This document shows, one piece after another, positions 1-64,000 of a stretch of DNA of 64,000 nt; the first letter of the stretch is position 1, and every line of letters begins with the position of its first letter. The stretch covers positions 14,756,001 to 14,820,000 of the forward strand of contig JAQFVV010000006.1 of NCBI GenBank assembly GCA_028023455.1, written 5' to 3'. The stretch comes from Epiperipatus broadwayi (lineage: Eukaryota > Animalia > Onychophora). The notes beneath the pieces were generated by a model. The model saw nothing but the letters and a program-made list of their open reading frames with translations. It did no database searches and had not been told where the DNA came from. Made by a program: the position numbers and the translations under genes.

Positions 1-522
1 AATGCATGCCAAATGATTGTTTTAAAAATCCCTATTCAGTGCTCTTCTATTTAGTATTCACTGACTGGTTTCTAGCTTATGGCTTTCATCAGTAAGCAGA
101 AATCTTGGAAAAGTGCATTTAGATCTTTAAGGTCTAATGCACTTTCCTGTCCACATTATTGAACAGCATTGTATAAGTTGGAATCATGTGATAGAGTCAT
201 GTGATATAATATAAAATAAACCATCCCAATTTTTACATTACATGTGTTTAAGCCAAATCATTCTTTTCTGCTGTGTGATGATCAAGAAGCATGTTGCAAT
301 ATATTAATATAGCAATATTTAACTTGTTAATTATGTTCAAAATATACTAAGCTTTAATTCGACATTACAGTCGTTAGCTGACTTTCATTATAGATTACAA
401 TTAATCTTTATTACTTATGTAATTTAGCATTTAGAGTAAAAAGTAGTTGATGTTAAGGATATTTAAATATCATAAACAGTAAATCAGATATTTTATGCAT
501 TTCAGGGTTTATGTATCCATAG

Positions 523-665
523 GTCTTGTACCTAAAGTTTTGGTTATTTGTATCAAATACTTACCAAATGAAAACATTGAAGGCCCGTTAGGACTTCTTT
601 CACGACTTATTCTTGGAAATAAAATTTTTGTTTCCCAGTTTGTCAAATACATTCGAGAATATGAG
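523..665 (+). CDS. STK36: Exon of STK36/Fused-like kinase, C-terminal ARM/HEAT region
   Basis: Encodes (G)LVPKVLVICIKYLPNENIEGPLGLLSRLILGNKIFVSQFVKYIREYE, resembling the STK36 segment ELPISLLTRLAL..QFV (recalled). Donor GAG/gtaatt at 665/666, phase 0. Acceptor is catag at 522 or alternatively ttcag at 505. Confidence 0.72.
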
Positions 666-725
666 GTAATTTTTGTTATTTACTATTTTTTTTTTCAAAT
701 AAAGTGCTTTGACTTATTTATTGTT

Positions 726-922
726 AAATAAATAATCAATCAAAATAAGATTGAAATAAACTTATTAATAACTATATTATAATATTTATCGAACCGGCTT
801 TCATCTCCATTGAGAATATTTTGAGAAGGTCTCAATGGAGATGAAAGCCGGTTCGATAAATAGTATAATAGAGTTATTAATAATCATTTATTTCAGTCTT
901 ATTTTGATTGATTATTTATTTA
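726..922. repeat. Long near-perfect hairpin
   Basis: Arms of about 90 bp with loop 816-829. Core ATTTATCGAACCGGCTTTCATCTCCATTGAGA and its exact complement. Confidence 0.92.
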
Positions 923-1321
923 GGTATTTGTGATAACCTTATGGACAAATAATTTCTATTGGTTATTTGAACATATAGTAACTTATTTATTGTGTAAAAT
1001 GTAATTGAATATATCATTCACTCAAAAAAATCCAAAGATGTTTGAGAATTTAATTAATACGATAGGATAACAGTTTCATTTAATTGGTTAATTTGAGTTT
1101 TTTTTGTTTCTTTAATTGAAAATCAGTCTGAAAATTTTTAATTTTGAGCCTTCTATTTATTGTGATTAATTGTCTTTAATATATATATATAATTATAGGG
1201 AGATAAGTAAAATGTTATATATATATAAACAATGAGGATTGCCAATTCCTTAACAAGCTTTGTGATAAATGCTTAGCTAGAGAAAGCATTTAAAACATCT
1301 CTGTCAGGACCCCCCCTCCCA

Positions 1322-1364
1322 ACCTCTGACCATGGTTTCGTGCTCTGGCACTCCTCAGAGAGGT
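1322..1364 (-). ncRNA. Type I hammerhead ribozyme, family B, fully canonical
   Basis: Minus strand reads ACCUCU-CUGAGGA-GUGC CAGA GCAC-GAAAC CAUG GUC-AGAGGU. Stem I is 6 bp and stem II 4 bp, both perfect. Stem III is the palindrome ACCAUGGU. Predicted cleavage after GUC (1328/1327). Confidence 0.92.
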
Positions 1365-2198
1365 GCTAGGGTAGGTTCAGACAAAAACACTAACCCAAAG
1401 CCAAGCATTTAAATAAAAGTTTTCTATTGAGTGGAAAATCTACATGTCTTGAAACCCAGCTATCCAACTCAAATAGCTATATGGGGCTGAGAGATCTTCA
1501 GCCATACCATATATATATATATTGGGATAGATTGTTTTATGATCTACAACACTTACAAATATAAGAAACAGTCAGTATAAGAAAATTATGTATGTATATA
1601 TTTTACAAATTTTGTACGGTTTAGGCGCAGTGGTAGAAGTGTTAAAGTCGAGAGTTAAAGAATTTTGGATCAACGCTAAATGTTCCTTGCAGTGCTTGAA
1701 TATCATATGATCTTTTGAGTTATAAACTATTTGATTATTAATATTCCTAATTTTTATAGCATTTGTATATGACTATAAACACGTGTGCATTTTAACAAAC
1801 GTAAATATAAATTAAGATAGGTTATTAACAATTCGTTTTTGATTTCTACTTATCTATGTATTTACCTTGCAAATATTTGAAATTATGACTGGTATGAGTA
1901 ATGAAATCACTTCCATTATGCACTTCATATAATGCAACAATTTATTTTTCATACAGTTTCTATTGTTTACTGATCTTCCTCAGAGCTGTAATATACACGA
2001 TATATTTGTGTTTCAATAATATACTTTATTGTACGAATTAGATTACATGAATTTGTTGTTAACCAAAGTTATATTGTCGAAAGTACATGGTTTAAAATTA
2101 TATAGCTTTAGAGCAAACAGAAAGAATAATTAAAGAAAGGGATATGTTAAACAAACAATAAGAAAATAGTTGTTCTTGTTACAGAAAAGTCATAATTT

Positions 2199-3000
2199 GT
2201 TTTTTTTTAGGTTATGTTTTGTTTAAAGTTTTTAATAGTGACCATGTAGCAGCAAATATATCTGGATGTGCAATTTTGCCATCTCTGGCCTTTAATTGTT
2301 CAAGCTTCTTTGAGAATGTGGCTGGGTGCTTTGTGGTATTGTCTCCAAGGCAGAAAGTACATCTGGTGCACCAGAGACTATATAAACAAAAAGTTGCTGC
2401 ACGAGCTGCTGGTATTGAGCCTTTACTGAGTATCTCTAATAGGTTATCAAGTGTGATGTTATTTTGTCTATATGTGTTAATCATAATTTCTCGGGTATTT
2501 GTTAGGCCTATGCAGGTATGAAATAGGTGCTGTTGTGTTTCTTCTTCCCTGTGGCATAGGGAACAAACAGCATCAATTTTTTTGTAAAATCTGTGGTATT
2601 TAAGGAAATAGGAGATAGGTAGAGCATGATCATTTACCTTTAAAAGAAAGTCAAAAAATTTGGGTTCCATTGACCACTTTTTAAATCACTGCATTAAAAG
2701 ACTATTGTTCATATTTAGCATAGGTGAGTGAGGATATGTTGTTATGTCTGGGTATTGCATATTATAAATAGTCCAATAGGTGTATCTACCAACACCCAAA
2801 AAAGACACCTGATCATAAATGCTTTGAAGTTGGTTTACGAGCAAAGACAAATATCCGTGTGAAGGTGGTGGTCGGTCTGTGGGTGTTATTTGAAGAATGC
2901 ATTCAAGGGCTGGAAAACTTCTTATCAGTGCAGCTAGGAGTTTGTGAAAAATTTGTATGGAGTGAAGACCTAATCCATTTCTAGTTGTTGGAAGACACGA
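2199..3000 (-). mobile_element. 5'-truncated L1/Tx1-like LINE, 3' end
   Basis: CLPTTRNGLGLHSI motif near 2990-2950, then ORF 2212-2670 with a zf-RVT-type CSLCHREEETQQHLFHTC knuckle. A-rich tail at about 2199-2209. Confidence 0.8.
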
Positions 3001-3056
3001 TATATTTGTAAATACAAATACTATATTATAATAATTTTTTAAAAATAATTAGTGTG

Positions 3057-3580
3057 ATAATGCTCAAGGCTAAATGGGTTTATAAATAATCATTAAAAAA
3101 ACACTCAACACTTAGACAATCCCAATATCAGTAACAATCAATAATTTCAAACTGTTGTCAAGGCAACCTTTTTTTAACAATAAGGATGGAATCTCACCCT
3201 TATTAATGGTCTAATATACTCATATAGATATTTAGCCTTGAGCATTATTACACTTACTATTTAAGTAATACTTTGGGTGCAATTTGAAAATTATGACTGC
3301 AGTTTGTAATATTATAATTGACTATTTATTAGTCTGCATTCAGAACAGGTTATAGTTAGCTATTTAAAGAGATTTATTTAAACTTCTTTGTATCAGTAAT
3401 TTCAATCTCTGTGGTCAAATTGCAATCTTTAATGTCTGTATAAATATATTAGACTATTAATAAGGGTGGAATTCCACCTTTATTGTTAAAAGAAGGTTGC
3501 CTTGACAACAGTTTGAAATTGTTGATATTGTTATTGATATTGGGATTGTCTAAGTGTTGACTGGTTTTTACTGATTATAA
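3057..3580. repeat. Nested inverted repeats
   Basis: About 3095-3225 is inverted at about 3440-3580. 3057-3076 is inverted at 3229-3247. Confidence 0.8.
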
Positions 3581-4384
3581 TAAATTTTATATACAAATCA
3601 AAAGAATACAAAATATTTTTTATACATTCTAAAAACTTCACAAATTTTTCAATATTCTTGAAACATACCATAATTAATATTTGAATAAAAATATTTATAA
3701 TAAATGATTGTTTTTTTTATCAATGTCAGTTTTATTTAATAATTATATATGACTGATAGACACACAGCCATGATTGAATTGTCATTTGGAAAATATAAAG
3801 GTCGATATAATATAATTTTTTGCAAAATATTATATTTTTTATAAGAATATTGGTTAGAAGAAATGATGCCTGATGGCTTACTTATTGCTTATATAAAATG
3901 AGATAATATATATAAAACTGGTTATCTTGTCTGTCAATCAAATGTTAAAAGCTATCCAAATATAACTGGAAATTCATGGTATAGTACTAGTATATTCATC
4001 TTCCTTGCTATGACCTTGTGTTCAAATCTAGGCTAAATGAATCATAAATTTTTTTTAGGTCACAAAAAATAAAAGAAGTTTTTTGTAAGTAACTGGCTTA
4101 TAACAACCTAGTATTTAGTAAATGGATATCTATCTATTGTCAATTAGAAGGTAATGGTTCTTGGTTGATCTATGTTGATTTTCGCCATTGGCAGCAGAGG
4201 TACCTAACTTGTATTGTTATGCTTACCCTGTCTAAATTTTTTATCTATTGCCTGATGCTTTTTTGAAAATAGATTTTAAATGGTGAAATTATATCAGGTT
4301 ATATATCTAAAGGAAAATATGACTTTCTATTGTTCACAGACATCATATCATTACCCTTCTTTATGTGTATGCAAGCTGTTTACA

Positions 4385-4520
4385 CACAAGCAAAACTCTT
4401 CCTACAGTAGTGCCACTTAGTGCAAGCCAGAGTAATCAATGGATGCATAAATCTTCTTGCATCCATTGATTACTCTGGCTTGCACTGTGTGGCGCTACTA
4501 CATGTAGAGATTTGCATGTG
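4385..4520. repeat. Ribozyme-less hairpin made from the family A 3' segment
   Basis: Arms 4407-4447 and 4458-4498 are nearly perfect complements (GCAAGCCAGAGTAATCAATGGATGCA). Other partial family A pieces lie at 10-100(-), 14449-14575(+) and 17491-17571(-). Confidence 0.8.
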
Positions 4521-5775
4521 TGACATCACACTTACAGGAAGAAAGGAACAGACAGGATAGAAACCTGAAGCAGCTATTGTGACCAAATGATAAATTCTTG
4601 GGATTAGATTTTAATGGATAAAATTTTATACAGTCAGATAAAAAATTTGCATATCAATATATTTTTTAGATTATTACAATTTGATCTGCATGTGTCAAGC
4701 CTTTTGCACTCACAACTTTGACATCATCCACTTCAGATACGTACATTAATGATTATCGCTAATCATTTATTAACACTAGAAATTAGTATATCATATGTAA
4801 CCCAGATGTAGACTCTAAATCCAGTTAAAGTTAATATCTACTTTTTATGAATGATAATGGAACTTTAATTATATAAATTAATATAAATTTGTAAAAAAAA
4901 AAAATCATATGTTCAGCTACTTAGGAGATCAAATAACTTTTAAGTATTAAAGAGACAAGATTCCTGTAACAGGTTCATTCTATTAACAGAAATTTTTTAC
5001 CTTTCTTCAGCTAGGACTCGATCAAGGATTCGTTATTCTTTAAGTCTATTATTTTATCCCTGCAGTAAACTGCCCAGGGCAATATGGAAGCTAAATTGTA
5101 TGAAAGAAAAGCATGAGAATTTTGTTTGCCATAATTACTATTGACTAAAGATTTGTGATAAAAAAAATTATGGAATCGAAATTTGAAATTAAAAATATAC
5201 AGTATATTATTAATATTTTGTTAAACTGGTTCTTTTTTGGAAAAAAATATCAAATTGAGCAATAAATCTAAAGAGCATTATTATCCAATATAGTTGACAG
5301 CAGTGGTAAAATGAATGGCTTAAGAATTAAAGGTCTTGTGGTTGGGACATGATATGTTATTTACACAGTTTTAATGGCACATCATCTCCCGAGCATCTAT
5401 CCATTCAATTATTTATTTTACATCTGTATTAATACTTATTTGCAATACATTTTATAAACTACTGTGCGTTTGCAAAAATCTGTTCGAGGCAGTCAAATTC
5501 AGATAAATAATTATTATATTGATATAAAATATGAAAATTGTAATTTGTAAGATATGCATTTTCTAAATAATATAATTATACAATAAGGAAAAGGATAGAT
5601 GGCGCTTCAAATTTCTGCGCAGTTCATTGATAGTAGTATCATTTTACTTCTGTCTACTCTGGATTATCTGTGTAAGCGTGGTATCCATATTTTGAGATAT
5701 TTCTCCAAAACATATATATATGTACATGTACACACAATTTGTAGTAATAAAAGCTTACATTTATTTGTTATATAG

Positions 5776-5908
5776 GCTATTCCATTTCTTCGTAATATGT
5801 TATTCCATCCACCTACATTGTCAATAATGTGTACTGCGATTGCTATATGCAGTCATTTAGTTCGAAGTTCCTTGGAAAATATTCATCTCATACTGATCAT
5901 CTTTGAAG
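5776..5908 (+). CDS. STK36: Exon of STK36/Fused-like kinase
   Basis: tatag/ acceptor and /gttagt donor, 133 nt, phase 0 to 1. Encodes AIPFLRNMLFHPPTLSIMCTAIAICSHLVRSSLENIHLILIIFE, matching the SHxARxSxxHL motif. Phases join both neighbouring exons. Confidence 0.78.
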
Positions 5909-6129
5909 GTTAGTTGTCATTATTTAATAATTTTTTAATATACTTATTCCTGTTGTTATTTACAGTATGCAATTACATTTTTAATAATAATAATAATAAT
6001 GTTTATTAAAATAAATACATTCATTGTATTCATTCATTTAAATACAGGTCAAAAATACAAATGTTATTCTTCTATTAATCCCTAGTTGCGCTTTTACGTA
6101 GAATTTTTTTATAACAATTTAGTTATTTA

Positions 6130-6768
6130 ACAGGCAAAAACTCTCCATATAGTAGTGTCACCTTGTGCTAACCAGACTAATCAATGGATTCCAGAAGGCT
6201 TGTGCATAAAATCCCTATCTAGTGCCTACTCATCCAATATTCCCAGACTAGTTTCTGGCTTGTGGTCTTTGTCAGTGAGGAGCCTAGGATCTGAGAGCAC
6301 TGCACCTAGATTTTAGGATCTAATGCAACCCTCCAGCAGCCACCTTTTATCTCTACTTAACTACAAAACTATGAGAATGAAATTGAAAACACAATAATAT
6401 TTTCAATCTAAGCTCAATAGCTTATGTAGTCATATGGGTCTGAATTTCAATTCAGAACCCATATATTTTGGTGACTTTGGCTCTTTAATAACCATAGCCA
6501 CTATTATCCTATTAGGCAGGATTGGTGTTAAACCACTAAACATCACATGATCACCATCTCATGCTAGCACATGATGAAGGCCACAAGCCAGAAACTAGTC
6601 TGGGAATATTGGATGAGTAGGCACTAGATAGGGATTTTATGCACAAGCTTTCTGGCATCCATTGATTACTCTGGTTAGCACAACGTGGCACTACCATATG
6701 GAGAGTTTTTGCCTGTTTAATAACAGTTATGTGCTAGCATGAGATGGTGATTATGTGATGTTTAGTAT
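6130..6768. mobile_element. Family A HHR retroelement, tail-to-tail fold-back insertion
   Basis: Minus arm with HHR 6241-6281 (CUGACAA, damaged) and plus arm with HHR 6568-6606 (AUGAUGA, 5' strand of stem I lost). 12-bp TSD TTTAGTTATTTA at 6118-6129 and 6769-6780. Confidence 0.85.
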
Positions 6769-6943
6769 TTTAGTTATTTACGTGAAATTTTAAATATCAT
6801 ACAAAATATGTTAATAATAATAGCAACAATAAATTACATTTCAATAATATATTAATTATATAATAAAAATGTAGGGAATTTTATGCAAACATCGCTACTA
6901 GGTTGCACAACATAAATACCTATGTAAGTATACTATACAGAGG

Positions 6944-7560
6944 CTAGTCTGCGGATATTAGATGAGTAAGTACTAGATGGAGATTTTATGCACAAACTTT
7001 TTTGCACCCATTGATTACTCTGGCTTGCGCTGAGTGGTCCTACTGTATGGGGAATTTAGCCTCTGTGCAAACAGCTTGGGTAAGCATAAAGAATGGCGAT
7101 CAGGTGATGTTTAGAGATTTAATACTAATCCTACCCAATAGAATTATGATGGCTCTGGTTATTAAAGAACCAAAGAGACCAAAAAGTATGGATGCTGAAC
7201 TGAGTTCAGATCTATACACAACTATACAGGCTAATGAGCTTCAATTGAAAACATTTTTGTGTTTTCAATCTGGACTCAAAGCTTTACAGTTAGTTAATAA
7301 GGTAAAAGATCGCTGCTGGAGAGTTGCATTAGATCTTAAGATCTAGGTGCAGTGATCTCAGATCCAAGGCTCCTCACTGATAAAATCCACAAGCTAGAAA
7401 CTAGTCTGAGGATATTGGATGAGTAGGCACTAGATGGAAATTTTATGCATAAATGTTCTTGCATCCATCGATTACTCTGGCATGCACTGAGTGGCGCTAC
7501 TGTATGGAGAGTTTGGTCTTTGTGTAAACAACTTAGCATAAAGAATGGTGCTCCTGTGAT
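6944..7560 (+). mobile_element. Family A HHR retroelement, head-to-tail 1.3-mer
   Basis: CTAGTC recurs at 6944 and 7401 (period 457). HHR at 7371-7412 is damaged (CUGAUAA, stem II broken). Confidence 0.85.
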
Positions 7561-7910
7561 ATAAATGTACTATGAATAACTCTGAGTATAAGTCAGTTTT
7601 TCTCAAGCATCCAATTAAGGTAAATGCTGTACATGATAACAAAAAACGCAAAAATAAAGGAGGCATGGTTCATTTCTAATAATCCCCACACTGTCAAGAA
7701 CAACAAAAAAATGGCAATCTATTATACGAAAAGTGGAATATTTAAATGAGTCATTTCCATTAATATCCACCTTATTTAAATCTTGCAACACACCTAAAGA
7801 TTATGAGTGTTATTATTCTGGCCTTAGCTGTCGAAAGTTTAATACGGAATAATCTTCTCTTCTTTAAACGTTAATGATAATAACAATAAATTGCATTTCA
7901 ATAATATATA

Positions 7911-8128
7911 TATATACAAATATTAAGCATTAAATCACCCCACATGGTTAAGAAATCCAGTACTTCCCTCTGTGAAGTAATATATAAAATACATTAGAGT
8001 TTGTATTTCAAAATAGCCAGATCAATTTTGAAATACGAACTCTAATGTATTTTATATATTAGTTCACAGAGGGCAGTACTGGATTTCTTAACCATGTGGA
8101 GTGATTTAATGCTTAATATTTGTATATA
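7911..8128. repeat. Long near-perfect hairpin
   Basis: Arms of about 104 bp with a 10-nt loop at 8015-8024. Confidence 0.92.
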
Positions 8129-9039
8129 TTTATTTCAGTATAGCGTTATGCACTGGGATTATATTATATATATATTAATTATGCATGATATTTTTTCCCT
8201 CTTTAATATATTCTGTAACTTGATTTTTTATCCCCCTACAATGTTGCAAGCTTTTTAATTCAATAAGTAAATTACTGAACAATTTAAGAACATAGTGATT
8301 TGCTTTATTTTCATATTTATTGCAATATTTTGAAACTATGCATGTATCTGTTTTTTTTAGACACATTTCAAATTGTTTTATATAAGGTTTTTTGAAAGTA
8401 CCATCAAAAATTTTTTTCTCTATAATTATATAATCTAGAAGTGGATTGAATGGTAAAATATGATCAATTATTCTTTTTTTGCCGTAATGCTAATCTATTA
8501 ATATATTACTGCTATATATATTTATATATATTGAAATGAGTAGTGCTATATTCATTTTATTACCAGCCATGGGGTCTTCAGTGTTGTGAGGATAGCTTAT
8601 AATTGGAGCATTCTCAAGTTTTATATAAAATTATATAAAATAGAACAAATAGTTTAATGTCAATAATAACAGTTTAACGTAGGTTTGTTAAAAGGGTTTA
8701 AATTTAAAAGAAACTATTAAATTATATAAACTATGCCGAAATTGTTGCTCTTATTAAGGTTAAAAGAATGTAAGGAATGTATTGTGAAATGACTCAGTTA
8801 AGTATACTAGAATTAAAAGAAATAGATTTTAAATAATTAGATTAAAAATAAGTTAATAAAAAGATTTAACCCTATTTTGAGATATGAGATTCAAAAACAA
8901 GAGAAAAATTCATGTTATTAAAATAAAATGAAATCATAAAAGTATTGAAAATAAAGAGATTATCAAAGATGTCAAAAACAAGAGGTCAAACGTATATATC
9001 ATCTTTTTTTTTTTAATTAATCAGTCTGTATTCTTGATC

Positions 9040-10195
9040 TATTTATCATTTATCAGTTTTATACAAAATTTTTACCAATATAATTACAACTCGACTACAA
9101 TGAACTTTGGATTTTAACCAACCAAAAGAAGAAGCTTGATTAAAAAGTGGATTAGCACAGTGGATCATATCTAAGTATTAACAGAAGTTGTAGAAATGAC
9201 CAATGAATATAAGTTACCAATATGCTTTTGATTTTCGGATTATGAAACTGTTTGATTCTATAAGCAATTTCTGTAATGACTACGGTATTAAATCGTCAAG
9301 ATATAGGTCGAAATATTGCCATATTCATACAACAAGATGATCCATATCTCCAAAACTTTGTGCAACAGTTTTACACAAAGTATTTTACAGCTTAAAACCA
9401 TAAGCTAAGGCTAAAGGGAATACAAATAAATGGAGATTATTTAAGTCATGTGCATTTTGCAGATGATGTAATTGTTTTTGCAAATAATGCTTCAAGAAAT
9501 GTTACAAGAATTATCAGACAAAAGTAATAACGTTGGTCTAAATATAAACACTAAAAAAACTAAAGTAATGTTCTGTGAATTTTCCCAAAAGAAGACAATA
9601 AAGATTGATAATGATGAATTTGGAGAAGTTGACAACTTTGAATAATATCTTGATCAGATTATTAATTCATATGGATGAAATTAATCGTAGAATTAAACTT
9701 GGTTGGAATGCTTTTGATAGAAATAACTTAATATTTAAAAAAAAATATGTCTATGTGTTTGAAAAGTAAGATTTTTAAAAATTGTATTAACCAGTTCTTA
9801 CTTATGGATCTGAGACTTGGACATTTAACACAAAATCAATAGAGAAACTTCAGATCACTCAATGAAGCATGCAGATGTGTGTGTCAGGCGTAGCAAGAAG
9901 GGATTGAAAACAAAATACATGGGGGTTAGAGCAAACAGCTATTACTGACATCATTGAAAGAATTAAAAAGACTAAAGTTGAGTTGGGTTGGACATGTTGA
10001 TAGAGAAGATGATAATAAATGGATAATTGAAATTTTAAACTGGATTGCAAGAATCTGTAAAAGATCTAGAAAGAAATAGATGGATGAAATAAAGAAGTTT
10101 CCTAATGTGGTGTGGAGAAGAGAGGTTAGAGATTAGAGAAGGTGGATTAACCCCTTGAAGAGACCTACAATGTATTAATTATGGTTGAAACTGAT
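9040..10195 (+). mobile_element. RTE-clade LINE relic (RT to 3' end)
   Basis: Decayed RT motifs (HVHFADDV, LTYGSETWT, LSWVGHV..EDDNKW) and the RTE-type 3' end. Confidence 0.85.
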
Positions 10196-10219
10196 CATGA
10201 TTATCATTAATCCTTGCAA

Positions 10220-10886
10220 TTTCATCTTTTAGTTTTGTTTTCTAATTCTGCATTGCTCCGTCTGATCAAAAGCATTTTGTATGTCCATATAAAAATCCTC
10301 TACTTCTTCATTAGAATGAAAATTTGATATAACATAAACTTTAAGTATCTGCATTTGGTATTTATTATTAATATCTAATCTTGCTTTTCGTCCTGCTATA
10401 CTATCAATTTTCTTAATGTTGGTTTTTTGGGGTTTTATTTATAACAAATCCTACATCATTAGTGCTTCTAATATTTGAGCATTTAGGATAAACTGTTCAA
10501 ATCGTTTCTTGACTTTTTTTTGTTTCACAATATCCAACAATGTCTAATTAATATGTGACAGTTCTTCTAATTCATGAAAATCTTTGTTCATTTGAAATTC
10601 ACATCGGAGATAGTTAAATAAAAGAACAACATCTAATGGTATTTCATATAATCTCTAATATCATTTTTATATCATATGGTTACATCGTCATATTACTCTT
10701 CATTGTTTAGCAATGGCCGATTGGAGTGTTAGGACCATAGTTCATGATCCAGTTCTGTTATTTCCAGTGTTCAAACTTGTTATGAACTCTCGAACAATAA
10801 GCCATTTGTGTATGGGTGTCTGTCTGAAGGCAGATGGAATTAGATGCAAAAGTACTACAAGAAAGCAGTAACACTTGATCACTCTC
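10220..10886 (-). mobile_element. RTE-clade LINE relic (5' UTR and APE endonuclease)
   Basis: Minus strand reads DIVGYCETK, VGFVINK and SNEEVEDFYMDIQNAFDQ, typical of the RTE endonuclease. Confidence 0.72.
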
Positions 10887-10965
10887 AATGATAGTTGTTT
10901 TTTTATTTACTAAAAGCAGTCAGCAAGAGTGTGAATTTATTTTTTAAAGAATACTTAGCAGATGT

Positions 10966-11232
10966 AAAAATAATATTAATATCATCTATGTTCTTTATTA
11001 CTTTTTACAAAACTTTTTTACAATCCACTATTGACAGTTTTGATTGCCCCAGCAATCTTCATCAGAACTATAACAAACACAATACAGATACATGTATACA
11101 AATATACATGAACATGTGTATTGTGTTTGTTACAGTTCTGAAGAAGATTGCTGGTGCAATCGAAACTGTTAAAATGGGTTGTAAAAAAGCATTGTAAAAA
11201 GTAATAAAGAACATAGATGGTATTAATATTAT
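10966..11232. repeat. Family D fold-back element
   Basis: Inverted arms of about 105 bp, each ending inward in an HHR-like core (11028-11070 minus, 11133-11175 plus). Confidence 0.75.
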
Positions 11233-11513
11233 ATGGATTTGGCAATGCAATATGAAAGATAAAATTGTACAAATAGATAGAGAGAAATGAAAATTCAGTT
11301 TATTTCGAAAAGGCATGATATTTGGTGAGGGGAATGATGGCTTCATGAGATCTCTATAACTGTAAGAAATGATGGGCTTAGAGTTTTCTCTGAATTTAAG
11401 AAGTAAATCTGCAGACATGGTTACAGACACACATACATATATAAAATACATAAACTGCTAAATTCAGCACATTGCTTAAAACAAAAAAAAGCACATGTAA
11501 AAAGCAAACAATC

Positions 11514-11555
11514 CCCAAGATGCATTTCTGGCAGAACTTGCCATCATCAGTAGGC
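11514..11555 (-). ncRNA. Type I hammerhead ribozyme, family C subtype, core intact
   Basis: GCCUA-CUGAUGA-UGGCA AGUUC UGCCA-GAAAUGCAUC-UUGGG. Stem II is 5 bp, stem III is the palindrome AUGCAU, the cleavage triplet is AUC, and stem I has a U-U mismatch. A decayed paralog lies at 12654-12696. Confidence 0.78.
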
Positions 11556-11839
11556 TCAGTTCTGTAGCAGCACATATTTTCACCATCATAGTTTAGTATT
11601 TGTCCATAGTTGGCATCTATATTTCAGTTTCCAAGTGTGACTCCACTTAAATGTACTCATTTTGATGATATTGTCTAGGATGAATATTAATTCTTATTTC
11701 CTAGTCATTTTTTTATTGGGTTGTAAATTGTTATTTAATTTTCTATCCCAACTATAAACTTTAAACCTGGTAAAGATTAATATATTGCTTATTAAATTCC
11801 AGCATGAAATCATACAATTATTGTCTTTTCCAGATTATA

Positions 11840-12590
11840 TAATGAAACTTTTTATTACTCCTAACATGCTTCTCTCCATACTTTATTAAAAGGTCTGAAG
11901 TCTCTGCATTGCCCTTCTGTTAAGTGTCCAAGATCCAGTAAGAACTGGTAAAATACATTTATTAAAAAAACCTTCCTTTTCAAACACATAGGCATATTTT
12001 CTTTAAATATCAAGTTATTTTTATCAAAAGCATCCAAGTTTAATTCTATGATTATTTTATTCCATTATGTTTCCATCTGTATTAATAATCTGACCAAGGT
12101 ATTTGTAGTTTGTTAACTTCTTCCAAGTCATTATTATCTACTTTCTTTTTCTGAGAAATCCGTTGAACATTACTTTAATCTTTTTAGCATTTATCTTTAG
12201 CCTATTTTCTTATCCTCATCAGATAACTCTTGCAACATTTCCCGAAGCTCTAAAGCACAATTTAAATCTAGATCAAAAACATGTATTTTGAAAATTAAAT
12301 ATATGGCTGAGAGAACAAACAGATGTTATTGACATATTGAAATAATTAAAAAATTGGAGTTGGGAAGGACATATCACTAGAAGAGATGATAATAGATTGA
12401 CAGTTGAAATCTTAAATTGTATTCCAAAAGACCCAGAAAGAGACCACATATGAGATGGATGGATGAAATAAGGAAGTGTGCTGGGGTGATGTGGAGAAGA
12501 GAGGCTAGAGATCAGAGAGGATGAATTAAACTTGGAGAGACGTTCATCCTGCAGTGGATCGATAATGGTTAGAAATGATGAGATGATAAT
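11840..12590. mobile_element. RTE LINE with 5' inversion
   Basis: Minus piece 12270-11840 (RT to SMERSMLGV) and plus piece 12305-12590 (WLREQT to the 3' end) are adjacent in the RTE consensus. Confidence 0.78.
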
Positions 12591-15500
12591 CAGGCTTCTA
12601 AATTTAACCCACTCTTTAAAAATATAATAAAGACATCTTTAAAAAAAAAGATGCCCAAGAGTATTTCTGGAAGAACTTGTCATCATCATTTGACCCAAAT
12701 AATGGACCGCGCATGTCTTTTTTATCACAGTTTCATATTTATACATAGCAAGCATCTATATATACTTTTAACATATGTCTTTATGTTTTAAGAATTGAGT
12801 GGAATTTAAATGTTTTATTACTTATTGTAAATACCATACATGATCATAAAAAGAGGGAAATTTATATTCATGCTAGAATTTAATATATATTAATCTCTAA
12901 ATGGATTTGAATAACATTAAAATAATTTATAGCCTAATAAAAATGATTGAGAAGTAATCGTTAATATTTAACCTAGATGATATCATCAAACTGAATGCAT
13001 ATAAATGGAGTCATATTTATAAATTAAAATATATATAAATTAAACATACTTTTTTTAATTTTAGTTTTTCTTTTGCATTTTTTTTGTAAGTTTACTGAAC
13101 GTATGAGGGGGGAGGGGGTTGGTTATAAATGGTCATGTCTTATAGAATTGGGGGTATGAAATCAGATTTTGTAATTCAAAATAAATAAAATTATAACACA
13201 ATTGTGTCCAATTAATAGTAAAATCATATGTATATACATAATCTTATAATTGAATATTTATAAATACAGTAATTAGATATATGTAAAGTATAACTTAAAA
13301 TTTTTTATCCACTTAGGAGCACTTTCGACTATCCTTGTAGTTTTTGTCAACTAACACTTTGAAAGGCTAACCTTCCCACAATTTCCATGATCTTAACATT
13401 TGCTGCCTGTCTGTTAATAAAGTCTTGTGAAATTAACAGACAGGCGGCAAATATTAAGATCCATGTTCAATTTAAAGTTTATATATGCAATAACAATGAA
13501 GCAATAAATTATTATCTTACAAATAACTATTATAAAATGCAGAAGGGATTTAACTATTTCCAGTTTACCCTTTTTCAATCTGACTGCATCAAAGCACTCT
13601 GTACTATGGAGAGATACATTCCATCATACTCCAGTAATTTACATAGGGATGTTGTTTAATGTGCATTTAAAAAGTGCTGAACTAGTATGGAATTTGAATT
13701 ATAATTATATACAAAATCTGATCACGCAATTCAACAGTCGTTACTGTGTATGGGCTTGAAAATTTTATTCAGTGATTCTGCATTAAAGATTCTATAACTT
13801 ATCATTAGATTTATTGCACACACACACACATATATATATATATTGTAACTGGATCCCCGTACAACCCCTTTATTACCTCGGTTGTAACAATTTCCTGATG
13901 AGCATGTTGCAGGAAGGAACCATCGATTGGCTTTCCCCAATACAGATGTCACCCCCCCCCCCACAACAATATTTCCTGCTCATCAGAGGATGTAGCACCA
14001 TAAAGACTGGAAGCATCTAGAAATTTCTGTGTTTGGTTTCCCAAACGGCGCCACTAGAGTTCCATCTCACTACAACCTGACTTACCTAGGTCTAGTTAGA
14101 TAGCTCAGGAGGCATGAGATTCTCGTGAACAAGTGCAATGTACAACAAGTGATGCAACATGAACAACTGGATAATTAAAATTAATTTTAAGTAACAACAA
14201 TTTTATTTAACAACAGGTTTAAATAAATGTCCATCAAACAAAATATTTATTGATTGTCCCTTGTATCTCTTCAGCCTATTTTCAATAACATTTTAATATG
14301 AACTAAAGAATGTAATTTGTTGAGAGTATAATAAAGTCCTTCTTTCAATAGTTCTTTAACAATTTGCATCTTTAGTCATTTAGTTAATTCACAGAGAGGA
14401 GTGCAATATATGAAGACAACAGAGATAATAATGAAGACAACTGATAGCACTAGTCTGGGGATATTGGATGAGTATGCATTAGATAGGGAATTTATGAACA
14501 AGCCTTCTGGCATCCATTGATTACTCTGATTGGCACAGGGTGGCACTACTGTATGGAGAGAGTTTTGCCTTGTTTTTTAAATATTTCATTTACAGTCCAT
14601 TGTGTCTCTTGGTATACCTCCAATAATAATACAATATGAATTAAAGAATGCAAGTTCTTTAACAATTTACATTTTTAGTTATTTAGTTAATTCACAGAGA
14701 GGGGTGCAATATATGAAGACAACAGAGATAATAATGAAGACAACTGATAGCATTTAATTCAGAATTCCACTTAATTGAGATTTGTAGTCTTTTGGGTAGT
14801 TGTCACATGTAACGTGGCTTAAATTGACTCGTGTAGGAAGATATTCTTTACAGACAAGAGCATTTCTATTATTCCAGTTAATTTTAGGTGAGTCAAAGTA
14901 TAATAAGAATATTTCTATTCATTGTTATCCAAATCCAGGTTTGAATCCATAATATAAGCACATTTATATCCATTGGTTATTCAGGTAAAATATAAGTGCA
15001 TGTATTTCCATTGGCTATTCAGATAAAATATAAGTGTATGTATTTCCAACTGTCCAGATATCAATTCATCTTGCAAATGCATTTATTTGGTATTTCCGAT
15101 TTCATAAGATATATATATAACCTTAACCGTGACACATTGTTTTGGTATTCTTACTTCTCAACTCGTATATATAACATGTTTTAATTCCGTGTTTATATTC
15201 CTTTTCTCAGAGTTTTCAAATAATAAATAAATTAAAAAAAAAAATGATTGTCTTAATCTTTCAACGCATATAACCATTAACTTTTATTGACGTACTAATT
15301 CATATTTATATGTTTGAATTTATTCATAATGTTATAAATTTGCTAAATACATTCATTTTGTATATTTTCTAATTTTATCTGAGTTATAAACACATTATTA
15401 TAATTTAGTTAGTTATAGTTATATGTAATAGCTCAGCATTTTTAATTTTCCTGAAATACTTATTTGTATATCAGTAATATAAATAGTGATAAGTATTCAT

Positions 15501-17251
15501 TTTTATTTTATTCTAATTCAAATGTATCTGCATATAAGAAGTTAATAATTTATGATTTACATTATTAAAAATGCCTTTTGATTATAGATATTTCAGACAT
15601 TTACATATTTATAATTTATTACTAATAAAATGTATTTTCACATACCTATAATTATTCATAATTTATTTTAAGAAAGACTTTTTTTTTTTATAAACACATA
15701 TGAGTATTGAATATTTCATGAAATTGCTACCTTCATTTTATCCAGTTTCCTTCACTTCAGATTACTACTGCATTCAAAAAGAGGTCGGTTTATTTGAGTT
15801 GAATAGCATTCTTTGCCTTCTATTATGTTCACTTAGGCGAGTCTTGGAGGTTCATGGCTGTGGATGAAGAGATGAAGCTACTATCGATTAGCCATCATTA
15901 TGATTTCCTTATAAATACTTTCTTTTTTCATCATTAGCAGTGTGACTGTAAATATTATATTCCAAGGTGACTAAAATCAGTTTCAACTAAATAGTTAAAC
16001 ACTTAGATAAAACTTTTTACTCTTTCAATTTTCTTACTTTTTAACTGCTCTTAAAATATTTTTAAAAAAATCTGCTCTGAACTTCAAACTCAACTCTGAT
16101 TTCTCGATTGATTCTCCAGCACTCCCACTAATCTGATTTGTTATACAGCTTTCATTTAAGCACGAGTGCTTTTCTCTTAAGGATTGGACACTACTTTTAG
16201 CAGGACAGATAGGAAATCATGAGGATTAAGCCATGTTTTTCAATTTGATAACTTTGCCTCAAGCGAATATTATATTTTGTACAACAACATCATTCCAAAA
16301 ATTAAAATGTACTATTTTTAATAAATGCCAGCTTTAAGTAAATACTTAGAGTCGTATTTATATCATAATTTAAAATTATAAAATCGATAATGAAAGTTTA
16401 TCTTTTTTTTTCTTAGTTATAGAAAATAATGATTTTCTTGTAAATTTATAAACTTTTTTCTTTATTTTTTTTTTAAAAAAAAAATAGAATCAACTGCTTT
16501 TATATACATCTGCATGTTTTTTAGGGAGGAGGATGAAATAGCTCTTAGAATACATGCACACGTGAATCAGAGTTTCTGTTTCAATATATATATATAAGTA
16601 ATAGCATTAATTTATTAGCACACTTTTTAAGAAGCTGTGCTAGGCTTTGAACAAAATTTGAACATCGTTAATAGCTACTATATTCAAAAGAATAATTCAA
16701 GATTTATTTATAGTCCAGTTCTGTAGAGAATAGTGTGTATCCTTTCATTGTTAAATATAAGTATAAAAACATTCACACATGAATATGTATTTGTGTGTGT
16801 GTGTGAATGGGTGCACACATATCATAGCCAGTACTTAAATTAACCAATGAGATGTCCACAATTTGTTGTCATGGCAACATTCAAGTTACTTAATAAATGG
16901 ATTTATTTTTTTAATTTAAATTTTGCTGTCATTCTAATGATTTATTTTAACATTGACTATGGTTATGCGATTTACATATAATTACCAATGGGTTGTTGCC
17001 ATTTATGATTTCATATATATATATGTTGAATTAAATATTGTCATGTAATGATATTCTAATAAAGAATACACATAAGGAGAGTATGTCCATGTAAACAGAG
17101 ATAATTTTTATCTTTTGATGTTGTCAGGAAACTATCAATTACTACTTATTTGCAATTAGCATCCTAAAGGTTAAACAAGTTTTCTCCATTAACCTATAAT
17201 AGCTCTTTTGTTGAGGTTTTTATTGAATATATGCTCTATATTTTTTTTTAG

Positions 17252-17372
17252 ATATTAGGATTTTAGAGGATTGGCTCTCCCATCATGAACCATTAGTTCG
17301 AGCTCGAGCATGTTGTCTTATTGGGAATTTAATGAGACATTCTTGCATTTTTTACACTCATCTCAAATCTCG
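17252..17372 (+). CDS. STK36: Exon of STK36/Fused-like kinase
   Basis: Poly-T ag acceptor and gtaagt donor, 121 nt, phase 1 to 2. Encodes (D)IRILEDWLSHHEPLVRARACCLIGNLMRHSCIFYTHLKS(R), matching the Fused/TIO/STK36 motif LLxHxEPxVRAxxCxxLGNxxRHSxxFY. Confidence 0.85.
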
Positions 17373-18320
17373 GTAAGTGATGAAGTATTTATAAATAATT
17401 CTATATAATCCATATAATTTTTAAAATTGTTTATAAAAATTTTATCTACAATAATTGGTTATTTAAATCTATTATGCAATGTTATATAAAAACAGGCAAA
17501 CTCTCTGTACATATTGCCACTCAGTGCAAGCCAGAGTAACCAATGGATGCCAGAAGGCGTGTGCATAAAATAAACATTATAATTGATATTTAGAAGAATG
17601 AAAATCATGGGTATAATATTAGAGTCTTAAATCCAGGAAAATATGAAAGAAGGAGTTAAGACATTAATTCATACATATATACTTTATTTGGCAGCAGGCG
17701 TAAATTCCACAATTACCAAAGATATGAATGTCCATTTAATAGGTGATCTATTACAGGTGCTTTCTACATCTAGGTGGGGTATTTTACAAGTGAAATACTA
17801 ATCAATAAGTAATTAAATTGCTATATATAAAAGACAATTGTGTGAATGTAATCATTAAAGAATAATAAATTTATTTATGACAATAGTGTAGCTAGAATTT
17901 TTGGGCCATTAAGCTAAAATTAAAAAAAAAAATCCATTTTTAATATTTATAATATTGCCTTGGTTTGCTTCGCATTAGGTATACCACTGATTCACAGTAT
18001 ATATTTCTCACACCATTTAAATTTCTTATTATATGCATTTTCCAAATGAAAAAAAAATAGTCAAAGAAAATACATTATGATATAATATACTTCTTTGTAT
18101 AACACATCACTTCAGCCAATGCTTAAAATTAACCAATAGAATATCTGCAATCCACTTGTTAAGGCAACACTCAAATAATAAAGGAAATCCACTTATTGTC
18201 AAGGTCTGGGATCTTAAATAGGCCTTGAATGACAAAACTGATTTAAACAGATTGAGATTAAAACTGTCTAGAAATTTTAAATGAAGTTCATTAAACAGAT
18301 CAGAATAAACTTTTTAAACG

Positions 18321-18435
18321 TAGATGATTAAATAATTATTTTTACAACCTTTCTTCAACATAGATGATTAAATAATTATTTACAACCTTTCTTGAACATA
18401 GATGATTAAATAATTATTTTTATAACCTTTCAAAC
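18321..18435. repeat. Minisatellite, 3 x about 39 bp
   Basis: Unit TAGATGATTAAATAATTATTT(TT)ACAACCTTTCTT(C/G)AACA. Confidence 0.9.
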
Positions 18436-18814
18436 AAACTACTAAATTATTTAAATATAAAACCATAAGTGCACATTGATTATCAGGTAAATTACATCAT
18501 TATTTCCTTTTGTTTAATATTAACCAATAGAATATTAGCAATCCGTTGTCAAGGCAACGTATAATTGCAAAATAATAAAATAATCAGTAATAAGATATTT
18601 ATTATCACATTTCTTACTTTATTCAAATTTATTTATTACCTTTATTTGCAATTCATTTTTCTACTTAAATCTGTTGTGAGTTGGAAAACAGAGATGAAAA
18701 AATTATTTCTTTAATAGAGCAATGTTGCTTCCTTTTGCTAAAAATTTGATATCCTGACTTTCCCAATGTTTGTAGAAACAGTATATTGTGATGATAACAA
18801 CAATAACGATATGT

Positions 18815-19085
18815 TAAAACAGGCAAAACTTACTATATATATTTTACCACACACAGCAAGCTAGAGTAATCAATGGATGCCAGAAGGCTTGTGCATAAAA
18901 TCCCCATCTAATGCCTACTCATCCAATATCCCCAGACTAGTTTCTGGCTTATGGCCTTCATCAGTGAGGAGCCTTGGATCTGAGAGCACTGCATTTAGAT
19001 CTTAGGATCTATATATATATAGTGAGTTTTGCCTGTTTTAACAACAGTTATATACAAGCATAAGAAGAGATGGTCATGTGATGTT
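18815..19085. mobile_element. Family A HHR retroelement, short fold-back insertion
   Basis: Minus arm with an intact HHR, flipping to plus after 19011. TSD AATAAC/TGATATGT at 18802-18814 and 19086-19098 (1 mismatch). Confidence 0.85.
18929..18970 (-). ncRNA. Type I hammerhead ribozyme, family A, intact
   Basis: UCCUCA-CUGAUGA-A GGC CAUAA GCC A-GAAAC UA GUC-UGGGGA. Stem I is 6 bp with one G-U. Stem III is the palindrome ACUAGU. Predicted cleavage at 18935/18934. Confidence 0.88.
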
Positions 19086-19401
19086 AATAATGATATGTCA
19101 GACAATAAAATACCATGAGCAGTTGTAAGAACTTTAAAATGTGACATTTCATACGCATGCTCACTAACTAATTACTTCATGTAATAGTTATAGAAAAATT
19201 AAAACAGAATTTAGTTTAATGGGATTTAAAAATATTATATTAAAGCCTTATATCTCTTAAAGTAACATGGCGAGAAATTTGATCATCAAAATATAAAATA
19301 AATTGTCAGATTGAAGCCATAAATGCTTTAACAATTAATTTTGGGAATCAAAAAATAATTTTTTATATACTAATGTGTAATTTTGTATATAATAAACAAA
19401 T

Positions 19402-19738
19402 AATTTCTTATATATTGCTTATAATAATTTCTCTGGTATACACTTTAATGCAAAATTTTTTTTAAAATAAAACTTCTTTATTTTCCTGACAGTTTCGACT
19501 ATCCAGCAGTCTTCATCAGAGCGGTCTCAATTTCCTCTACCTTTTTTATCATCAGAGCATTCTCAATTTCCTTTACTTTTAAATCTATATAAAAAAAAGT
19601 AGAGGAAATTGAGAACACTCTGATGAAGACTGCTGGATTGTCGAAACTGTCAGGAAAATAACAAAGTTTTATTAAAAAATTTTTTTTGCATTAATGTGTA
19701 TATGAGAAAAGTTATTATAAGCAATATATATGAAGAAA
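19402..19738. repeat. Family D fold-back element
   Basis: Inverted arms of about 140 bp with HHR-like cores at 19483-19524(-) and 19615-19656(+). Confidence 0.78.
19615..19656 (+). ncRNA. Hammerhead-like core, family D (weak stem I)
   Basis: CUGAUGA-A GAC UGCUGGAUU GUC-GAAAC U GUC, with only 2 bp of stem I. Paralogs at 19483-19524(-), 11028-11070(-), 11133-11175(+), 43312-43353(-) and 60744-60785(+), with decayed copies near 1955-1990 and 13320-13350. Confidence 0.5.
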
Positions 19739-20499
19739 TGCATAGAAAGTAAAGGAGAAGAATAAGAGTATATACTTCTAAGTCATTTCTTATAAATCAT
19801 TTTTCATCTATTGACTATGATGGTTAATATTAATCACTATTTCTATACTAATGGTCAAATGGGATGTATTTATATTAATTGCCAATAGATATGTGTTACA
19901 TTTTTTCAACATAATGGAAGCTTGAATTTTTTTTATCTTGAATTCTGGAATCAGAACAAACAATCAAGACTTGGTGACCCTGTTCAACAGCCATAGAAGC
20001 AGAAGATTTATTACTGTCTTCATTATATTACTATTATATTTTTTGTTTTTAGTCAGTGTGTGGAGCAAACTCTTTTCTGCAGTGGTTATAGTTGAAAATG
20101 ATGTTGATGATTTGAGTTATCAATTTAAACTAATATTTCCATCCTTAATCAAATAATATGTAGAGATATTTATTTACTGACCAATGCTGTATGACCAATT
20201 AATTGGGAACTGATCATCTAAAAGAAAAGTCCTTAGCCTGCTTTTGACCTGACAGGAAGCTATATGAACCAATATGCCTTAATATTAAGGATTATTTTGT
20301 AAGACATGTTCTTCAATTCAAATAATTCTCCTATGACTTTACACCTCAAGAATGTTTTTGGAGTCAGTATCTTAAAAGATACTTATCCAAAACTGGGGTT
20401 CTTGGATGCAGAGACTAAAGCACTCAAGTATTCAAACACCTGTCAATTACTCATCCTTCAAATTTATATTAAATTTTACTTCCAACTTACTCGAATCTA

Positions 20500-21134
20500 A
20501 CCAAAGACTCATCAAACTAACAAAACACTGGCACCTTCCCCCAAAGTATGGTGACTTCCTCATTAAAGTAAATCTGGAATCCCTTCCCACAAATGCTTTT
20601 CTCTACTATAAGAGAGGCTTCAAAAATCTAGCAAGCACATGCTCACTCTGCCAGAGAGAAGATGAAACCATCAACCACATACTAACAAACTGCCCATGTC
20701 TACAAAAACTCCCAATCAGCATTACAGAACCAATTCAAGAACCAAACCCACAACTCTTTGTCTCTGACCAATGTGATAGATCAAGTTACTTATGCACAGC
20801 TTAGATTGGCAACATTTGTGAACTTTACAATCTGGTCACTTCGGTGTAAGCTGGTCATAAGAAAGTCTGAATACCCGAACATTAAGACAGCCTTATATCG
20901 AATGCTGAATAAAATTCGCAAAACAGACTTTTCCACAGCCTACCTTAACATTGCAGAAAACACATGGGCTCTAGTTGATCTACCCAGTGAAGAAATGCTC
21001 TAAGATTACTCCTGAACACAACACCACAGAACTTTATAACACATGCATATAAATCATTGTAATAACCTGTATAATCCATAGTAACTATGTAAAACCAATG
21101 TAACCATTGTATATTTCCTCAATAAAGTTGAAAG
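20500..21134 (+). mobile_element. 5'-truncated L1/Tx1-like LINE, 3' end, with TSD
   Basis: CSLCQREDETINHILTNC knuckle and a frameshifted C-terminus homologous to the 2.2-kb copy. 16-bp TSD AACTTACTCGAATCTA at 20484-20499 and 21135-21150. Confidence 0.85.
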
Positions 21135-22660
21135 AACTTACTCGAATCTACATTATTATTTTCGGCATTGTCATCATATTTATGTACAATTTAATTTGGC
21201 GGATATTAATTCATTAAACTTATATTATTACTCTATTTTAAGGCACTGCAAATTGATCAACATATTAAAGAGTCATGGAAATCCATAAGTATATGTTATT
21301 CCATGTCTTATTGCTTCAGAAATATAATTACTGATATGGAGCGGAGATATCTCGATGGATTTTTTATTTTTATTAATAAAGTTTTAAAAACATTCTTCAA
21401 TAAATCTTTTTTTTTTCCCCTATTTCGAAAAAACATTGCAGAATATTTTTAGGGTTTCGCCATTTTCTTTGTGCTTAAGACACACTTTCATTACCCTGTA
21501 TAGTTTAGTGCAGTGGTAGGGGGTCGGGCTGTGGAGTGTGAGGTCCTCGTATCTGTTCCACTTCTGGATTTCGGCTTTCTTATCTCTTGAGTGACTAATT
21601 TATTATTCATTTTAACTGTTAGTTTAGGACAAATTTATAAAAAAAACTTGATAGGGTATGTTTTTTCTTCAGTACGATAAAATTGATAGCACAACTGTCG
21701 AAGGCATTCTAGCTATTTTTATTTTGGTTTTTCAATACACCAAATATGTTTAGTCATTCAGCTTCATATATCTTTAGGTTGTTCATTATGAACAAGACAA
21801 AAATATTTATTTTTAGATGCATAGGAAGAATGAAATATTTTATTACCATCTCTATAAGTAAAGAGACTATCATTTGTAGACTGACGAACTTTGTGGCATC
21901 ATGGTTAGCCATCCACCTGGATGAATCTTGGAAATTTTTTCAGATCAACATCATAGCTAGAGGTTCTGTCTCATGTGGCTAGGCCATAGTCAATTTTACC
22001 TAACCAACCAGTATTGAACACTGAATAGGTCTCCAGTTAGGACTAGCTGAAGGATAAAAGTTGAAGATTAATCTGGTTTAGTCATATGATGTGGTGCACT
22101 GATTGTAAGAAATATAATTGTAAAATGACGCAGTCCTCATTACAAGTGGAGGAGATGCATAATATCATATTTCCTACATTGAGCTTATGAATATTTTTAT
22201 CTTTAGTTATAAATTGCAGATTTTACTTCTCCGTTTTATCATCAAGGCAATGTTATCAAAACACATTCAGTAATGATTTTGTCAAGTTTATATAGTATAA
22301 AAGTATGATTATTATTCCAAATCATGAATAGATTATTAGAGAAGATAAGCCTTAAACAATCTACTGCAGAATCGAATACTTTTCAACCATCTATCAAAAG
22401 AGGAATAGTAAAAGACAAAACATCAATGACAGGTTATCCAGCCACTAATTGGCTCACGTTTTTATGGTTTCCTTTTTTCGTTTAACTATTAGCTAGCTCT
22501 TTCGTCATTTACTAAACAAAAATATGCCACATTTATTCACTACATGTAATGCTTTACATCATCTAAATATTTTTTTACATATATAAAGTACATTTTCATG
22601 GCCTATATCAATCTGCATTTTCTCCTAGACTTCTTGTAAGACTTCACTTACAGTGTTACT

Positions 22661-23185
22661 TACTGTATGGAGAGTTTAGCCTGTGTGTAAACAGCTTGTG
22701 TAAATCATAAGAAATGGTGATCATGTGATGTTTAGTGGTTTAAAACCAATCCTTGCCTATTAGGATTATGGTGACTGTGTTTATTAAAGAACCAAAGACA
22801 CCACAAAGTATGGATGCTGAACTGAGTTCAGGTCTATACAACTATACCAGCTAATGAGCTTGACTTAAAAAACATTATTATGTTTTCATTTTGCACTTAA
22901 AAACTTTATAGTTAGCTAATAAAGTAAAAGGTGGCTGCTGGAGGGTTGCCTTAGGTCCTAAGATCTAGGTGAACTGCTCTCAGATCCAAGGCTCTTCACT
23001 GATGAAATTTACAAGCTAGAAAATTCTTTGGGATGTTGGATGAGTAGGGACTAGACAGGGATTTTATGCACAAATCTTCTTGCATCCATTGATTGCTCTG
23101 ACTTGCATTGGTGGCGCCACTGTATGGAGAGTTTAGCTTCTGTGTAAACAGCTTGTGTAAGCATAAGAAATGGTGATCCTGTGAG
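22661..23185 (+). mobile_element. Family A HHR retroelement, head-to-tail 1.15-mer
   Basis: ACTGTATGGAGAGTTTAGC recurs 457 nt apart (22662 and 23119). HHR at 22993-23032 has lost stem III and the cleavage site. Confidence 0.85.
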
Positions 23186-23298
23186 ATTTTAATGAGTATA
23201 TAGATTTGAAAAAATAACAAACTGGATAATCCTGGTGGTTCATTAACAGTGAATACTTAATCATCGATGAAAATTATATGTTTTACAAACATTTTTTA

Positions 23299-23540
23299 TA
23301 TGAAGAAATTTTATTTATACACTTTTCATATTTGCAATCCACTTATCTTGATCTCAAACTTGAACTCTTGAGGTAAGAACACTGATACTTGGTTTTGAAA
23401 GTCTCATCTCTTCTTCATATGAAGAAATTTTGTTTATCTACTTCTCATATATGCAATCCAATTATTTTGATGTCAAACTTGAGCTTGTAAGTTAGGAACA
23501 CATTGAACCTTGGCTTTGAAAATCTCACCTCTTCCATCAC
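23299..23540. repeat. Diverged tandem duplication, 2 x about 119 bp
   Basis: TATGAAGAAATTTT..GCAATCCA..TCAAACTTGA..TGAAA.TCTCA.CTCTT occurs twice. Confidence 0.8.
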
Positions 23541-23814
23541 CCATTTTAGTTCTTTTTAACTCTTTGATCCATTTACTCGATATATAGTTTTTTTTTATTT
23601 ACTCGCCAGTATTATCATGAAGACATTTTATTTATTTGCTTTAAATGACTTCACTACATGTTTCATATATTGTATTTAAAATAAGTAAATAAAATTTCTT
23701 CTTATTTATATCTAAGATCAGTCTTTGTGAAAAAATCAGTTAATAAGATATCACATATGTTTTCAGAAGCAATGTTATCTACTGTAAATTTGAGTAATCT
23801 CTAAATACAGTAAT

Positions 23815-24521
23815 CATCACATGATCACATTTCCTATACTAGCACATTAATTGTTGATAAGCAGAGCAAAACTCTCCATACAGTATTGCCACCTGTGCTA
23901 AACAGAGTAATCAATGGATGCCAGAAGGCTTGTGCATAAAATTCCTATCTAATGCCTACTCATCCAATATCCCCAGACTAGTTTCTGGCTTGTGGCCTTC
24001 GTCAGTGAGGAGCTTTGGATCTGAGAGCACTGCATCTAGATCTGTATGGAGAGTTTTGCTCTGTTTATCAACAGTTAATGTGCTAGTATAGGAAATGTGA
24101 TCATGTGATGCTTAATGGTTTAACACCAATCCTGCCTAATAGGATATTGGTGGCTATGGTTGTAAAAGAGCCAAAGACACCTAAATGTATGGGTGCTGAA
24201 CTGAGTTCAGACCCATATGACTATTTAAGCTATTGAGCTTAGATTGAAAATATTTTTTGTGTTTTCAATTTCATTCTCATAGTTTTGTAGTTAAGTAGAG
24301 ATAAAAAGTGGTTGCTAGAAGGTTGCATTAGATCCTAAGATCTAGATGCAGTGCTCTCAAATCCAAAGCTCATCACTGTCGAAGGCCACAAGCCAGAAAC
24401 TAGTCTGGGGATATTGGATGAGTAGGCATTAGATAGGGATTTTATGCACAAGCCTTCTGGCATCCAATGATTACTCTGTTTAGCACAGGTGGCAATACTG
24501 TATGGAGAGTTTTGCTCTGTT
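23815..24521. mobile_element. Family A HHR retroelement, best-preserved copy (inverted arm plus full 456-nt monomer)
   Basis: Minus arm 23815-24043 (intact HHR) and plus arm 24043-24521 (HHR 24370-24411, CUGUCGA). 13-bp TSD TAAATACAGTAAT at 23802-23814 and 24522-24534. Confidence 0.9.
23970..24011 (-). ncRNA. Type I hammerhead ribozyme, family A, intact
   Basis: UCCUCA-CUGACGA-A GGC CACAA GCC A-GAAAC UA GUC-UGGGGA. Only the freely variable N7 differs from the family consensus. Confidence 0.88.
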
Positions 24522-25284
24522 TAAATACAGTAATGTTATTATAGTCAAATCATTGACTATTTCCTATATATGAGCTGCATTAGATTCAAAATCCTCCCTG
24601 ACAAAGACCATAATAAAAGATATTATCTGGTTTCCATTGACAACTCAAGCTTAGAATAGAATTATTCTTAAATTCTAATCTACTATATATGTTAGGGTCC
24701 TATTTTCAACACAGTGCAATCATTAGTCGTATTCTTTATTTACAATTCAAGTACCATAATTAATTAATTAATTAACTGCAGATATAATGACTTATCACAG
24801 TATAGATGTTGCAACTTTTAATTTATTCATTAATTAATAAATTAATTTATTTCACGCTAATAGAAATTGTGAGTCTTAAAAATAATTTGAAAGCGTAAAC
24901 ATTCCTAATTTTATTTTATAGCTTTTATAAACAATAAAACAGGATGTATCATTCTTGACAATAAAATTAAAAAAAATTCTGGCAAACAGAAATATAACTA
25001 CAAAAAGGAAAGATGTTTAAAGAATTGGTCATTAACCAATAATAATCAATTTCTGTAAATGATTTTTATAACATACCTCATCTAATTAACTATTCATTAT
25101 ACGCAAATCAATAAAAAAAGTATCTAACTATAAAATAATAATAGAATATTTATGAACTGTAAGGAAGTAATAGTTAGAATAACTTGATATTTGATAAAAT
25201 TACCAAATTATTTTTATAGCCACGTAAACTGTTTTAATTGCAGTAAAGCAACTGTCCATAATATATATACTACAAAGAAATCAA

Positions 25285-25560
25285 GTCATTGTTACATGAC
25301 CTAATTAAACTAGCTTGTATTACAAATGTCATATGTAGAGCTCGCACATAAGCTCTTTACAAGCTTTGCAGAATATCCCCAATGCCAGACCGATTTCTGC
25401 TATTGGCTTTCTCAGTGAGATGTTAGGGTATTCAAGCATTCACCAGTAGCAGAAACCGACCTGAGATTGTGCTAGGACATTCAAACATTAGCCAGTAACA
25501 GAAACAGGTCTGGGGTTAGGAATATTCTGCAAAGCATGTTAAAAGCTTATATGCAAGCTA
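25285..25560. mobile_element. Family B HHR element, fold-back copy
   Basis: Inverted arms AAGCTTTGCAGAATAT / ATATTCTGCAAAGC. Decayed HHR at 25382-25421(-) plus half-motifs at 25443-25515. Homologous to 45464-45680 and 1250-1420. Confidence 0.78.
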
Positions 25561-25594
25561 TATATATATATATTAATGTAAACTTTAAATTAAA

Positions 25595-25985
25595 CATAGC
25601 AAAGGGAGTAAATCACTTTTCTCCAGGCTATGGCTTAAAAGTACTCTAAATGTTGAACAAAGAATTAAAAATAGAACAAATCCACCTATTCTTGTAGCTC
25701 TGATGTTTATAAGCATACCTCAACATTGTTGGTAATTCAGAGTGAAATTAATTTATTAACCAGATGGGATACAAGGCTGGAGACCACATCCCACTTTTAA
25801 TACCTTATTTGTAATAATTAAACAAGATTTAATATGTAAATTTTAAATTTAACATAGCCCAATGCATATGTAAACAAAGGGAGTAAATCTCTTCCCCCCA
25901 GGCTATGACTTAGTAAATGTTGACCAAAGAATGAAGAATAGAATGAATTCATCTATTCTTGGTAGCTCTGATATTCATAAACGGT
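25595..25985. repeat. Diverged direct duplication, period about 260 bp
   Basis: CAAAGGGAGTAAATC..CCAGGCTATG..AAATGTTGA.CAAAGAAT..CTATTCTTG.TAGCTCTGAT occurs twice. Confidence 0.75.
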
Positions 25986-26369
25986 ATATACCTTTGTTAA
26001 TATTTTATTAGACTGATGAGATATGGCACTTAAGTTATTAAACTCATAGTCAATTGTCGATTATAATGTTCTCTGTATATATTTCAAAGAATAATGTTTT
26101 CAGCTAATTTTTAACTTGGCTAACTTTTTTGAGATCTTTGAAATATGCATGTCGAACTTTATCAGTTATATAATTTATTCTATAAAAATCTGAAACTTAT
26201 ATGAATCAGCAATTACCAATAATTGTATATATCATTTAATAGTTTACGTTATAATAAGCTCAGTACGACATTGTCAGTTTATGTACTGATTTAATGAAAC
26301 AATTATTAAAATAGAAGAAGAAACAAGAATGAATCAGGATTGGAAGAATAGTTTGGAAATTAGTAGTAA

Positions 26370-27043
26370 AGCAGTAGCAACTCTCTGTTTACAGTAGTGC
26401 CACCCATTGCAAGCCACAGTAATCAATGGATGCTAGAAGGTTTGTGCATCAAAATCCCTATCTAATGCCTACTCATCCAATATCCCCAGGCTAGTTTCTA
26501 GCTTGTGGCCTTTATCAGTGTGGAGCCTTGCATCTGGCAACACTGCACCAATGCAATCCTTCAACAGTCCCCTTTTACCTTTTTAATTAACTATAAAGCG
26601 ATGAGTTTAAATTCAAAACAAACAATGTTTTCAATCCAAGCTAATTAGCTTGTATGATCATATAGATCTGAACCCACTTGTTTATCTATACATTTTGTTG
26701 TCCTTAATTTTTTTATTAACCATTCATCACCATCATCCTTTGGCCAAGATTGGTATGCATCACTAACGTCACATATCCACCCTTTCCTATGCTTACACAA
26801 TCTGTTTAAACAGTAACAACTCTTCATACGGTAGTGCCATCCAGTGCAAGCCTTAATAACCAATGGAACCCAGAAGATTTGTGCATTTAAATATCTATAT
26901 TGCTAATCCAATCACCAGACTAGTTTCTAGCTTGTGGTCTTTATTAGTGAGGAGACTTGGATTCGAGAGCACTATATCTGGATTTTCGGATCTAGCCAAG
27001 CCTTGTATAAGCATAAGGAATGTTGGTTATGTGATGTTTTAAC
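26370..27043 (-). mobile_element. Family A HHR retroelement, decayed tandem dimer with short inverted end
   Basis: Two damaged HHRs at 26483-26524 and 26912-26953, about 430 nt apart. TSD AAATTAG/ATAGTAA at 26357-26369 and 27044-27056. Confidence 0.8.
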
Positions 27044-27598
27044 AAATTAATAGTAAGAACTAGCTGCATTTATTGTGATATATAATGGTTTCAAGAAGAG
27101 AAAATATTTTCTCATGCCGCACTTATTAATTAAGAGCTTGTTTGAGCTATTGGTACGCTCTCTGTATTGCATTTTTGTAATTATAATGCCACGTTATATA
27201 TGACTTGCTTTTTTAATTATTATAAAATAGTGCTCATCATTATTATATTTTGCATATATTTATTTTAAATATTTGTCATATTTATGTCTGTATGTGTCTA
27301 CTTTATGCAATAGTTATTGTATTAATCTGCCATGAACATAACATGAGAAACAATTTGAGAATTGTTTTTAAGTAGCCGGTGAATATCTAACCAAATTAAT
27401 ATTCAGTTGATCTTAATGAGGAAGGAAAACCATAAAAATCCTTACCATGTCTCGATTGGTGTGGTAAGTAATCTTTTCTCTGTCAGTATTTTTCAACTCT
27501 GGTGGAAAAGTACTGCAAGGCCCTCGCAGTGCAATGGGCCCTTTATATGTACTGATTTTGACAATTCATATTCTCTATGCATTAATTTTTATTTTTAG

Positions 27599-27659
27599 TG
27601 CTGGTATACTTCCCAAGCTTTTTGAATGTTTAGGCGATATGGATCAATTTGTGAGGAAG
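27599..27659 (+). CDS. STK36: Exon of STK36/Fused-like kinase
   Basis: tttttag acceptor and gtaatt donor, 61 nt, phase 2 to 0. Encodes AGILPKLFECLGDMDQFVRK, compare human GLLSLLLLGLGDKDPVVR (recalled). Continues the previous exon in frame. Confidence 0.8.
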
Positions 27660-27779
27660 GTAATTTTTTTTTTGTATTCATTATCTCTTGCCATCTCTTT
27701 TTTTTTTATTATCAGAAGATATTGATTTAATGTTAATATCAGGTTTTCTAAAGTGTTTATACTTCAAGGTAAGATATTA

Positions 27780-28182
27780 AAACAGACAATACTCTCTTTA
27801 CGTATTGCCACTCAGTGCAATGGATGCCAGAAGACTTGTGCATAAAATCCCCATCTAGTGCCTACTCATCCAATATCTCCAGACTAGTTTCTGGCTTGTG
27901 ACCTTCATCAGTGAGGAGCCTTGGATCTGAGAGCACTGCAGGTAGATCTTAGGATCTAATGCAACCCTCTAGCAGCCACCTTTTATCTCTACTTACCTAC
28001 AAAACTATGAGACAAATTGGAAACACAATAATATTTCCAATCCAAGCTCATCGGCTTATATAGTCATATAGGTCCGAACTCAGTTCAGTACCCTTACATT
28101 TTGGTGTCTTTGGTTCTTTAATAACCATAGCAGCTAAGAGAAAGCATAAGAAATAGTGATCATGTGATGTTTATTGGCCTAA
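27780..28182 (-). mobile_element. Family A HHR retroelement with short inverted end
   Basis: HHR at 27876-27917. 14-bp TSD AAGGTAAGATATTA at 27766-27779 and 28183-28196. Confidence 0.88.
27876..27917 (-). ncRNA. Type I hammerhead ribozyme, family A, core intact
   Basis: UCCUCA-CUGAUGA-A GGU CACAA GCC A-GAAAC UA GUC-UGGAGA. One stem I mismatch and a U-G pair in stem II. Confidence 0.8.
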
Positions 28183-28269
28183 AAGGTAAGATATTATTGC
28201 AAAATTTTCCTCAGATAATTATTATAGTTTATAATTCAGAATTTGATTACAATATATAATTTGACATTT

Positions 28270-28560
28270 TAGTTAAATAACGTGTCAATAGATGGCGTAT
28301 TTTCATTTAGAATATTAATTGAATGTAAATGTTTGAAAACAGAATGGGTACATATAATGAAGTTGTGGAAAAATAAACATGAAAAGAGTGATTATACAGA
28401 AAGTGACTTATTGGTTTTTATGCTGGGTTTGGGAAAAGATAAGGGGGATTTAGATATAAAGGTTATAGAATTGACAAAGATTATGTTGTGGAAATGGGAT
28501 AGAGCAGATTATGGGTAAATTTAGAGTGGGGAATGTAAAATAAAGTGGCTAACAGGTTTA
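28270..28560 (+). mobile_element. Possible LINE 3' relic (L1-like)
   Basis: Purine-rich ORF 28282-28518 resembling the post-knuckle region of L1-like ORF2. Weak support. Confidence 0.3.
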
Positions 28561-29739
28561 TCTGGGCATAATTGCTGAGATATTCTTGACTTCGTTTAAG
28601 GAGAAGCCATAATACATCACATCACGTCAAAGTAAAAGAAAGTTATATGTTGAGATAGTGGATTTGAATGTCATAAAATAATACTTTAAAAATAATATTT
28701 AAAAATAAATAGGTGAAAAGTTTTCAATGAGAAGTAAAATAGAATTTCAGGTAAATTAATTAAAACATTGATGTAAAGGTGTTAAATGCAGGTAAAACTT
28801 ATGAGTCTGATTTGGGGATATAAAAAGATGCAAATATACCCACACATTTATGTCTTTACTGCTTTTTATTTTATTTGTTTAAAATTGTATAAATTATTTA
28901 TAAAAATATATAAGTAGATAGCCCTTCGTATAACTCCAAATAGACAACTCACTGATTTAAAATTTTGTACCTGAAATTAAACATAGCATTACAATAAATA
29001 AAATTAAATACAATAAAATGCTGAAAATGTATGAAACTATACATTATTTAATAGCAGTTATTGGGAAAACTGTACAACCAACATAGATAATAAGTTCTGC
29101 TCAATAATATTTAATGTCGTTATATTAAAGTCGTGAAAGAAAGAAAAAGTGAATTGAAATAGAAATGGGTTACATTATTACCGGGTAACCCGACCCGGAG
29201 TTTGCATCCATTGCCGGCTGAGTTCAGTCAGAATGCCGAAGTAGCTGAGTACCGTATCTTTATCGCGATGTTTTGGAGAAGTTTTGGTACATAAATGTAT
29301 GCTTTAAGTCAACCATTATTATTATTATTATTTGCCCTAGCTGGTACTCAGATCAACTCCATTTCTAGTATTTTTGCTGATCGAATGCTTGTTGAAATCC
29401 TGAACAATAAAGCCGTTCAATTTTTTTTTTTTACGATGTTATTATACTTTCTATATTGTTGAGAACTATCCTCTTTGTTTTGAGATTATGAAAATAATTG
29501 GTTAGTTGTATGGATGAACATGTTTTAATGTATTTACATTATATCAGTTTGAGATTAACTATTCATTGAACAGCGAATAGTTTTAGTGAAGTAAAGTATG
29601 CAAAGAGCTGGAGTAAATGTCATTTATCTTACTACAAAAATATATATATACGGTCAAAATATTTTTAGGATTATTCACAGATAGGCATATAAGTAATAAT
29701 AGTCATTAATTAATAAAAGATAATAATTGCTTATTTATT

Positions 29740-30845
29740 ATTGTTATCATCATCATCAACCATTATCAATCCACTGCAGGATGAAGGTCTCTCCAAGTTT
29801 AATCTATCTTCTCCGATCTTTAACTTCTCTTCTCCACATCACCCCTGCACACTTTCTTATTTCATAAATCCATCTCACATGTGGTCTCTTTCTGGGTCTT
29901 TTACAATCTCTTGGAATCCACTTTAAGATTTCAATTGTCCATCTATTATCATCTCTTCTAGCAATATGTCCAGCCCAACTCCACTTCAATCTTTTAATTT
30001 TTTCAATGAGGTCAGTAACACCTGTTTGTTCTCTTATCCATACATTGCGTTTTCAATCTCTTCTTGTTACTCCCAATATGCATATCTCCATACTTCTTTG
30101 AGTGGTCTGGAGCCTCTGTATTGCTCATCTATTAAATGTCCAAGTCTTAGATCCATAAGTAAGAACTGGTAAAACACATTTGTTAAAAACCTTTCTTTTC
30201 AAACACATAGGCATATTTTCTTTTAGTATCAAGTTATTTCTACTAAACACACCCCAACTAAATTTAATTCTATGGTTAATTTAATCCATTATGTTTCCAT
30301 CTGTATTAATAATCTGACCAAGGTATTTGTAACTGTTAACTTCTTCTAACTCATCATAATCAATCTATATTTTCATATTTTGAGAAAATCTATTAAATAT
30401 TACTTTAGTCTTTTTAACATTTATCTTTAGTCCTACTTTCATCTGATAACTCCTGCAACATTTCCTGTAGCTCTAAAGCATTATTTGCAAAAACAACTAC
30501 ATCATCTACAAAATCTAAATGACTTAAATAATCTCCATTTACTTTCACTCCTTTAGCTTCCCATTTTAATCCACAAATACTTCTTGCAGTACTGCTGTAA
30601 AAGGTTTTGGAGATATGGAATCACCCTGTCTTACACTCTTTTCAATGTTGATTTTCCTACTATCATTATGCAATCTAATTGTTGCTGTTGCATTTTTATA
30701 AATATTCTTTAAAATAAGACAATATCCTGGATCTACACCTTGATGATCCAATGCTTTAATCACTGAAGAAATGTTTATAGAATCAAATGCCTTTTCATAG
30801 CCTACAAATCCTAAGCATAATGACAACTCATATTCATTTGTAACA
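29740..30845 (-). mobile_element. 5'-truncated RTE LINE
   Basis: ORFs with FVGYEKAFDSI, VRQGDSISPKPF and MKWSWAGHIARRDDNRWT. (GAT)n tail at about 29740-29755. Confidence 0.92.
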
Positions 30846-30892
30846 GACACAGGAACAGGTTTTTATGTCATATGATAATAGATTAGCTAGGG

Positions 30893-31258
30893 CAGGGGTC
30901 CCTAACCCTATGCCTGTGGGCACCATTGGCGCCCATAGACCATTTTACGTGTTCCTGCCGCTATCTGAACATGATAAATTATTTATCTGATACAAATAAA
31001 TTTAATTTTTAAAAGTTCTTATAAATTATTGTATTATATTGTAATCAAATGGTAGGGCATACTATACTTTTACAGCGTAAAAATATAAACGTTAATTATA
31101 TGTTAAAATTTTATTTTTGAAATAAATATTTTTTTGTACATTATGTGTATTATTAACAATATTCAACTATAAATTTACATTAAAAAAATAAATGGTGCTC
31201 ACCACCTGGTCGATATTGTAGAATGTGCTCTTAAGTGCAAAAAGGTTGGGGACCCCTG
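30893..31258. mobile_element. hAT-type MITE
   Basis: TIRs CAGGGGTCCCTAACC and GGTTGGGGACCCCTG. No matching 8-bp TSD seen. Confidence 0.78.
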
Positions 31259-32090
31259 TATTAAGATATATAACTATTAGAGATGGGAAAAGAGATAAAT
31301 CGTTTAGAAAAAAAAAACCAAATAGTAAAAAAAAAAAATGAAAAAAAAATAAAAATGATATAAAATATGAACAATTGTATAACAGTAAACAGATTACTAT
31401 TTGTGATATGAAAGCAGAAACTAATAATGGACTAAGGATTTAAATTGTTTAAGTAGATTAAATAGAAATGTAAATAGAGTATTGAACACTTAATTTTAGA
31501 TCACAAGGTATTGAAAGGAGATCAGAATAAATTGCATGGATAATGGAAGAAATTTAAAGATAAAGATAGGGGAAAAGATAGAGATTTTCCTTAAGATGAA
31601 ATTGGGAAATATGAGGACAACATAATGGAACTAATGAAATAGCTTTCATTAAAATGGGGGCTGGAGGGGAAAAAAGAAATGAAATAGGACTTCAAAAATA
31701 TTTGCACAATAAGAAATAAGAAGCAAACAAATTTATTGTGATATGTAAGGTTTTGGATGAAGAGAATGGTTAACATTTGGGTAACAGAATTTCTGGGCAT
31801 ATATCCTAATGTACAGAAATTTATGTCCTTGTTTAAGGAGAAGGCATTTTATATCATACATCATATTATCACATAACTATGTAATGATATCCAATCATAT
31901 TCAAAGGTATTCTGATATTGTTTGCTATTTGCTGGACATTATTTACTTGATTTTTAAGCTATATCATAATTTTCAAAAAGCGCATCTATATATGAATTAC
32001 TTAAAAGTAGCACTTTTAAGTCTTCATGTGTAAAAGTAGCACTTTTAAGTCTTCATGTGATTTATGCATTTTGAAGTATATTGAATATAT

Positions 32091-32533
32091 CAGGTGTGGC
32101 TAACTTTTGTGTTCATAAGATCTACTTTTTATTTTAAAAATGTGTTGCGATCAACTTGTTGTCATAGGCATAGTCTAAGTGGAGGGAGGTGTGAAATATG
32201 TACTATTTTTATATATCTACCTAGTAAAAAATAATTATTTAACAGGCCAAAAAACTCATGTCTGGGGAATTAAAGCAAAATGAGTAATTATTAACAATAT
32301 TTATTAATTCAAATTGGCTACATTAAGTCAAGATTAAAAATATTATTTTCAATAATGATACGGCTTAGTGGATTTCACCAATCTAGAATTGAAAAAAAAA
32401 TTAGAACTTGAAAATTTTGATTTAATTTGTTTCACTCGTTACCCGACAGCTCTTGCCAGATTGGCTTGGCGATCAACCAAAAATGGCTTTGCGATCGACC
32501 GGCGGATCACGATCGACTTGTTGGGCACCCCTG
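32091..32533. mobile_element. hAT-type MITE, copy 1 of a direct pair
   Basis: TIRs CAGGTGTGGCTAAC and GTTGGGCACCCCTG. Flanks are GAATATAT (left) and GTATAAAG (right). Confidence 0.88.
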
Positions 32534-33136
32534 GTATAAAGGAATGAGATATATAGTCAATAAATGACTCTTAAACAGATAAAATTGATCAAAATTATCC
32601 CTCTAACAATGCTCCGGAATCAAAAGCCACTCATTATTTACAAAATATATATATGTAGCTAAGAACAGCTAAATAGCTCTTGCTTACTAATATTGGATAG
32701 TAATTTGAATTAGCTTTGGACTATCTGAAAAAAAAAATCCTTGTTGAAAAAAAAATTTTTTTTAAGTTTACTCAGACCAGATTCAATTCAGATTGAATGC
32801 ATAGTAGGTAGATGCACTATCAAAGCACATCAAAAAAAAAGTGGGAACAAACATTAATTTTTAACTTTTTTAAATATATTTCTCAAGAATATATTCAGTT
32901 TACATAAACTCCTACTTTAAGAAATCGTAAAAAGTTTTAATTGCTAAATATTATCTAAAAGTTGCCAGAAACCACAAAAAAATTAACTAAATGTAAAGTG
33001 AATTTTTAATATGGGTATTAATATATCAAACACTTTGCAAATAGGCATTAAATTAATTAATTGTTATTTAACATTAATATATTTAATAATTGTTTTAAAT
33101 TTCCAGCAGCCTATATAAAAACTGAATTGTATAAAG

Positions 33137-33597
33137 CAGGGATGGCCAACTTTTGGGTTCATAAGTATCTACTTATTATTTTAAAAATGTGTTGCGACCG
33201 ACTTGTTGTCATAGGCGCAGTCTAAGTGGAGGGAGGTGTGAAATATGTACTATTTTTATATATCTACCTAGTAAAAAATAACAATTATTTAACAGGCCAA
33301 AAAACTCATGTCTGGGGAATTAAAGCAAAATGAGTAATTATTAACAATATTTATTAATTCAAATTAGCTACATTAAATCAAGATTAAAAATATTATTCTC
33401 AATAATGATACATACGGCTTAGTGGATCTAGAATGAAAAAAAATTTAGAACAAAAACAGAAATAAAAAAACTTGAAAATGTTGACTTAATTTGTTTCACT
33501 CTTTACCCAGAAACTCTCGCCCGATTGGCCTCACGATCAACCAAAAATGGTTTTGCGATCAACCAGTGGATTACGATCGACTTGTTGGACACCCCTG
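33137..33597. mobile_element. hAT-type MITE, copy 2 of a direct pair
   Basis: TIRs CAGGGATGGCCAAC and GTTGGACACCCCTG. Flanks are GTATAAAG (left) and GAATATAT (right). Highly similar to copy 1. Confidence 0.88.
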
Positions 33598-34100
33598 GAA
33601 TATATAATAGCTTTATAGCATAGCAGTATGATTTTTCCTGCCATGCTCATTCTGTGTTTGAATTCAGACTAGATAAGATTCAGGCTTTTTTCTCAGGTTT
33701 AAACCGGCTTAAGATTTTTTTCTTCAGGATGCTGACCTATAATTGATACAATTAAGCATCAAAATTTAGTCACTAAATGGCTGATTAGCTATTTGTAGTT
33801 GAAAAATTAAACAGTAGGAAAATATTAAAATTTCTCACTACCCAATACTATGCAAATTGGTGAGTAATACTTTCTCCTGGGTTCAGTGATCGAATGGCAG
33901 ATTCTGGTCTGAAGAAATAAAAAAAATAAAAAGTTTCAGTTTAATCAGTTGTATAGAATTGTGCCCAACTTGCTACTTATGTGTTTAAATGTTAAATCAT
34001 TTCCTGAGAAATTAAACTTATGATCACAGTTTTTATTTAGCGATGCCTCCCCTCCGCTGTTCTCATTTATTGTTGATGAGTTTTTGTTCTGCGGTGGACT

Positions 34101-34314
34101 TATTATATCTCACCATATCTGTAATTAATGGACTAATCCAGATTTCATCTTATCTTGATGGGATTGAGCTTTTCATTGCTACAGATCGATAGATGTATGA
34201 ATCGTTAAAATATGCCCAATAGCAGAAACAGATCAATAAGCGATGATGTTCATTCTAATCAAGATAAGAGAGAATCTGGCTTAGTCCATCAGTTAAAGGT
34301 AATGTGAGATAATA
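34101..34314. repeat. MITE-like inverted repeat
   Basis: Arms of about 58 bp (ATGGACTAATCCAGATT..TCTTATCTTGAT and its complement) with a spacer of about 95 bp. Confidence 0.75.
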
Positions 34315-35842
34315 TCAGCATGTAGCCATTGCTATTTTTTAAATTAGCTACAGGAAAAAGGGGATTTATTTTTGTCTTCTTAATAACCAGATATTGATGT
34401 GATGAGACATTGCATATTATTTACATGTGGCATTTGAAGAGTTCTTCACTCCAAACATATTATACAATATTTCACACTGTGAGATCATTTTTTTAGAAGG
34501 CTATTAAAAATTTGTATTGAGAGATACTGCCTTGGGAATATGAATTTGAACCAGTTTCAATTAGATGTTGTTGATATCTGTGATGAATGTACACAATAAA
34601 TAAACTTAGAGAACAGCATTAGTATTCACACACAGATTAGTATATGATACAATGTTTCAAATGATATTCTCTCTTTTTTAGATATTACTCATCTGACCAA
34701 TAATATTAATAACAAGGACATCAAACCTGGACTTTTAGATTCATTTAAGGCAACTCTATCACAAACTAGGATATTCTGTTAAAAGCAACAGTTAATAGAA
34801 ATTGCATATACTTACCTATGTGGTTCTCCTTAATTCTCTACTTTTTTTTAAGGAGGACAAGATTAATGGAAATAATGTATCATAATTACAAGTGCAATAA
34901 ATATGTACACATATAGAAATAGACATGCAAATATGAACTGTAAATTATCCATTTCACGAAAACTATTTGATAATCTGGGTATTTACTATAGAGTGAATGG
35001 AGTTATACTCATGCCATTTAATTAGCCTTCATAAATTTTAAAATAGTTCAATACATAAATACTGAGAATTGTGAAGTGAATTTTATTTACCAACTATTAA
35101 CCCTCTAACAGGTTGACATTTTCAGTTATTAGCCCTGGGAATAGATTTTGTCAATATTTAATCTTTGATTTCAGTACAAAGTCTTTATTCTACTCTAAAA
35201 CTCTGTAAATAGGACTTGATTACTTAGAAATTTAAGTTTACAAATGAAATACATTTTAAAAAAATATTTTTGAACTTGGCAAATGTTGAAAAAATGAGTT
35301 CATAATGAGAACAAAGGATGTTTTCGTCATTCAACAGTGGGCAGAAAAACAGTCTAAATGAGCGACTTCATAATATCAATGAAATCTTTGACTGAAATTT
35401 ATTTTTAGAATGTGAGCAAATAAATGTTAATCGTTGATAAATCTATAAAATTCTGCTTTAAAATATTAAACTCGCTTTATAATTTTTAGAATATCTCAAA
35501 TGATCCTAATACAGTGTCAGTTATGACTTTATGTGATCAGCGTCTAAGACATGATCATTTTACCAGCCGTAGTTTTCTTTGTTAACATTACAGTCATATT
35601 TATGTACTGACTTCTATTTTTAAAATAAAACATACATGAACAAAATCAAAGTGCTTAAATGGATTCTTTTGGTTTTAAATAATTATTATACAATTATTGT
35701 GTAAAAATAATCCGAAATATTTAATAAACTAAGCAAAAAAATCATACTTTTTGGTTAGTCCAGAAATTTTCTTGAAGTTATCTCACAAGTGCTGTGGAAA
35801 CTAGATTATAAAGAGAGGCAGGACTAAACATATGGAGTCTGG

Positions 35843-36025
35843 AATAAATGCACTGTATCTCTATTGATTGTCTGGAAAGTACTGACCTCTTCAGGGTTTA
35901 TTTAAAATTAATCAGTTTTCTTGCAGTTTTGAATAAATGCACTGTGATCTCTATTGATTATCTGGAAAGTACTGACCTCTTCAGAGTTTTTTTAAAATTA
36001 ATAAATAAGTTTTCTTGCAGTTTTG
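35843..36025. repeat. Tandem duplication, 2 x about 90 bp
   Basis: AATAAATGCACTGT..GGAAAGTACTGACCTCTTCAG..TTTTCTTGCAGTTTTG occurs twice. Confidence 0.9.
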
Positions 36026-36639
36026 ATGTATTAAAAAAACTTAACTAAATATTACTACAGATAGCCGTAGAAGAACAATTTAAAGTGGCAGAACTATTAG
36101 TTAATTATCAAAAGATATCTTGATGTGTTATCAAATACTAAGTCTGATTTTTAAAATTATTAAAGGAAGGCCAGGGGATGTTGGTTTTTTTTATGTAAAT
36201 TTGAATTATCAATCCCAAATGTAAGGTATTTAATTAAGCATTTATTCTATTAATTTTAATAACTCCATAAACAAACAATAACTTTAAAGTATATGTAGTA
36301 ATGAGAATATATAATTATAAAGCAATAATCTTCAAATGTGCATACTATAAGAATCCATTCAGACTTGTAAAGGATTCTTATAATATGCACCTTTGAGGAT
36401 TATTACTGTATAAATATTGATAATCATTTACATATGATCATTTGAGCTATATGGTTTGAAAATTTATAAAAAAAATACAGAAAATGAGATATATAGAAAT
36501 AAATATAACAAAAAATATATGTATTGAAAGAACACAGCAAGAAATAATATAAACAGAGGTCAGTGGATTGAAAAATATGAGGAATATAAGTATCTAGACT
36601 TGAAAAGTACACAAAGGGGGACACAGATGGAGCTATAAG

Positions 36640-37130
36640 AGAAAAAAAACATACTATGTTGAAAAGCTTAACAATTTTCAGTGGAATATTGTGGGATCAT
36701 ATCAAAAGTCAATAAATGTTGAAAATATAACCCAGTGGTGAAAAGTATCATCATGTATGAAGTCAGGTTTGGCAGTCGAAGAAAAGAATGCAGGAGATCT
36801 TGATGACTGCAGAAATGGATTATTGACAAAGAACTGCTGAAAGGTCAAACAGAACTTGCGTAAGCAATAAAAGAATTGGAGAAATAGTGGATATTAACCA
36901 TATTCTAGTAAATGATGTCAAATCAAGACAATTGAAATGATAGAGACAAGTGTAGAGGATATCTCAGAAAAAATTACCAAAAGAAATATTCAACTGGATA
37001 CCAATAGGAAAGAGAAAAATAGGGTGTCTATGATGGAGTTGGATAAATAGAAAAATTAAAGAAATTTTAGGAAGATTTATATAAAGATGTACAGAGAGAC
37101 ATGAAGATTGGAATTGTAAGATATCATTAT
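36640..37130 (+). mobile_element. RTE-like LINE 3' relic, second subfamily
   Basis: Decayed motifs such as TAEMDY, LPKEIFNWIPIGKRK and R..WSW. Confidence 0.55.
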
Positions 37131-38504
37131 AGACAGATGAGAAGATTTATATATAATCATATTTCTCTGTGCCAAGAGATTTTATATTATATCAGATCAT
37201 AACCATTATTCTTTTTTAATATTATGCTGTCTTTTCTACTTGTATTTAAAATAGGTAAAAGGTAAACTAGCCTTTAAATAGGTTTCTGCAGACACAGTTC
37301 CTTCAATAACCTTTCTTGGAAGAACAGTGAGGGAAAATGCATTACTCACCAGGCTTTCCATTTGTCTGATGATGACGATTCTAATTCTTTTTTTCTATTC
37401 TCGGCTTATTCTCTTACATAAATATCCATTTACCAACCAGTATTGAATGTCTAGCTGGAATGGCTATGAATTGACCACCGGGGTGGGGGTGGGGAATCCC
37501 CACTTTAAACCTAATTGGAATCTGAATATTTTTTTATCTGAGTTTTACCAGGCTTCACTTCGAATCCAGATTTTAAGCATGATAGGCAGATGTTTTATGA
37601 TTACAACTCAAAGCCTTTCCTTGCTTAAAATTACGTAATAATTTTTTTAAAAACCATTAATGCGTGCACTTTTTCTACTAATTCTTTAATTTATCATTTA
37701 TTTCTGCCTCCATTTTTGTCCAGCTTTATTGTTTGCTTTGTAAATTTCTGATAATTATCTCTTTCTCTACTATATTATTAATTTTCCATTTCTGTTTTTT
37801 CTTCCTATGTCAGTCATGTGACTAACAACCAGTGGCTTATTGACTTTTTGAAAGCCATAATTTTCATCACAGTTTCTGTTATATTTATTTAAGCTAAATT
37901 ACTGCTATATTTTCCAATGGTGTGTGCACATATGTATATATACACGCGCGCACATACAAATACGTGTATTGAAGTTGGTTTTAAAATGTAGCCTAATTCA
38001 GATCCTTGCAATCCTTTGAACTTTAAAAACGTTCATTCTGGGTTTTAGTTTATATGTTTTTCATCATTTTCATAAAGCTTTTGTAAGAATCTAATCTGTG
38101 AATTCATGTGCAATTCTATTTGTTGACATTATATCAAAAATACCTCACAATCAGATACAAATTTATAATCATTAGCTTTAAATAAATTTATAATATATAT
38201 ATAGAATGTTAAAGTTTGTTTCATGCTCTGTAGTTTACTAAATTAAGTGCCATAGAATTTTAAAACAGTCATAGAAAATATTAGATCAAAGCGAGTCTTT
38301 TATCCTACCGAAATATTTTTACAAGTAAAATGCCTCGATAACACCCTCCATATAGAAACAGTAGTGGACAGATTTATCAATGGCCGGGCCAATAGAGTTT
38401 CATTCTTGTTGTACTCTTAAGCTGAGAATAGTTTTTACACATTTGAGTGATCAATACTCTCTGAAAGAAAAATCCAGCCTGATTGGAACCAAAACTTTTA
38501 CGGC

Positions 38505-38590
38505 AGGTTTTGTACTCAAGTCACGAGCCCGTCAAATTTGAACCCAGTTCATGTATATGGCAAGTAGACGCGATACCACTACACTGTTCC
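38505..38590 (-). mobile_element. Decayed tRNA-like SINE head
   Basis: Minus strand has TGTAGTGGTA (A box) and GGTTCAAATT (B box). A similar B-box piece lies at about 50370-50400. Confidence 0.4.
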
Positions 38591-39429
38591 ACCAATACTT
38601 CTAGCTATCAGTTCCAGGTGTTACTAATATAGCGATTAATTTGACAGTGTATTTTATAGATTAAAAATTATTATTTTAAATTATTTTTAATTTATGTATA
38701 TATATTTCTGTGAAAAAATTGTAGATAATTTCATTAAATTTTAAAAAATGTAGTAAAGATAAAATGCTAAGTCTTTTTTTCAAAAGGTATTGATTGGAAT
38801 GATTTTATTTGTGTGTGGCATAGATGTATATGCTATAGATATATACCGTAACTTATTTATTTATCTTAACATTAAATTAAAAATATTTTGTATAATAAAT
38901 AAATCGTATCTGTTTGAAGGTAAGCATATTTTTAATATGAATAGTTGTTTTTTTTATGATTAGATTTATTTTTTCTTGTTAAAAGATACTTTTTATCACT
39001 TATCTCAGTAAAGGTATTGCTAAAACTTCATAGGGCGAGGCTTTAATTGACATCTAAACTGATAGTCTCATTAGAAACAAAACAAAAAAAGTTTTTTTTT
39101 TTTTTTAAAAAAATAGAGATTTGTATGCCCCTGGCATACTTTCATTTTCTAAAAATGGTCAGTGCATAAATGTTTGTGTATTTTTACATTATTCATTATC
39201 AGTAACAGACACGTGAATATGACCATTTTACATTTTGAAAAAAAAAAATAAAAAAAATAGTACTATATATATTTAATAACTCTTTCTATTTGCGCTTTAT
39301 ATCAATGCAATATATTGTTTTATATTTAATTTTATTTTCTTGCCCAGCAGTTCTTGGCAGAGCTACAAAAATATTTAAATATACATAATTCCATAGAAAA
39401 AATGATGTATTATAATTCTAAGTATCCCT

Positions 39430-39660
39430 AAAGGCTCATTGTAAAAGATCTAGAAAGAAACCATATGTGAGATGGATGGATGGAATAAGGAAGTGTGCTG
39501 GGGTGATATGGAGAAGATAGGATAGAGACTACATGTGAGATGGATGGATAAGGAAGTGTGCTGTAGTAATGTGGAGAAGAGAGGCTCAGGGATGAATTGA
39601 ACTTGGAGAGACCTTCATCCTGCAATAGATTGATAATGATAGAAAATGATGATGAGGATC
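39430..39660 (+). mobile_element. RTE LINE 3' tip with internal duplication
   Basis: Same 3' end as 12400-12590 and as the reverse complement of 29740-29900. Confidence 0.8.
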
Positions 39661-41332
39661 CCTGCAAAGTATACATATTTTTACACAGTAGAGCTGTAAA
39701 CTAATGTCTGTATAGCATGTAATAAATATAGCATATAATAGCTTACACATTGTTGATAAACATTCATTAGAATAGAATACATATTATTTGTTGAACTGCA
39801 AGTATACAGTGCTTTTCCACACCCACGGATGTAGAACACAGATACTTAGTATAATTAGCTGAATCTGTAGCTTTGCTTACATTAGTGGATTAAAAGAATA
39901 ACACGAGTTATCAACAGCAGGAAAAAATAACTATTGTAACGCATTTTCATAAACAATGTTGTAAGTCATTTTTAAACTTGTTGATAACTCGTACTACTAT
40001 TTCATGCAAATATTCTTTAAATATATTTTAATTACCAACTATGTTTCATTGTTTTATTTTACTGATGCGAGCAAAATCATCTAGCAGTTTTGCCCGTGTT
40101 AATCAAATAATGGTAAAAAAAAATTCTAAAAGAATATAATATAGTTGATAATTAAAATATATTTCTAATTTATATGTATGGAAGTTATATTCTGAGCAAT
40201 AAATTTTTTGGGGTTTATTATCTAAATTCCATTTTTGATGTATTAAATACTAAATAAAATTTTCCTCCGTCATTCTCTCCATTTCGTTAGTTGTCCCCTC
40301 ATATTATTAGAAAGTTTGATTATTAAAATATATTTACATATTCCATTTTCGAACTGTAGTTGTGTGTTTCTGTTAGTAAAAAGTTTGATGATATGTTGAA
40401 TATCAAATAAAAAAAATTGTCACTATTTTTCTCCATTTTTCTAGCTGACTCCTTGCATTAGTAGAAAGTCTGATAATTAGAATATATTTACATTAAATAA
40501 TTATCAAAAACCATACTGCGAAAATTATAACTTTTATTAAATACAATTCACATCATTTTGAATTATATTATTTTATATTTATCATTTGATAATTTTTTAA
40601 ATGGCTATAAACTTTTAACATTGTAGTGTAATCTGTATTTTGAAACACATGCCACGACATTTTGCTTCATCACGTGAGAGTATACTTCAAGGGAAATGGT
40701 AAAAGTTTACCAAATTCAGTACTTCTCTTACTATACCTGCAACATTTTAAAACTTTTTCATGTGTTAAATATATTTAAATTGCCCTTCTAAAAGTTTATC
40801 AAATTCATGATCTAAATTTTCATTATTCAAATGAGAAATTAAATAATTAATTTAAAACATATTTACAAATTTCCAACTCTATAATCTTTTAATCAGTGCT
40901 ACCCTCTTTTTGGTTTCTCCGACATAATTCAAAAATAATTATAGATTTTCTATACATTTTATAGTGTAAATTACAGATTTTCTAAAAGCAATTAAAGCAA
41001 AAATTTAAATGCTACTAAATTCTGTACAGAAAAGGAAAGAAAAGATGTAAGACTTCTAGCTAGGTCCAATATTTGTTGAATTATAAAGTCACAAACTTTC
41101 ACATTTAATATGGATACAGATATGCATATATAAAGATTATATAATAATATAATTATTAACAATATATTGAGGGGGGCACATTTTTATATATTTTACTGAG
41201 TGTGTGTTCACTCATGCATTCATTGAAGCGGTAAGAATACGAAAATAGCATATTTTTATTTTTAAAATAAAATAAATAGCAAAATGTCTGACCTTTGCTA
41301 TTAAATATGCTTGCAGTAACTTAATCTGTACA

Positions 41333-41550
41333 ATGTTGCCACTTAATGCAAGCTATAATAATCTATGAATATTAGAAGGTTAGTGCATCAAAGTTTATAT
41401 CTAGTCCTACTCATCCAATATCCCCAGATGAGTTTCTAATTTATGACTTATTAATAAGGAATCTTGGATCTACGAGCAATGTGCTTATATCTTTGGATCT
41501 AATTTATCCATCCAGCAGTTACCTTTTTAATTAATATAATGCCATGAGCG
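41333..41550 (-). mobile_element. Old decayed family A copy
   Basis: Matches the family A consensus (CCTACTCATCCAATATCCCCAGA). The HHR at 41421-41461 is heavily mutated. Confidence 0.7.
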
Positions 41551-41559
41551 CAAATTCTT

Positions 41560-42700
41560 TATTTTTAAAGATTGCAACAATTGAAGTATTCTTAATATCA
41601 GACAGCACAACTCCATGAGTTCATATATTTTAAGAAAATTCTAATATTTTTGAAGCTAGGATATCATCACCATATTTCAAAACTTTTCTAGATATCTCAT
41701 CAAGACTTGCAACCTTTCCATTTTTCGGACTACAAAGAGCAGTTTTGATTTCACTAAACTGGATATCTGGTCCAAATTTAAAAGAGCAGATGAAATGAAT
41801 ATACCATTAAAAGGTGTTACCTTAATTATTCAAAATAAAATTAAGATACTTCTTGTAGCTGTTTGAAATGTTTTTACTGTCATAAAAAAGTAGCATTGAT
41901 GGATCTAATACGATTGTGATGCAGTTTTTTTAGATCCTTATGTTATTTGTTGCATCAAACAAAAAAAAATCTAAATTGACCACAGTTCCTAACTGATTGC
42001 ATTTTTTTTTAATCCACCAATCATTAATTTATACTTTTCTTGTCAATTATTAAACTTTGGAACTTCATATCTCTGTATTTACATTTAATTATCAAGTCGC
42101 TTATAAAAACGTTGTTAGAAAATCAATTGTGGATCTTTTTTTTAATGAACCTAAGAATAGATTTACTCCCTTATAACAATAATCTTTATGAGAATTTCAT
42201 GTCTCGGTAATATGATTATGCTGAAATTCCAACTTAGCAATTTTAGTGTTTGATGCCTGTTAAAATTTAACCTGAATAGTAGATGCTTCTAAAGAACGAA
42301 CATCGATTTTTCTTGTGAATTTGATTGGAATAAGGTCTGTTTCTAATGTTTTTATCATTTTAACTTTGGAGTATAGTAATGTATGTTTTGTCACATGATC
42401 TGAATTTATAAATGCTTCTGTAATATGAACGTTTCTTGTAATCTCACTCTTTAATTTATAAAATACCATGTCATGAATATGGAAGCATCCCTGGTTTCTC
42501 TATAATGATTTCTCTAATTAAACATTACTTACATCAAACAATATGTAACACATTCATTAATTATGTGTGTGATGGATATGTAATATCAATATTTATTAGA
42601 AATGTATTCTGGACATACAAAAAAGAATAATTCTGGTAGTAATAAATCTTTTATTTCCTTCCAGTTTTTTTAATATCAATATTCCATACATGAAAAATTT
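41560..42700 (-). mobile_element. RTE-like LINE relic (endonuclease end to RT start)
   Basis: EAFINSDHV..LLYSKVK (ORF 42260-42469) and FSEIKTALCSPKNGKVASLDEI..VLKYGDD. Confidence 0.65.
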
Positions 42701-43720
42701 TTAATACTGTAAATAGTTTTGATTTATACATATATTACATGCTTCTTTTTATAATTAAGTCATAATTGTCCCCTAATTTTGACACAGGATTAACTTCATC
42801 AATCCAAAATCATTCCTCTTTAATCATTAGTTTATAATTACATTTTAATGGTTTATTTATGATTTATTCCAAAAAGAGTAAAAATGACAGGAATAATCAT
42901 TAAGAAGGCAAAGAACTCTTTAAAAACAAACATACTTTTCAAATATTTGGATAAGTCAGAATTTTTAATAAACTGACAACTGGTTTTATAGAAATCTCAT
43001 TTCAATATTTTGACAATTTGTTTAGATTTAGTAACATATAATGAATTAATGAATGGAATTACTTGTAGAAATTCTAAATTTAGATTTAAAAAAAATTAGA
43101 AATAATTAATAAAGCATTCACCTTATGCTAATGTTATTTATCAACTATTACAAAATGAAATCAAAATTATATACAAGAGAAATTGTTAATAAATATATTA
43201 AAATAAAATTCCTAAAAAAAATGTACACTTTCTTAGGTGTTTTAATCCCTTTCATTTTTTTATGTCATTTATATTAATAAGTTACTAAAAATACAATGCC
43301 TTTTATTCATTTGTTTGACGGTTTCGACTGTCTTGCAGTCTTCTTCAGAGCTGTAAAATATAATTTTATTACATTATTTTTTAGTGGACTTTTTATAAAA
43401 AAAATTCTGCTTAGGCATCTGTTATATATTAAAATGTGTAACGAATTACAATATATATATATATATATATGATCTCTATCTACTTTTGAACTAGTAGAGG
43501 AACTGGACAATAGAATGTTTTGACCAAACAATAATATTTAATCATTATTGGCAATAGTTTGCCATGTTTTTAATACAATTTAGTGTAAAGTTGTATCATC
43601 AACTTTAATGATTCAATTGCAAATCCTTTTTTTTTCCACAGTTATGTCGCCTAGTGGAAACTTTTGTGAACAGTAGATGGCAGTGCTTAATAAATTCCTA
43701 TCTGCTGCTGACCTCCATTA

Positions 43721-43762
43721 TCCCCAGACTAGTTTCTAGCTCATGGCTTTCATCAGTGAGGA
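43721..43762 (-). ncRNA. Type I hammerhead ribozyme, family A, intact
   Basis: UCCUCA-CUGAUGA-A AGC CAUGA GCU A-GAAAC UA GUC-UGGGGA. Compensatory G-C to A-U change in stem II. Lies in a partial family A copy at about 43690-43830. Confidence 0.87.
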
Positions 43763-45463
43763 TTTATCAAACACTAACATCTGGCATCTATTGATTACCA
43801 ATGGTTACACTAGGTGGTATAACTGGTGAGAGAAAGAAGAATTTGCTATTAAATGGCATAGTGCAGGCTGGGCTTCACATGATGCCTTATTGGTTTTAAA
43901 CTTTATTCTTTTATTAAGCGTATACACCCATATATTTAAAATTTGTTTACGTATATGTTATTAGTTATAGTAAAAAAATAGAATAATATTGTCAACTTTA
44001 ACCTCTAGATATGGACTGAGGCAATTCAGAAAGTAGTTTGTTTTTGACTTTTATGTGTCATCATGTCCTAATTTTCAAGATATCAACCATGGAAATAATT
44101 TGAAAGTAGACAAATATTTTTATGTTGCGTGTTAATTCAAAACTTTAATTAATAGAAAATAAAAGTAGAATATATACCAGATTGGAACTAGATAGTAACT
44201 TATTTACTTAGTGCTGGTGCAGATGCTGTATTCAATTTAAGTTTACAAATCTTCTTATAAATATTATTAAATTTTATAAAACTGTCCAAAACAAACTGAA
44301 TAAACAAAAATATTATTCAGAGAATGTAGAAAATAAGCATACAAGAAAAAGACATTTTTTTTTTTTGAATTTTGACACTAATGTTATTTATCAATTGTTT
44401 CATCAATCACACATTGTTAAATTTTTATAATTTTAAAACCATTTAAAACATTTTCTCCTCTTGTAAACATTAAACAATTAAAATTCTTAAAGCTAAGTAA
44501 AGAAACTTAGCTATTTGTAAACCTACAATAGTTAAAGTAGTGCATGTGGCTTCTAGTGTGTGTGTGTGTCTATTGTTGGAGGGTTGGTAAGTTGGTTTAG
44601 TCGAACTTCATTATTTTATTTTCAGAATTGTGTTAATCATTATATTTTGTGTTAATGATGATAATAATAATAATATGATTAGCTGCTTGGAAGGTCATGT
44701 GATGTTTGAACACTATTGTTAGATTAAGCCCAACTGACTGATTTTTTTTTTTATTCGGCTTAAAATACTTAGCTCTGAGTCTATTACTTTGCTAAACTGC
44801 ACAAGTCTATTGGGAGTTCGTTTTTCATTTTTTATATAATTTTTAGAAATATTTATGCAAAATATATATATTTTTTTCACTGTATATAAATTTTTGCTCT
44901 TTTGGTCTCTGACTCAAATAAAAAGTAAAAACATTTCTTGTAATTAATGTGAAAAAATATTTGTGCAGAGTTTAAATATAAAATTTCATAATATTTATTG
45001 TACCAAGTATACTTTCACTGCTTTCATCTCATATTCAAGGTCAGTCTGCCGGGAACAATAATTTTTTGATGTGGATGCTATTAGTTATTCGATTCATTAT
45101 GTATTCGTATTTCTTATTTTACATTTGTGATTGTTTCTCTCTTTGCAAACAACTTTAACAGCACTTGGATTATAGCTATGACTGTTTTCTCTCATGATTA
45201 TGAAGGATGGATGAATTAAATGCTTTAGGCTTAATCTTAGATTTTTTTATATATTAATGGGTGTTAAATCATTTTAGTATGTTTATTATTTTATTTGAGA
45301 TAAATGGTTTAGAACAGTGTTGATTTTAGTGCATGTTAATTTCAAATTGTTTTAGTTTTATCAGTAGTATAGACCCACTACCTAAACTATAGTTTTCAAA
45401 ATTTCTCATACCTATTTTAGAGTGTGAGCATATCTTGCAGTGATTTTTAGTGAGGTTATATAA

Positions 45464-45680
45464 AGAGCTCGCAAATAAGCTCTTAACAAGCTTTGCAGAA
45501 TATCCCTAACCCCAGACCGGTTTCTCCTACTGGCTTCCTCGGTGAGGTGCTAGGATATTCAAGCATAACCAGTCTGGGGTTAGGGATATTCTGCAAAGCT
45601 TGTCAAGAGCTTATTTGCAAACTCTTTTTTTAACATTTGTAATACAAGCTTGTTTAAATTAGGTCATGTGACATCTAACT
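45464..45680. mobile_element. Family B HHR element, fold-back copy
   Basis: Near-perfect inverted repeat at 45464-45626 containing HHR 45509-45548. The flank 45630-45680 is the reverse complement of 25285-25330. Confidence 0.8.
45509..45548 (-). ncRNA. Hammerhead ribozyme, family B, mildly decayed
   Basis: ACCUCA-CCGAGGA-AGC CAGUA GGA-GAAAC CG GUC-UGGGGU. Stem I intact, stem III is the palindrome ACCGGU, U4 to C in the core and a damaged stem II. Confidence 0.7.
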
Positions 45681-46739
45681 TTATGTTTTTGTAACTTTAG
45701 TAAGGTGTAGTTATTAATAAAGAAGAACATATAAATATATCCTTGTCACTCATCTATATTATCAAGCTATCAATTTAAACTGAAAAACATATAAGTGGTT
45801 TTCAATCTAAGCTTTAGTCATATAAATTTGAAACAAATTCAATTTTTCTATATTATTATCTGAATTTTCATATTATTCAAAAGATGATCATAATCATTTC
45901 TTTTTCTGTTTGACATATTATTGTGATGGCACTTTGTGGTTTGTTATGTTATTATTAATGCATCCAAAAAAGAGATTGAGACTAATTACTACTAGCAGAT
46001 AATAGTATCTTTTTGATAATTTTAGGTCAATTGTTGAAATCCTACTTTTAAATCTATCACGCGTTACAATCAAATCACTAATAATGATTGTCAAAGAATC
46101 CAGCAACGGAACTGACTGTTTTGAATCCATTCCTCATTCTTCAAGAGAATTTCAGCTTCAGTAACATGACACTCTTGAAAATCCAAATTGGCATTGTTTG
46201 TTTAATTGGTGTTGAAAATTAGCATAGTTACTAATGATTTTCTGAAGAATTAACATTTTTTTTGTGTGATGTGTTTGAAATCGAATCTATTTTAAAATGC
46301 AGCTACTATTAAACACTTTAATTTAGAAATTCTATTTGTTTGTTGGTTTGTCCATGTTAAATCTTGCAACCAATCTTTAACATATTTTTATCAATTGGAT
46401 TTCCTTCAAAATTTTGTACAAAAAGTTAGGCAACAGTGAAAATGCAGTATGACCCTGAAGTATTTCAGGGTTGTTTTTCTGATTATGTAGTCTAGCAGTG
46501 TATGTGGGTCAAATTTTAAAGTGCAGTACATCAGTTTGATGAATTTTCAATGATGCACACTAGATGGCGGTATATATATATATATTTAAAACATGTTTAT
46601 TACATTATATTACATGTGCTATATAAAATAAATGTTTATTTACATATGTTTATTGAATATTCACTCAAAAAGCATTTGCAATTAATTAAAATAGAAAACA
46701 AATGAAGGATGAAATCTTAATTTCTCTTGATTTTTTAAC

Positions 46740-47689
46740 TAAAGCTTACTGTTTTTTTCTTTTGTTGTTACATCTTCGGCCATGTCAGTTATTCTTCTTT
46801 GAATTGATCTTGCAGAAGCTGGTATTTCTCAAATTTGAGACAGTATAATTTGTTTATTTGGTAGATCACTGAATAAGATTTCAGCACTTTTCAAAAATGT
46901 TTCTTTGATGAATTTTCCATCTGTGAAAGGTTTGCCTTTTGAAGCCACACAATGAGCAATTGTAAAACTACATTTGGTGGCTTTATTTTGGGTTCCAATT
47001 ATTTGACTAAAATAATTCGTTTGTTTCTGAAAGGCAGAAAGAACTCTTTTTATAGCTTCACTTTTCTCATTTAAGTTTTTAAACATGAACGCATGTTTAG
47101 TTTGATAATGTTTTTTGTATACTTGAGGAACAACTTACTATACTTCCACATCATAATGTACACACAGCACAATCTTTTTGCTGTACAAATTCAGATTTAT
47201 TTGTCCAAGAGTCTTGAAAAGAGCAAATATCATGTTTTTATCTTTTGTGGAACATTTTGGGAATCTCTCAGTCACTATGCCATGAGAATCTCTTTTTTGA
47301 AGGAAGCGCCACCAATGAGCGTCGATTATTTACCATTCAACTACTGAAAATAGCTTCCTAGAATTTATAACTTAATAAGCTTTTTATTTGGATTACGATC
47401 TCAATTTTTAATTTTATCAGAAGTAAAATGTGAATATGTAGAATTTTTTTTCACTTGCTAACAAAAATATCTTTAAAATGAAGTCAACTTAAGTTTATTA
47501 TTTTCTGTAAATTATGATTTAATCGTAAATTCAATGTTGAATGTAAAAACAACAACAACAAAAAAAAAAGACGCTGAAATTAAAAAAATATATTTTTTTA
47601 CTATTTCAATTTATTCTGAGTGCCATTGATAATCGTTGACATGCCAAGCATGGCAGCTTGGCATGGGTGCCATAGGTTGCCGACCCCTG
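46740..47689 (-). mobile_element. hAT (Charlie/Buster/SPIN-like) transposon, 5' end with transposase pseudogene
   Basis: TIR CAGGGGTCGGCAACC at 47689, flanked by ATCTAGAG. Transposase motifs FQDSWT..AVCTL, AHCVASKGKPFTDGKFIKE and IPASARSIQRRITDMAEDV, with stops. Confidence 0.88.
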
Positions 47690-47809
47690 ATCTAGAGTCG
47701 TGTTGGATTTCAACTGTTGACTATACAGGAAATGATATTAATAGTGGAGATAAGCAAAAATAAATTAATATTTTTTTATTAGTCATTCATTAGACTAGAG
47801 ATCCACTTT

Positions 47810-48180
47810 ATAAATAATATTTCTGCAGTTTAATTTTCACACAGGATAGGGACTGGTTTCTATCCACTTTTAACACTTTGTGGAGGGTGTAAACATATGA
47901 TCAAAGACATGTGAGTATGATCCCCAAGATGTGCATTTATCACTTGTCCCAGACAATCTATGCCTATCTTTATCATTGCTCAGATTTTTATCTGGGCTAA
48001 CTGATGAGTGCTGCTTCAGCATGAAATGTGCATCTTGGAGATCATGCATTTTTTTTACATGTCCTGGGTTATATGTTTATGATTACACCCCTCCACAAGG
48101 AATTAAAAACAGGTAGAAAACAGTCCCTATGTTGCATGAGACTGGCGTAGTGAAAATTACCTACTGAAGTATTAATTAAA
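47810..48180. mobile_element. Family C HHR element, fold-back copy
   Basis: Imperfect inverted arms around 47950-47990 with an intact HHR in the right arm. The 3' part is homologous to 57010-57150; another decayed copy lies at 50395-50530. Confidence 0.78.
47997..48038 (+). ncRNA. Type I hammerhead ribozyme, family C, intact
   Basis: CUAA-CUGAUGA-GUGCUG CUU CAGCAU-GAAAUGUGCAUC-UUGG. Stem II is 6 bp, stem III is AUG/CAU, predicted cleavage after C48034. Confidence 0.85.
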
Positions 48181-48816
48181 AATAAGTGCTTCACATGCTA
48201 CATCTTGTTGCCATTTATTGTGATTGTAGTGTGTCATTTAGAATATGCATGAGAGGAATTGTAGAGGGTAAAAAAGTTCCTATATAAGTTGCCGAATTTT
48301 TGATAGTCAGACGAATGATATTTCATTTGCATATTTTTTCTTCATATATATATATTATTTATTGTATGGATCACATGAAAAGTAAGTTATATGCTTTAAT
48401 GATAAAGGCTAATGATTATTAATTATTAAATATTTTTTTAAGTATAATTAAATTTCTTTCCAATGCTTATATCGCACATTCATCTATATATAAGAATAAA
48501 GTCGTCAAAAAAATTAATTATAGGTAAATATATATAATAATCACTTCTTTTTTATATTTATTTTGTCGTATTGTAAAATGTATACAATGTATCTATTTTT
48601 ACATTTTAACAATAAATAAATTAAAGCCTCATAAAATTTCCTGTTTCCTTTTTGTAATTTGTTTTCTTTTCCTTTTTTTAATGTAATTAAATTGATAATA
48701 ATATACCCTTAGTTAATTTATTTTATTAGTTTATCCCAGGTTATTTTGTTTTGGATTATCTTATTATTAATAATGCCCCTGCAGTATTTCCTTGTTATCT
48801 CTACGATCGGTCTTAC

Positions 48817-48924
48817 CTGTAATTATCATGACTGATACCTGTAAATAGGTCAGCTTCTGTGGTTTTGTTGTTGTTCAGGCTTTCATTTTCATAGGAGTTT
48901 GACCGAGTCCACTGACCTTGTTTA
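48817..48924 (-). CDS. Candidate internal exon of an unidentified minus-strand gene
   Basis: tatatttcag acceptor and gtaaga donor, 108 nt, symmetric phase 2-2. Open frame KQGQWTRSNSYENESLNNNKTTEADLFTGISHDNY. No family recognised and no partner exon found. Confidence 0.45.
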
Positions 48925-51095
48925 CTGAAATATAGAACGTTAACTTTTCCAGTTGTCTTTTGGAAATAGGAAGTGTTTTTATTTTTCTGGAAAATATGTA
49001 TTTGGTACGTAAACACTACATATATACGATTTCGCTGATGGAACTGATTATTAGTTCAATTTTTATGCGAATGTATGTTGGCTTATGTTTGAAATATATG
49101 TGTACACACAAACTGCGCATGAACACACATATGCCAGATCATTTCTAGTGAGTAAAGTGCCTTCATGCGAATTATTTTTTTTTGATATAGCTTATCTAGA
49201 ATAATTTTTGATTTTTCAAGTTGCTTAATTTCACATCCATTCTTTCTGTGATAGAATTCATCTACCTCGTTGCAGGTTGGCCTCTAGAATGTATCTATCT
49301 TGTTCCAGGTTGGCCTCTTCTTTCACCATCAATCTCTATTCATTCCTTTTCTTTTTTGACTAATATTTCCAAGCATTTATATACCTTCATAATGAATTAA
49401 AAATCTTATATAATAATCCCAAAATAGTGGTTTCAGTCTGGTTATTTGTCTTTCAAACCCAAGTTCAGGTTTATCTGAATAATTATACGTTTCAATCTGA
49501 ATAATTATCCGTTTCTTTATTTTCTCACAAAAGTTCAATATCAAATTTCTAAATAGAAGAAGCATAAAATTGACAAAATTCTATCAGAAACTTAGTATTT
49601 TAATGTTCTTTGACCGCCTTCTGTATTCTTTCACATAGACTTGATATATTATTACTAAAAGAAATACTATTAAAAATTGTGTTGGTAGAAAGGAAGGAAT
49701 GGTAGAAGCTGATTGGATTTGACTTATATATAGGACGTATATGCGCAATGATTTCCCAAATTTATTGAAAATGAATTGGTTATCTTCTATTAATTCTGTT
49801 TAGTATATTTGCCCTAATGGAGAAATCATAACCCAGATGGATAAAGAAATAGAAAAATCAAAATTTTATTACTATACTTATTTGACTGACAGAAATTTCA
49901 ACACTAAAGAAAGGAAACTTTCATCTATCACATGCTTGAACATTTATTCTATTACAAATACTAAAATGGGTAACAGGGATTCATAGTAAAAACAGTAGCA
50001 AACAGTACTGCCTTTTGTTATATTAATGAATCATCTGTTTTAACATACAAAGAATGATAAAGTTAATCTTTTATCTGACAAAATAGCATTGATATAACAA
50101 AAGGTGGCGCTGTTTGCAAGTTTATTTAAATGATTCTTTAGGAATGGAGCTTATGAATTTCTGTGAATAGATTTATATTCTTAGCATTACATATCTGATA
50201 AGTTGGAAGATTATTTGTATGCTCCTTAAAAATCATTAGTACTTCCTGAGGATGTGTACATGTGAATCATCAGAAGAAACACCATCTGGGTTTCTACTAT
50301 AATATATATATAATAAATACATGTATAGTGTTTATATTTTATGCTAGCTGCAATTAGAGGGAATTTGAACCCGGACTGATTGTATATATGTGTGAGAGGT
50401 GATGGTCCGACCAGCTGATAGGTGCTGGTTCGGCATGAGATGCATGTATTGGAGATCATTGGTGTTTTTCGTAGGTGTGTGGTCATGCATATTAGTTGTG
50501 CATGATGGGGTGGGTGGCTTAAAAGAGCTTGAATGACTGGATTCAAACCCCCTCTAATTATATATATTGAGGAAATTTAATGTGGAGAAAAATCAACAGG
50601 ATTAATCATGTTTTGAGGCAAAGAAATTATGAAAAAGTACATTAGTAGAACTGTGGAAATAAATAAGAAATAAATTGCTAGTTGAAGGGGAGTATTTGTA
50701 ATTATTTTAAAAGTTGAGCAAGGGATAGAATGATTCAGAAAAGGTGGTCAAGTTTTGGAGAGCAAGACTAGCCTTTTGACTGATACCCTATGATAATACA
50801 ATGATGTCAGTGAAGTTCCAAACAAGGTTTTGAATAAGAATAATGAAACATCCAATTGGGAATATAGCCTAGCAGTTGAAAATGATTAAAAATGAAAGGA
50901 AGGAACTGATTTTGCACTTTTTTTCTTACCACAGTTCTGCCATCTAGTATTAGCATTACTAATCAATAGATGCCTGATTCATTCATTGTATAAACTGAAG
51001 TCAGATGAAGTCTTGGGATACTGTCCCTTTTGTTGTGAAGATGTTTTAAAGAAAATTAACATTTCCTAGTAGTAATAAATTGGCTTTTTTTTCAT

Positions 51096-51175
51096 GTGTC
51101 ATAGCATCGGCCGGGAAGCGAATCCGCTAACCCAGGACAACTGCTTGTAAGGCAGCTGTGCTGACCACCACTTTA
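51096..51175 (-). mobile_element. tRNA-derived short SINE, same family
   Basis: Homolog with anticodon arm GCTGC-CTTACAA-GCAGT and the same ATGACAC 3' end. Confidence 0.75.
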
Positions 51176-52084
51176 CGCAGGACATTGGATTGCACTGAAG
51201 CAAGACTCAGGAGTGGATTTTGTATTGTGGATCATTAATAAATGAGACAATTCATATTTTAGATAAAGCAAGTTTTTGTTATGTGTAATTTTCATTGGCA
51301 TGTTAGATCTTTACATCCATTGACTACTTCAGCCAAACGGATATTGGAAATTATTAAGAACATCACTTAAAGTTATTGGAAATTTCTGAAAAACTCATGA
51401 TAAAGGAAACTCAATACCAAGTAATTACAATTTTGCCAAATTGATTTTTGACTTTGAAAGTTTTTAATGATTTAAAAATTTTAATTCTAATCACATACGT
51501 TCATTGTCCTGTGCAGTTTGATACTGTATGAGAGTATATCAGACTTTTAGAGTTCAAAGTTCATGGAACTTGGCACTGTTGTGTCATTTCCAGGGCTCAA
51601 ACTTCTTTATGAACTCCTGAGCATGATCTTCTCAAAAGTCCACCAATCGTAAATGTCAGTACTTTTATCCTTATCAATTGCCGAACTTTGGATATCAAGT
51701 TGGATAAGATATATTCATTATTGAAATGATGGACTCTATTTATTTTATAGTTGAGCATCCATTTCTTCTTTCACCATCAAGTTTTCAGAGCATTGTATAT
51801 TCTTTCTGATGAATTAATTAATCTTATAGTAGGATTAGAGTAAAACAATTTCAAACTGGATTTGAGTTTCATGGGAGATTTGAAATCTAATCAAATATCT
51901 ATTGTATTACCTTTTTATCTTTACCGTTTTAAATAATAAATCAGTATCAAATTTTATGGTTATTCTTTATTGACGTAGGATTTTTACGGAATATTTTTGT
52001 TTTAATAAATATTGTAAGCAACAGTATATTAATTTCAAATAAATTGATAAATAATGAATTTTTACACAAAATACTATATTGGCA

Positions 52085-52193
52085 GTCTTGCATTGGTGGT
52101 CGAGAGGTGAGAGCGACTGCCTTGCACTTGCAGGCAGTTGCCTGGGTTGTGGGTTTGCGTCCCAGCCGATGCTATGACACAAAAAAAAAATAA
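52085..52193 (+). mobile_element. tRNA-derived short SINE
   Basis: 7-bp acceptor stem GCATTGG/CCGATGC, A- and B-box-like motifs, ATGACAC plus A-rich tail. 17-bp TSD AAAATACTATATTGGCA at 52068-52084 and 52194-52210. Confidence 0.85.
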
Positions 52194-52346
52194 AAAATAC
52201 TATATTGGCAATCGTGTATCTTTTTCGCATGTGTGTGCCCATGTGTATCGGTTGCTCAAGATGGATTGGAGGATGAATAGACTGAAAAATGCTGAGTTCA
52301 AATCCCTCTATTTGCATATATAAGAAACATTCAGTATAAGTAAATT

Positions 52347-52507
52347 AAACCACATCACATGATCACTATCTCATACTAGCACATAATTGTTATTAAACTA
52401 TTCAAAACAAAGCAAAACTCTCCATATAGTTGTGCATCCATTGATTGCTCTTGTTAGCGCAAGATGGCACTACTATATGGAGAGTTTTGCTTTGTTTTGA
52501 ATAGTTT
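52347..52507. mobile_element. Ribozyme-less miniature fold-back derivative of family A
   Basis: Both family A termini joined as a hairpin. 12-bp TSD TATAAGTAAATT at 52335-52346 and 52508-52519. Confidence 0.8.
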
Positions 52508-53500
52508 TATAAGTAAATTACATACTGCCTTAGAATTACAAAATCTGTTTAATACCTTCTTCATTTTTAAAATAGTAATCTGATTAAATATGATAGATTA
52601 ATTCTTTAACATGTTCTAATTCAACTTTTAAACAAATATAGTCCAACCCAAATATAAAATATGGCATTTATATTTGTTTTATTAGGAAAAAAACTAACAA
52701 TTTATATTCTACATAATAGGCTGCTATAATAAATTGGTTTATCAAAAGATTATCTCTTATATAATCCTTTTGTTGCTACTTACAATGAAAATCATACATT
52801 TAGGTATTAATCCACTTCAGACCCCACGGTATAGAACAAATTGTCATGTAAATCAACAATTTAAATAGGAAAAATATAATATATAATCAAAAAATGTAAA
52901 ACTATATATAAAATTAATTGCAGTATAAAATAAAAATGTAAATGAACTTACCCTCATAAAAATCCACAGACTTTTGATTTAGTCATACATATTCAGAGCT
53001 TATGCTTTCTTGCTTAGAAATTATTCTGATATTGATCTATGTTCTATCTCTATTTTCAACCTCAGTGAAAATTGAAATGATTTTCTATCAACAAAATGAA
53101 ATTGTTGTAATAAAACTCGCTCTACTTCTTTGCTTGAAAGTTTTTTTGACAGTGTGTTGCACGTTAACCAATGATATTTGTTGTAGTATTTTAAACATTT
53201 TTACAGCTTGTTTTTTTTTTAATTTTTTCTTGATACTACGCTCTAATTCTGCTGTCTGCATCATCATGTAAATTAAAAATCAATTGCCTAAAAGGAAAAC
53301 AATTGCTAATAAAAAAATCGCTTTTGCTTTATTGCTTATAACTTTATTTATTTATTTGTTTATTTTTGATAGCATTATTCAGCATTCTCTGTTTTTCAGA
53401 AAAGACCGGAAACATCTTGTATATACCTTTCCTCTACTTACGAATAATATTTATTGTAGTATTTTTATTCATTGATAGTTCTATATATATATATTTTTAA

Positions 53501-53592
53501 GTGTCATAGCATTGGCTGGGACGCGAACCCACAACCCGGACAACTGCTTGCAAGTGCAAGGCAGTCGTGCTGACCTTTCGACCACCATTGTT
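53501..53592 (-). mobile_element. tRNA-derived short SINE, same family
   Basis: Reverse-complement homolog of 52090-52180, with B box GGTTCGCGTCC. Confidence 0.82.
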
Positions 53593-55379
53593 TGGAAAAT
53601 AGTTTTTTAATTCCAATGTTCAGGCTTCTAACTAAATCATTATATGTACCCAGCAGAATAAATTAAAAATGATAATTAAAATATAATGCTTTGCTTAATT
53701 TAGTGCAATGATAGTGTATCAGACTTTTCATCTAAGATTTCTGGGTCAATTCCAGTTCTGATACTTCCTGCTCTCCAACTTTTTACGAACTCCCAAGCAA
53801 TAAAGACATTCGATGACTTAATATTATTAAAAATGATAATAACTGCAGTATATTTTCACTTATTAAAATGAACAAATAGAAAACTAAAGTGATAATTTAA
53901 GTCTTATAAGAAATGACAAAGATGTCTCCGTCGTTGTAACATCTGCCTTCATTGCACAAATCTTAATTTAGTTAGAGAAAGTGTTTAATATTCAATTTGT
54001 TCACAGTTAGAAGCCTTTGTTGTTGACCTCGTATTTTCTACAAAATTATTTGAAACTACCGGTAATGCCTTTTAATTACGATAGAGTTTATCATCTTCAT
54101 TCTGTTTGACACTTTGGAGGATTATTCGATTAAAATACACATACATGCACAAAAATAAAATCATAAATACTGATAAATATACCAACATTTTATGTTTTCT
54201 CAGTTTATGCATATTCTTTCAAGAGGAGCTCTTTTCACTCAATTCTAGGGCTATTTAGAGTAAGCTTGAGTAATCGTTGGATACCAGATCATATAGTGCT
54301 ATAATATGCACATGTCCAGATTAGTTTCTTGCTTGTGCCTTATGAATTGAATTTCAGGTTATAATGATTGAATAATATAAAAAAATAAATTGGATGCTAG
54401 GTGTATAAGTTTATTAGTTCCAAGTTTGAATCTGATATCCTCACTTATGAAGGCAAAAGTCAAAAACAAATCTGGCGATTTGTATACTATAGCACTAATC
54501 TATCTGATATCCAATGATTACTTAAACTTGTAGCAAATGACTCTAAATAGAGTAAAGGAAATTATGAAGAATATGGGTAAGCTCAGAAAAGTATATATTA
54601 AAAATATAAAAAAATAATAGTAAAGGAACACTATTCTGGAAAGATTAAATTTCATAAAATATTATTTCTAAGCATTGCTTTCACCTAACTTGGTCATATT
54701 CATACAACTACTATATTAAAGTTGTTTGCACTGAGCGCAATGATCGAAAAAGGAACTATAATGAGGCATGGTTTATAAATCTATATAAACGTATAATAGT
54801 TCTACGAATATGACCTACCTAGGCTAAAGCAATGCGTAGAAATAATATTTATTATATTTGTAATCTTTCCGGAATAATTTACCTTTACTATTATTTTTTT
54901 ATATTTAAATTAAGGAAAGAAATATTATATTGAGTTATATGATATTGTTTTTTGTATTAGTCTTCCTAGCCAAAAGGTTGAATAGGACTATAATTGTATC
55001 TATATTTGTTTTATTTTTATGTTAATTATGTCTTATTGCAAATATTTTTTTAAGTAAATCATATCAGAAATAAGTGTGTATGATAAAAATGTATGTTAAT
55101 TAGAGTTTTTGTTATTATATGTGAATTCAAAGGTTTGTGTAAAGGCTTGGAACTGAATTGCCTCGAATACGAATGGAGACCTTTATATATGTGTATAAGG
55201 AAAATTAATGCAGTCAAGAAAATCAGTCTCATAACTCAGGTCTATGTTTCAAATATATGTCATCCTTCTACTAAAGTTACTATTAAATATTGCATTTTTT
55301 TACTATTAATTACCCTAGTGGAAGGATAGATTGCTGTTCTGTATTATTTTTTATTTACGTTTGGTCTCTTAGTTTCTGC

Positions 55380-56340
55380 TAAATAATTTGACATGTAAAA
55401 ATATTTTATAAATGTATTAAATAAGCTCCACACCAACATACATATGAATAAATCTACATCAGTTGGCCCACTCAGGTACTTTTATTATATGTTCAGTATT
55501 TATCAATAGTAAATTTCTACCTTTTGATTGACAGATGTCAAACTCATTCCACCCACAACTTTGATACCATCCATTCTAGATAAATACAGTAATGATTATC
55601 ACCAGTCAGCTATTAAACTAGAGATTGTCTTTAGCCCAGATATAAACTTTAAACCTCAGTTAAAGATTAATATATCTGATTTATTTAATTAAACACAAAC
55701 TTACTATGTTATTCGCATTTCTTTTTCCCATGTGTAATATTCTTTATAATACGAATTAACCTCTAAACCTGCCCCCAAGATGCATTTCATACTGAATTAC
55801 CACTCATCAGTTGGCCCAGGTTATCATCTCATATGTAAAATATTTAACAATAGTAAAATTGTTACATTTTGATTTACAAGTATTAAACTTAATCCATCCA
55901 CAACTTTGACATCACCCACTGTAGATAAATGCAGTAATGATGATCGCTAACAGTTATTAAACTAGAGATGGTCTCTAGTGCAGATATAAACTTTAAACTT
56001 CAGTTAAATATTTATATATCTGATTTTTTAATTAAGGGCACACACATATATGGAGTTATTCATATTTCTTTCCCATGTGTAATATCTTTTATAATGTGAA
56101 TTAAACAATCTCCACACATTCTTTTGAAATCATATGAATAAAGATATAATAAAAGATAAATACCCCCCCCCCCCCAGGTGCATCTTGTGTTCATCAGTTG
56201 ACTCAGGTCACCATCTCCGGATAGATATCTTTATCATATGTGTAGTACTTTTCAATAATCGATTGTCACATTTTGATTGGCAAGTGTTTGAAATTTCTAT
56301 TTTTAGAATATGCGTTGCATAACAATTCTTTTTTAAAAAC
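55380..56340 (-). repeat. Tandem array (about 2.5 units, 350-390 bp) of a family C HHR-bearing unit
   Basis: CATCAGTTG core recurs near 55457, 55805 and 56192 with homologous spacers. A spacer homolog also lies at about 4680-4850. Confidence 0.78.
55775..55814 (-). ncRNA. Hammerhead ribozyme, family C, core intact with weak stem II
   Basis: CCAA-CUGAUGA-GUGGUAAUUCAGUAU-GAAAUGCAUC-UUGG. Confidence 0.7.
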
Positions 56341-56974
56341 TGATAATTTTTATTACTTTGAAAGTATAATCTTAAAAATGTTATGTAGATTTACTCGCGA
56401 AGGAACTATTTACAACTCATAACAAAGAGACACTATTTTTATATATATGGAAAGTTGTGGATATATAATACACTTAGAGACCGGGGTGTAATTAAAAACT
56501 TAAAATGTTTGTTGAAATTAATTTTCATTTCTAAAATCGAACATGTGATTCCAGTATAGGAATTATTTGAAATATAACGAGTATATATTTTCTAAACATT
56601 GCATCATTTTCTCTTTTCTTGTTATAGGCATTTAGGAGCAGAAATTCCCTCTCTTCTGGAGCCACCCATTGTTAGCTTAAATAATCAATGGCATTAGATG
56701 ATAGCACTATTATAAATATATCACCATTCTACTTTCTGATTTATGGACTATTTAATGAGTACTAAACAAGGCCTGGGTTTGAACTCGTAGGCTGTTTTTG
56801 ATTTTCATCTTGGGGATGATCACTACATGTAAAATTCCTCATTGAAAAAGGCTATGCACTAGAAACTGATCCGGAGGTTTTAATAATTTTTATAATGAAT
56901 AAATTATGTGGTGTTAATTCCCTATCTATATATACTGAGCAAGAATAAGGACGTGTAAGAGAATGTGATCTGGG

Positions 56975-57016
56975 CCAACTGATGAATGCTGGTTCAGCGC
57001 GAAATGTGCATCTTGG
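56975..57016 (+). ncRNA. Hammerhead ribozyme, family C, near intact
   Basis: CCAA-CUGAUGA-AUGCUG GUU CAGCGC-GAAAUGUGCAUC-UUGG. A-C mismatch at the first pair of stem II. Confidence 0.78.
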
Positions 57017-58894
57017 GGATTTTACATCTTTTTAACATGTTTGGTAATATGTTTATAATTACACACTCTTCCACAAGATGTTAAGGTGGCTAGAAACTAG
57101 TTCCCACCTTGTGATAGAGTTGGGTAGTGAAAATTACACTACAGAAATATTAATCTGGGAATGTTTGCACAATAGCAATAAGCTCACACTAGATGGCTCT
57201 GAAATAGAACGATGGATTTCTGCTCCTAATGCAGATGTTAAAAGTAAGAAGAGTGTGTTTTTTGATGTTTACAATAGGTTGTTTTGCAATAATATAAATA
57301 AAATGAATTATTGTTCCTAAAGCATGAAATTTACGTTTAAACTTTGGAATTAAAACAAGATGTAAATTTGTCATTTGGATGAGGCGGTAATTATGATAAA
57401 AAAATCTTGAGAAAAACTCATAATTATTTTTTTTAAGTAATTTCAAAAGTTTAATTTATCTTCTTTATTCACTAAAAAGGAGTTTTATTTTTAAGGTTTC
57501 TTAAATTCTCATGTTTAACATAAATTAGGAAATACATTTTCATATTAATGCTTATTTAAATATCTCTAAAATAGTATTATGTTTTACATTGATTTCCTCT
57601 CACGATAACCAACTCTGGTTGATCTCTTACATTTTTATTGCAGTACAATAAAGAACCCAAAAACTTTTTAAAATGGAAAATGTTGGTTTAAAAAAATATA
57701 TAATTAAATCAAAACCTATCCTTGCTGCATCTAGATTTTTACATTTTTTAAAGTAGCAACCAAGAGGTTTTTCTGTTTTAAATATTGTGTATTTTAATGT
57801 AGAACAATATATCTTTTCAAAATAAAGTATAAACTAAATGAAAAATGAATTTTTTCATCTGATTGCCAATATCTTTTGTAGATAGCAGACTTCATATTTC
57901 GTAGTGGTGAAAGACCACATCAGCTGTATTTAGCAAAGCCAATTTTTACAGTTTATTTTTTCTGATTATATTTAGCGTTTTGCAATGGTGCAAAATGGTA
58001 AGATTGTGTATTGTATTATTTACAATAGTAGAATATATAAAAGTGAAGGATGCTTTTGATCAGAACAAATGAACATTTGAAAATTATCACCGGAAGGTTT
58101 AATGCCAAAATTGATAATTGATTGAAAGATGAAAGTGCTGGGAGTAAATTTGGTTATTGTGATACAAATGAAAACAACATATACTTGAGGAGTTGCAGAA
58201 AAAAAAAATGACAACCGCATGTTATGGAATCTTTCTTTGAGAAAAATGCTAAATGAAAATAGACATGGAAACATCTAAATGAATGTCCAGCAGGGTTGGA
58301 ATATATTTTGACCAACAAATAGTATCTATTTAAAGGTGGTAATATATTTAATAAGTTCCACACAGAAAGTGTCAGTGGATGGAAGCTACATATTAATTCA
58401 AAACTAGAGAGACATAAAGTATTAAGAAAGTCGGTATTAACAATTGATATGTCTAATCTTTGGAAAACACTTCATTGAATTTAAATTAGAACTTGCAAAT
58501 CATTTTAAAATATTAACAGATTTTGAAAGTGACTCAGACTTGAATGAAATCAATAAGAAGATAAGTGATACTCCATTAAGAATTGCAGCAAAGATAGTTA
58601 ATACAAAAAAAGCAATAACCAACCAATAAAATTTCTACTGAAACAAAATAATGTATGAAGAAAAGAAGGAATATGGAAAATTATTATAGTCCATTAATAA
58701 AAATAGAATACCAAGAGATTTGTAGAATAGTATGAAAAAGTGTTAATAATGATATAAGAAATATAATCATACATGTCAGAGAAAGTTATAGAAGAGAATA
58801 AGCCTTCAAAGTAACAGGCAACACCCTAGCTTTGCAAGAAAAATTATTTCAGAAATAAGAAGAAAAAATTAACTATTATTAAAAAGAGGAATAA

Positions 58895-59223
58895 TAAACC
58901 ACTAAACATCACATGATCACCTTTTCTGTATGCTTACACAAGCTGTTAAAATATTAGCAAATTCCAAACAATAGTGCCACCTAATGCAATCCATAGTAAT
59001 TAATGGATGCAAGAAGATTTTTGCATAAAATCCCATCTAGTGACTATTCATCCAATATCCCATATCCAAGGCTCCTCATTGATGAAAGCCACAAGCTTGA
59101 AACTAGTCTGGGGATATTAGATGAGTAAGCACTAGATGGGATTTTATGCACAAATCTTCATGCATCCATTGAGTACTATGGCTTGCACTAAGTAGCACTA
59201 CTGTTTAGAGAATTTGCTACTGC
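58895..59223. mobile_element. Family A fold-back copy nested in an RTE LINE
   Basis: Minus arm 58895-59062 and plus arm with HHR 59073-59114. Interrupts the RTE ORF relic between the endonuclease and RT regions. Confidence 0.82.
59073..59114 (+). ncRNA. Hammerhead ribozyme, family A, C3U variant
   Basis: UCCUCA-UUGAUGA-AAGC CACAA GCUU-GAAAC UA GUC-UGGGGA. Stem II is 4 bp; the core has C3 to U. Confidence 0.72.
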
Positions 59224-60971
59224 TAAAAAGAAGGATAACATCAGTAAATGTGCGGAAGACTTTTATAAGAATTATAATAAAGAGCAAGAAAACAAAGTGT
59301 CCTCTATAATTACTATGTCCATTGAATTTTCAAGTATTTTAAATGAAGAGGTAGATGCAATTAAATCTATGAAGAAGGGAAAAGTTCCAGGTAATGATGG
59401 AATTATAATTGATATCTTAAAAGAAGCATGTGAAGAAATTAATTTTTTTTTTGGTTAAACTGTATATAAAATGTCTAAATGGTAAAGTTGTGCTAAATTA
59501 TTGAAAGAACGGAGTAGTAGCACTGATAAATTTAAGAAAAGTCATAATGAAGATAGTAGAAATTGTAAACCTATTTGTTTTATACAAAATCTGCATGATG
59601 ATAATTACAACTGGTCTGCAATAAACTTTGGATTCTAATCAATTTAAAGAAAAGTTAGAGAAAAAACTAATGAATATGAATTGCCATTATGGGTAGATTA
59701 TGAAAAGGCATTATATAAGCATTTCTTCAGAGATTAAAGCATTGGATCATCAAGATCACAGGATGTTGTCATATTCTGAAGAATAGTTATCAAAATGCAA
59801 CAGCAATGATTAGATTATGTAATACTATTAACAAGATCAACATTGAGAAAAATATGTCACAGAATGATTCCATATCTCCAAATCTTTTTACAGCAGTTTT
59901 ACAAGAAGTATCTTATGGATTAAAATGGGACACTCGGGAAATAAAAGTAAAGGGAGATTATTTAAGTCATTTATATTTTGCAGATGGTATAATTGTTTTT
60001 GCAAATAATGCTTCATAACTTTGGGAAATGTTGCAGGAGTTATCAGATGAAAGTAAGAAAATGGGACTAAAGGTAAATGCAAAAAAAACTAAAACGATGT
60101 TCAATGGATTTTTTCAAAAGCAAAAAAAAAATAAAGATTAGTAATTATAAATTGAAAGAAGTTAACAACTACAAGTAGCTTAGTCAGATTATTAGTATAG
60201 ATATGGAATATATAGATAAAATTAATCATACCATTAATATTGGATGGAATGGTTTTGATAGAAATAATATATTATTAAAAGGAAATATGCCTGTGTGTTT
60301 GAAAAATAATGTTTTTACTATATGTGGTTTGCCAATTCTTACCTATGGATTTAAAATTTGGACACTTAACAAAAGAGTAATGCATGGACTTCATACCATT
60401 TAAGGAAGCTTGGGGAGATGTAGTATATTAGGAATAATAAGAGATCAAAAATGAACTACATGAATGAGAGAACATATAGATATCACGACATCATTGAAAG
60501 AATATGAGAGATTGAAATGAATCGGAGTTGCTCATATTGCTAAAAGAGAAGGTAATAGATGAAGTGCAAAGACATGACCGATGTCACTAGAGGTTCATGA
60601 TAACTGGGCAAAGTATTAATCTAAGTTACTGAAGTCTGTAATATAAATAGATGTTCAATGCTTTTTCATTTATTCTATATTGCTTATATTCAGTGAATCT
60701 TTAAAAATATCACTTCTTTACCACATTTTACAATTGTATTTTAGATATCTGAAGAAAACTGCTAAACAGTCGAAACTATCGGATAATAAAAAGTATTATG
60801 AAAAATGCAGACAAGGGTGTGCTTTTTTAAAGAGATTTATTTAATTAATGTAAAAACTAGTTAAAAAATAAAATGAATAAAGAGCACAAGAAACTGAAAA
60901 GAAAAAAACAATATCTAATCTTCAATAAATCAGTATATTCTATAAGCAATAGAAAATAATATTCATTAATA

Positions 60972-61820
60972 CAGTAGCAACTTAATCTATACGATATTGC
61001 CACTTAGTGCAAGCTATAGTAATTAATGCATGCTAGAAGATTAATGCATCAAAATCCCTATCTACTGCATATTCATCCAATATCTCCAGACTAGTTTATG
61101 GCTTTCATTAATGGTGAACATTGGATTTGAGAGCACTGGAACTAATGTGTTTCTCTAGTAGCCGCTTTTTACCTTTTTAATTTACTATAAACCTATGAGC
61201 TCAAATTGGAAACAAGGTTTTCAATCCAAGTTAGTTCATTTGTACATTCATACAGATCTAAACCCAGTTCAGTACCTATACATTTTGGTGCTTTTGGCTT
61301 TTTAATAATCAACGTTCTTTGGCTAGGATTGGCACTAACCCATTATAATATCACACGATCACCATTTTTTACATTTACATACATAATACCAACTTTCTTC
61401 ATATAATACTGTCACCTAGTAGAAGGTATAGCAATCGGTGAACACTAGATGATTAGATCTGCATGACTTAACAAACAAATTAGCTTGGATTGAAAACATT
61501 ATTGTGTTTTCAGTTGGGACTCATAGCTTTATAGTTAACCAAAAAGGTAAAATGTGGCTAATGGAGGGATGCATTCGATTCAAAGATCTAGATGCAGTAC
61601 TCTCAGATCCAAGGCTTCACACTAATGAAAGCCATAAGCTAGAAATTAGTCTTGAGATATTGGATGAGTAAGTACTGGATAGGGACTTTAATACACAAAC
61701 TTTCGAGCATTTATTGATTACTATGGTTTGCAATAGATGGCACAATTGTATGGAGAAAGTTGATACAGTTTTAACAAATTGTGTTAAGAAATGGTGATCA
61801 TGTGATGTTATAGTGGTTTA
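60972..61820. mobile_element. Family A large decayed fold-back copy
   Basis: Minus arm about 60972-61420 and plus arm about 61460-61820 with HHR 61616-61657 (CUAAUGA, damaged). Confidence 0.8.
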
Positions 61821-64000
61821 ATACTATTCGTCGTTCGTGGTTTGCACATATTATTTGAAGATTAGTTTTTTTAAGTATGAATGTTGTCAATAGTCTCAAT
61901 TGAGTAGGAAAAAACTATAAATTTAACGAATTAGAATTATTTTTTATTACTATTTTATTCATTCGATGACTAACCTTTATTAGTAAAATAAGGCAATATA
62001 TATACTTCTGAAGGCAACCAAATTGATTTTGAATTTCAAATTATTATAGATTAGCAATAATGTCTTTTTTCTTATTTAATTATATGTTTTATCATTTATA
62101 TATACGGTGTAAATACAATTTTGTCTATGAACATTTTTGTAAAGAATTTATTTAATAAACATTACATTAAAAGTAAACAATAACTGAATAATATTTATTA
62201 ATATCTCTTTGAAAGATACACTTCTAATTATTATTTTGACATTTAAGTATTTTTTAACCATTAAATTTTAATAAAAGAAACTTAATAAAATTTGTATCTT
62301 TTTACATTATTTAATAGATGTAGAAACATTCTTTTTATATTCTTACTTTAATCTTTGGGAATTTTGCGGATTTTTATCAAATATACCATTTCGAAATTAT
62401 TCAAATTGTCAAAAATATTAGAATTCATAGTGTTTTTGAGTCTACAAAAATGTTATTTAAGTGACACCCAGGGCATTTGTTTTTGTCTGCGGTGAACAAT
62501 TTATCAACATTTCAATCATATTTTAGATTATTATTATTTTTCCAAAAATAAACTTTATGTACACTATAATTTTTCAAAAAGATGTTATAATACATTCATG
62601 AATAATTTTATAAATAAGACATCAAAGTGATTGCTTTTAATTACTGAAAAATACAAATGTATTATTCATTTAATTTTAGTTTGCAGTATATATTTTATTA
62701 AATTAATGGTAATAGTGGCCCTTTTTTATTTACCGTATTTAGAATAATTTGTTTAAAAGACAACGGTAACATGGGCTAAGTAAGCACTTTCAGGAGTTTA
62801 GCATTTCCCCCATTTGTAGTCTAAGACACATCATATTACAATTGCCGTTTTCATTTGTACAGTCAGTGCTCTATATTGGTCTAATGAATCCATATTAACT
62901 TGGGATCTTCATTTGCCTGTTAATAATAACTAGATATCATTTACTTCTCACTCCGAGATGCTTGCAGGGTGACTAGCTGAAAGATAAATCCTGTGTTTGT
63001 GACCTAAAAAAATTTTCTAAGCTTGCCCAGTTAAGATTTGAGGTACTTACACATTTTTTTGGTATTGATGAAAATTACCTGCTCCTAACAAATGTGTATA
63101 TAATGATAGAATTAAACATATTTACAATTCTAAAAAGGAAAGGAATTTATTTTGGAAGTGAATATTAGATAATATTCTAATGAGGAGAAAGTAATTAGTC
63201 AAAATGTTGTTTTTGCTTATTTTACAATTTAAATTATGATGTGATGTCATGAAAGAATGCTGACATAAGTAATCAATCATCTGGAAAAAGTAACGTGTAC
63301 TTGGGATATACTGTCCATCTTTAATTCTTGCTTATTGATCCTGTGTAGTATTTTTTCCCAAAGAAAATGATTAAAATTTAGCACTTTTATGTCCACAGTT
63401 TGGACAAACAATGGTGCTGTTTTGTTCAGTATTGTCAAAAGAGAGTAGCCATTCATAACAGACACATCATTCGAAATAAGAAACTTCAGTAACCCCAATG
63501 ATATTAAGAAATAACATTTTGTAAATTAACAAAATTGTGTGGTTATATATATATTTGGTTAGTTATCACTTGTAATAAATTTATATTGTTAAAAGTTTAC
63601 TTGGAAGATCATTCTTACAAAAAAAAATGTAAATGCATTTTCTTTCATTTCCATTAAATAAAGTTATATATGGCCATTTTTCAAAATAAATCTTTATAAG
63701 TTTAGTTGGTAGAAAATAAATTTCTCACAAAAAATGTGAATGCATGTTTGTAGATGTTTGTTTCATTTCCATTAAATAAAGTTATAGGTCACCATTTTGC
63801 ACTAAATAAACTTATGAGATCATCATTTTTCCAAGTCGATCGATTAAGTTTGTCAGCAAGTCTGATGTACACATTATTTTGCTTCATTTTTAATAAAAAA
63901 AAACATAATGGTACATTTTAAAATCTCTATCTGAGATATAAATAAAATAAACCATATTTAGAGTAAATAAATTAAGTATCAAATAATATAAAGATAGATT

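Follow-up and report, generated by a model that had tools for sequence, protein, structure and literature searches.

Several kinds of animal repeat carry minimal hammerhead ribozymes. Non-LTR retrozymes are short, low-GC, non-coding tandem repeats of 150-450 bp with a type I hammerhead, present in tens of thousands of copies, and dependence on the machinery of Penelope-like elements (PLEs) has been proposed for them (Cervera & de la Peña 2020, PMC7229834; Li, Clavereau & Pollet 2026, bioRxiv 10.64898/2026.07.22.740005). PLEs themselves carry a 'min-HHR' in their pseudo-LTRs, published for Schistosoma, Drosophila, rotifers and other animals (Cervera & de la Peña 2014, PMC4209133). Newt satellite 2 and Schistosoma Sm-alpha are likewise abundant short repeats whose type I hammerheads have a weak helix III and act as dimers (PMC7229834, PMC4209133). 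The families described here resemble all of these. Sm-alpha, however, is a SINE whose head is of Pol III type; an ARAGORN search of 26 C, 4 B and 4 A loci and of the window, the 64-kb stretch of the Epiperipatus broadwayi genome analysed here, detects no tRNA-like head. The likeness to retrozymes, drawn from the two papers cited above, is one of architecture; retrozymes are defined experimentally by the expression of linear and circular RNA, and the present families are described from DNA sequence.

Hammerhead motifs in the window

The window contains about 27-28 hammerhead motifs or remnants, approximately one per 2.3 kb when decayed copies, counted through short BLAST searches and alignment, are included; an earlier note on this DNA had put them at about 30, or one per 2 kb. 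The expected number of CTGANGA-N4-30-GAAA matches is 3.9; the window has 26, a number reached by none of 100 shuffles. Seven matches are obtained with a strict descriptor of the minimal type I hammerhead, which demands the core, UH, a palindromic helix III and helices I and II of at least 4 and 3 bp, respectively; 100 second-order Markov controls have none, and the search was repeated with 40 controls. These matches belong to family A (18935-18964, 23976-24005 and 43727-43756, all on the minus strand), family B (1328-1358, minus) and family C (48001-48034, plus; 55779-55810, minus; 56979-57012, plus). Seven full motifs in 64 kb rule out chance as their source. The motifs first noticed in the window are thus real and of type I topology, as had been claimed, with cleavage predicted from sequence. 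Rfam models (RF00163 and relatives) score no window copy at the gathering threshold, nor even at E ≤ 10, so the RF00163 search proposed in the earlier note would have missed these real motifs.

Family A accounts for 16-17 of the motifs, in line with the 'about 16' given before. The copy at 18927-18972 (minus; element about 18812-19092) is intact, with helix I UCCUCA/UGGGGA, core CUGAUGA, helix II GGC/GCC, GAAA and helix III ACUAGU, and cleavage is predicted after GUC at 18935. A second intact copy, 23968-24013 (minus; N7 = C), belongs to a head-to-head composite (about 23808-24536), of which it forms the left arm, with the long 3′ end (tail); the right, short-3′-end arm is a remnant with the mutated core CUGUCGA (24368-24413, plus), and the arms are 97% identical round the motif. 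The intact copy at 43719-43764 (minus) represents an A-U subfamily with helix II AGC/GCU. Cores are also intact at 27874-27919 (minus; element about 27775-28184), where helix I has one mismatch, and in remnants at 55-100 (minus; helices I and III mutated) and 22991-23036 (plus; helix III mutated; element about 22661-23194). In the majority of the window's family A copies the core is mutated. In the head-to-head composite at 6119-7560, a minus-strand unit with a short 3′ end (motif 6238-6283) faces three plus-strand units of the long-ended arm (6563-6608, a remnant near 6940, and 7369-7414; spacings 349 and 457 nt), and every core is mutated or truncated. Mutated cores are likewise found in a minus-strand tandem of two units 429 nt apart (26481-26955; motifs 26481-26526 and 26910-26955), while the remnant at 59071-59116 (plus) has C3 changed to U. 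Further remnants lie in (-,+) order within 61086-61659 (61086-61118, minus; 61614-61659, plus), and those at 41419-41464 and 54311-54356 (both minus) are strongly decayed. Two head-to-head pairs consist of A 3′ tails only: 4382-4546, both arms truncated downstream of the ribozyme, and 52405-52498, which Rfam scores as a weak miRNA-like hairpin.

The remaining families are represented by fewer motifs than the three (B), about eight (C) and about eight (D) reported earlier. The single family B motif is an intact hammerhead at 1320-1366 (minus; ACCUCU/AGAGGU, CUGAGGA, GUGC/GCAC, helix III ACCAUGGU), with cleavage predicted after GUC at 1328, in a 5′-truncated element at 1222-1514 (minus) that lies between (AT)n runs and has a short-type 3′ end (...CATTGTTT). 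Family C has five motifs. Three are intact: 47993-48042 (plus; CUGAUGA, GUGCUG/CAGCAU, helix III AUGUGCAU), 55771-55818 (minus; helix III AUGCAU; C body reaching about 56287) and 56971-57020 (plus), which lies about 1.2 kb from the copy at 55779, the two being in (-,+) order. Their helix I has 4 bp, CUAA/UUGG with one G-U pair in the first and CCAA/UUGG in the other two. A C-like variant at 11495-11574 (minus), with helix II UGGCA/UGCCA and one helix I mismatch, is rare, with 4 copies in the genome, and the remnant at 50386-50486 (plus) has a mutated core. Further fragments of the C body that lack the motif are present in the window. The six family D motifs include both arms of two head-to-head pairs. 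In the pair at 19400-19745 (19485-19519, minus; 19620-19654, plus; CUGAUGA-A-GACU../..AGUC-GAAACUGUC) the arms are alike for about 86 nt beyond the motif; that at 10970-11270 has helix II GAUUGC/GCAAUC in its plus arm (11138-11170) and a mutated G12 in its minus arm (11035-11065). Single D copies lie at 43316-43348 (minus) and, slightly decayed, at 60749-60777 (plus). Family E, absent from the earlier list, is a head-to-head pair at 730-925 with one hammerhead-like motif (821-854, plus; U3-A8 core UUGAGAA; helix III AGCCGGUU), its left arm being truncated within the motif. In all, core and helices are intact in about 8 of 27 window copies; most copies here are dead.

Genomic families and insertion structure

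Exact core patterns are numerous in the 5.6-Gb genome (A 57,244; B 12,154; C 8,777; D 5,985), while reversed-pattern controls give 0 matches; the families are thus of high copy number in the genome, and the proposed presence of at least four of them, or five with E, is borne out. The A, B and C monomers (about 457, 434 and about 400 nt; GC 0.30-0.39) have no sequence in common beyond the ribozyme (best E 0.8), which upholds the claim of their independence. They form head-to-tail arrays with periods of 456, 434 and 400-410 nt, without a reading frame and with up to five consecutive same-strand matches among those listed; a single fetched locus holds up to four same-strand units. The units of 400-457 nt recall the 150-450 bp of retrozymes, although most copies here are single, truncated or head to head rather than in long arrays.

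The hammerhead lies about 60-170 nt upstream of the element 3′ end. On the 3′ side of the cleavage site, copies cease to resemble one another at one or two fixed positions, and in the 5′ direction their likeness fades gradually. Close opposite-strand pairs in the fetched loci are all (-,+), that is, head to head, and those of the window are so by about 20 to 1 in a hand count, the lone exception being the A copies at 22999 (plus) and 23982 (minus), 983 nt apart. In young composites the arms are 96-100% identical, and the inverted partner is 5′-truncated and placed head to head. All 6 readable A/B composites, and D locus L029, combine a long arm with a short one, the tail of 45-70 nt occurring on one arm only, and target duplications enclose the whole composite (GAGTCAG at L047, about 13 nt at L029). 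Strong 5′ truncation, partial tandems, an inverted 5′-truncated copy abutting the 5′ end, a tail at one end only and (TA)n targets are all described for PLE insertions (Craig et al. 2021, PMC8557442; Evgen'ev & Arkhipova 2005 as cited there), the last being anecdotal here (the window B copy in (AT)n, and locus L071). The PLE tail, however, measures 30-40 bp, and the present elements are non-coding; non-autonomous PLE derivatives have only the 3′ end in common with their partner (PMC8557442). The claim that these are retroelements is therefore well founded: 5′ truncation, fixed 3′ ends, the one-arm tail and flanking duplications are the published marks of PLEs and animal non-LTR retrozymes (PMC4209133, PMC7229834, PMC8557442, bioRxiv 10.64898/2026.07.22.740005).

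Alternatively, the copies, especially D and E, may be solo 3′ ends (pseudo-LTR pieces) of autonomous PLEs, extremely 5′-truncated at insertion, and not dedicated non-autonomous families, a reading that we regard as possible but less probable. D and E are modules of only about 110-130 nt, and similarity among D copies sets in abruptly some 10-15 nt before the motif, the sequence beyond differing by subfamily. Most published min-HHRs are single motifs 'probably related to truncated PLEs'; where two occur together, they lie on opposite strands 100-700 bp apart (PMC4209133), as D and E pairs do. PLE endonuclease genes are abundant, with at least 10,241 GIY-YIG candidates in the genome and open frames of up to 901 aa. 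Yet A, B and C form frameless arrays of 400-457-nt units, and a scan out to 1.5 kb round 98 fetched genomic copies detects no PLE reading frame (the one reverse transcriptase (RT) found nearby is that of a LINE), so the autonomous partner was not found there. The absence of an RT/GIY-YIG frame beside any copy examined also sets the present elements apart from PLEs bearing min-HHRs.

Ribozyme fold and covariation

In families A, B and C the CUGANGA/GAAA/UH core is accompanied by 4-6 bp in helix I and 3-6 bp in helix II, and helix III consists of no more than one or two pairs round a palindromic tetraloop (ACUAGU, ACCAUGGU, AUGCAU or AUGUGCAU). This dimer-type architecture, known to work only when two motifs join through helix III, is published for newt, retrozyme and PLE hammerheads (PMC7229834, PMC4209133), and the same helix III is seen in the dimer-cutting axolotl HHR_Amex1/2 (PMC7229834). 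D and E instead match the PLE min-HHR: an extra nucleotide between A9 and 10.1, G10.1-C11.1, helix II of 5-6 bp, helix I of 2-4 bp (A/U-rich in D), a minimal palindromic helix III, a poor fit to standard hammerhead models and, for E, the U3-A8 core covariation (PMC4209133). A, B and C differ from it in their longer helix I, and B and C also lack the extra nucleotide.

The stems first quoted, UCCUCA/UGGGGA, ACCUCU/AGAGGU and CCAA/UUGG for helix I and GGC/GCC, AGC/GCU, GUGC/GCAC and GUGCUG/CAGCAU for helix II, are those found. Compensatory changes do maintain these stems when families are compared: A, B and C retain all 11 core nucleotides, while their helices are complementary but of differing sequence, with double changes between A and B at helix I pairs one and six. 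Family D helix II has the alternatives GAUUGC/GCAAUC and GACUG/CAGUC. Within families covariation is weak, the one compensated pair being 10.2-11.2 of A (G-C in 12 copies, A-U in 10, G-U in 2, unpaired in 2; by hand count of the first 100 genome matches, 71 G-C, 26 A-U, 2 A.C and 0 G.U). The family B alignment contains no compensated change, only wobble-compatible transitions that CpG decay alone could produce. The overall interpretation of the earlier note thus stands for type I hammerheads, four or more unrelated families and retroelement nature; its statement on stem compensation is overstated as regards changes within families, and ribozyme-driven spread is a prediction.

The motif may alternatively be a structural or sequence signal for RT, or a relic, that no longer cuts RNA, so that the elements are not ribozyme-driven; we consider this rather unlikely. 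PLE min-HHRs gave little or no cleavage in vitro (PMC4209133), insertions end 3′ of the motif instead of at the cleavage site, the usual G10.1-C11.1 pair is replaced by A.A (or U-A) in family A, also a departure from retrozymes, and the cheapest monomer fold of D is a hairpin that contains an internal loop. At odds with the hammerhead reading as a whole, the fold that RNAalifold gives for monomers has just helix II in common with a hammerhead. The lowest-energy homodimers of A and of B are double hammerheads with an intermolecular helix III, at energies no better than those of shuffled sequences. Against loss of cleavage, the core is complete in three families otherwise unrelated, helix III is palindromic in every family, as dimers need, and comparable motifs from newt and axolotl cleave well when dimeric (PMC7229834). 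The core swap of family E is matched (U3 in 41 of 44 copies, A8 in 43 of 44), which is difficult to account for unless the two positions form the C3-G8 tertiary pair of the active fold.

Propagation of the elements

Very improbable, and already largely refuted, is a DNA-level origin as satellites spread by unequal crossover or as TIR hairpin MITEs (D, E and the A-tail pairs) with an incidental hammerhead likeness: several pairs do fold as long perfect hairpins with weak miRNA/MITE-like Rfam scores, and local duplication would equally give the roughly 99.5% identity of units in one array arm, but 28 of 30 D loci are single-armed, inner (5′) arm ends vary while outer (3′) ends are fixed, orientation is nearly always head to head, the tail sits on one arm, copies are dispersed over many contigs tens of thousands of times, and the full motifs of the window exceed chance.

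We conclude that at least five short non-coding retroelement families with type I hammerhead motifs, inserted in Penelope style, are most probably present in the window, mainly as decayed copies and in a few cases intact. By analogy with published retrozymes and PLEs, their multimeric transcripts would be cut after GUC by dimeric hammerheads, and the RT and GIY-YIG endonuclease of autonomous Penelope-like elements would copy the unit RNAs, which a host ligase may have circularised. This kind of element is already described, and the families found here are additional members of it.

Hammerhead motifs in the window and in the genome

The window is AT-rich (GC 0.26–0.33) and is drawn from a 5.6-Gb assembly. 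A scan for CTGANGA-N4-30-GAAA found 26 matches within it, where shuffles would predict 3.9. A stricter descriptor, which combined the core, 3 bp or more of helix II and GAA with a self-complementary helix III starting in A and ending in U, H17 and at least four pairs in helix I, returned seven sites, as opposed to none in 100 second-order Markov controls. Three of the seven, at 18935, 23976 and 43727, all on the minus strand, belong to the non-coding repeat family A and have the stems UCCUCA/UGGGGA and GGC/GCC or AGC/GCU, the core segment CUGAUGA and helix III ACUAGU. The single family B site, at 1328 (−), has ACCUCU/AGAGGU, CUGAGGA, GUGC/GCAC and helix III ACCAUGGU, while the family C sites, at 48001 (+), 55779 (−) and 56979 (+), have CCAA/UUGG, CUGAUGA, GUGCUG/CAGCAU and helix III AUGCAU or AUGUGCAU. 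The stem sequences quoted in the earlier note are the stems of these strict-descriptor sites.

Decayed copies were added by short-query BLAST and alignment. Family A then comprises 16–17 motif remnants in the window, the majority of them mutated once or twice in the core; family C gains an infrequent variant (11525) and, near 50420, a copy that is dead; and family D is represented by six motifs, arranged as two inverted pairs and two singles. A further family, E, surfaced once the core pair was relaxed in the descriptor, as a head-to-head pair at 730–925 in which the motif at 821–854 (+) carries UUGAGAA and the left arm breaks off within the motif. The totals first proposed, about 30 motifs in the window and about 16 for family A, are upheld; the figures of three for B and about eight each for C and D are somewhat high for motifs proper.

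The Rfam search did not recognize these hammerheads, none being found in the window at the gathering score or at E ≤ 10, and the near absence of helix III is the likely cause. The miRNA-like hairpins that Rfam ranked highest proved to be a Stowaway-like MITE or pairs of elements placed head to head. A perfect 130-nt hairpin at 7953–8086, with termini GTACT(T/G)CCCTCTGTG and an MIR1120/mir-7563 score of E 1e-7, below gathering, resembles a Stowaway-type MITE and has no relation to the hammerhead families. The window also contains a local direct duplication (32226–32538 and 33276–33602), whose copies lie about 1,050–1,064 nt apart and are 84–96% identical.

Across the genome, exact matches to the core pattern number 57,244 for family A, 12,154 for B, 8,777 for C and 5,985 for D, and 44 copies of family E have an intact 3′ half; the reversed-pattern control gave 0 for each of the five. 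The claim that the families are independent is borne out for A, B and C, whose cleavage-to-cleavage units are without similarity beyond the ribozyme (best E 0.8). These units measure 457, 434 and 400 nt, respectively (GC 0.39, 0.38 and 0.30), and recur in arrays with periods of 456, 434 and 400–410 nt. No long ORF was found in the units.

Core, helices and covariation

The type I core (C3-U4-G5-A6-N7-G8-A9 ... G12-A13-A14 ... A15.1-U16.1, H17) is complete in the seven A, B and C window copies, and every type I core position is present in the D copies. The helices follow the type I order with helix I open: helices I, II and III are 6 bp, 3–4 bp and a 6-nt palindrome in family A, 6, 4 and 8 in family B, and 4, 6 and 6–8 in family C. 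Helix III consists of A15.1-U16.1, joined by a C-G pair in A and B, round a palindromic tetraloop (CUAG, CAUG or UGCA). Reduced, palindromic helices III of this kind are known from newt and axolotl retrozyme hammerheads and from Penelope-like elements (PLEs), and such motifs cut poorly alone and act as dimers, held together by an intermolecular helix III (PMC7229834; PMC4209133). In line with this, the A and B motifs each take the double hammerhead as their lowest-energy homodimer, with energies not better than those of shuffled sequences, and RNAalifold monomer consensus folds did not recover the hammerhead. Family A is without G10.1-C11.1 and has A.A or U-A at 10.1-11.1; families B and C have no extra nucleotide between A9 and 10.1.

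The earlier note held that the stems of A–C are kept by compensatory changes. This is true between families, whose stems differ in sequence and keep their complementarity, and within families it comes down to one pair in A and none in B. The pairing across families was read by hand, since MAFFT misaligned the 3′ half; helix I pairs 1 and 6, for example, are A-U and U-A in family A, and U-A and A-U in family B. In family A the sole dimorphic pair, 10.2-11.2, is G-C in 12 copies, A-U in 10, G-U in 2 and unpaired in 2, the copies not being independent samples. A hand count of the first 100 listed genome matches of A gave 71 G-C, 26 A-U, 2 A.C and 0 G.U at this pair, and in about one sixth of these first 100 listed matches position 10.1 is a U that would form a pair with A11.1. 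Variation within family B consists of wobble-compatible transitions. A C-like copy at 11525–11550 (−) has helix II UGGCA/UGCCA, three pair-preserving double changes from the main form; with four genome copies only, this compensated subfamily was set aside as weak covariation support.

The family D motif has an extra A after A9, a G-C closing a helix II of 5–6 bp, helix III ACUGU and merely 2–4 A/U pairs in helix I. Its cheapest monomer fold is a hairpin, its copies often lie in palindromic, MITE-like pairs, and its subfamilies switch between GAUUGC/GCAAUC and GACUG/CAGUC. The minimal hammerheads of PLEs (min-HHRs), as published in 2014, have a base inserted between 9 and 10.1 and the pair G10.1-C11.1; helix II is long, helix I is short, shrinking to 2 bp in Drosophila virilis, and helix III is minimal and palindromic. 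Paired motifs lie on opposite strands 100–700 bp apart, and cleavage is poor (PMC4209133). Because the traits of D are those of this published list, we read D, from its sequence traits, as a putative PLE-type min-HHR. Family E has min-HHR traits too (an extra G plus AGCCGGUU), and in its core U3-A8 replaces C3-G8. A8 is found in 43 and U3 in 41 of the 44 genome copies, so the swap of the core pair is family-wide; U3-A8 is a core covariation published for Cercyon PLEs (PMC4209133).

The hairpins of D and E could be taken for MITEs or TIR DNA transposons, a reading that was rejected on the finding that 28 of 30 D loci are single-armed and that inner ends vary in length. As PLE-type elements, D and E represent one of two things, non-autonomous modules of very small size or the solo 3′ ends of autonomous PLEs, and A–C fit retrozyme-like units, that is, hammerhead-bearing non-autonomous retroelements.

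Insertion structure and the putative PLE partner

Comparison of independent copies reveals fixed 3′ ends past the cleavage site, at about +110 and +165 nt in family A, +100 and +165–175 nt in B, +95 and +125 nt in C, and +65 and +105 nt in D, and similarity between copies fades gradually upstream (5′). A defined 3′ end combined with 5′ truncation, as seen here, is what reverse transcription starting at the 3′ end characteristically leaves. Since the insertions end 60–170 nt beyond the cleavage site, the 3′ end of the template was not made by the ribozyme. The ribozyme, if acting, would trim the 5′ end or free units from multimers.

Head-to-tail arrays are common. Close opposite-strand pairs are arranged (−,+), with the 5′ ends of the two arms facing, in all five families and in every pair among the 98 copies fetched from the genome; in the window all but one have this orientation, for an overall count of about 20 against one (+,−) pair, 983 nt apart. 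An ungapped comparison had hinted that the arms of such composites come from different template RNAs, and this idea was dropped on gapped comparison of each composite, in which the arms of young composites are 96–100% identical around the motif. In two fetched loci the composite as a whole is bordered by a direct duplication (GAGTCAG in L047, about 13 nt in L029), and the composite is therefore one insertion event. One arm has the long and the other the short 3′ end in six of six readable A/B composites and in the D locus L029; long and short ends of this kind, their positions 45–70 nt apart, were recorded in the fetched loci L043, L047, L062 and L029 and in the window at 6119–7560 and 23808–24536. 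The window's B copy sits inside (AT)n.

PLE insertions, as described by Craig et al. 2021, are strongly 5′-truncated, form partial tandems, bear at the 5′ end an inverted copy that is itself 5′-truncated, often have a ‘tail’ at one end only and are biased towards (TA)n (PMC8557442). The insertions studied here share with PLEs the truncation, the tandems, the inverted partner and the one-ended tail, and a TSD round the whole unit is also seen here. We found no PLE frame within 1.5 kb of a motif in the 98 fetched loci or the window, and the sole reverse transcriptase near the copies, in the fetched locus L084, is LINE-like. A Pfam GIY-YIG search of the genome returned at least 10,241 candidates, with open frames of up to 901 aa, and we infer a PLE partner for the families. 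A tRNA-headed SINE was considered for family C and rejected: ARAGORN, which degenerate heads may escape, found no tRNA-like Pol III head in 26 family C loci or the window, and the tRNA-Ala of L084 lies about 900 nt off on the opposite strand. A search for sequencing runs registered as RNA found none. Contigs of uncertain kind from four sequencing runs reach high word depth over the A and D repeats only of window 18700–24600, gave nothing over the unique DNA of that interval and are neutral on transcription.

Other retroelement traces were noted in the same sequences. LINE 3′ ends lie at 10042–10132, 12421–12511 and 39438–39528 of the window and at L084:1595–2882 (−), and the LINE protein combines RVT_1 with a C-terminal tail, ‘...RWMDEIRKCAG..W..A.DR..W’, for which the protein atlas gave no informative taxon. 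In L084, the LINE frame ends directly against a 5′-truncated copy of family C. Short open frames matching zf-RVT, a zinc-binding region of reverse transcriptases, occur at 2212–2670 (−) and 20406–20804 (+), the latter above the Pfam cut-off (E 4e-9), and 20499–21129 is covered by contigs of two of the four sequencing runs.

Relation to known elements and implications

The closest known systems are the animal non-LTR retrozymes, the PLE min-HHRs and the PLE insertion architecture. Families A–C are like animal non-LTR retrozymes in their type I hammerhead, head-to-tail repeats (about 150–450 bp in the known retrozymes), low GC and lack of an LTR or frame. In contrast to the PLE pseudo-LTR min-HHRs, no RT + GIY-YIG element adjoins any motif in the 98 loci or the window. 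Every sequence-level feature that could be tested was found, except an Rfam score and adjacency to PLE genes. The analysis solidly confirms that the elements are of an already known kind, not a new one, of which the families here are probably new members.

Families A and B, and likewise C and D, have nothing in common but their terminal 3′ motifs. In A and B, the short end lies at ...CTGTTT and the long end just beyond a TCATGTGAT box, and the terminus common to C and D is ...ATTATAT. Such ends may define the signals by which two Penelope RT lineages recognize the template and prime the second strand, in which case the one-sided tail may show which arm was made first. The hammerheads of A, with A.A or U-A at 10.1-11.1, and E, with U3-A8, may be naturally active core variants. 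We consider these readings, the signals of two lineages and the active variants, rather improbable.

Standard Rfam scans overlook genuine hammerhead motifs that, in one animal genome, number in the tens of thousands, and ribozyme censuses built on RNA-family scans therefore undercount. For annotation of this genome, masking should treat the families as non-autonomous retroelements that depend on PLEs, rather than as miRNA hairpins, MITEs or satellites. The five motif architectures, two of them with an unusual core or 10.1-11.1 position, provide natural test sets for dimer-dependent cleavage, and the head-to-head composites, with their one-sided tail and flanking duplication, provide natural sets for the poorly understood integration of Penelope elements. 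If either the 3′-end signals or the active core variants should prove true, PLE integration or hammerhead core tolerance, respectively, would become directly testable with sets of natural sequences.

Follow-up and report, generated by a model that had tools for sequence, protein, structure and literature searches.

Positions 6118 to 6780 of the window (the whole stretch of 64,000 nucleotides of Epiperipatus broadwayi DNA that was analysed) contain a single insertion, 6130–6768, with exact 12-bp direct repeats (TTTAGTTATTTA) on either side, at 6118–6129 and at 6769–6780, as identified by a scan for target-site duplications (TSDs). The insertion is built of two oppositely oriented arms of one repeat, family A, which were mapped to its 455-nt unit. 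The left arm (6130–6571, minus strand, 442 nt) covers unit positions 130–455 followed by 1 to ~116; its 3′ end points left, and its outer end, ...GAGTTTTTGCCTGT, lies at unit position ~116. The right arm (6572–6768, plus strand, 197 nt) covers unit positions 427–455 and then 1 to ~166, where it ends in ...GTGATGTTTAGTAT. The two outer ends belong to the terminus zones named here T1 (left arm) and T2 (right arm). The arms form inverted repeats, 6130–6274 and 6572–6716, of 145–153 nt (153 as the tool extended them) and 93% complementarity, beyond which the right arm continues for ~50 nt to 6768. This extra segment (6717–6768, plus strand, ~48–52 nt) lies between the T1 and T2 zones, occurs in the T2 arm only and includes palindromes (TGCTAGCA) as well as an ATCAYGTGAT-type sequence; it is referred to below as the tail. 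An intact hammerhead is found in neither arm: in the T1 arm the motif (~6246–6282) is decayed, with CTGACAA as its core, and the 5′ end of the T2 arm falls within the hammerhead core, C3 and the 5′ strand of helix I being absent.

The 455-nt reference unit was taken from a 4.3-copy tandem array in another part of the genome (L031) and rotated to start directly after the GUC of the hammerhead-like motif. Read by eye, the consensus of the tandem array contains CUGAUGA, GAAA and the palindrome ACUAGU, together with a helix I of 6 bp and a helix II of 3 bp that has a mismatched A-A at the base. The motif gives no match to the Rfam hammerhead models, RF00163 included, even at E values up to 10. The hammerhead of a neighbouring repeat, family B (1322–1364, minus strand), scores 32.6 bits with Rfam Hammerhead_1 (gathering score 34; E value of 3.4e-6 in a 701-nt search). 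Family A is abundant, with more than 8,000 first-look candidate copies in the 5.6-Gb genome, and contains no open reading frame; comparison of the unit with Penelope ORFs by blastx returned nothing.

Mapping of copies over 322 kb shows that 3′ ends are concentrated in the T1 and T2 zones while 5′ ends are spread along the unit. Coverage of the unit drops in steps, after T1 and then after T2, which is the profile expected from 5′ truncation. The T1 zone encompasses unit positions ~113–130 and ends in ...GAGAGTTTTTGCCTGTTT or in the subfamily variant ...GAGAGTTGCTACTGCT, the T2 zone encompasses positions ~158–176 and ends in ...GATCAYGTGATGTTTAGTGG, and TGTTTA is common to both. The earlier note on this DNA had described two fixed termini, one ~50 nt further along the unit than the other. 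Two staggered 3′ ends are indeed present and the measured offset is ~48 nt, but the termini are zones rather than single bases, a spread that is partly due to T/A microhomology with the target ends.

Assembled contigs of four runs that are labelled as four organisms, and whose library type is uncertain, also contain family A in very high abundance. Most family A copies in these contigs run on through position 6572, without the inner junction of the insertion, and, in a comparison of 6698–6768 with 6185–6670, the summed depth over unit positions ~20–95 is ~100 times that over the T1–T2 region. The loose-end consensus sequences of the contigs correspond to a variant of unit positions ~75–105. 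The start-site region thus seems more variable between subfamilies or species than the region preceding it. A contig of one run (X12) links 6122 to 6779 and lacks the insertion, six other letters standing in its place; it has a depth of ~700 and only 21 letters on one side, and at best it is probably a paralogous empty site within an older repeat.

Seven further insertions of the window share the architecture of 6130–6768, and all eight consist of two arms with their 3′ ends facing outward, one ending in T1 and the other in T2, as the earlier note had described. Insertion 18815–19085, in which the left end is T1 and the right end T2, lies within a 13-bp TSD with one mismatch (18802–18814 and 19086–19098). 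Insertion 23815–24521, in the reverse order (T2 left, T1 right), has an exact 13-bp TSD (23802–23814 and 24522–24534). Insertion 26370–27043 is composed of a minus arm of 1.4 units, ending in the T1 variant ...GAGAGTTGCTACTGCT, followed by a plus arm of only ~45 nt that was missed by BLAST and ends at T2 (27043); its 13-bp TSD has one mismatch (26357–26369 and 27044–27056). Insertion 27780–28182 (T1 left, T2 right) shows 12 nt of filler at its inner junction and an exact 14-bp TSD (27766–27779 and 28183–28196), and insertion 52348–52507, with short arms (T2 left, T1 right), is flanked by a 13-bp TSD (52335–52347 and 52508–52520). Insertion 58895–59224 (T2 left, T1 variant right) has a 14-bp TSD with two mismatches (58881–58894 and 59225–59238). 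The last one, 60972–61824 (T1 variant left, T2 right), is old, with 68–77% identity to the unit and a filler of 97 nt separating its arms, and the TSD scan recognised no duplication in its flanks. Duplications of 12–14 bp are thus present, as had been claimed, in seven of the eight insertions rather than in six. An old 122-bp family A fold-back at 4392–4513, heavily decayed and with both arms apparently stopping in the T1 region, was left out of the insertion counts.

Insertion 58895–59224 interrupts a LINE-like ORF remnant (58233–58887 and 59222–59455). An unsplit paralogue of this remnant, L058:788–1750, contains the 14-nt target of the insertion once and therefore serves as its empty site. 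The remnant shows 37–56% protein identity to this paralogue, the translation of which includes a ...GSDHRLV... motif.

The same anatomy was analysed in a sample of 322 kb of the 5.6-Gb genome, about half of which was chosen by similarity to insertion 6130–6768. All 37 two-armed insertions in the sample are arranged as a minus arm followed by a plus arm, with the 3′ ends out, and none as plus then minus. Arm lengths range from ~40 nt (0.1 unit) to 4.5 units inside one duplication, so that the template can exceed one unit. Exact flanking repeats of at least 11 bp were found for 21 of the 37 insertions (57%), compared with 0.27% of 1480 control position pairs. These repeats measure 11 bp in one insertion, 12 bp in four, 13 bp in nine, 14 bp in three, 15 bp in three and 16 bp in one, with a mode of 13 bp. 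The 3′ ends and duplication lengths collected in this sample, a survey that the earlier note had proposed for the whole genome, fall into two zones and into a range of 11–16 bp, respectively, and its description of the targets as A/T-rich agrees with a GC content of 14.7% in the duplications against a background of 26.6%. Single-armed, 5′-truncated copies with the same 3′ ends exist too. If the T1 arm is placed on the left in every insertion, GTT directly follows the T2-side duplication in 6 of the 21 exact-TSD cases, which may reflect either a nick-site preference or an artefact of boundary placement.

Inverted arms of 145–153 nt with 93% complementarity and a flanking direct repeat, as seen in insertion 6130–6768, are also what a fold-back or MITE-type DNA transposon would display, its arms being terminal inverted repeats that are cut and pasted by a transposase. 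The two ends of family A insertions, however, are not equivalent, one of them carrying ~48 nt more than the other. The length of the arms, which can reach 4.5 tandem units, and the inner junctions both vary freely, the single-armed truncated copies share the 3′ ends of the two-armed ones, and the duplication has no fixed length. Coding retroelements of this genome, described below, have the same anatomy. Taken together, these features make a DNA transposon an extremely unlikely origin of the insertions.

The distribution of the tail was assessed only in insertions whose outer ends had played no role in their selection; the other loci were left out since they had been picked by an end-to-end match to the composite. 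Of the resulting 20 insertions, eight are those of the window, three were bystanders in other loci, three are arrays and six are long-armed copies with ends beyond the query. One T1 end and one T2 end are present in 19 of these 20, L013 being the exception. If the two sites were used equally often and independently of each other, at least 19 mixed insertions out of 20 would be obtained in about 2 of 100,000 trials. In 17 of the 19 mixed insertions, the T2 (tail-bearing) arm is at most ~50 nt longer than the T1 arm. This regularity, one tail per insertion, is referred to here as the one-tail rule.

The window contains LINE-like ORF remnants, and twin priming is a known route to inverted structures. 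A LINE (non-LTR) reverse transcriptase (RT) could thus be considered as the enzyme that mobilises family A, with the inverted arms arising by twin priming in the manner of L1. Yet family A has neither a poly(A) nor a simple-repeat 3′ tail, and the 322 kb read revealed no LINE family whose 3′ end matches the T1/T2 region. Moreover, the same two internal sites of a tandem unit terminate both arms, whereas twin priming places the end of one arm at the RNA 3′ end and that of the other at a random internal point. Published data (PMC11167929, PMC8557442) and the present genome alike show the one-tail rule and the stagger of ~50 nt to be specific to Penelope-like elements. Mobilisation by a LINE is therefore regarded as very improbable.

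Base-by-base mapping shows that inner junctions differ between nearly all copies. In most of them the arms overlap by 1–5 nt (up to 12 nt), and others contain 1–8 nt of filler. A few junctions recur, namely 124|425 (L002 and L019), 108|438 (L018 and L025) and 89|7 (L008 and L027), and these sit exactly on the inter-arm microhomologies ACTG, TAGT and AAACT. In a tree built from the unique part of the unit (216 nt), the copies radiate in a star-like pattern and are not grouped by junction type. The differing junctions and the star-like tree indicate that the arms are made anew in each insertion and joined at microhomologies, which is the prediction of priming from two nicks. The earlier proposal that synthesis is primed from both target nicks is thus supported by junctions that are specific to each copy and carry microhomology or short filler.

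These data also bear on whether the composite as a whole, including its inverted junction, might replicate from a fold-back master, in which case the arms would not be made per insertion. About 28 copies elsewhere in the genome align with the 639-bp composite over its full length, at 85–94% identity and with duplications of their own, and certain junction positions recur between copies. The similar total length of these ~28 matches is, on the other hand, a selection effect of the full-composite query, and at the nucleotide level their junctions are nearly all different. The location of the recurrent junctions on microhomologies fits repeated independent joining, and no clustering by junction is visible in the 216-nt tree. 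Descent of the ~28 full-length matches from one fold-back master was rejected on the grounds of the junction mapping, the microhomologies and the tree, and replication of a master composite is judged distinctly improbable.

The window itself contains no ORF with a Penelope RT and a GIY-YIG endonuclease, in agreement with the earlier note. A scan of the genome for the GIY-YIG domain (PF01541) yielded more than 10,000 candidates, some of them in intact open frames of 870–901 aa. When its halves were scanned against Pfam, a 901-aa ORF scored 43.9 bits with RVT_1 and 37.7 bits with GIY-YIG, both above the cut-offs; the whole ORF gave no Pfam match at an E value of 0.001. The 901-aa ORF contains YVDD and GVY...YIG motifs, its copies are 96–98% identical, and two further families are 44–47% identical to it.

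The insertions of these coding Penelope elements closely parallel those of family A. They consist of a minus arm followed by plus arms, with the 3′ ends out, and their termini are staggered by ~55 nt and lie ~90–150 nt behind the hammerhead; the 3′ terminus sites are located ~+88/+145 nt behind the hammerhead cut for family P1 and ~+97/+152 nt for family P2. In both two-armed cases that could be fully resolved, a short end is paired with a long one, the duplications are ~10–13 bp long, and wherever neighbouring GIY-YIG hits of the scan lie on opposite strands (20 pairs), the order is minus then plus, 3′ ends outward. At several GIY-YIG loci, same-strand tandems are spaced ~3.1 kb apart. In one Penelope array, the minus arm L054:2259–3339 has its outer end ~12 nt behind the hammerhead cut, away from both of the usual sites, and the insertion still has a ~12-bp duplication.

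The hammerhead of the Penelope elements is minimal and of another variant than that of family A, with a U3-A8 core (TTGAAAA...GAAACGTT) and the palindrome ACGT as stem III. Its helix II varies by family yet remains paired (GACTAT/ATAGTC, GATTGT/ACAATC and GACTGT/ACAGTT). Such U3-A8 hammerheads are found at L054:4168–4205 and L054:7303–7340, and further ones at loci L034, L036, L037, L039, L043, L047–L049, L052, L053, L055–L059 and L061.

The earlier note had suggested looking for an RT plus GIY-YIG element that carries the hammerhead and termini of family A. Among the 28 Penelope loci read, which represent at least three ORF families, none contains the family A hammerhead, its T1/T2 zones or any other family A sequence, as searched by blastn (word size 7), fuzzy motif searches and blastx. 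Given that these 28 loci stand against more than 10,000 GIY-YIG candidates, the missing shared sequence would constitute weak negative evidence against mobilisation in trans.

The footprint of family A can be compared with that described for Penelope-like elements, which comprises pseudo-LTRs formed by partial tandems together with an adjacent inverted 5′-truncated copy, a tail of 30–40 bp at one end only, and a short variable duplication in A/T-rich targets (PMC8557442, PMC3846280). Duplications of 8–10 bp, and trans-mobilisation of unrelated sequence by pseudo-LTRs, have also been reported (PMC3846280). A purified element of Anolis nicks and extends both DNA strands, prefers A/T-rich DNA and starts reverse transcription at two adjacent internal sites of its RNA, ~85–92 nt behind the hammerhead cut, the tail being the sequence between the two start sites (PMC11167929). 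Animal hammerhead repeats, or ‘non-LTR retrozymes', have been proposed to be passengers of Penelope elements (PMC7229834; bioRxiv 10.64898/2026.07.22.740005).

With canonical endonuclease-positive Penelope-like elements of the Penelope/Poseidon type, such as Poseidon of Anolis carolinensis and Pen2a of Adineta vaga, family A has in common the tandem units that form pseudo-LTRs, the inverted 5′-truncated neighbour copy with its 3′ end outward, the short tail confined to one end, the A/T-rich targets with a duplication that is short and variable, a minimal hammerhead whose stem III is palindromic and, putatively, two nearby internal RT start sites ~90–120 nt behind the hammerhead cut. The differences are of two kinds. 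In dimensions, the tail of family A is ~48 nt long, compared with 30–40 nt reported for Penelope-like elements, and its duplications measure 11–16 bp (mode 13 bp), compared with 8–10 bp reported for Adineta vaga. In content, family A has no ORF, whereas a canonical Penelope encodes a single RT plus GIY-YIG ORF, and it has no detectable sequence in common with those coding Penelope families of the genome that were sampled. In the absence of an ORF, family A can belong to the Penelope group only as a non-autonomous passenger.

As a passenger, family A resembles the metazoan non-LTR retrozymes (Cervera and de la Peña 2020; Li, Clavereau and Pollet 2026, preprint), which are likewise non-coding tandem repeats of a few hundred nucleotides, reach very high copy numbers and co-exist with autonomous Penelope-like elements, their proposed helpers. 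The family A motif resembles their type I hammerhead but fails the Rfam models; retrozymes are defined by circular RNA and self-cleavage. In the literature, the link between retrozymes and Penelope is based on co-occurrence and on the similarity of pseudo-LTRs and hammerheads; in family A it is based on the insertion footprint.

Taken as a whole, the evidence makes it very likely that family A, a non-coding, very high-copy 455-nt repeat with a hammerhead-like motif, is a non-autonomous passenger of Penelope-like machinery. The Penelope-type mobilisation that the earlier note had put forward is supported by the matching footprint, and action in trans is what we infer from that footprint; the proposed helper was not found among the 28 loci read. 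Family A is accordingly a clean example of a known, Penelope-type kind rather than a new kind of element.

As regards the enzyme involved, its RNA template and the sequence of events, we infer the following scheme. A complex of Penelope RT and GIY-YIG endonuclease would nick both strands of an A/T-rich target, ~13 bp apart, and the freed 3′ ends would each prime DNA synthesis on family A RNA, which can be longer than one unit. Rather than at the RNA end, synthesis would begin in either of two internal start zones: T1, ~116–125 nt behind the putative hammerhead cut site, or T2, ~48 nt further. The two growing copies would then be fused in the middle at short microhomologies. The outcome would be two inverted arms with their 3′ ends outward, a single tail per insertion and a duplication of 11–16 bp. 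Such a scheme has parallels with L1 twin priming, in which both nicked target strands also prime, joining also occurs at microhomologies and an inverted structure also results inside one duplication. However, L1 primes at its poly(A) end and at a random internal site, whereas both primings of family A would start at defined internal sites and, unlike those of L1, almost always at two different ones.

The one-tail rule (19 of 20) and the limit on the excess length of the T2 arm (17 of 19), taken together, lead us to raise, tentatively, a more specific and rather doubtful possibility, namely that one dimeric Penelope complex bound to a single RNA start region extends both nicks, the two extensions not being independent. 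The leading enzyme would start at T1 and the trailing one at T2 of the same template, and the like-sense copies would then join at a microhomology. If true, this model would provide a concrete and testable scheme for the unsolved second half of Penelope integration. Whatever its fate, the most useful addition of the present analysis is that the quantified one-tail rule and the asymmetry of arm lengths constrain models of how Penelope integration is completed.

No class of retrotransposons is as poorly understood as the Penelope-like elements. The scars left by family A, with both strands extended, two start sites and one tail, are those that in vitro work has linked to Penelope enzymes, and they provide footprint-level support for the hypothesis that retrozymes use Penelope helpers, here in an A/T-rich, invertebrate-style genome of 5.6 Gb. 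Its many young and precisely bounded insertions constitute a good natural data set from which nick spacing, start-site choice and the rules of arm joining could be measured.

Follow-up and report, generated by a model that had tools for sequence, protein, structure and literature searches.

Insertions of Penelope-like elements (PLEs) show a high rate of 5′ truncation, partial tandem copies that form pseudo-LTRs and, frequently, an adjacent inverted copy that is itself 5′ truncated (Craig et al. 2021, PMC8557442). They also carry a tail of 30 to 40 bp, often at just one end (PMC8557442). Purified PLE protein from Anolis cleaves and extends both DNA strands and prefers AT-rich sites (Frangieh et al. 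2024, PMC11167929). This protein begins reverse transcription (RT) inside the RNA, at two sites on either side of the tail that lie approximately 90 nt downstream of the element's hammerhead ribozyme (HHR). In vitro, the PLE accepts unprocessed RNA as its template, mutation of the HHR leaves insertion normal, and none of the reads ends at the HHR site (PMC11167929). PLEs and metazoans have type I HHRs in which helix I measures 6 bp, helix III is short and palindromic, and A9 is followed by one additional nucleotide; these HHRs are thought to be active as dimers (PMC4209133).

Animal non-LTR retrozymes are built of 150- to 450-bp units, are flanked by target-site duplications (TSDs) of >4 bp, and are expressed as self-paired circular RNAs (circRNAs), with PLEs as the proposed mobilizers (Cervera and de la Pena 2020, PMC7229834). 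In the animal retrozymes related to the repeat described here, circRNAs are the chief form in which the RNA accumulates (PMC7229834). A 2026 preprint (Li, Clavereau, and Pollet; bioRxiv 10.64898/2026.07.22.740005) derives animal retrozymes from the terminal repeats of PLEs; it does not describe the anatomy of junctions. The published link between retrozymes and PLEs rests mainly on co-occurrence and on similarity to PLE terminal repeats. Here, we describe a repeat family in which the junctions themselves (TSDs, inverted arms, two RT starts, and a one-sided tail) provide evidence for Penelope-type mobilization of an animal retrozyme.

We analyzed one 64-kb stretch of the Epiperipatus broadwayi genome (29% GC), which we refer to as the window. 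The focal insertion is 708 bp long and is a young copy of a mobile repeat of 456 nt that is non-coding, carries a hammerhead motif, and has a very high copy number. We call this repeat family A and number its unit q1 to q456, corresponding to positions 24043 to 24498 of the window. Together with its TSD, the compound insertion occupies positions 23803 to 24534. It consists of an inverted arm of 228 nt and a direct arm of 480 nt, joined head to head, with a 12-bp TSD on both sides (AAATACAGTAAT at 23803 to 23814, and the same 12-mer at 24523 to 24534). The inverted arm (23815 to 24042, minus strand) is 5′ truncated. According to BLAST comparison with the unit and with a trimer of it, this arm covers q297 to q456 and then q1 to q68, crossing the unit boundary q456/q1 without a break, with the long (tailed) 3′ terminus, ...CATGTGATG, on the outside. 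The direct arm (24043 to 24522, plus strand), which amounts to 1.05 units, covers q1 to q456 and then q1 to q24, with the short 3′ terminus, ...GCTCTGTTT, on the outside. Its final 24 nt (24499 to 24522, plus strand) are a second reading of the unit start, identical to 24043 to 24066, and give the arm its repeat after one period. An earlier note on this DNA had described the monomer under the interval 23815 to 24521; of this interval, 23815 to 24042 does not belong to the direct monomer but is a partial copy in inverted orientation. Across 185 nt, the two arms have 96.8% identity. Given that this mutual identity exceeds the identity of either arm to any other copy in the window, both arms arrived together.

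The 456-nt period of the direct arm, in which 24043 recurs at 24499, has counterparts in two older single-arm copies on the plus strand. The copy at 6938 to 7560 (1.37 units, q352 to q67) has a period of 457 nt, with 6939 recurring at 7396 and a 166-nt overlap that is 80.6% identical. The copy at 22661 to 23184 (1.15 units, q454 to q66) likewise has a period of 457 nt, with 22662 recurring at 23119 and 86.7% identity. The fixed unit of 456 to 457 nt that the earlier note had proposed is thus borne out by periods of 456, 457, and 457 nt in three independent copies. A further copy, at 26370 to 27043, had been described as a decayed tandem dimer. It is decayed, and it does exceed one unit, but its structure is that of a paired insertion (26369 to 27042): a minus arm of 1.4 units (26369 to 27007, q274 to q24, short end), with a period of approximately 440 nt after indels, adjoins an inverted plus arm of 35 nt (27008 to 27042) that has the long end, at approximately q72. 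Overall, multi-unit copies in the window reach only 1.05 to 1.4 units, and dispersed insertions range from 0.1 to 1.4 units, with no long arrays. Tandem Repeats Finder reported no array of approximately 456 nt in the 64-kb window because no copy there attains two full units. The flanks of the copies are unrelated and homology ends at the element borders; therefore, we treat the copies as independent insertions.

Nine insertions in the window are paired head to head, at 4341, 6130, 18815, 23815, 26369, 27780, 52348, 58895, and 60971, and AT-rich TSDs of 11 to 15 bp are recognizable in six of them. The insertion at 6130 to 6768 combines a minus arm of 0.97 unit (6130 to 6572, q36 to q22, short end) with a plus arm (6576 to 6768) that spans q339 to approximately q76 and has the long end; its TSD, TTTAGTTATTTA, lies at 6118 to 6129 and 6769 to 6780. 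At 27780 to 28182, a minus arm (q111 to q24) and a plus arm (q43 to q81) are enclosed by a 14-bp TSD, AAGGTAAGATATTA, at 27766 to 27779 and 28183 to 28196. The short insertion at 52348 to 52507 has a minus arm ending at q78, a plus arm ending at q34, and a 13-bp TSD, TATAAGTAAATTA, with its left copy from 52335 and its right copy from 52508. The TSDs of two other paired insertions are less perfect: 13 bp with one mismatch at 18815 to 19086 (arm ends at q24 and q72), which also contains an intact HHR core (18935 to 18964, minus strand), and approximately 15 bp with two mismatches at 58895 to 59223 (arm ends at q80 and q21).

We mapped all arms in the window onto the unit and classed 22 arm termini. 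The 3′ termini form two classes, at q21 to q34 (11 arms) and at q66 to q89 (11 arms). Within the short class, nine arms end at q21 to q25 and the others at q29 and q34; the eleven arms of the long class end at q66 to q72 or at q78 to q89. Every one of the nine paired insertions combines a short with a long terminus, an outcome with a probability of 0.002 (0.5^9) if the arms chose their termini independently. The distance between the two terminus sites, which we refer to as the tail, is 43 to 60 nt and is present on one side only. Neither a poly(A) tail nor a microsatellite tail was found at any family A terminus in the window. The 5′ ends of the arms, by comparison, are spread across the whole unit, and coverage of the unit by the copies climbs toward its 3′ part, which is the expectation for 5′-truncated retro-copies. 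The inner junctions of the arms fall at a different unit position in every paired insertion, with truncation from one side only.

These data bear on the view, put forward in the earlier note, that the copies are circularly permuted and start in different or only partly shared registers. Tabulating the registers over the 64-kb window, as that note had suggested, gave 5′ ends that are indeed scattered, but 3′ ends that are limited to two fixed sites. Among the three copies on which the view was based, the one at 6938 does start in a register of its own (q352), but the other two have the same 5′ register (q1 and q454). Free permutation is not what the copies display: they have two fixed 3′ termini, variable 5′ truncation, and usually an inverted second arm plus a one-sided tail. 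Three plus-strand arms (at 22661, 24043, and 19018) have start points no more than 6 nt apart (q454, q1, and q3), and the short RT start follows approximately 22 nt downstream; this cluster could be a preferred RNA 5′ end, a template-switch point, or chance. Because the copies at 6938, 26369, and 6130 extend 5′ of q1, q1 is not an obligatory start.

Each unit contains one type I HHR motif, CUGAUGA-A-GGC(N5)GCC-A-GAAAC-UA-GUC^UGGGGA, with predicted cleavage after q363 (24405). In the focal insertion, the inverted arm has an intact core (23976 to 24005, minus strand) that reads CUGACGA, A, a GGC/GCC helix II, A, GAAA, CUAG, and UC, recognized by pattern match, alignment, fold, and pair counts; cleavage is predicted after the C at 23976. 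The core of the direct arm (24376 to 24405, plus strand) has been inactivated by private mutations, reading CTGTCGA (A6 to U at 24379) and carrying a C to A change in helix I at 24372. Most family contigs from a DNA sequencing run have A at 24379 and C at 24372, which are the intact letters. Within the window, the core CUGANGA...GAAA...GUC is intact at 18935 to 18964, 23976 to 24005, and 27882 to 27911, all on the minus strand. The best-conserved segment of the unit is q361 to q408, which we count in favor of the HHR.

The minimum-energy fold contains helix II as well as helix I, the latter made of UCCUCA/UGGGGA with AUCCAA/UUGGAU as its extension. The HHR pairs that we propose are formed in 89.6% of cells over 13 copies, compared to 26 to 43% for slid partners. 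Helix II is closed by a G-C pair in six copies, by A-U in five, and by G-U in one, a count that may reflect few events given that the copies are related. Helix III consists of an A-U and a C-G pair around a 2-nt loop, which together make the palindrome ACUAGU. An extra A after CUGAUGA (after A9) is invariant. Helix II is limited to 3 bp between two A residues; one of these, the A between 11.1 and G12, corresponds to no described feature, which counts against the motif and leaves its catalytic activity putative. The 6-bp helix I, the additional nucleotide that separates A9 from 10.1, and a helix III of 1 to 2 bp capped by a palindrome (ACUAGU in family A) are shared with the minimal type I HHRs of PLEs and metazoans, newt satellite 2, and the Schistosoma Sm-alpha repeats, and they imply activity as a dimer only. 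The family A motif differs from those minimal HHRs in the additional A, in the 3-bp helix II, and in going unrecognized by Rfam: the hammerhead models gave no hit at the gathering score in the whole window, and none at an E value of ≤10 in the focal kilobase or in a 131-nt slice with an intact copy. A full-text literature search with HHR sequence strings returned only matches to unrelated primers. Despite the Rfam result, the core, the pairing, and the covariation point to a type I HHR of the metazoan/PLE style.

Since its helix III is only the palindrome ACUAGU, the predicted HHR would probably cleave itself as a dimer. Most dispersed copies have one sense-strand HHR each and could not release unit-length RNA, given that helix III needs a dimer; two HHRs in tandem are present only in arrays or in copies like the arm at 26369 to 27007. 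The earlier note had supposed that cleavage and ligation by the HHR define the unit. The genomic copies do not show this, because the termini at q21 to q25 and q66 to q89 sit 114 to 182 nt downstream of the cleavage site at q363/364. Approximately 23 arms have a 5′ end that can be compared with this site; three of these ends are at q352 to q366, none is exactly at q364, and the arm at 14449 includes the uncleaved site. The idea that 5′ ends concentrate where the HHR would cleave was dropped, as three of approximately 23 arms at q352 to q366 is not significant.

Hammerhead motifs in the window are not limited to family A. A different hammerhead family, with the core CUGAUGA-A-GACU...AGUC-GAAAC-UGUC, occupies 19405 to 19734, where two inverted arms of 143 nt, separated by 44 nt and with 87% complementarity, have one hammerhead each (19488 to 19519, minus strand; 19620 to 19651, plus strand). 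Family A is therefore not alone in having a head-to-head anatomy. HHR-like cores of at least two further families lie on the minus strand at 1328 to 1358, 43317 to 43348, and 55777 to 55810 and on the plus strand at 48001 to 48036, 56979 to 57014, and 60749 to 60788; examples are CUGAGGA-GUGC CAGA GCAC-GAAAC-CAUG-GUC and CUGAUGA-GUGCUG...-GAAA-UGUGCAUC. In total, the pattern CUGANGA...GAAA...UH has 42 matches in the window, compared to approximately 8 expected.

The longest stop-free frame in the circularized family A unit is 61 aa, and the family has no conserved ORF; the statement in the earlier note that there is one HHR per period and no credible ORF stands as written. The old copy at 6938 to 7560 has a stop-free stretch of 126 aa, unusually long for AT-rich DNA. 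This stretch is unique to that copy (the others have 61 to 85 aa), and no start codon in it gives ≥120 aa. The predicted circular fold of the unit RNA is strongly self-paired, with a free energy of −149.7 kcal/mol compared to −108.6 ± 6.6 kcal/mol for dinucleotide shuffles (z = −6.2) and 69% of the bases paired. The short RT start sits within a predicted hairpin, CUGUU-UAUC-AACAG. No PLE ORF was found in the 64-kb window, which has no ORF of >152 aa, and its sole RT-related remnants are zf-RVT (LINE-like) fragments. These are two short ORFs, at 2212 to 2670 (minus strand, 152 aa) and 20406 to 20804 (plus strand, 132 aa), whose matches are to zf-RVT, a domain of LINE-type reverse transcriptases, and both are remnants of LINEs rather than PLEs.

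Sequencing runs indicate that family A is abundant. In a DNA run, summed depth was 1e6 to 3e7 on the element and 30 to 90 on its flanks, which indicates a very high copy number. Near-identical family A words occur in the sequencing runs of approximately 10 organisms, some of them labelled "RNA?". In three of the "RNA?" runs, the element is covered but its flanks are not; their contigs are just 80 to 260 nt long and none spans the unit, too short to tell a circle from a concatemer. The ratio of RNA to DNA depth in the "RNA?" runs is about flat along the element, and carry-over of DNA is possible.

Taken together, the features of family A make it very probable that this is a non-coding, non-autonomous animal non-LTR retrozyme that bears a hammerhead and derives from PLEs. 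We propose that an RNA of more than one 456-nt unit, either the concatemeric transcript of a tandem array or a circularized monomer, would be bound in trans by the RT/GIY-YIG protein of a PLE. The endonuclease would make staggered cuts 11 to 15 bp apart in AT-rich DNA, and each freed 3′ end would then prime reverse transcription at one of two fixed internal RNA sites, q21 to q25 or q66 to q89, so that the intersite stretch of 43 to 60 nt would appear as a tail on one side alone. The two cDNAs would converge, halt at variable points (resulting in 5′ truncation), and be joined head to head. Any cDNA that ran beyond 456 nt would read its own start again and so would acquire the 456/457-nt periodicity.

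The copies of 1.05 to 1.4 units show that the template was longer than one unit. To this extent, the proposal in the earlier note that the copies were reverse-transcribed from a circular or multimeric RNA holds; the choice between a circle and a concatemer is not made by these copies, because reverse transcription that starts internally, as on unprocessed RNA in vitro, explains copies of more than one unit equally well from a concatemeric transcript. A period exceeded in genomic copies is by itself no proof of circular RNA, given that fixed internal RT starts on any multi-unit RNA suffice. The same PLE-type element could thus move without a circle, by way of linear concatemeric or read-through transcripts of arrays, with the HHR as a module inherited from PLEs and dispensable for insertion. 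We give this possibility serious weight, somewhat short of an even chance. It is consistent with the Anolis experiments, in which PLE reverse transcription starts internally on unprocessed RNA and HHR mutants insert normally (PMC11167929), with the 114 to 182 nt that separate the family A termini from the HHR cleavage site, and with the clustering of three 5′ ends at q454 to q3, which may mark an RNA 5′ end. That last point is weakened by the copies at 6938, 26369, and 6130, which pass 5′ of q1 and argue against an obligatory start there. Also pointing toward a circle are the preference of related animal retrozymes for the circRNA form (PMC7229834), the unusual self-pairing of the unit when folded as a predicted circle (z = −6.2), and the position of the HHR in the best-conserved segment of the unit. 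By analogy with the animal retrozymes (PMC7229834), a circular family A RNA of approximately 456 nt is a reasonable prediction, and we consider the chances that it exists to be evenly balanced.

Explanations that do not involve a PLE account for fewer of the observations. A SINE-like passenger of LINEs, with inverted arms produced by twin priming during LINE target-primed reverse transcription, would also be expected to have 5′ truncation and TSDs of 11 to 15 bp, and LINE-type zf-RVT fragments are present within the window. However, twin priming yields an inverted segment that starts internally and abuts the direct segment without duplicating it, whereas the two family A arms share the 3′ region in which they end and have as many as 185 nt in common. 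Given in addition that poly(A) and microsatellite tails are absent from all termini, and that neither the strict combination of short and long termini (nine of nine) nor copies of more than one unit are LINE features, we regard a LINE passenger as very unlikely. We give hardly any credence to an origin at the DNA level, as a fold-back/inverted-repeat transposon or as a satellite spread by recombination or extrachromosomal circular DNA. The large inverted repeats, the tandem periodicity, and the very high copy number are what such elements might show, but the TSDs vary in length (11 to 15 bp), the inner junctions fall at varied unit positions with one-sided truncation of the arms, and the outer termini of the arms differ by 43 to 60 nt instead of forming symmetric terminal inverted repeats. 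A simple TIR/fold-back structure was rejected because the two inverted-repeat segments cross instead of nesting, and DIRS-type and Helitron-type elements were rejected on the basis of TSDs, termini, and the missing tail repeat.

The assignment of family A to PLE-derived retrozymes agrees with most properties of the described systems. With EN+ PLEs (Penelope/Poseidon and Neptune), family A has in common that copies are often 5′ truncated or partially tandem, that an inverted, likewise 5′-truncated copy adjoins, that the tail is confined to one side, that targets are AT rich, that RT starts at two internal sites, and that an HHR lies approximately 100 nt upstream of the RT start region. Unlike PLEs, family A lacks an ORF and would have to be mobilized in trans; its tail is 43 to 60 nt, compared to the published 30 to 40 bp; and its short RT start lies in the CUGUU-UAUC-AACAG hairpin, whereas that of the Anolis PLE lies in an AC-rich stem-loop. 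With metazoan non-LTR retrozymes, it shares a non-coding, low-GC unit of a few hundred nucleotides with one type I HHR each, TSDs of >4 bp, a unit RNA predicted to be highly self-paired, head-to-tail copies (of no more than 1.4 units in the window), and PLEs as the proposed mobilizers. With 456 nt, the unit reaches or exceeds the upper limit of the retrozyme range (150- to 450-bp repeats and circRNAs of approximately 170 to 400 nt), its copies in the window are dispersed instead of lying in long arrays, its 3-bp helix II lies between two A residues, and family A is known here from genomic copies, whereas metazoan retrozymes are expressed as circRNA. The likeness to plant LTR retrozymes extends to their being non-autonomous and HHR bearing and to the proposed movement through circular RNA (Cervera et al. 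2016, PMC4918200), but the type III HHRs in LTRs, PBS and PPT, 4-bp TSDs, and Gypsy-type mobilization of the plant elements are all absent in family A (PMC4918200). The name retrozyme, already used in the earlier note, therefore suits a non-coding unit with one HHR that fits this class. Family A clearly exemplifies a kind of element already described, and it opens no new kind of system. Its anatomy is useful for annotation, as compound insertions with inverted and tandem parts confuse repeat finders.

The pairing of one short with one long terminus in nine of nine insertions raises the tentative idea, which we consider more doubtful than probable, that Penelope-type integration in vivo is obligately asymmetric, with one cDNA starting from q21 to q25 and the other from q66 to q89. 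The arm from the short site is usually the longer of the two. If the asymmetry is true genome-wide, then a functional difference would exist between the halves of the PLE complex or between first- and second-strand priming, and abundant ORF-less retrozymes would serve as a natural read-out of the PLE integration cycle.

Some target sites resemble the element at its priming sites. The focal target site at 24523 to 24552 (AAATACAGTAAT...) resembles q25 to q54 of the unit, just 3′ of the short RT start (ATCAACAGTTAAT...), with approximately 9 of 13 matches. In addition, several termini of the long class have 3 to 4 nt in common with their own TSD, for example, TTTA at 6765 to 6772. Both kinds of likeness may reflect microhomology at priming, or chance in AT-rich DNA.
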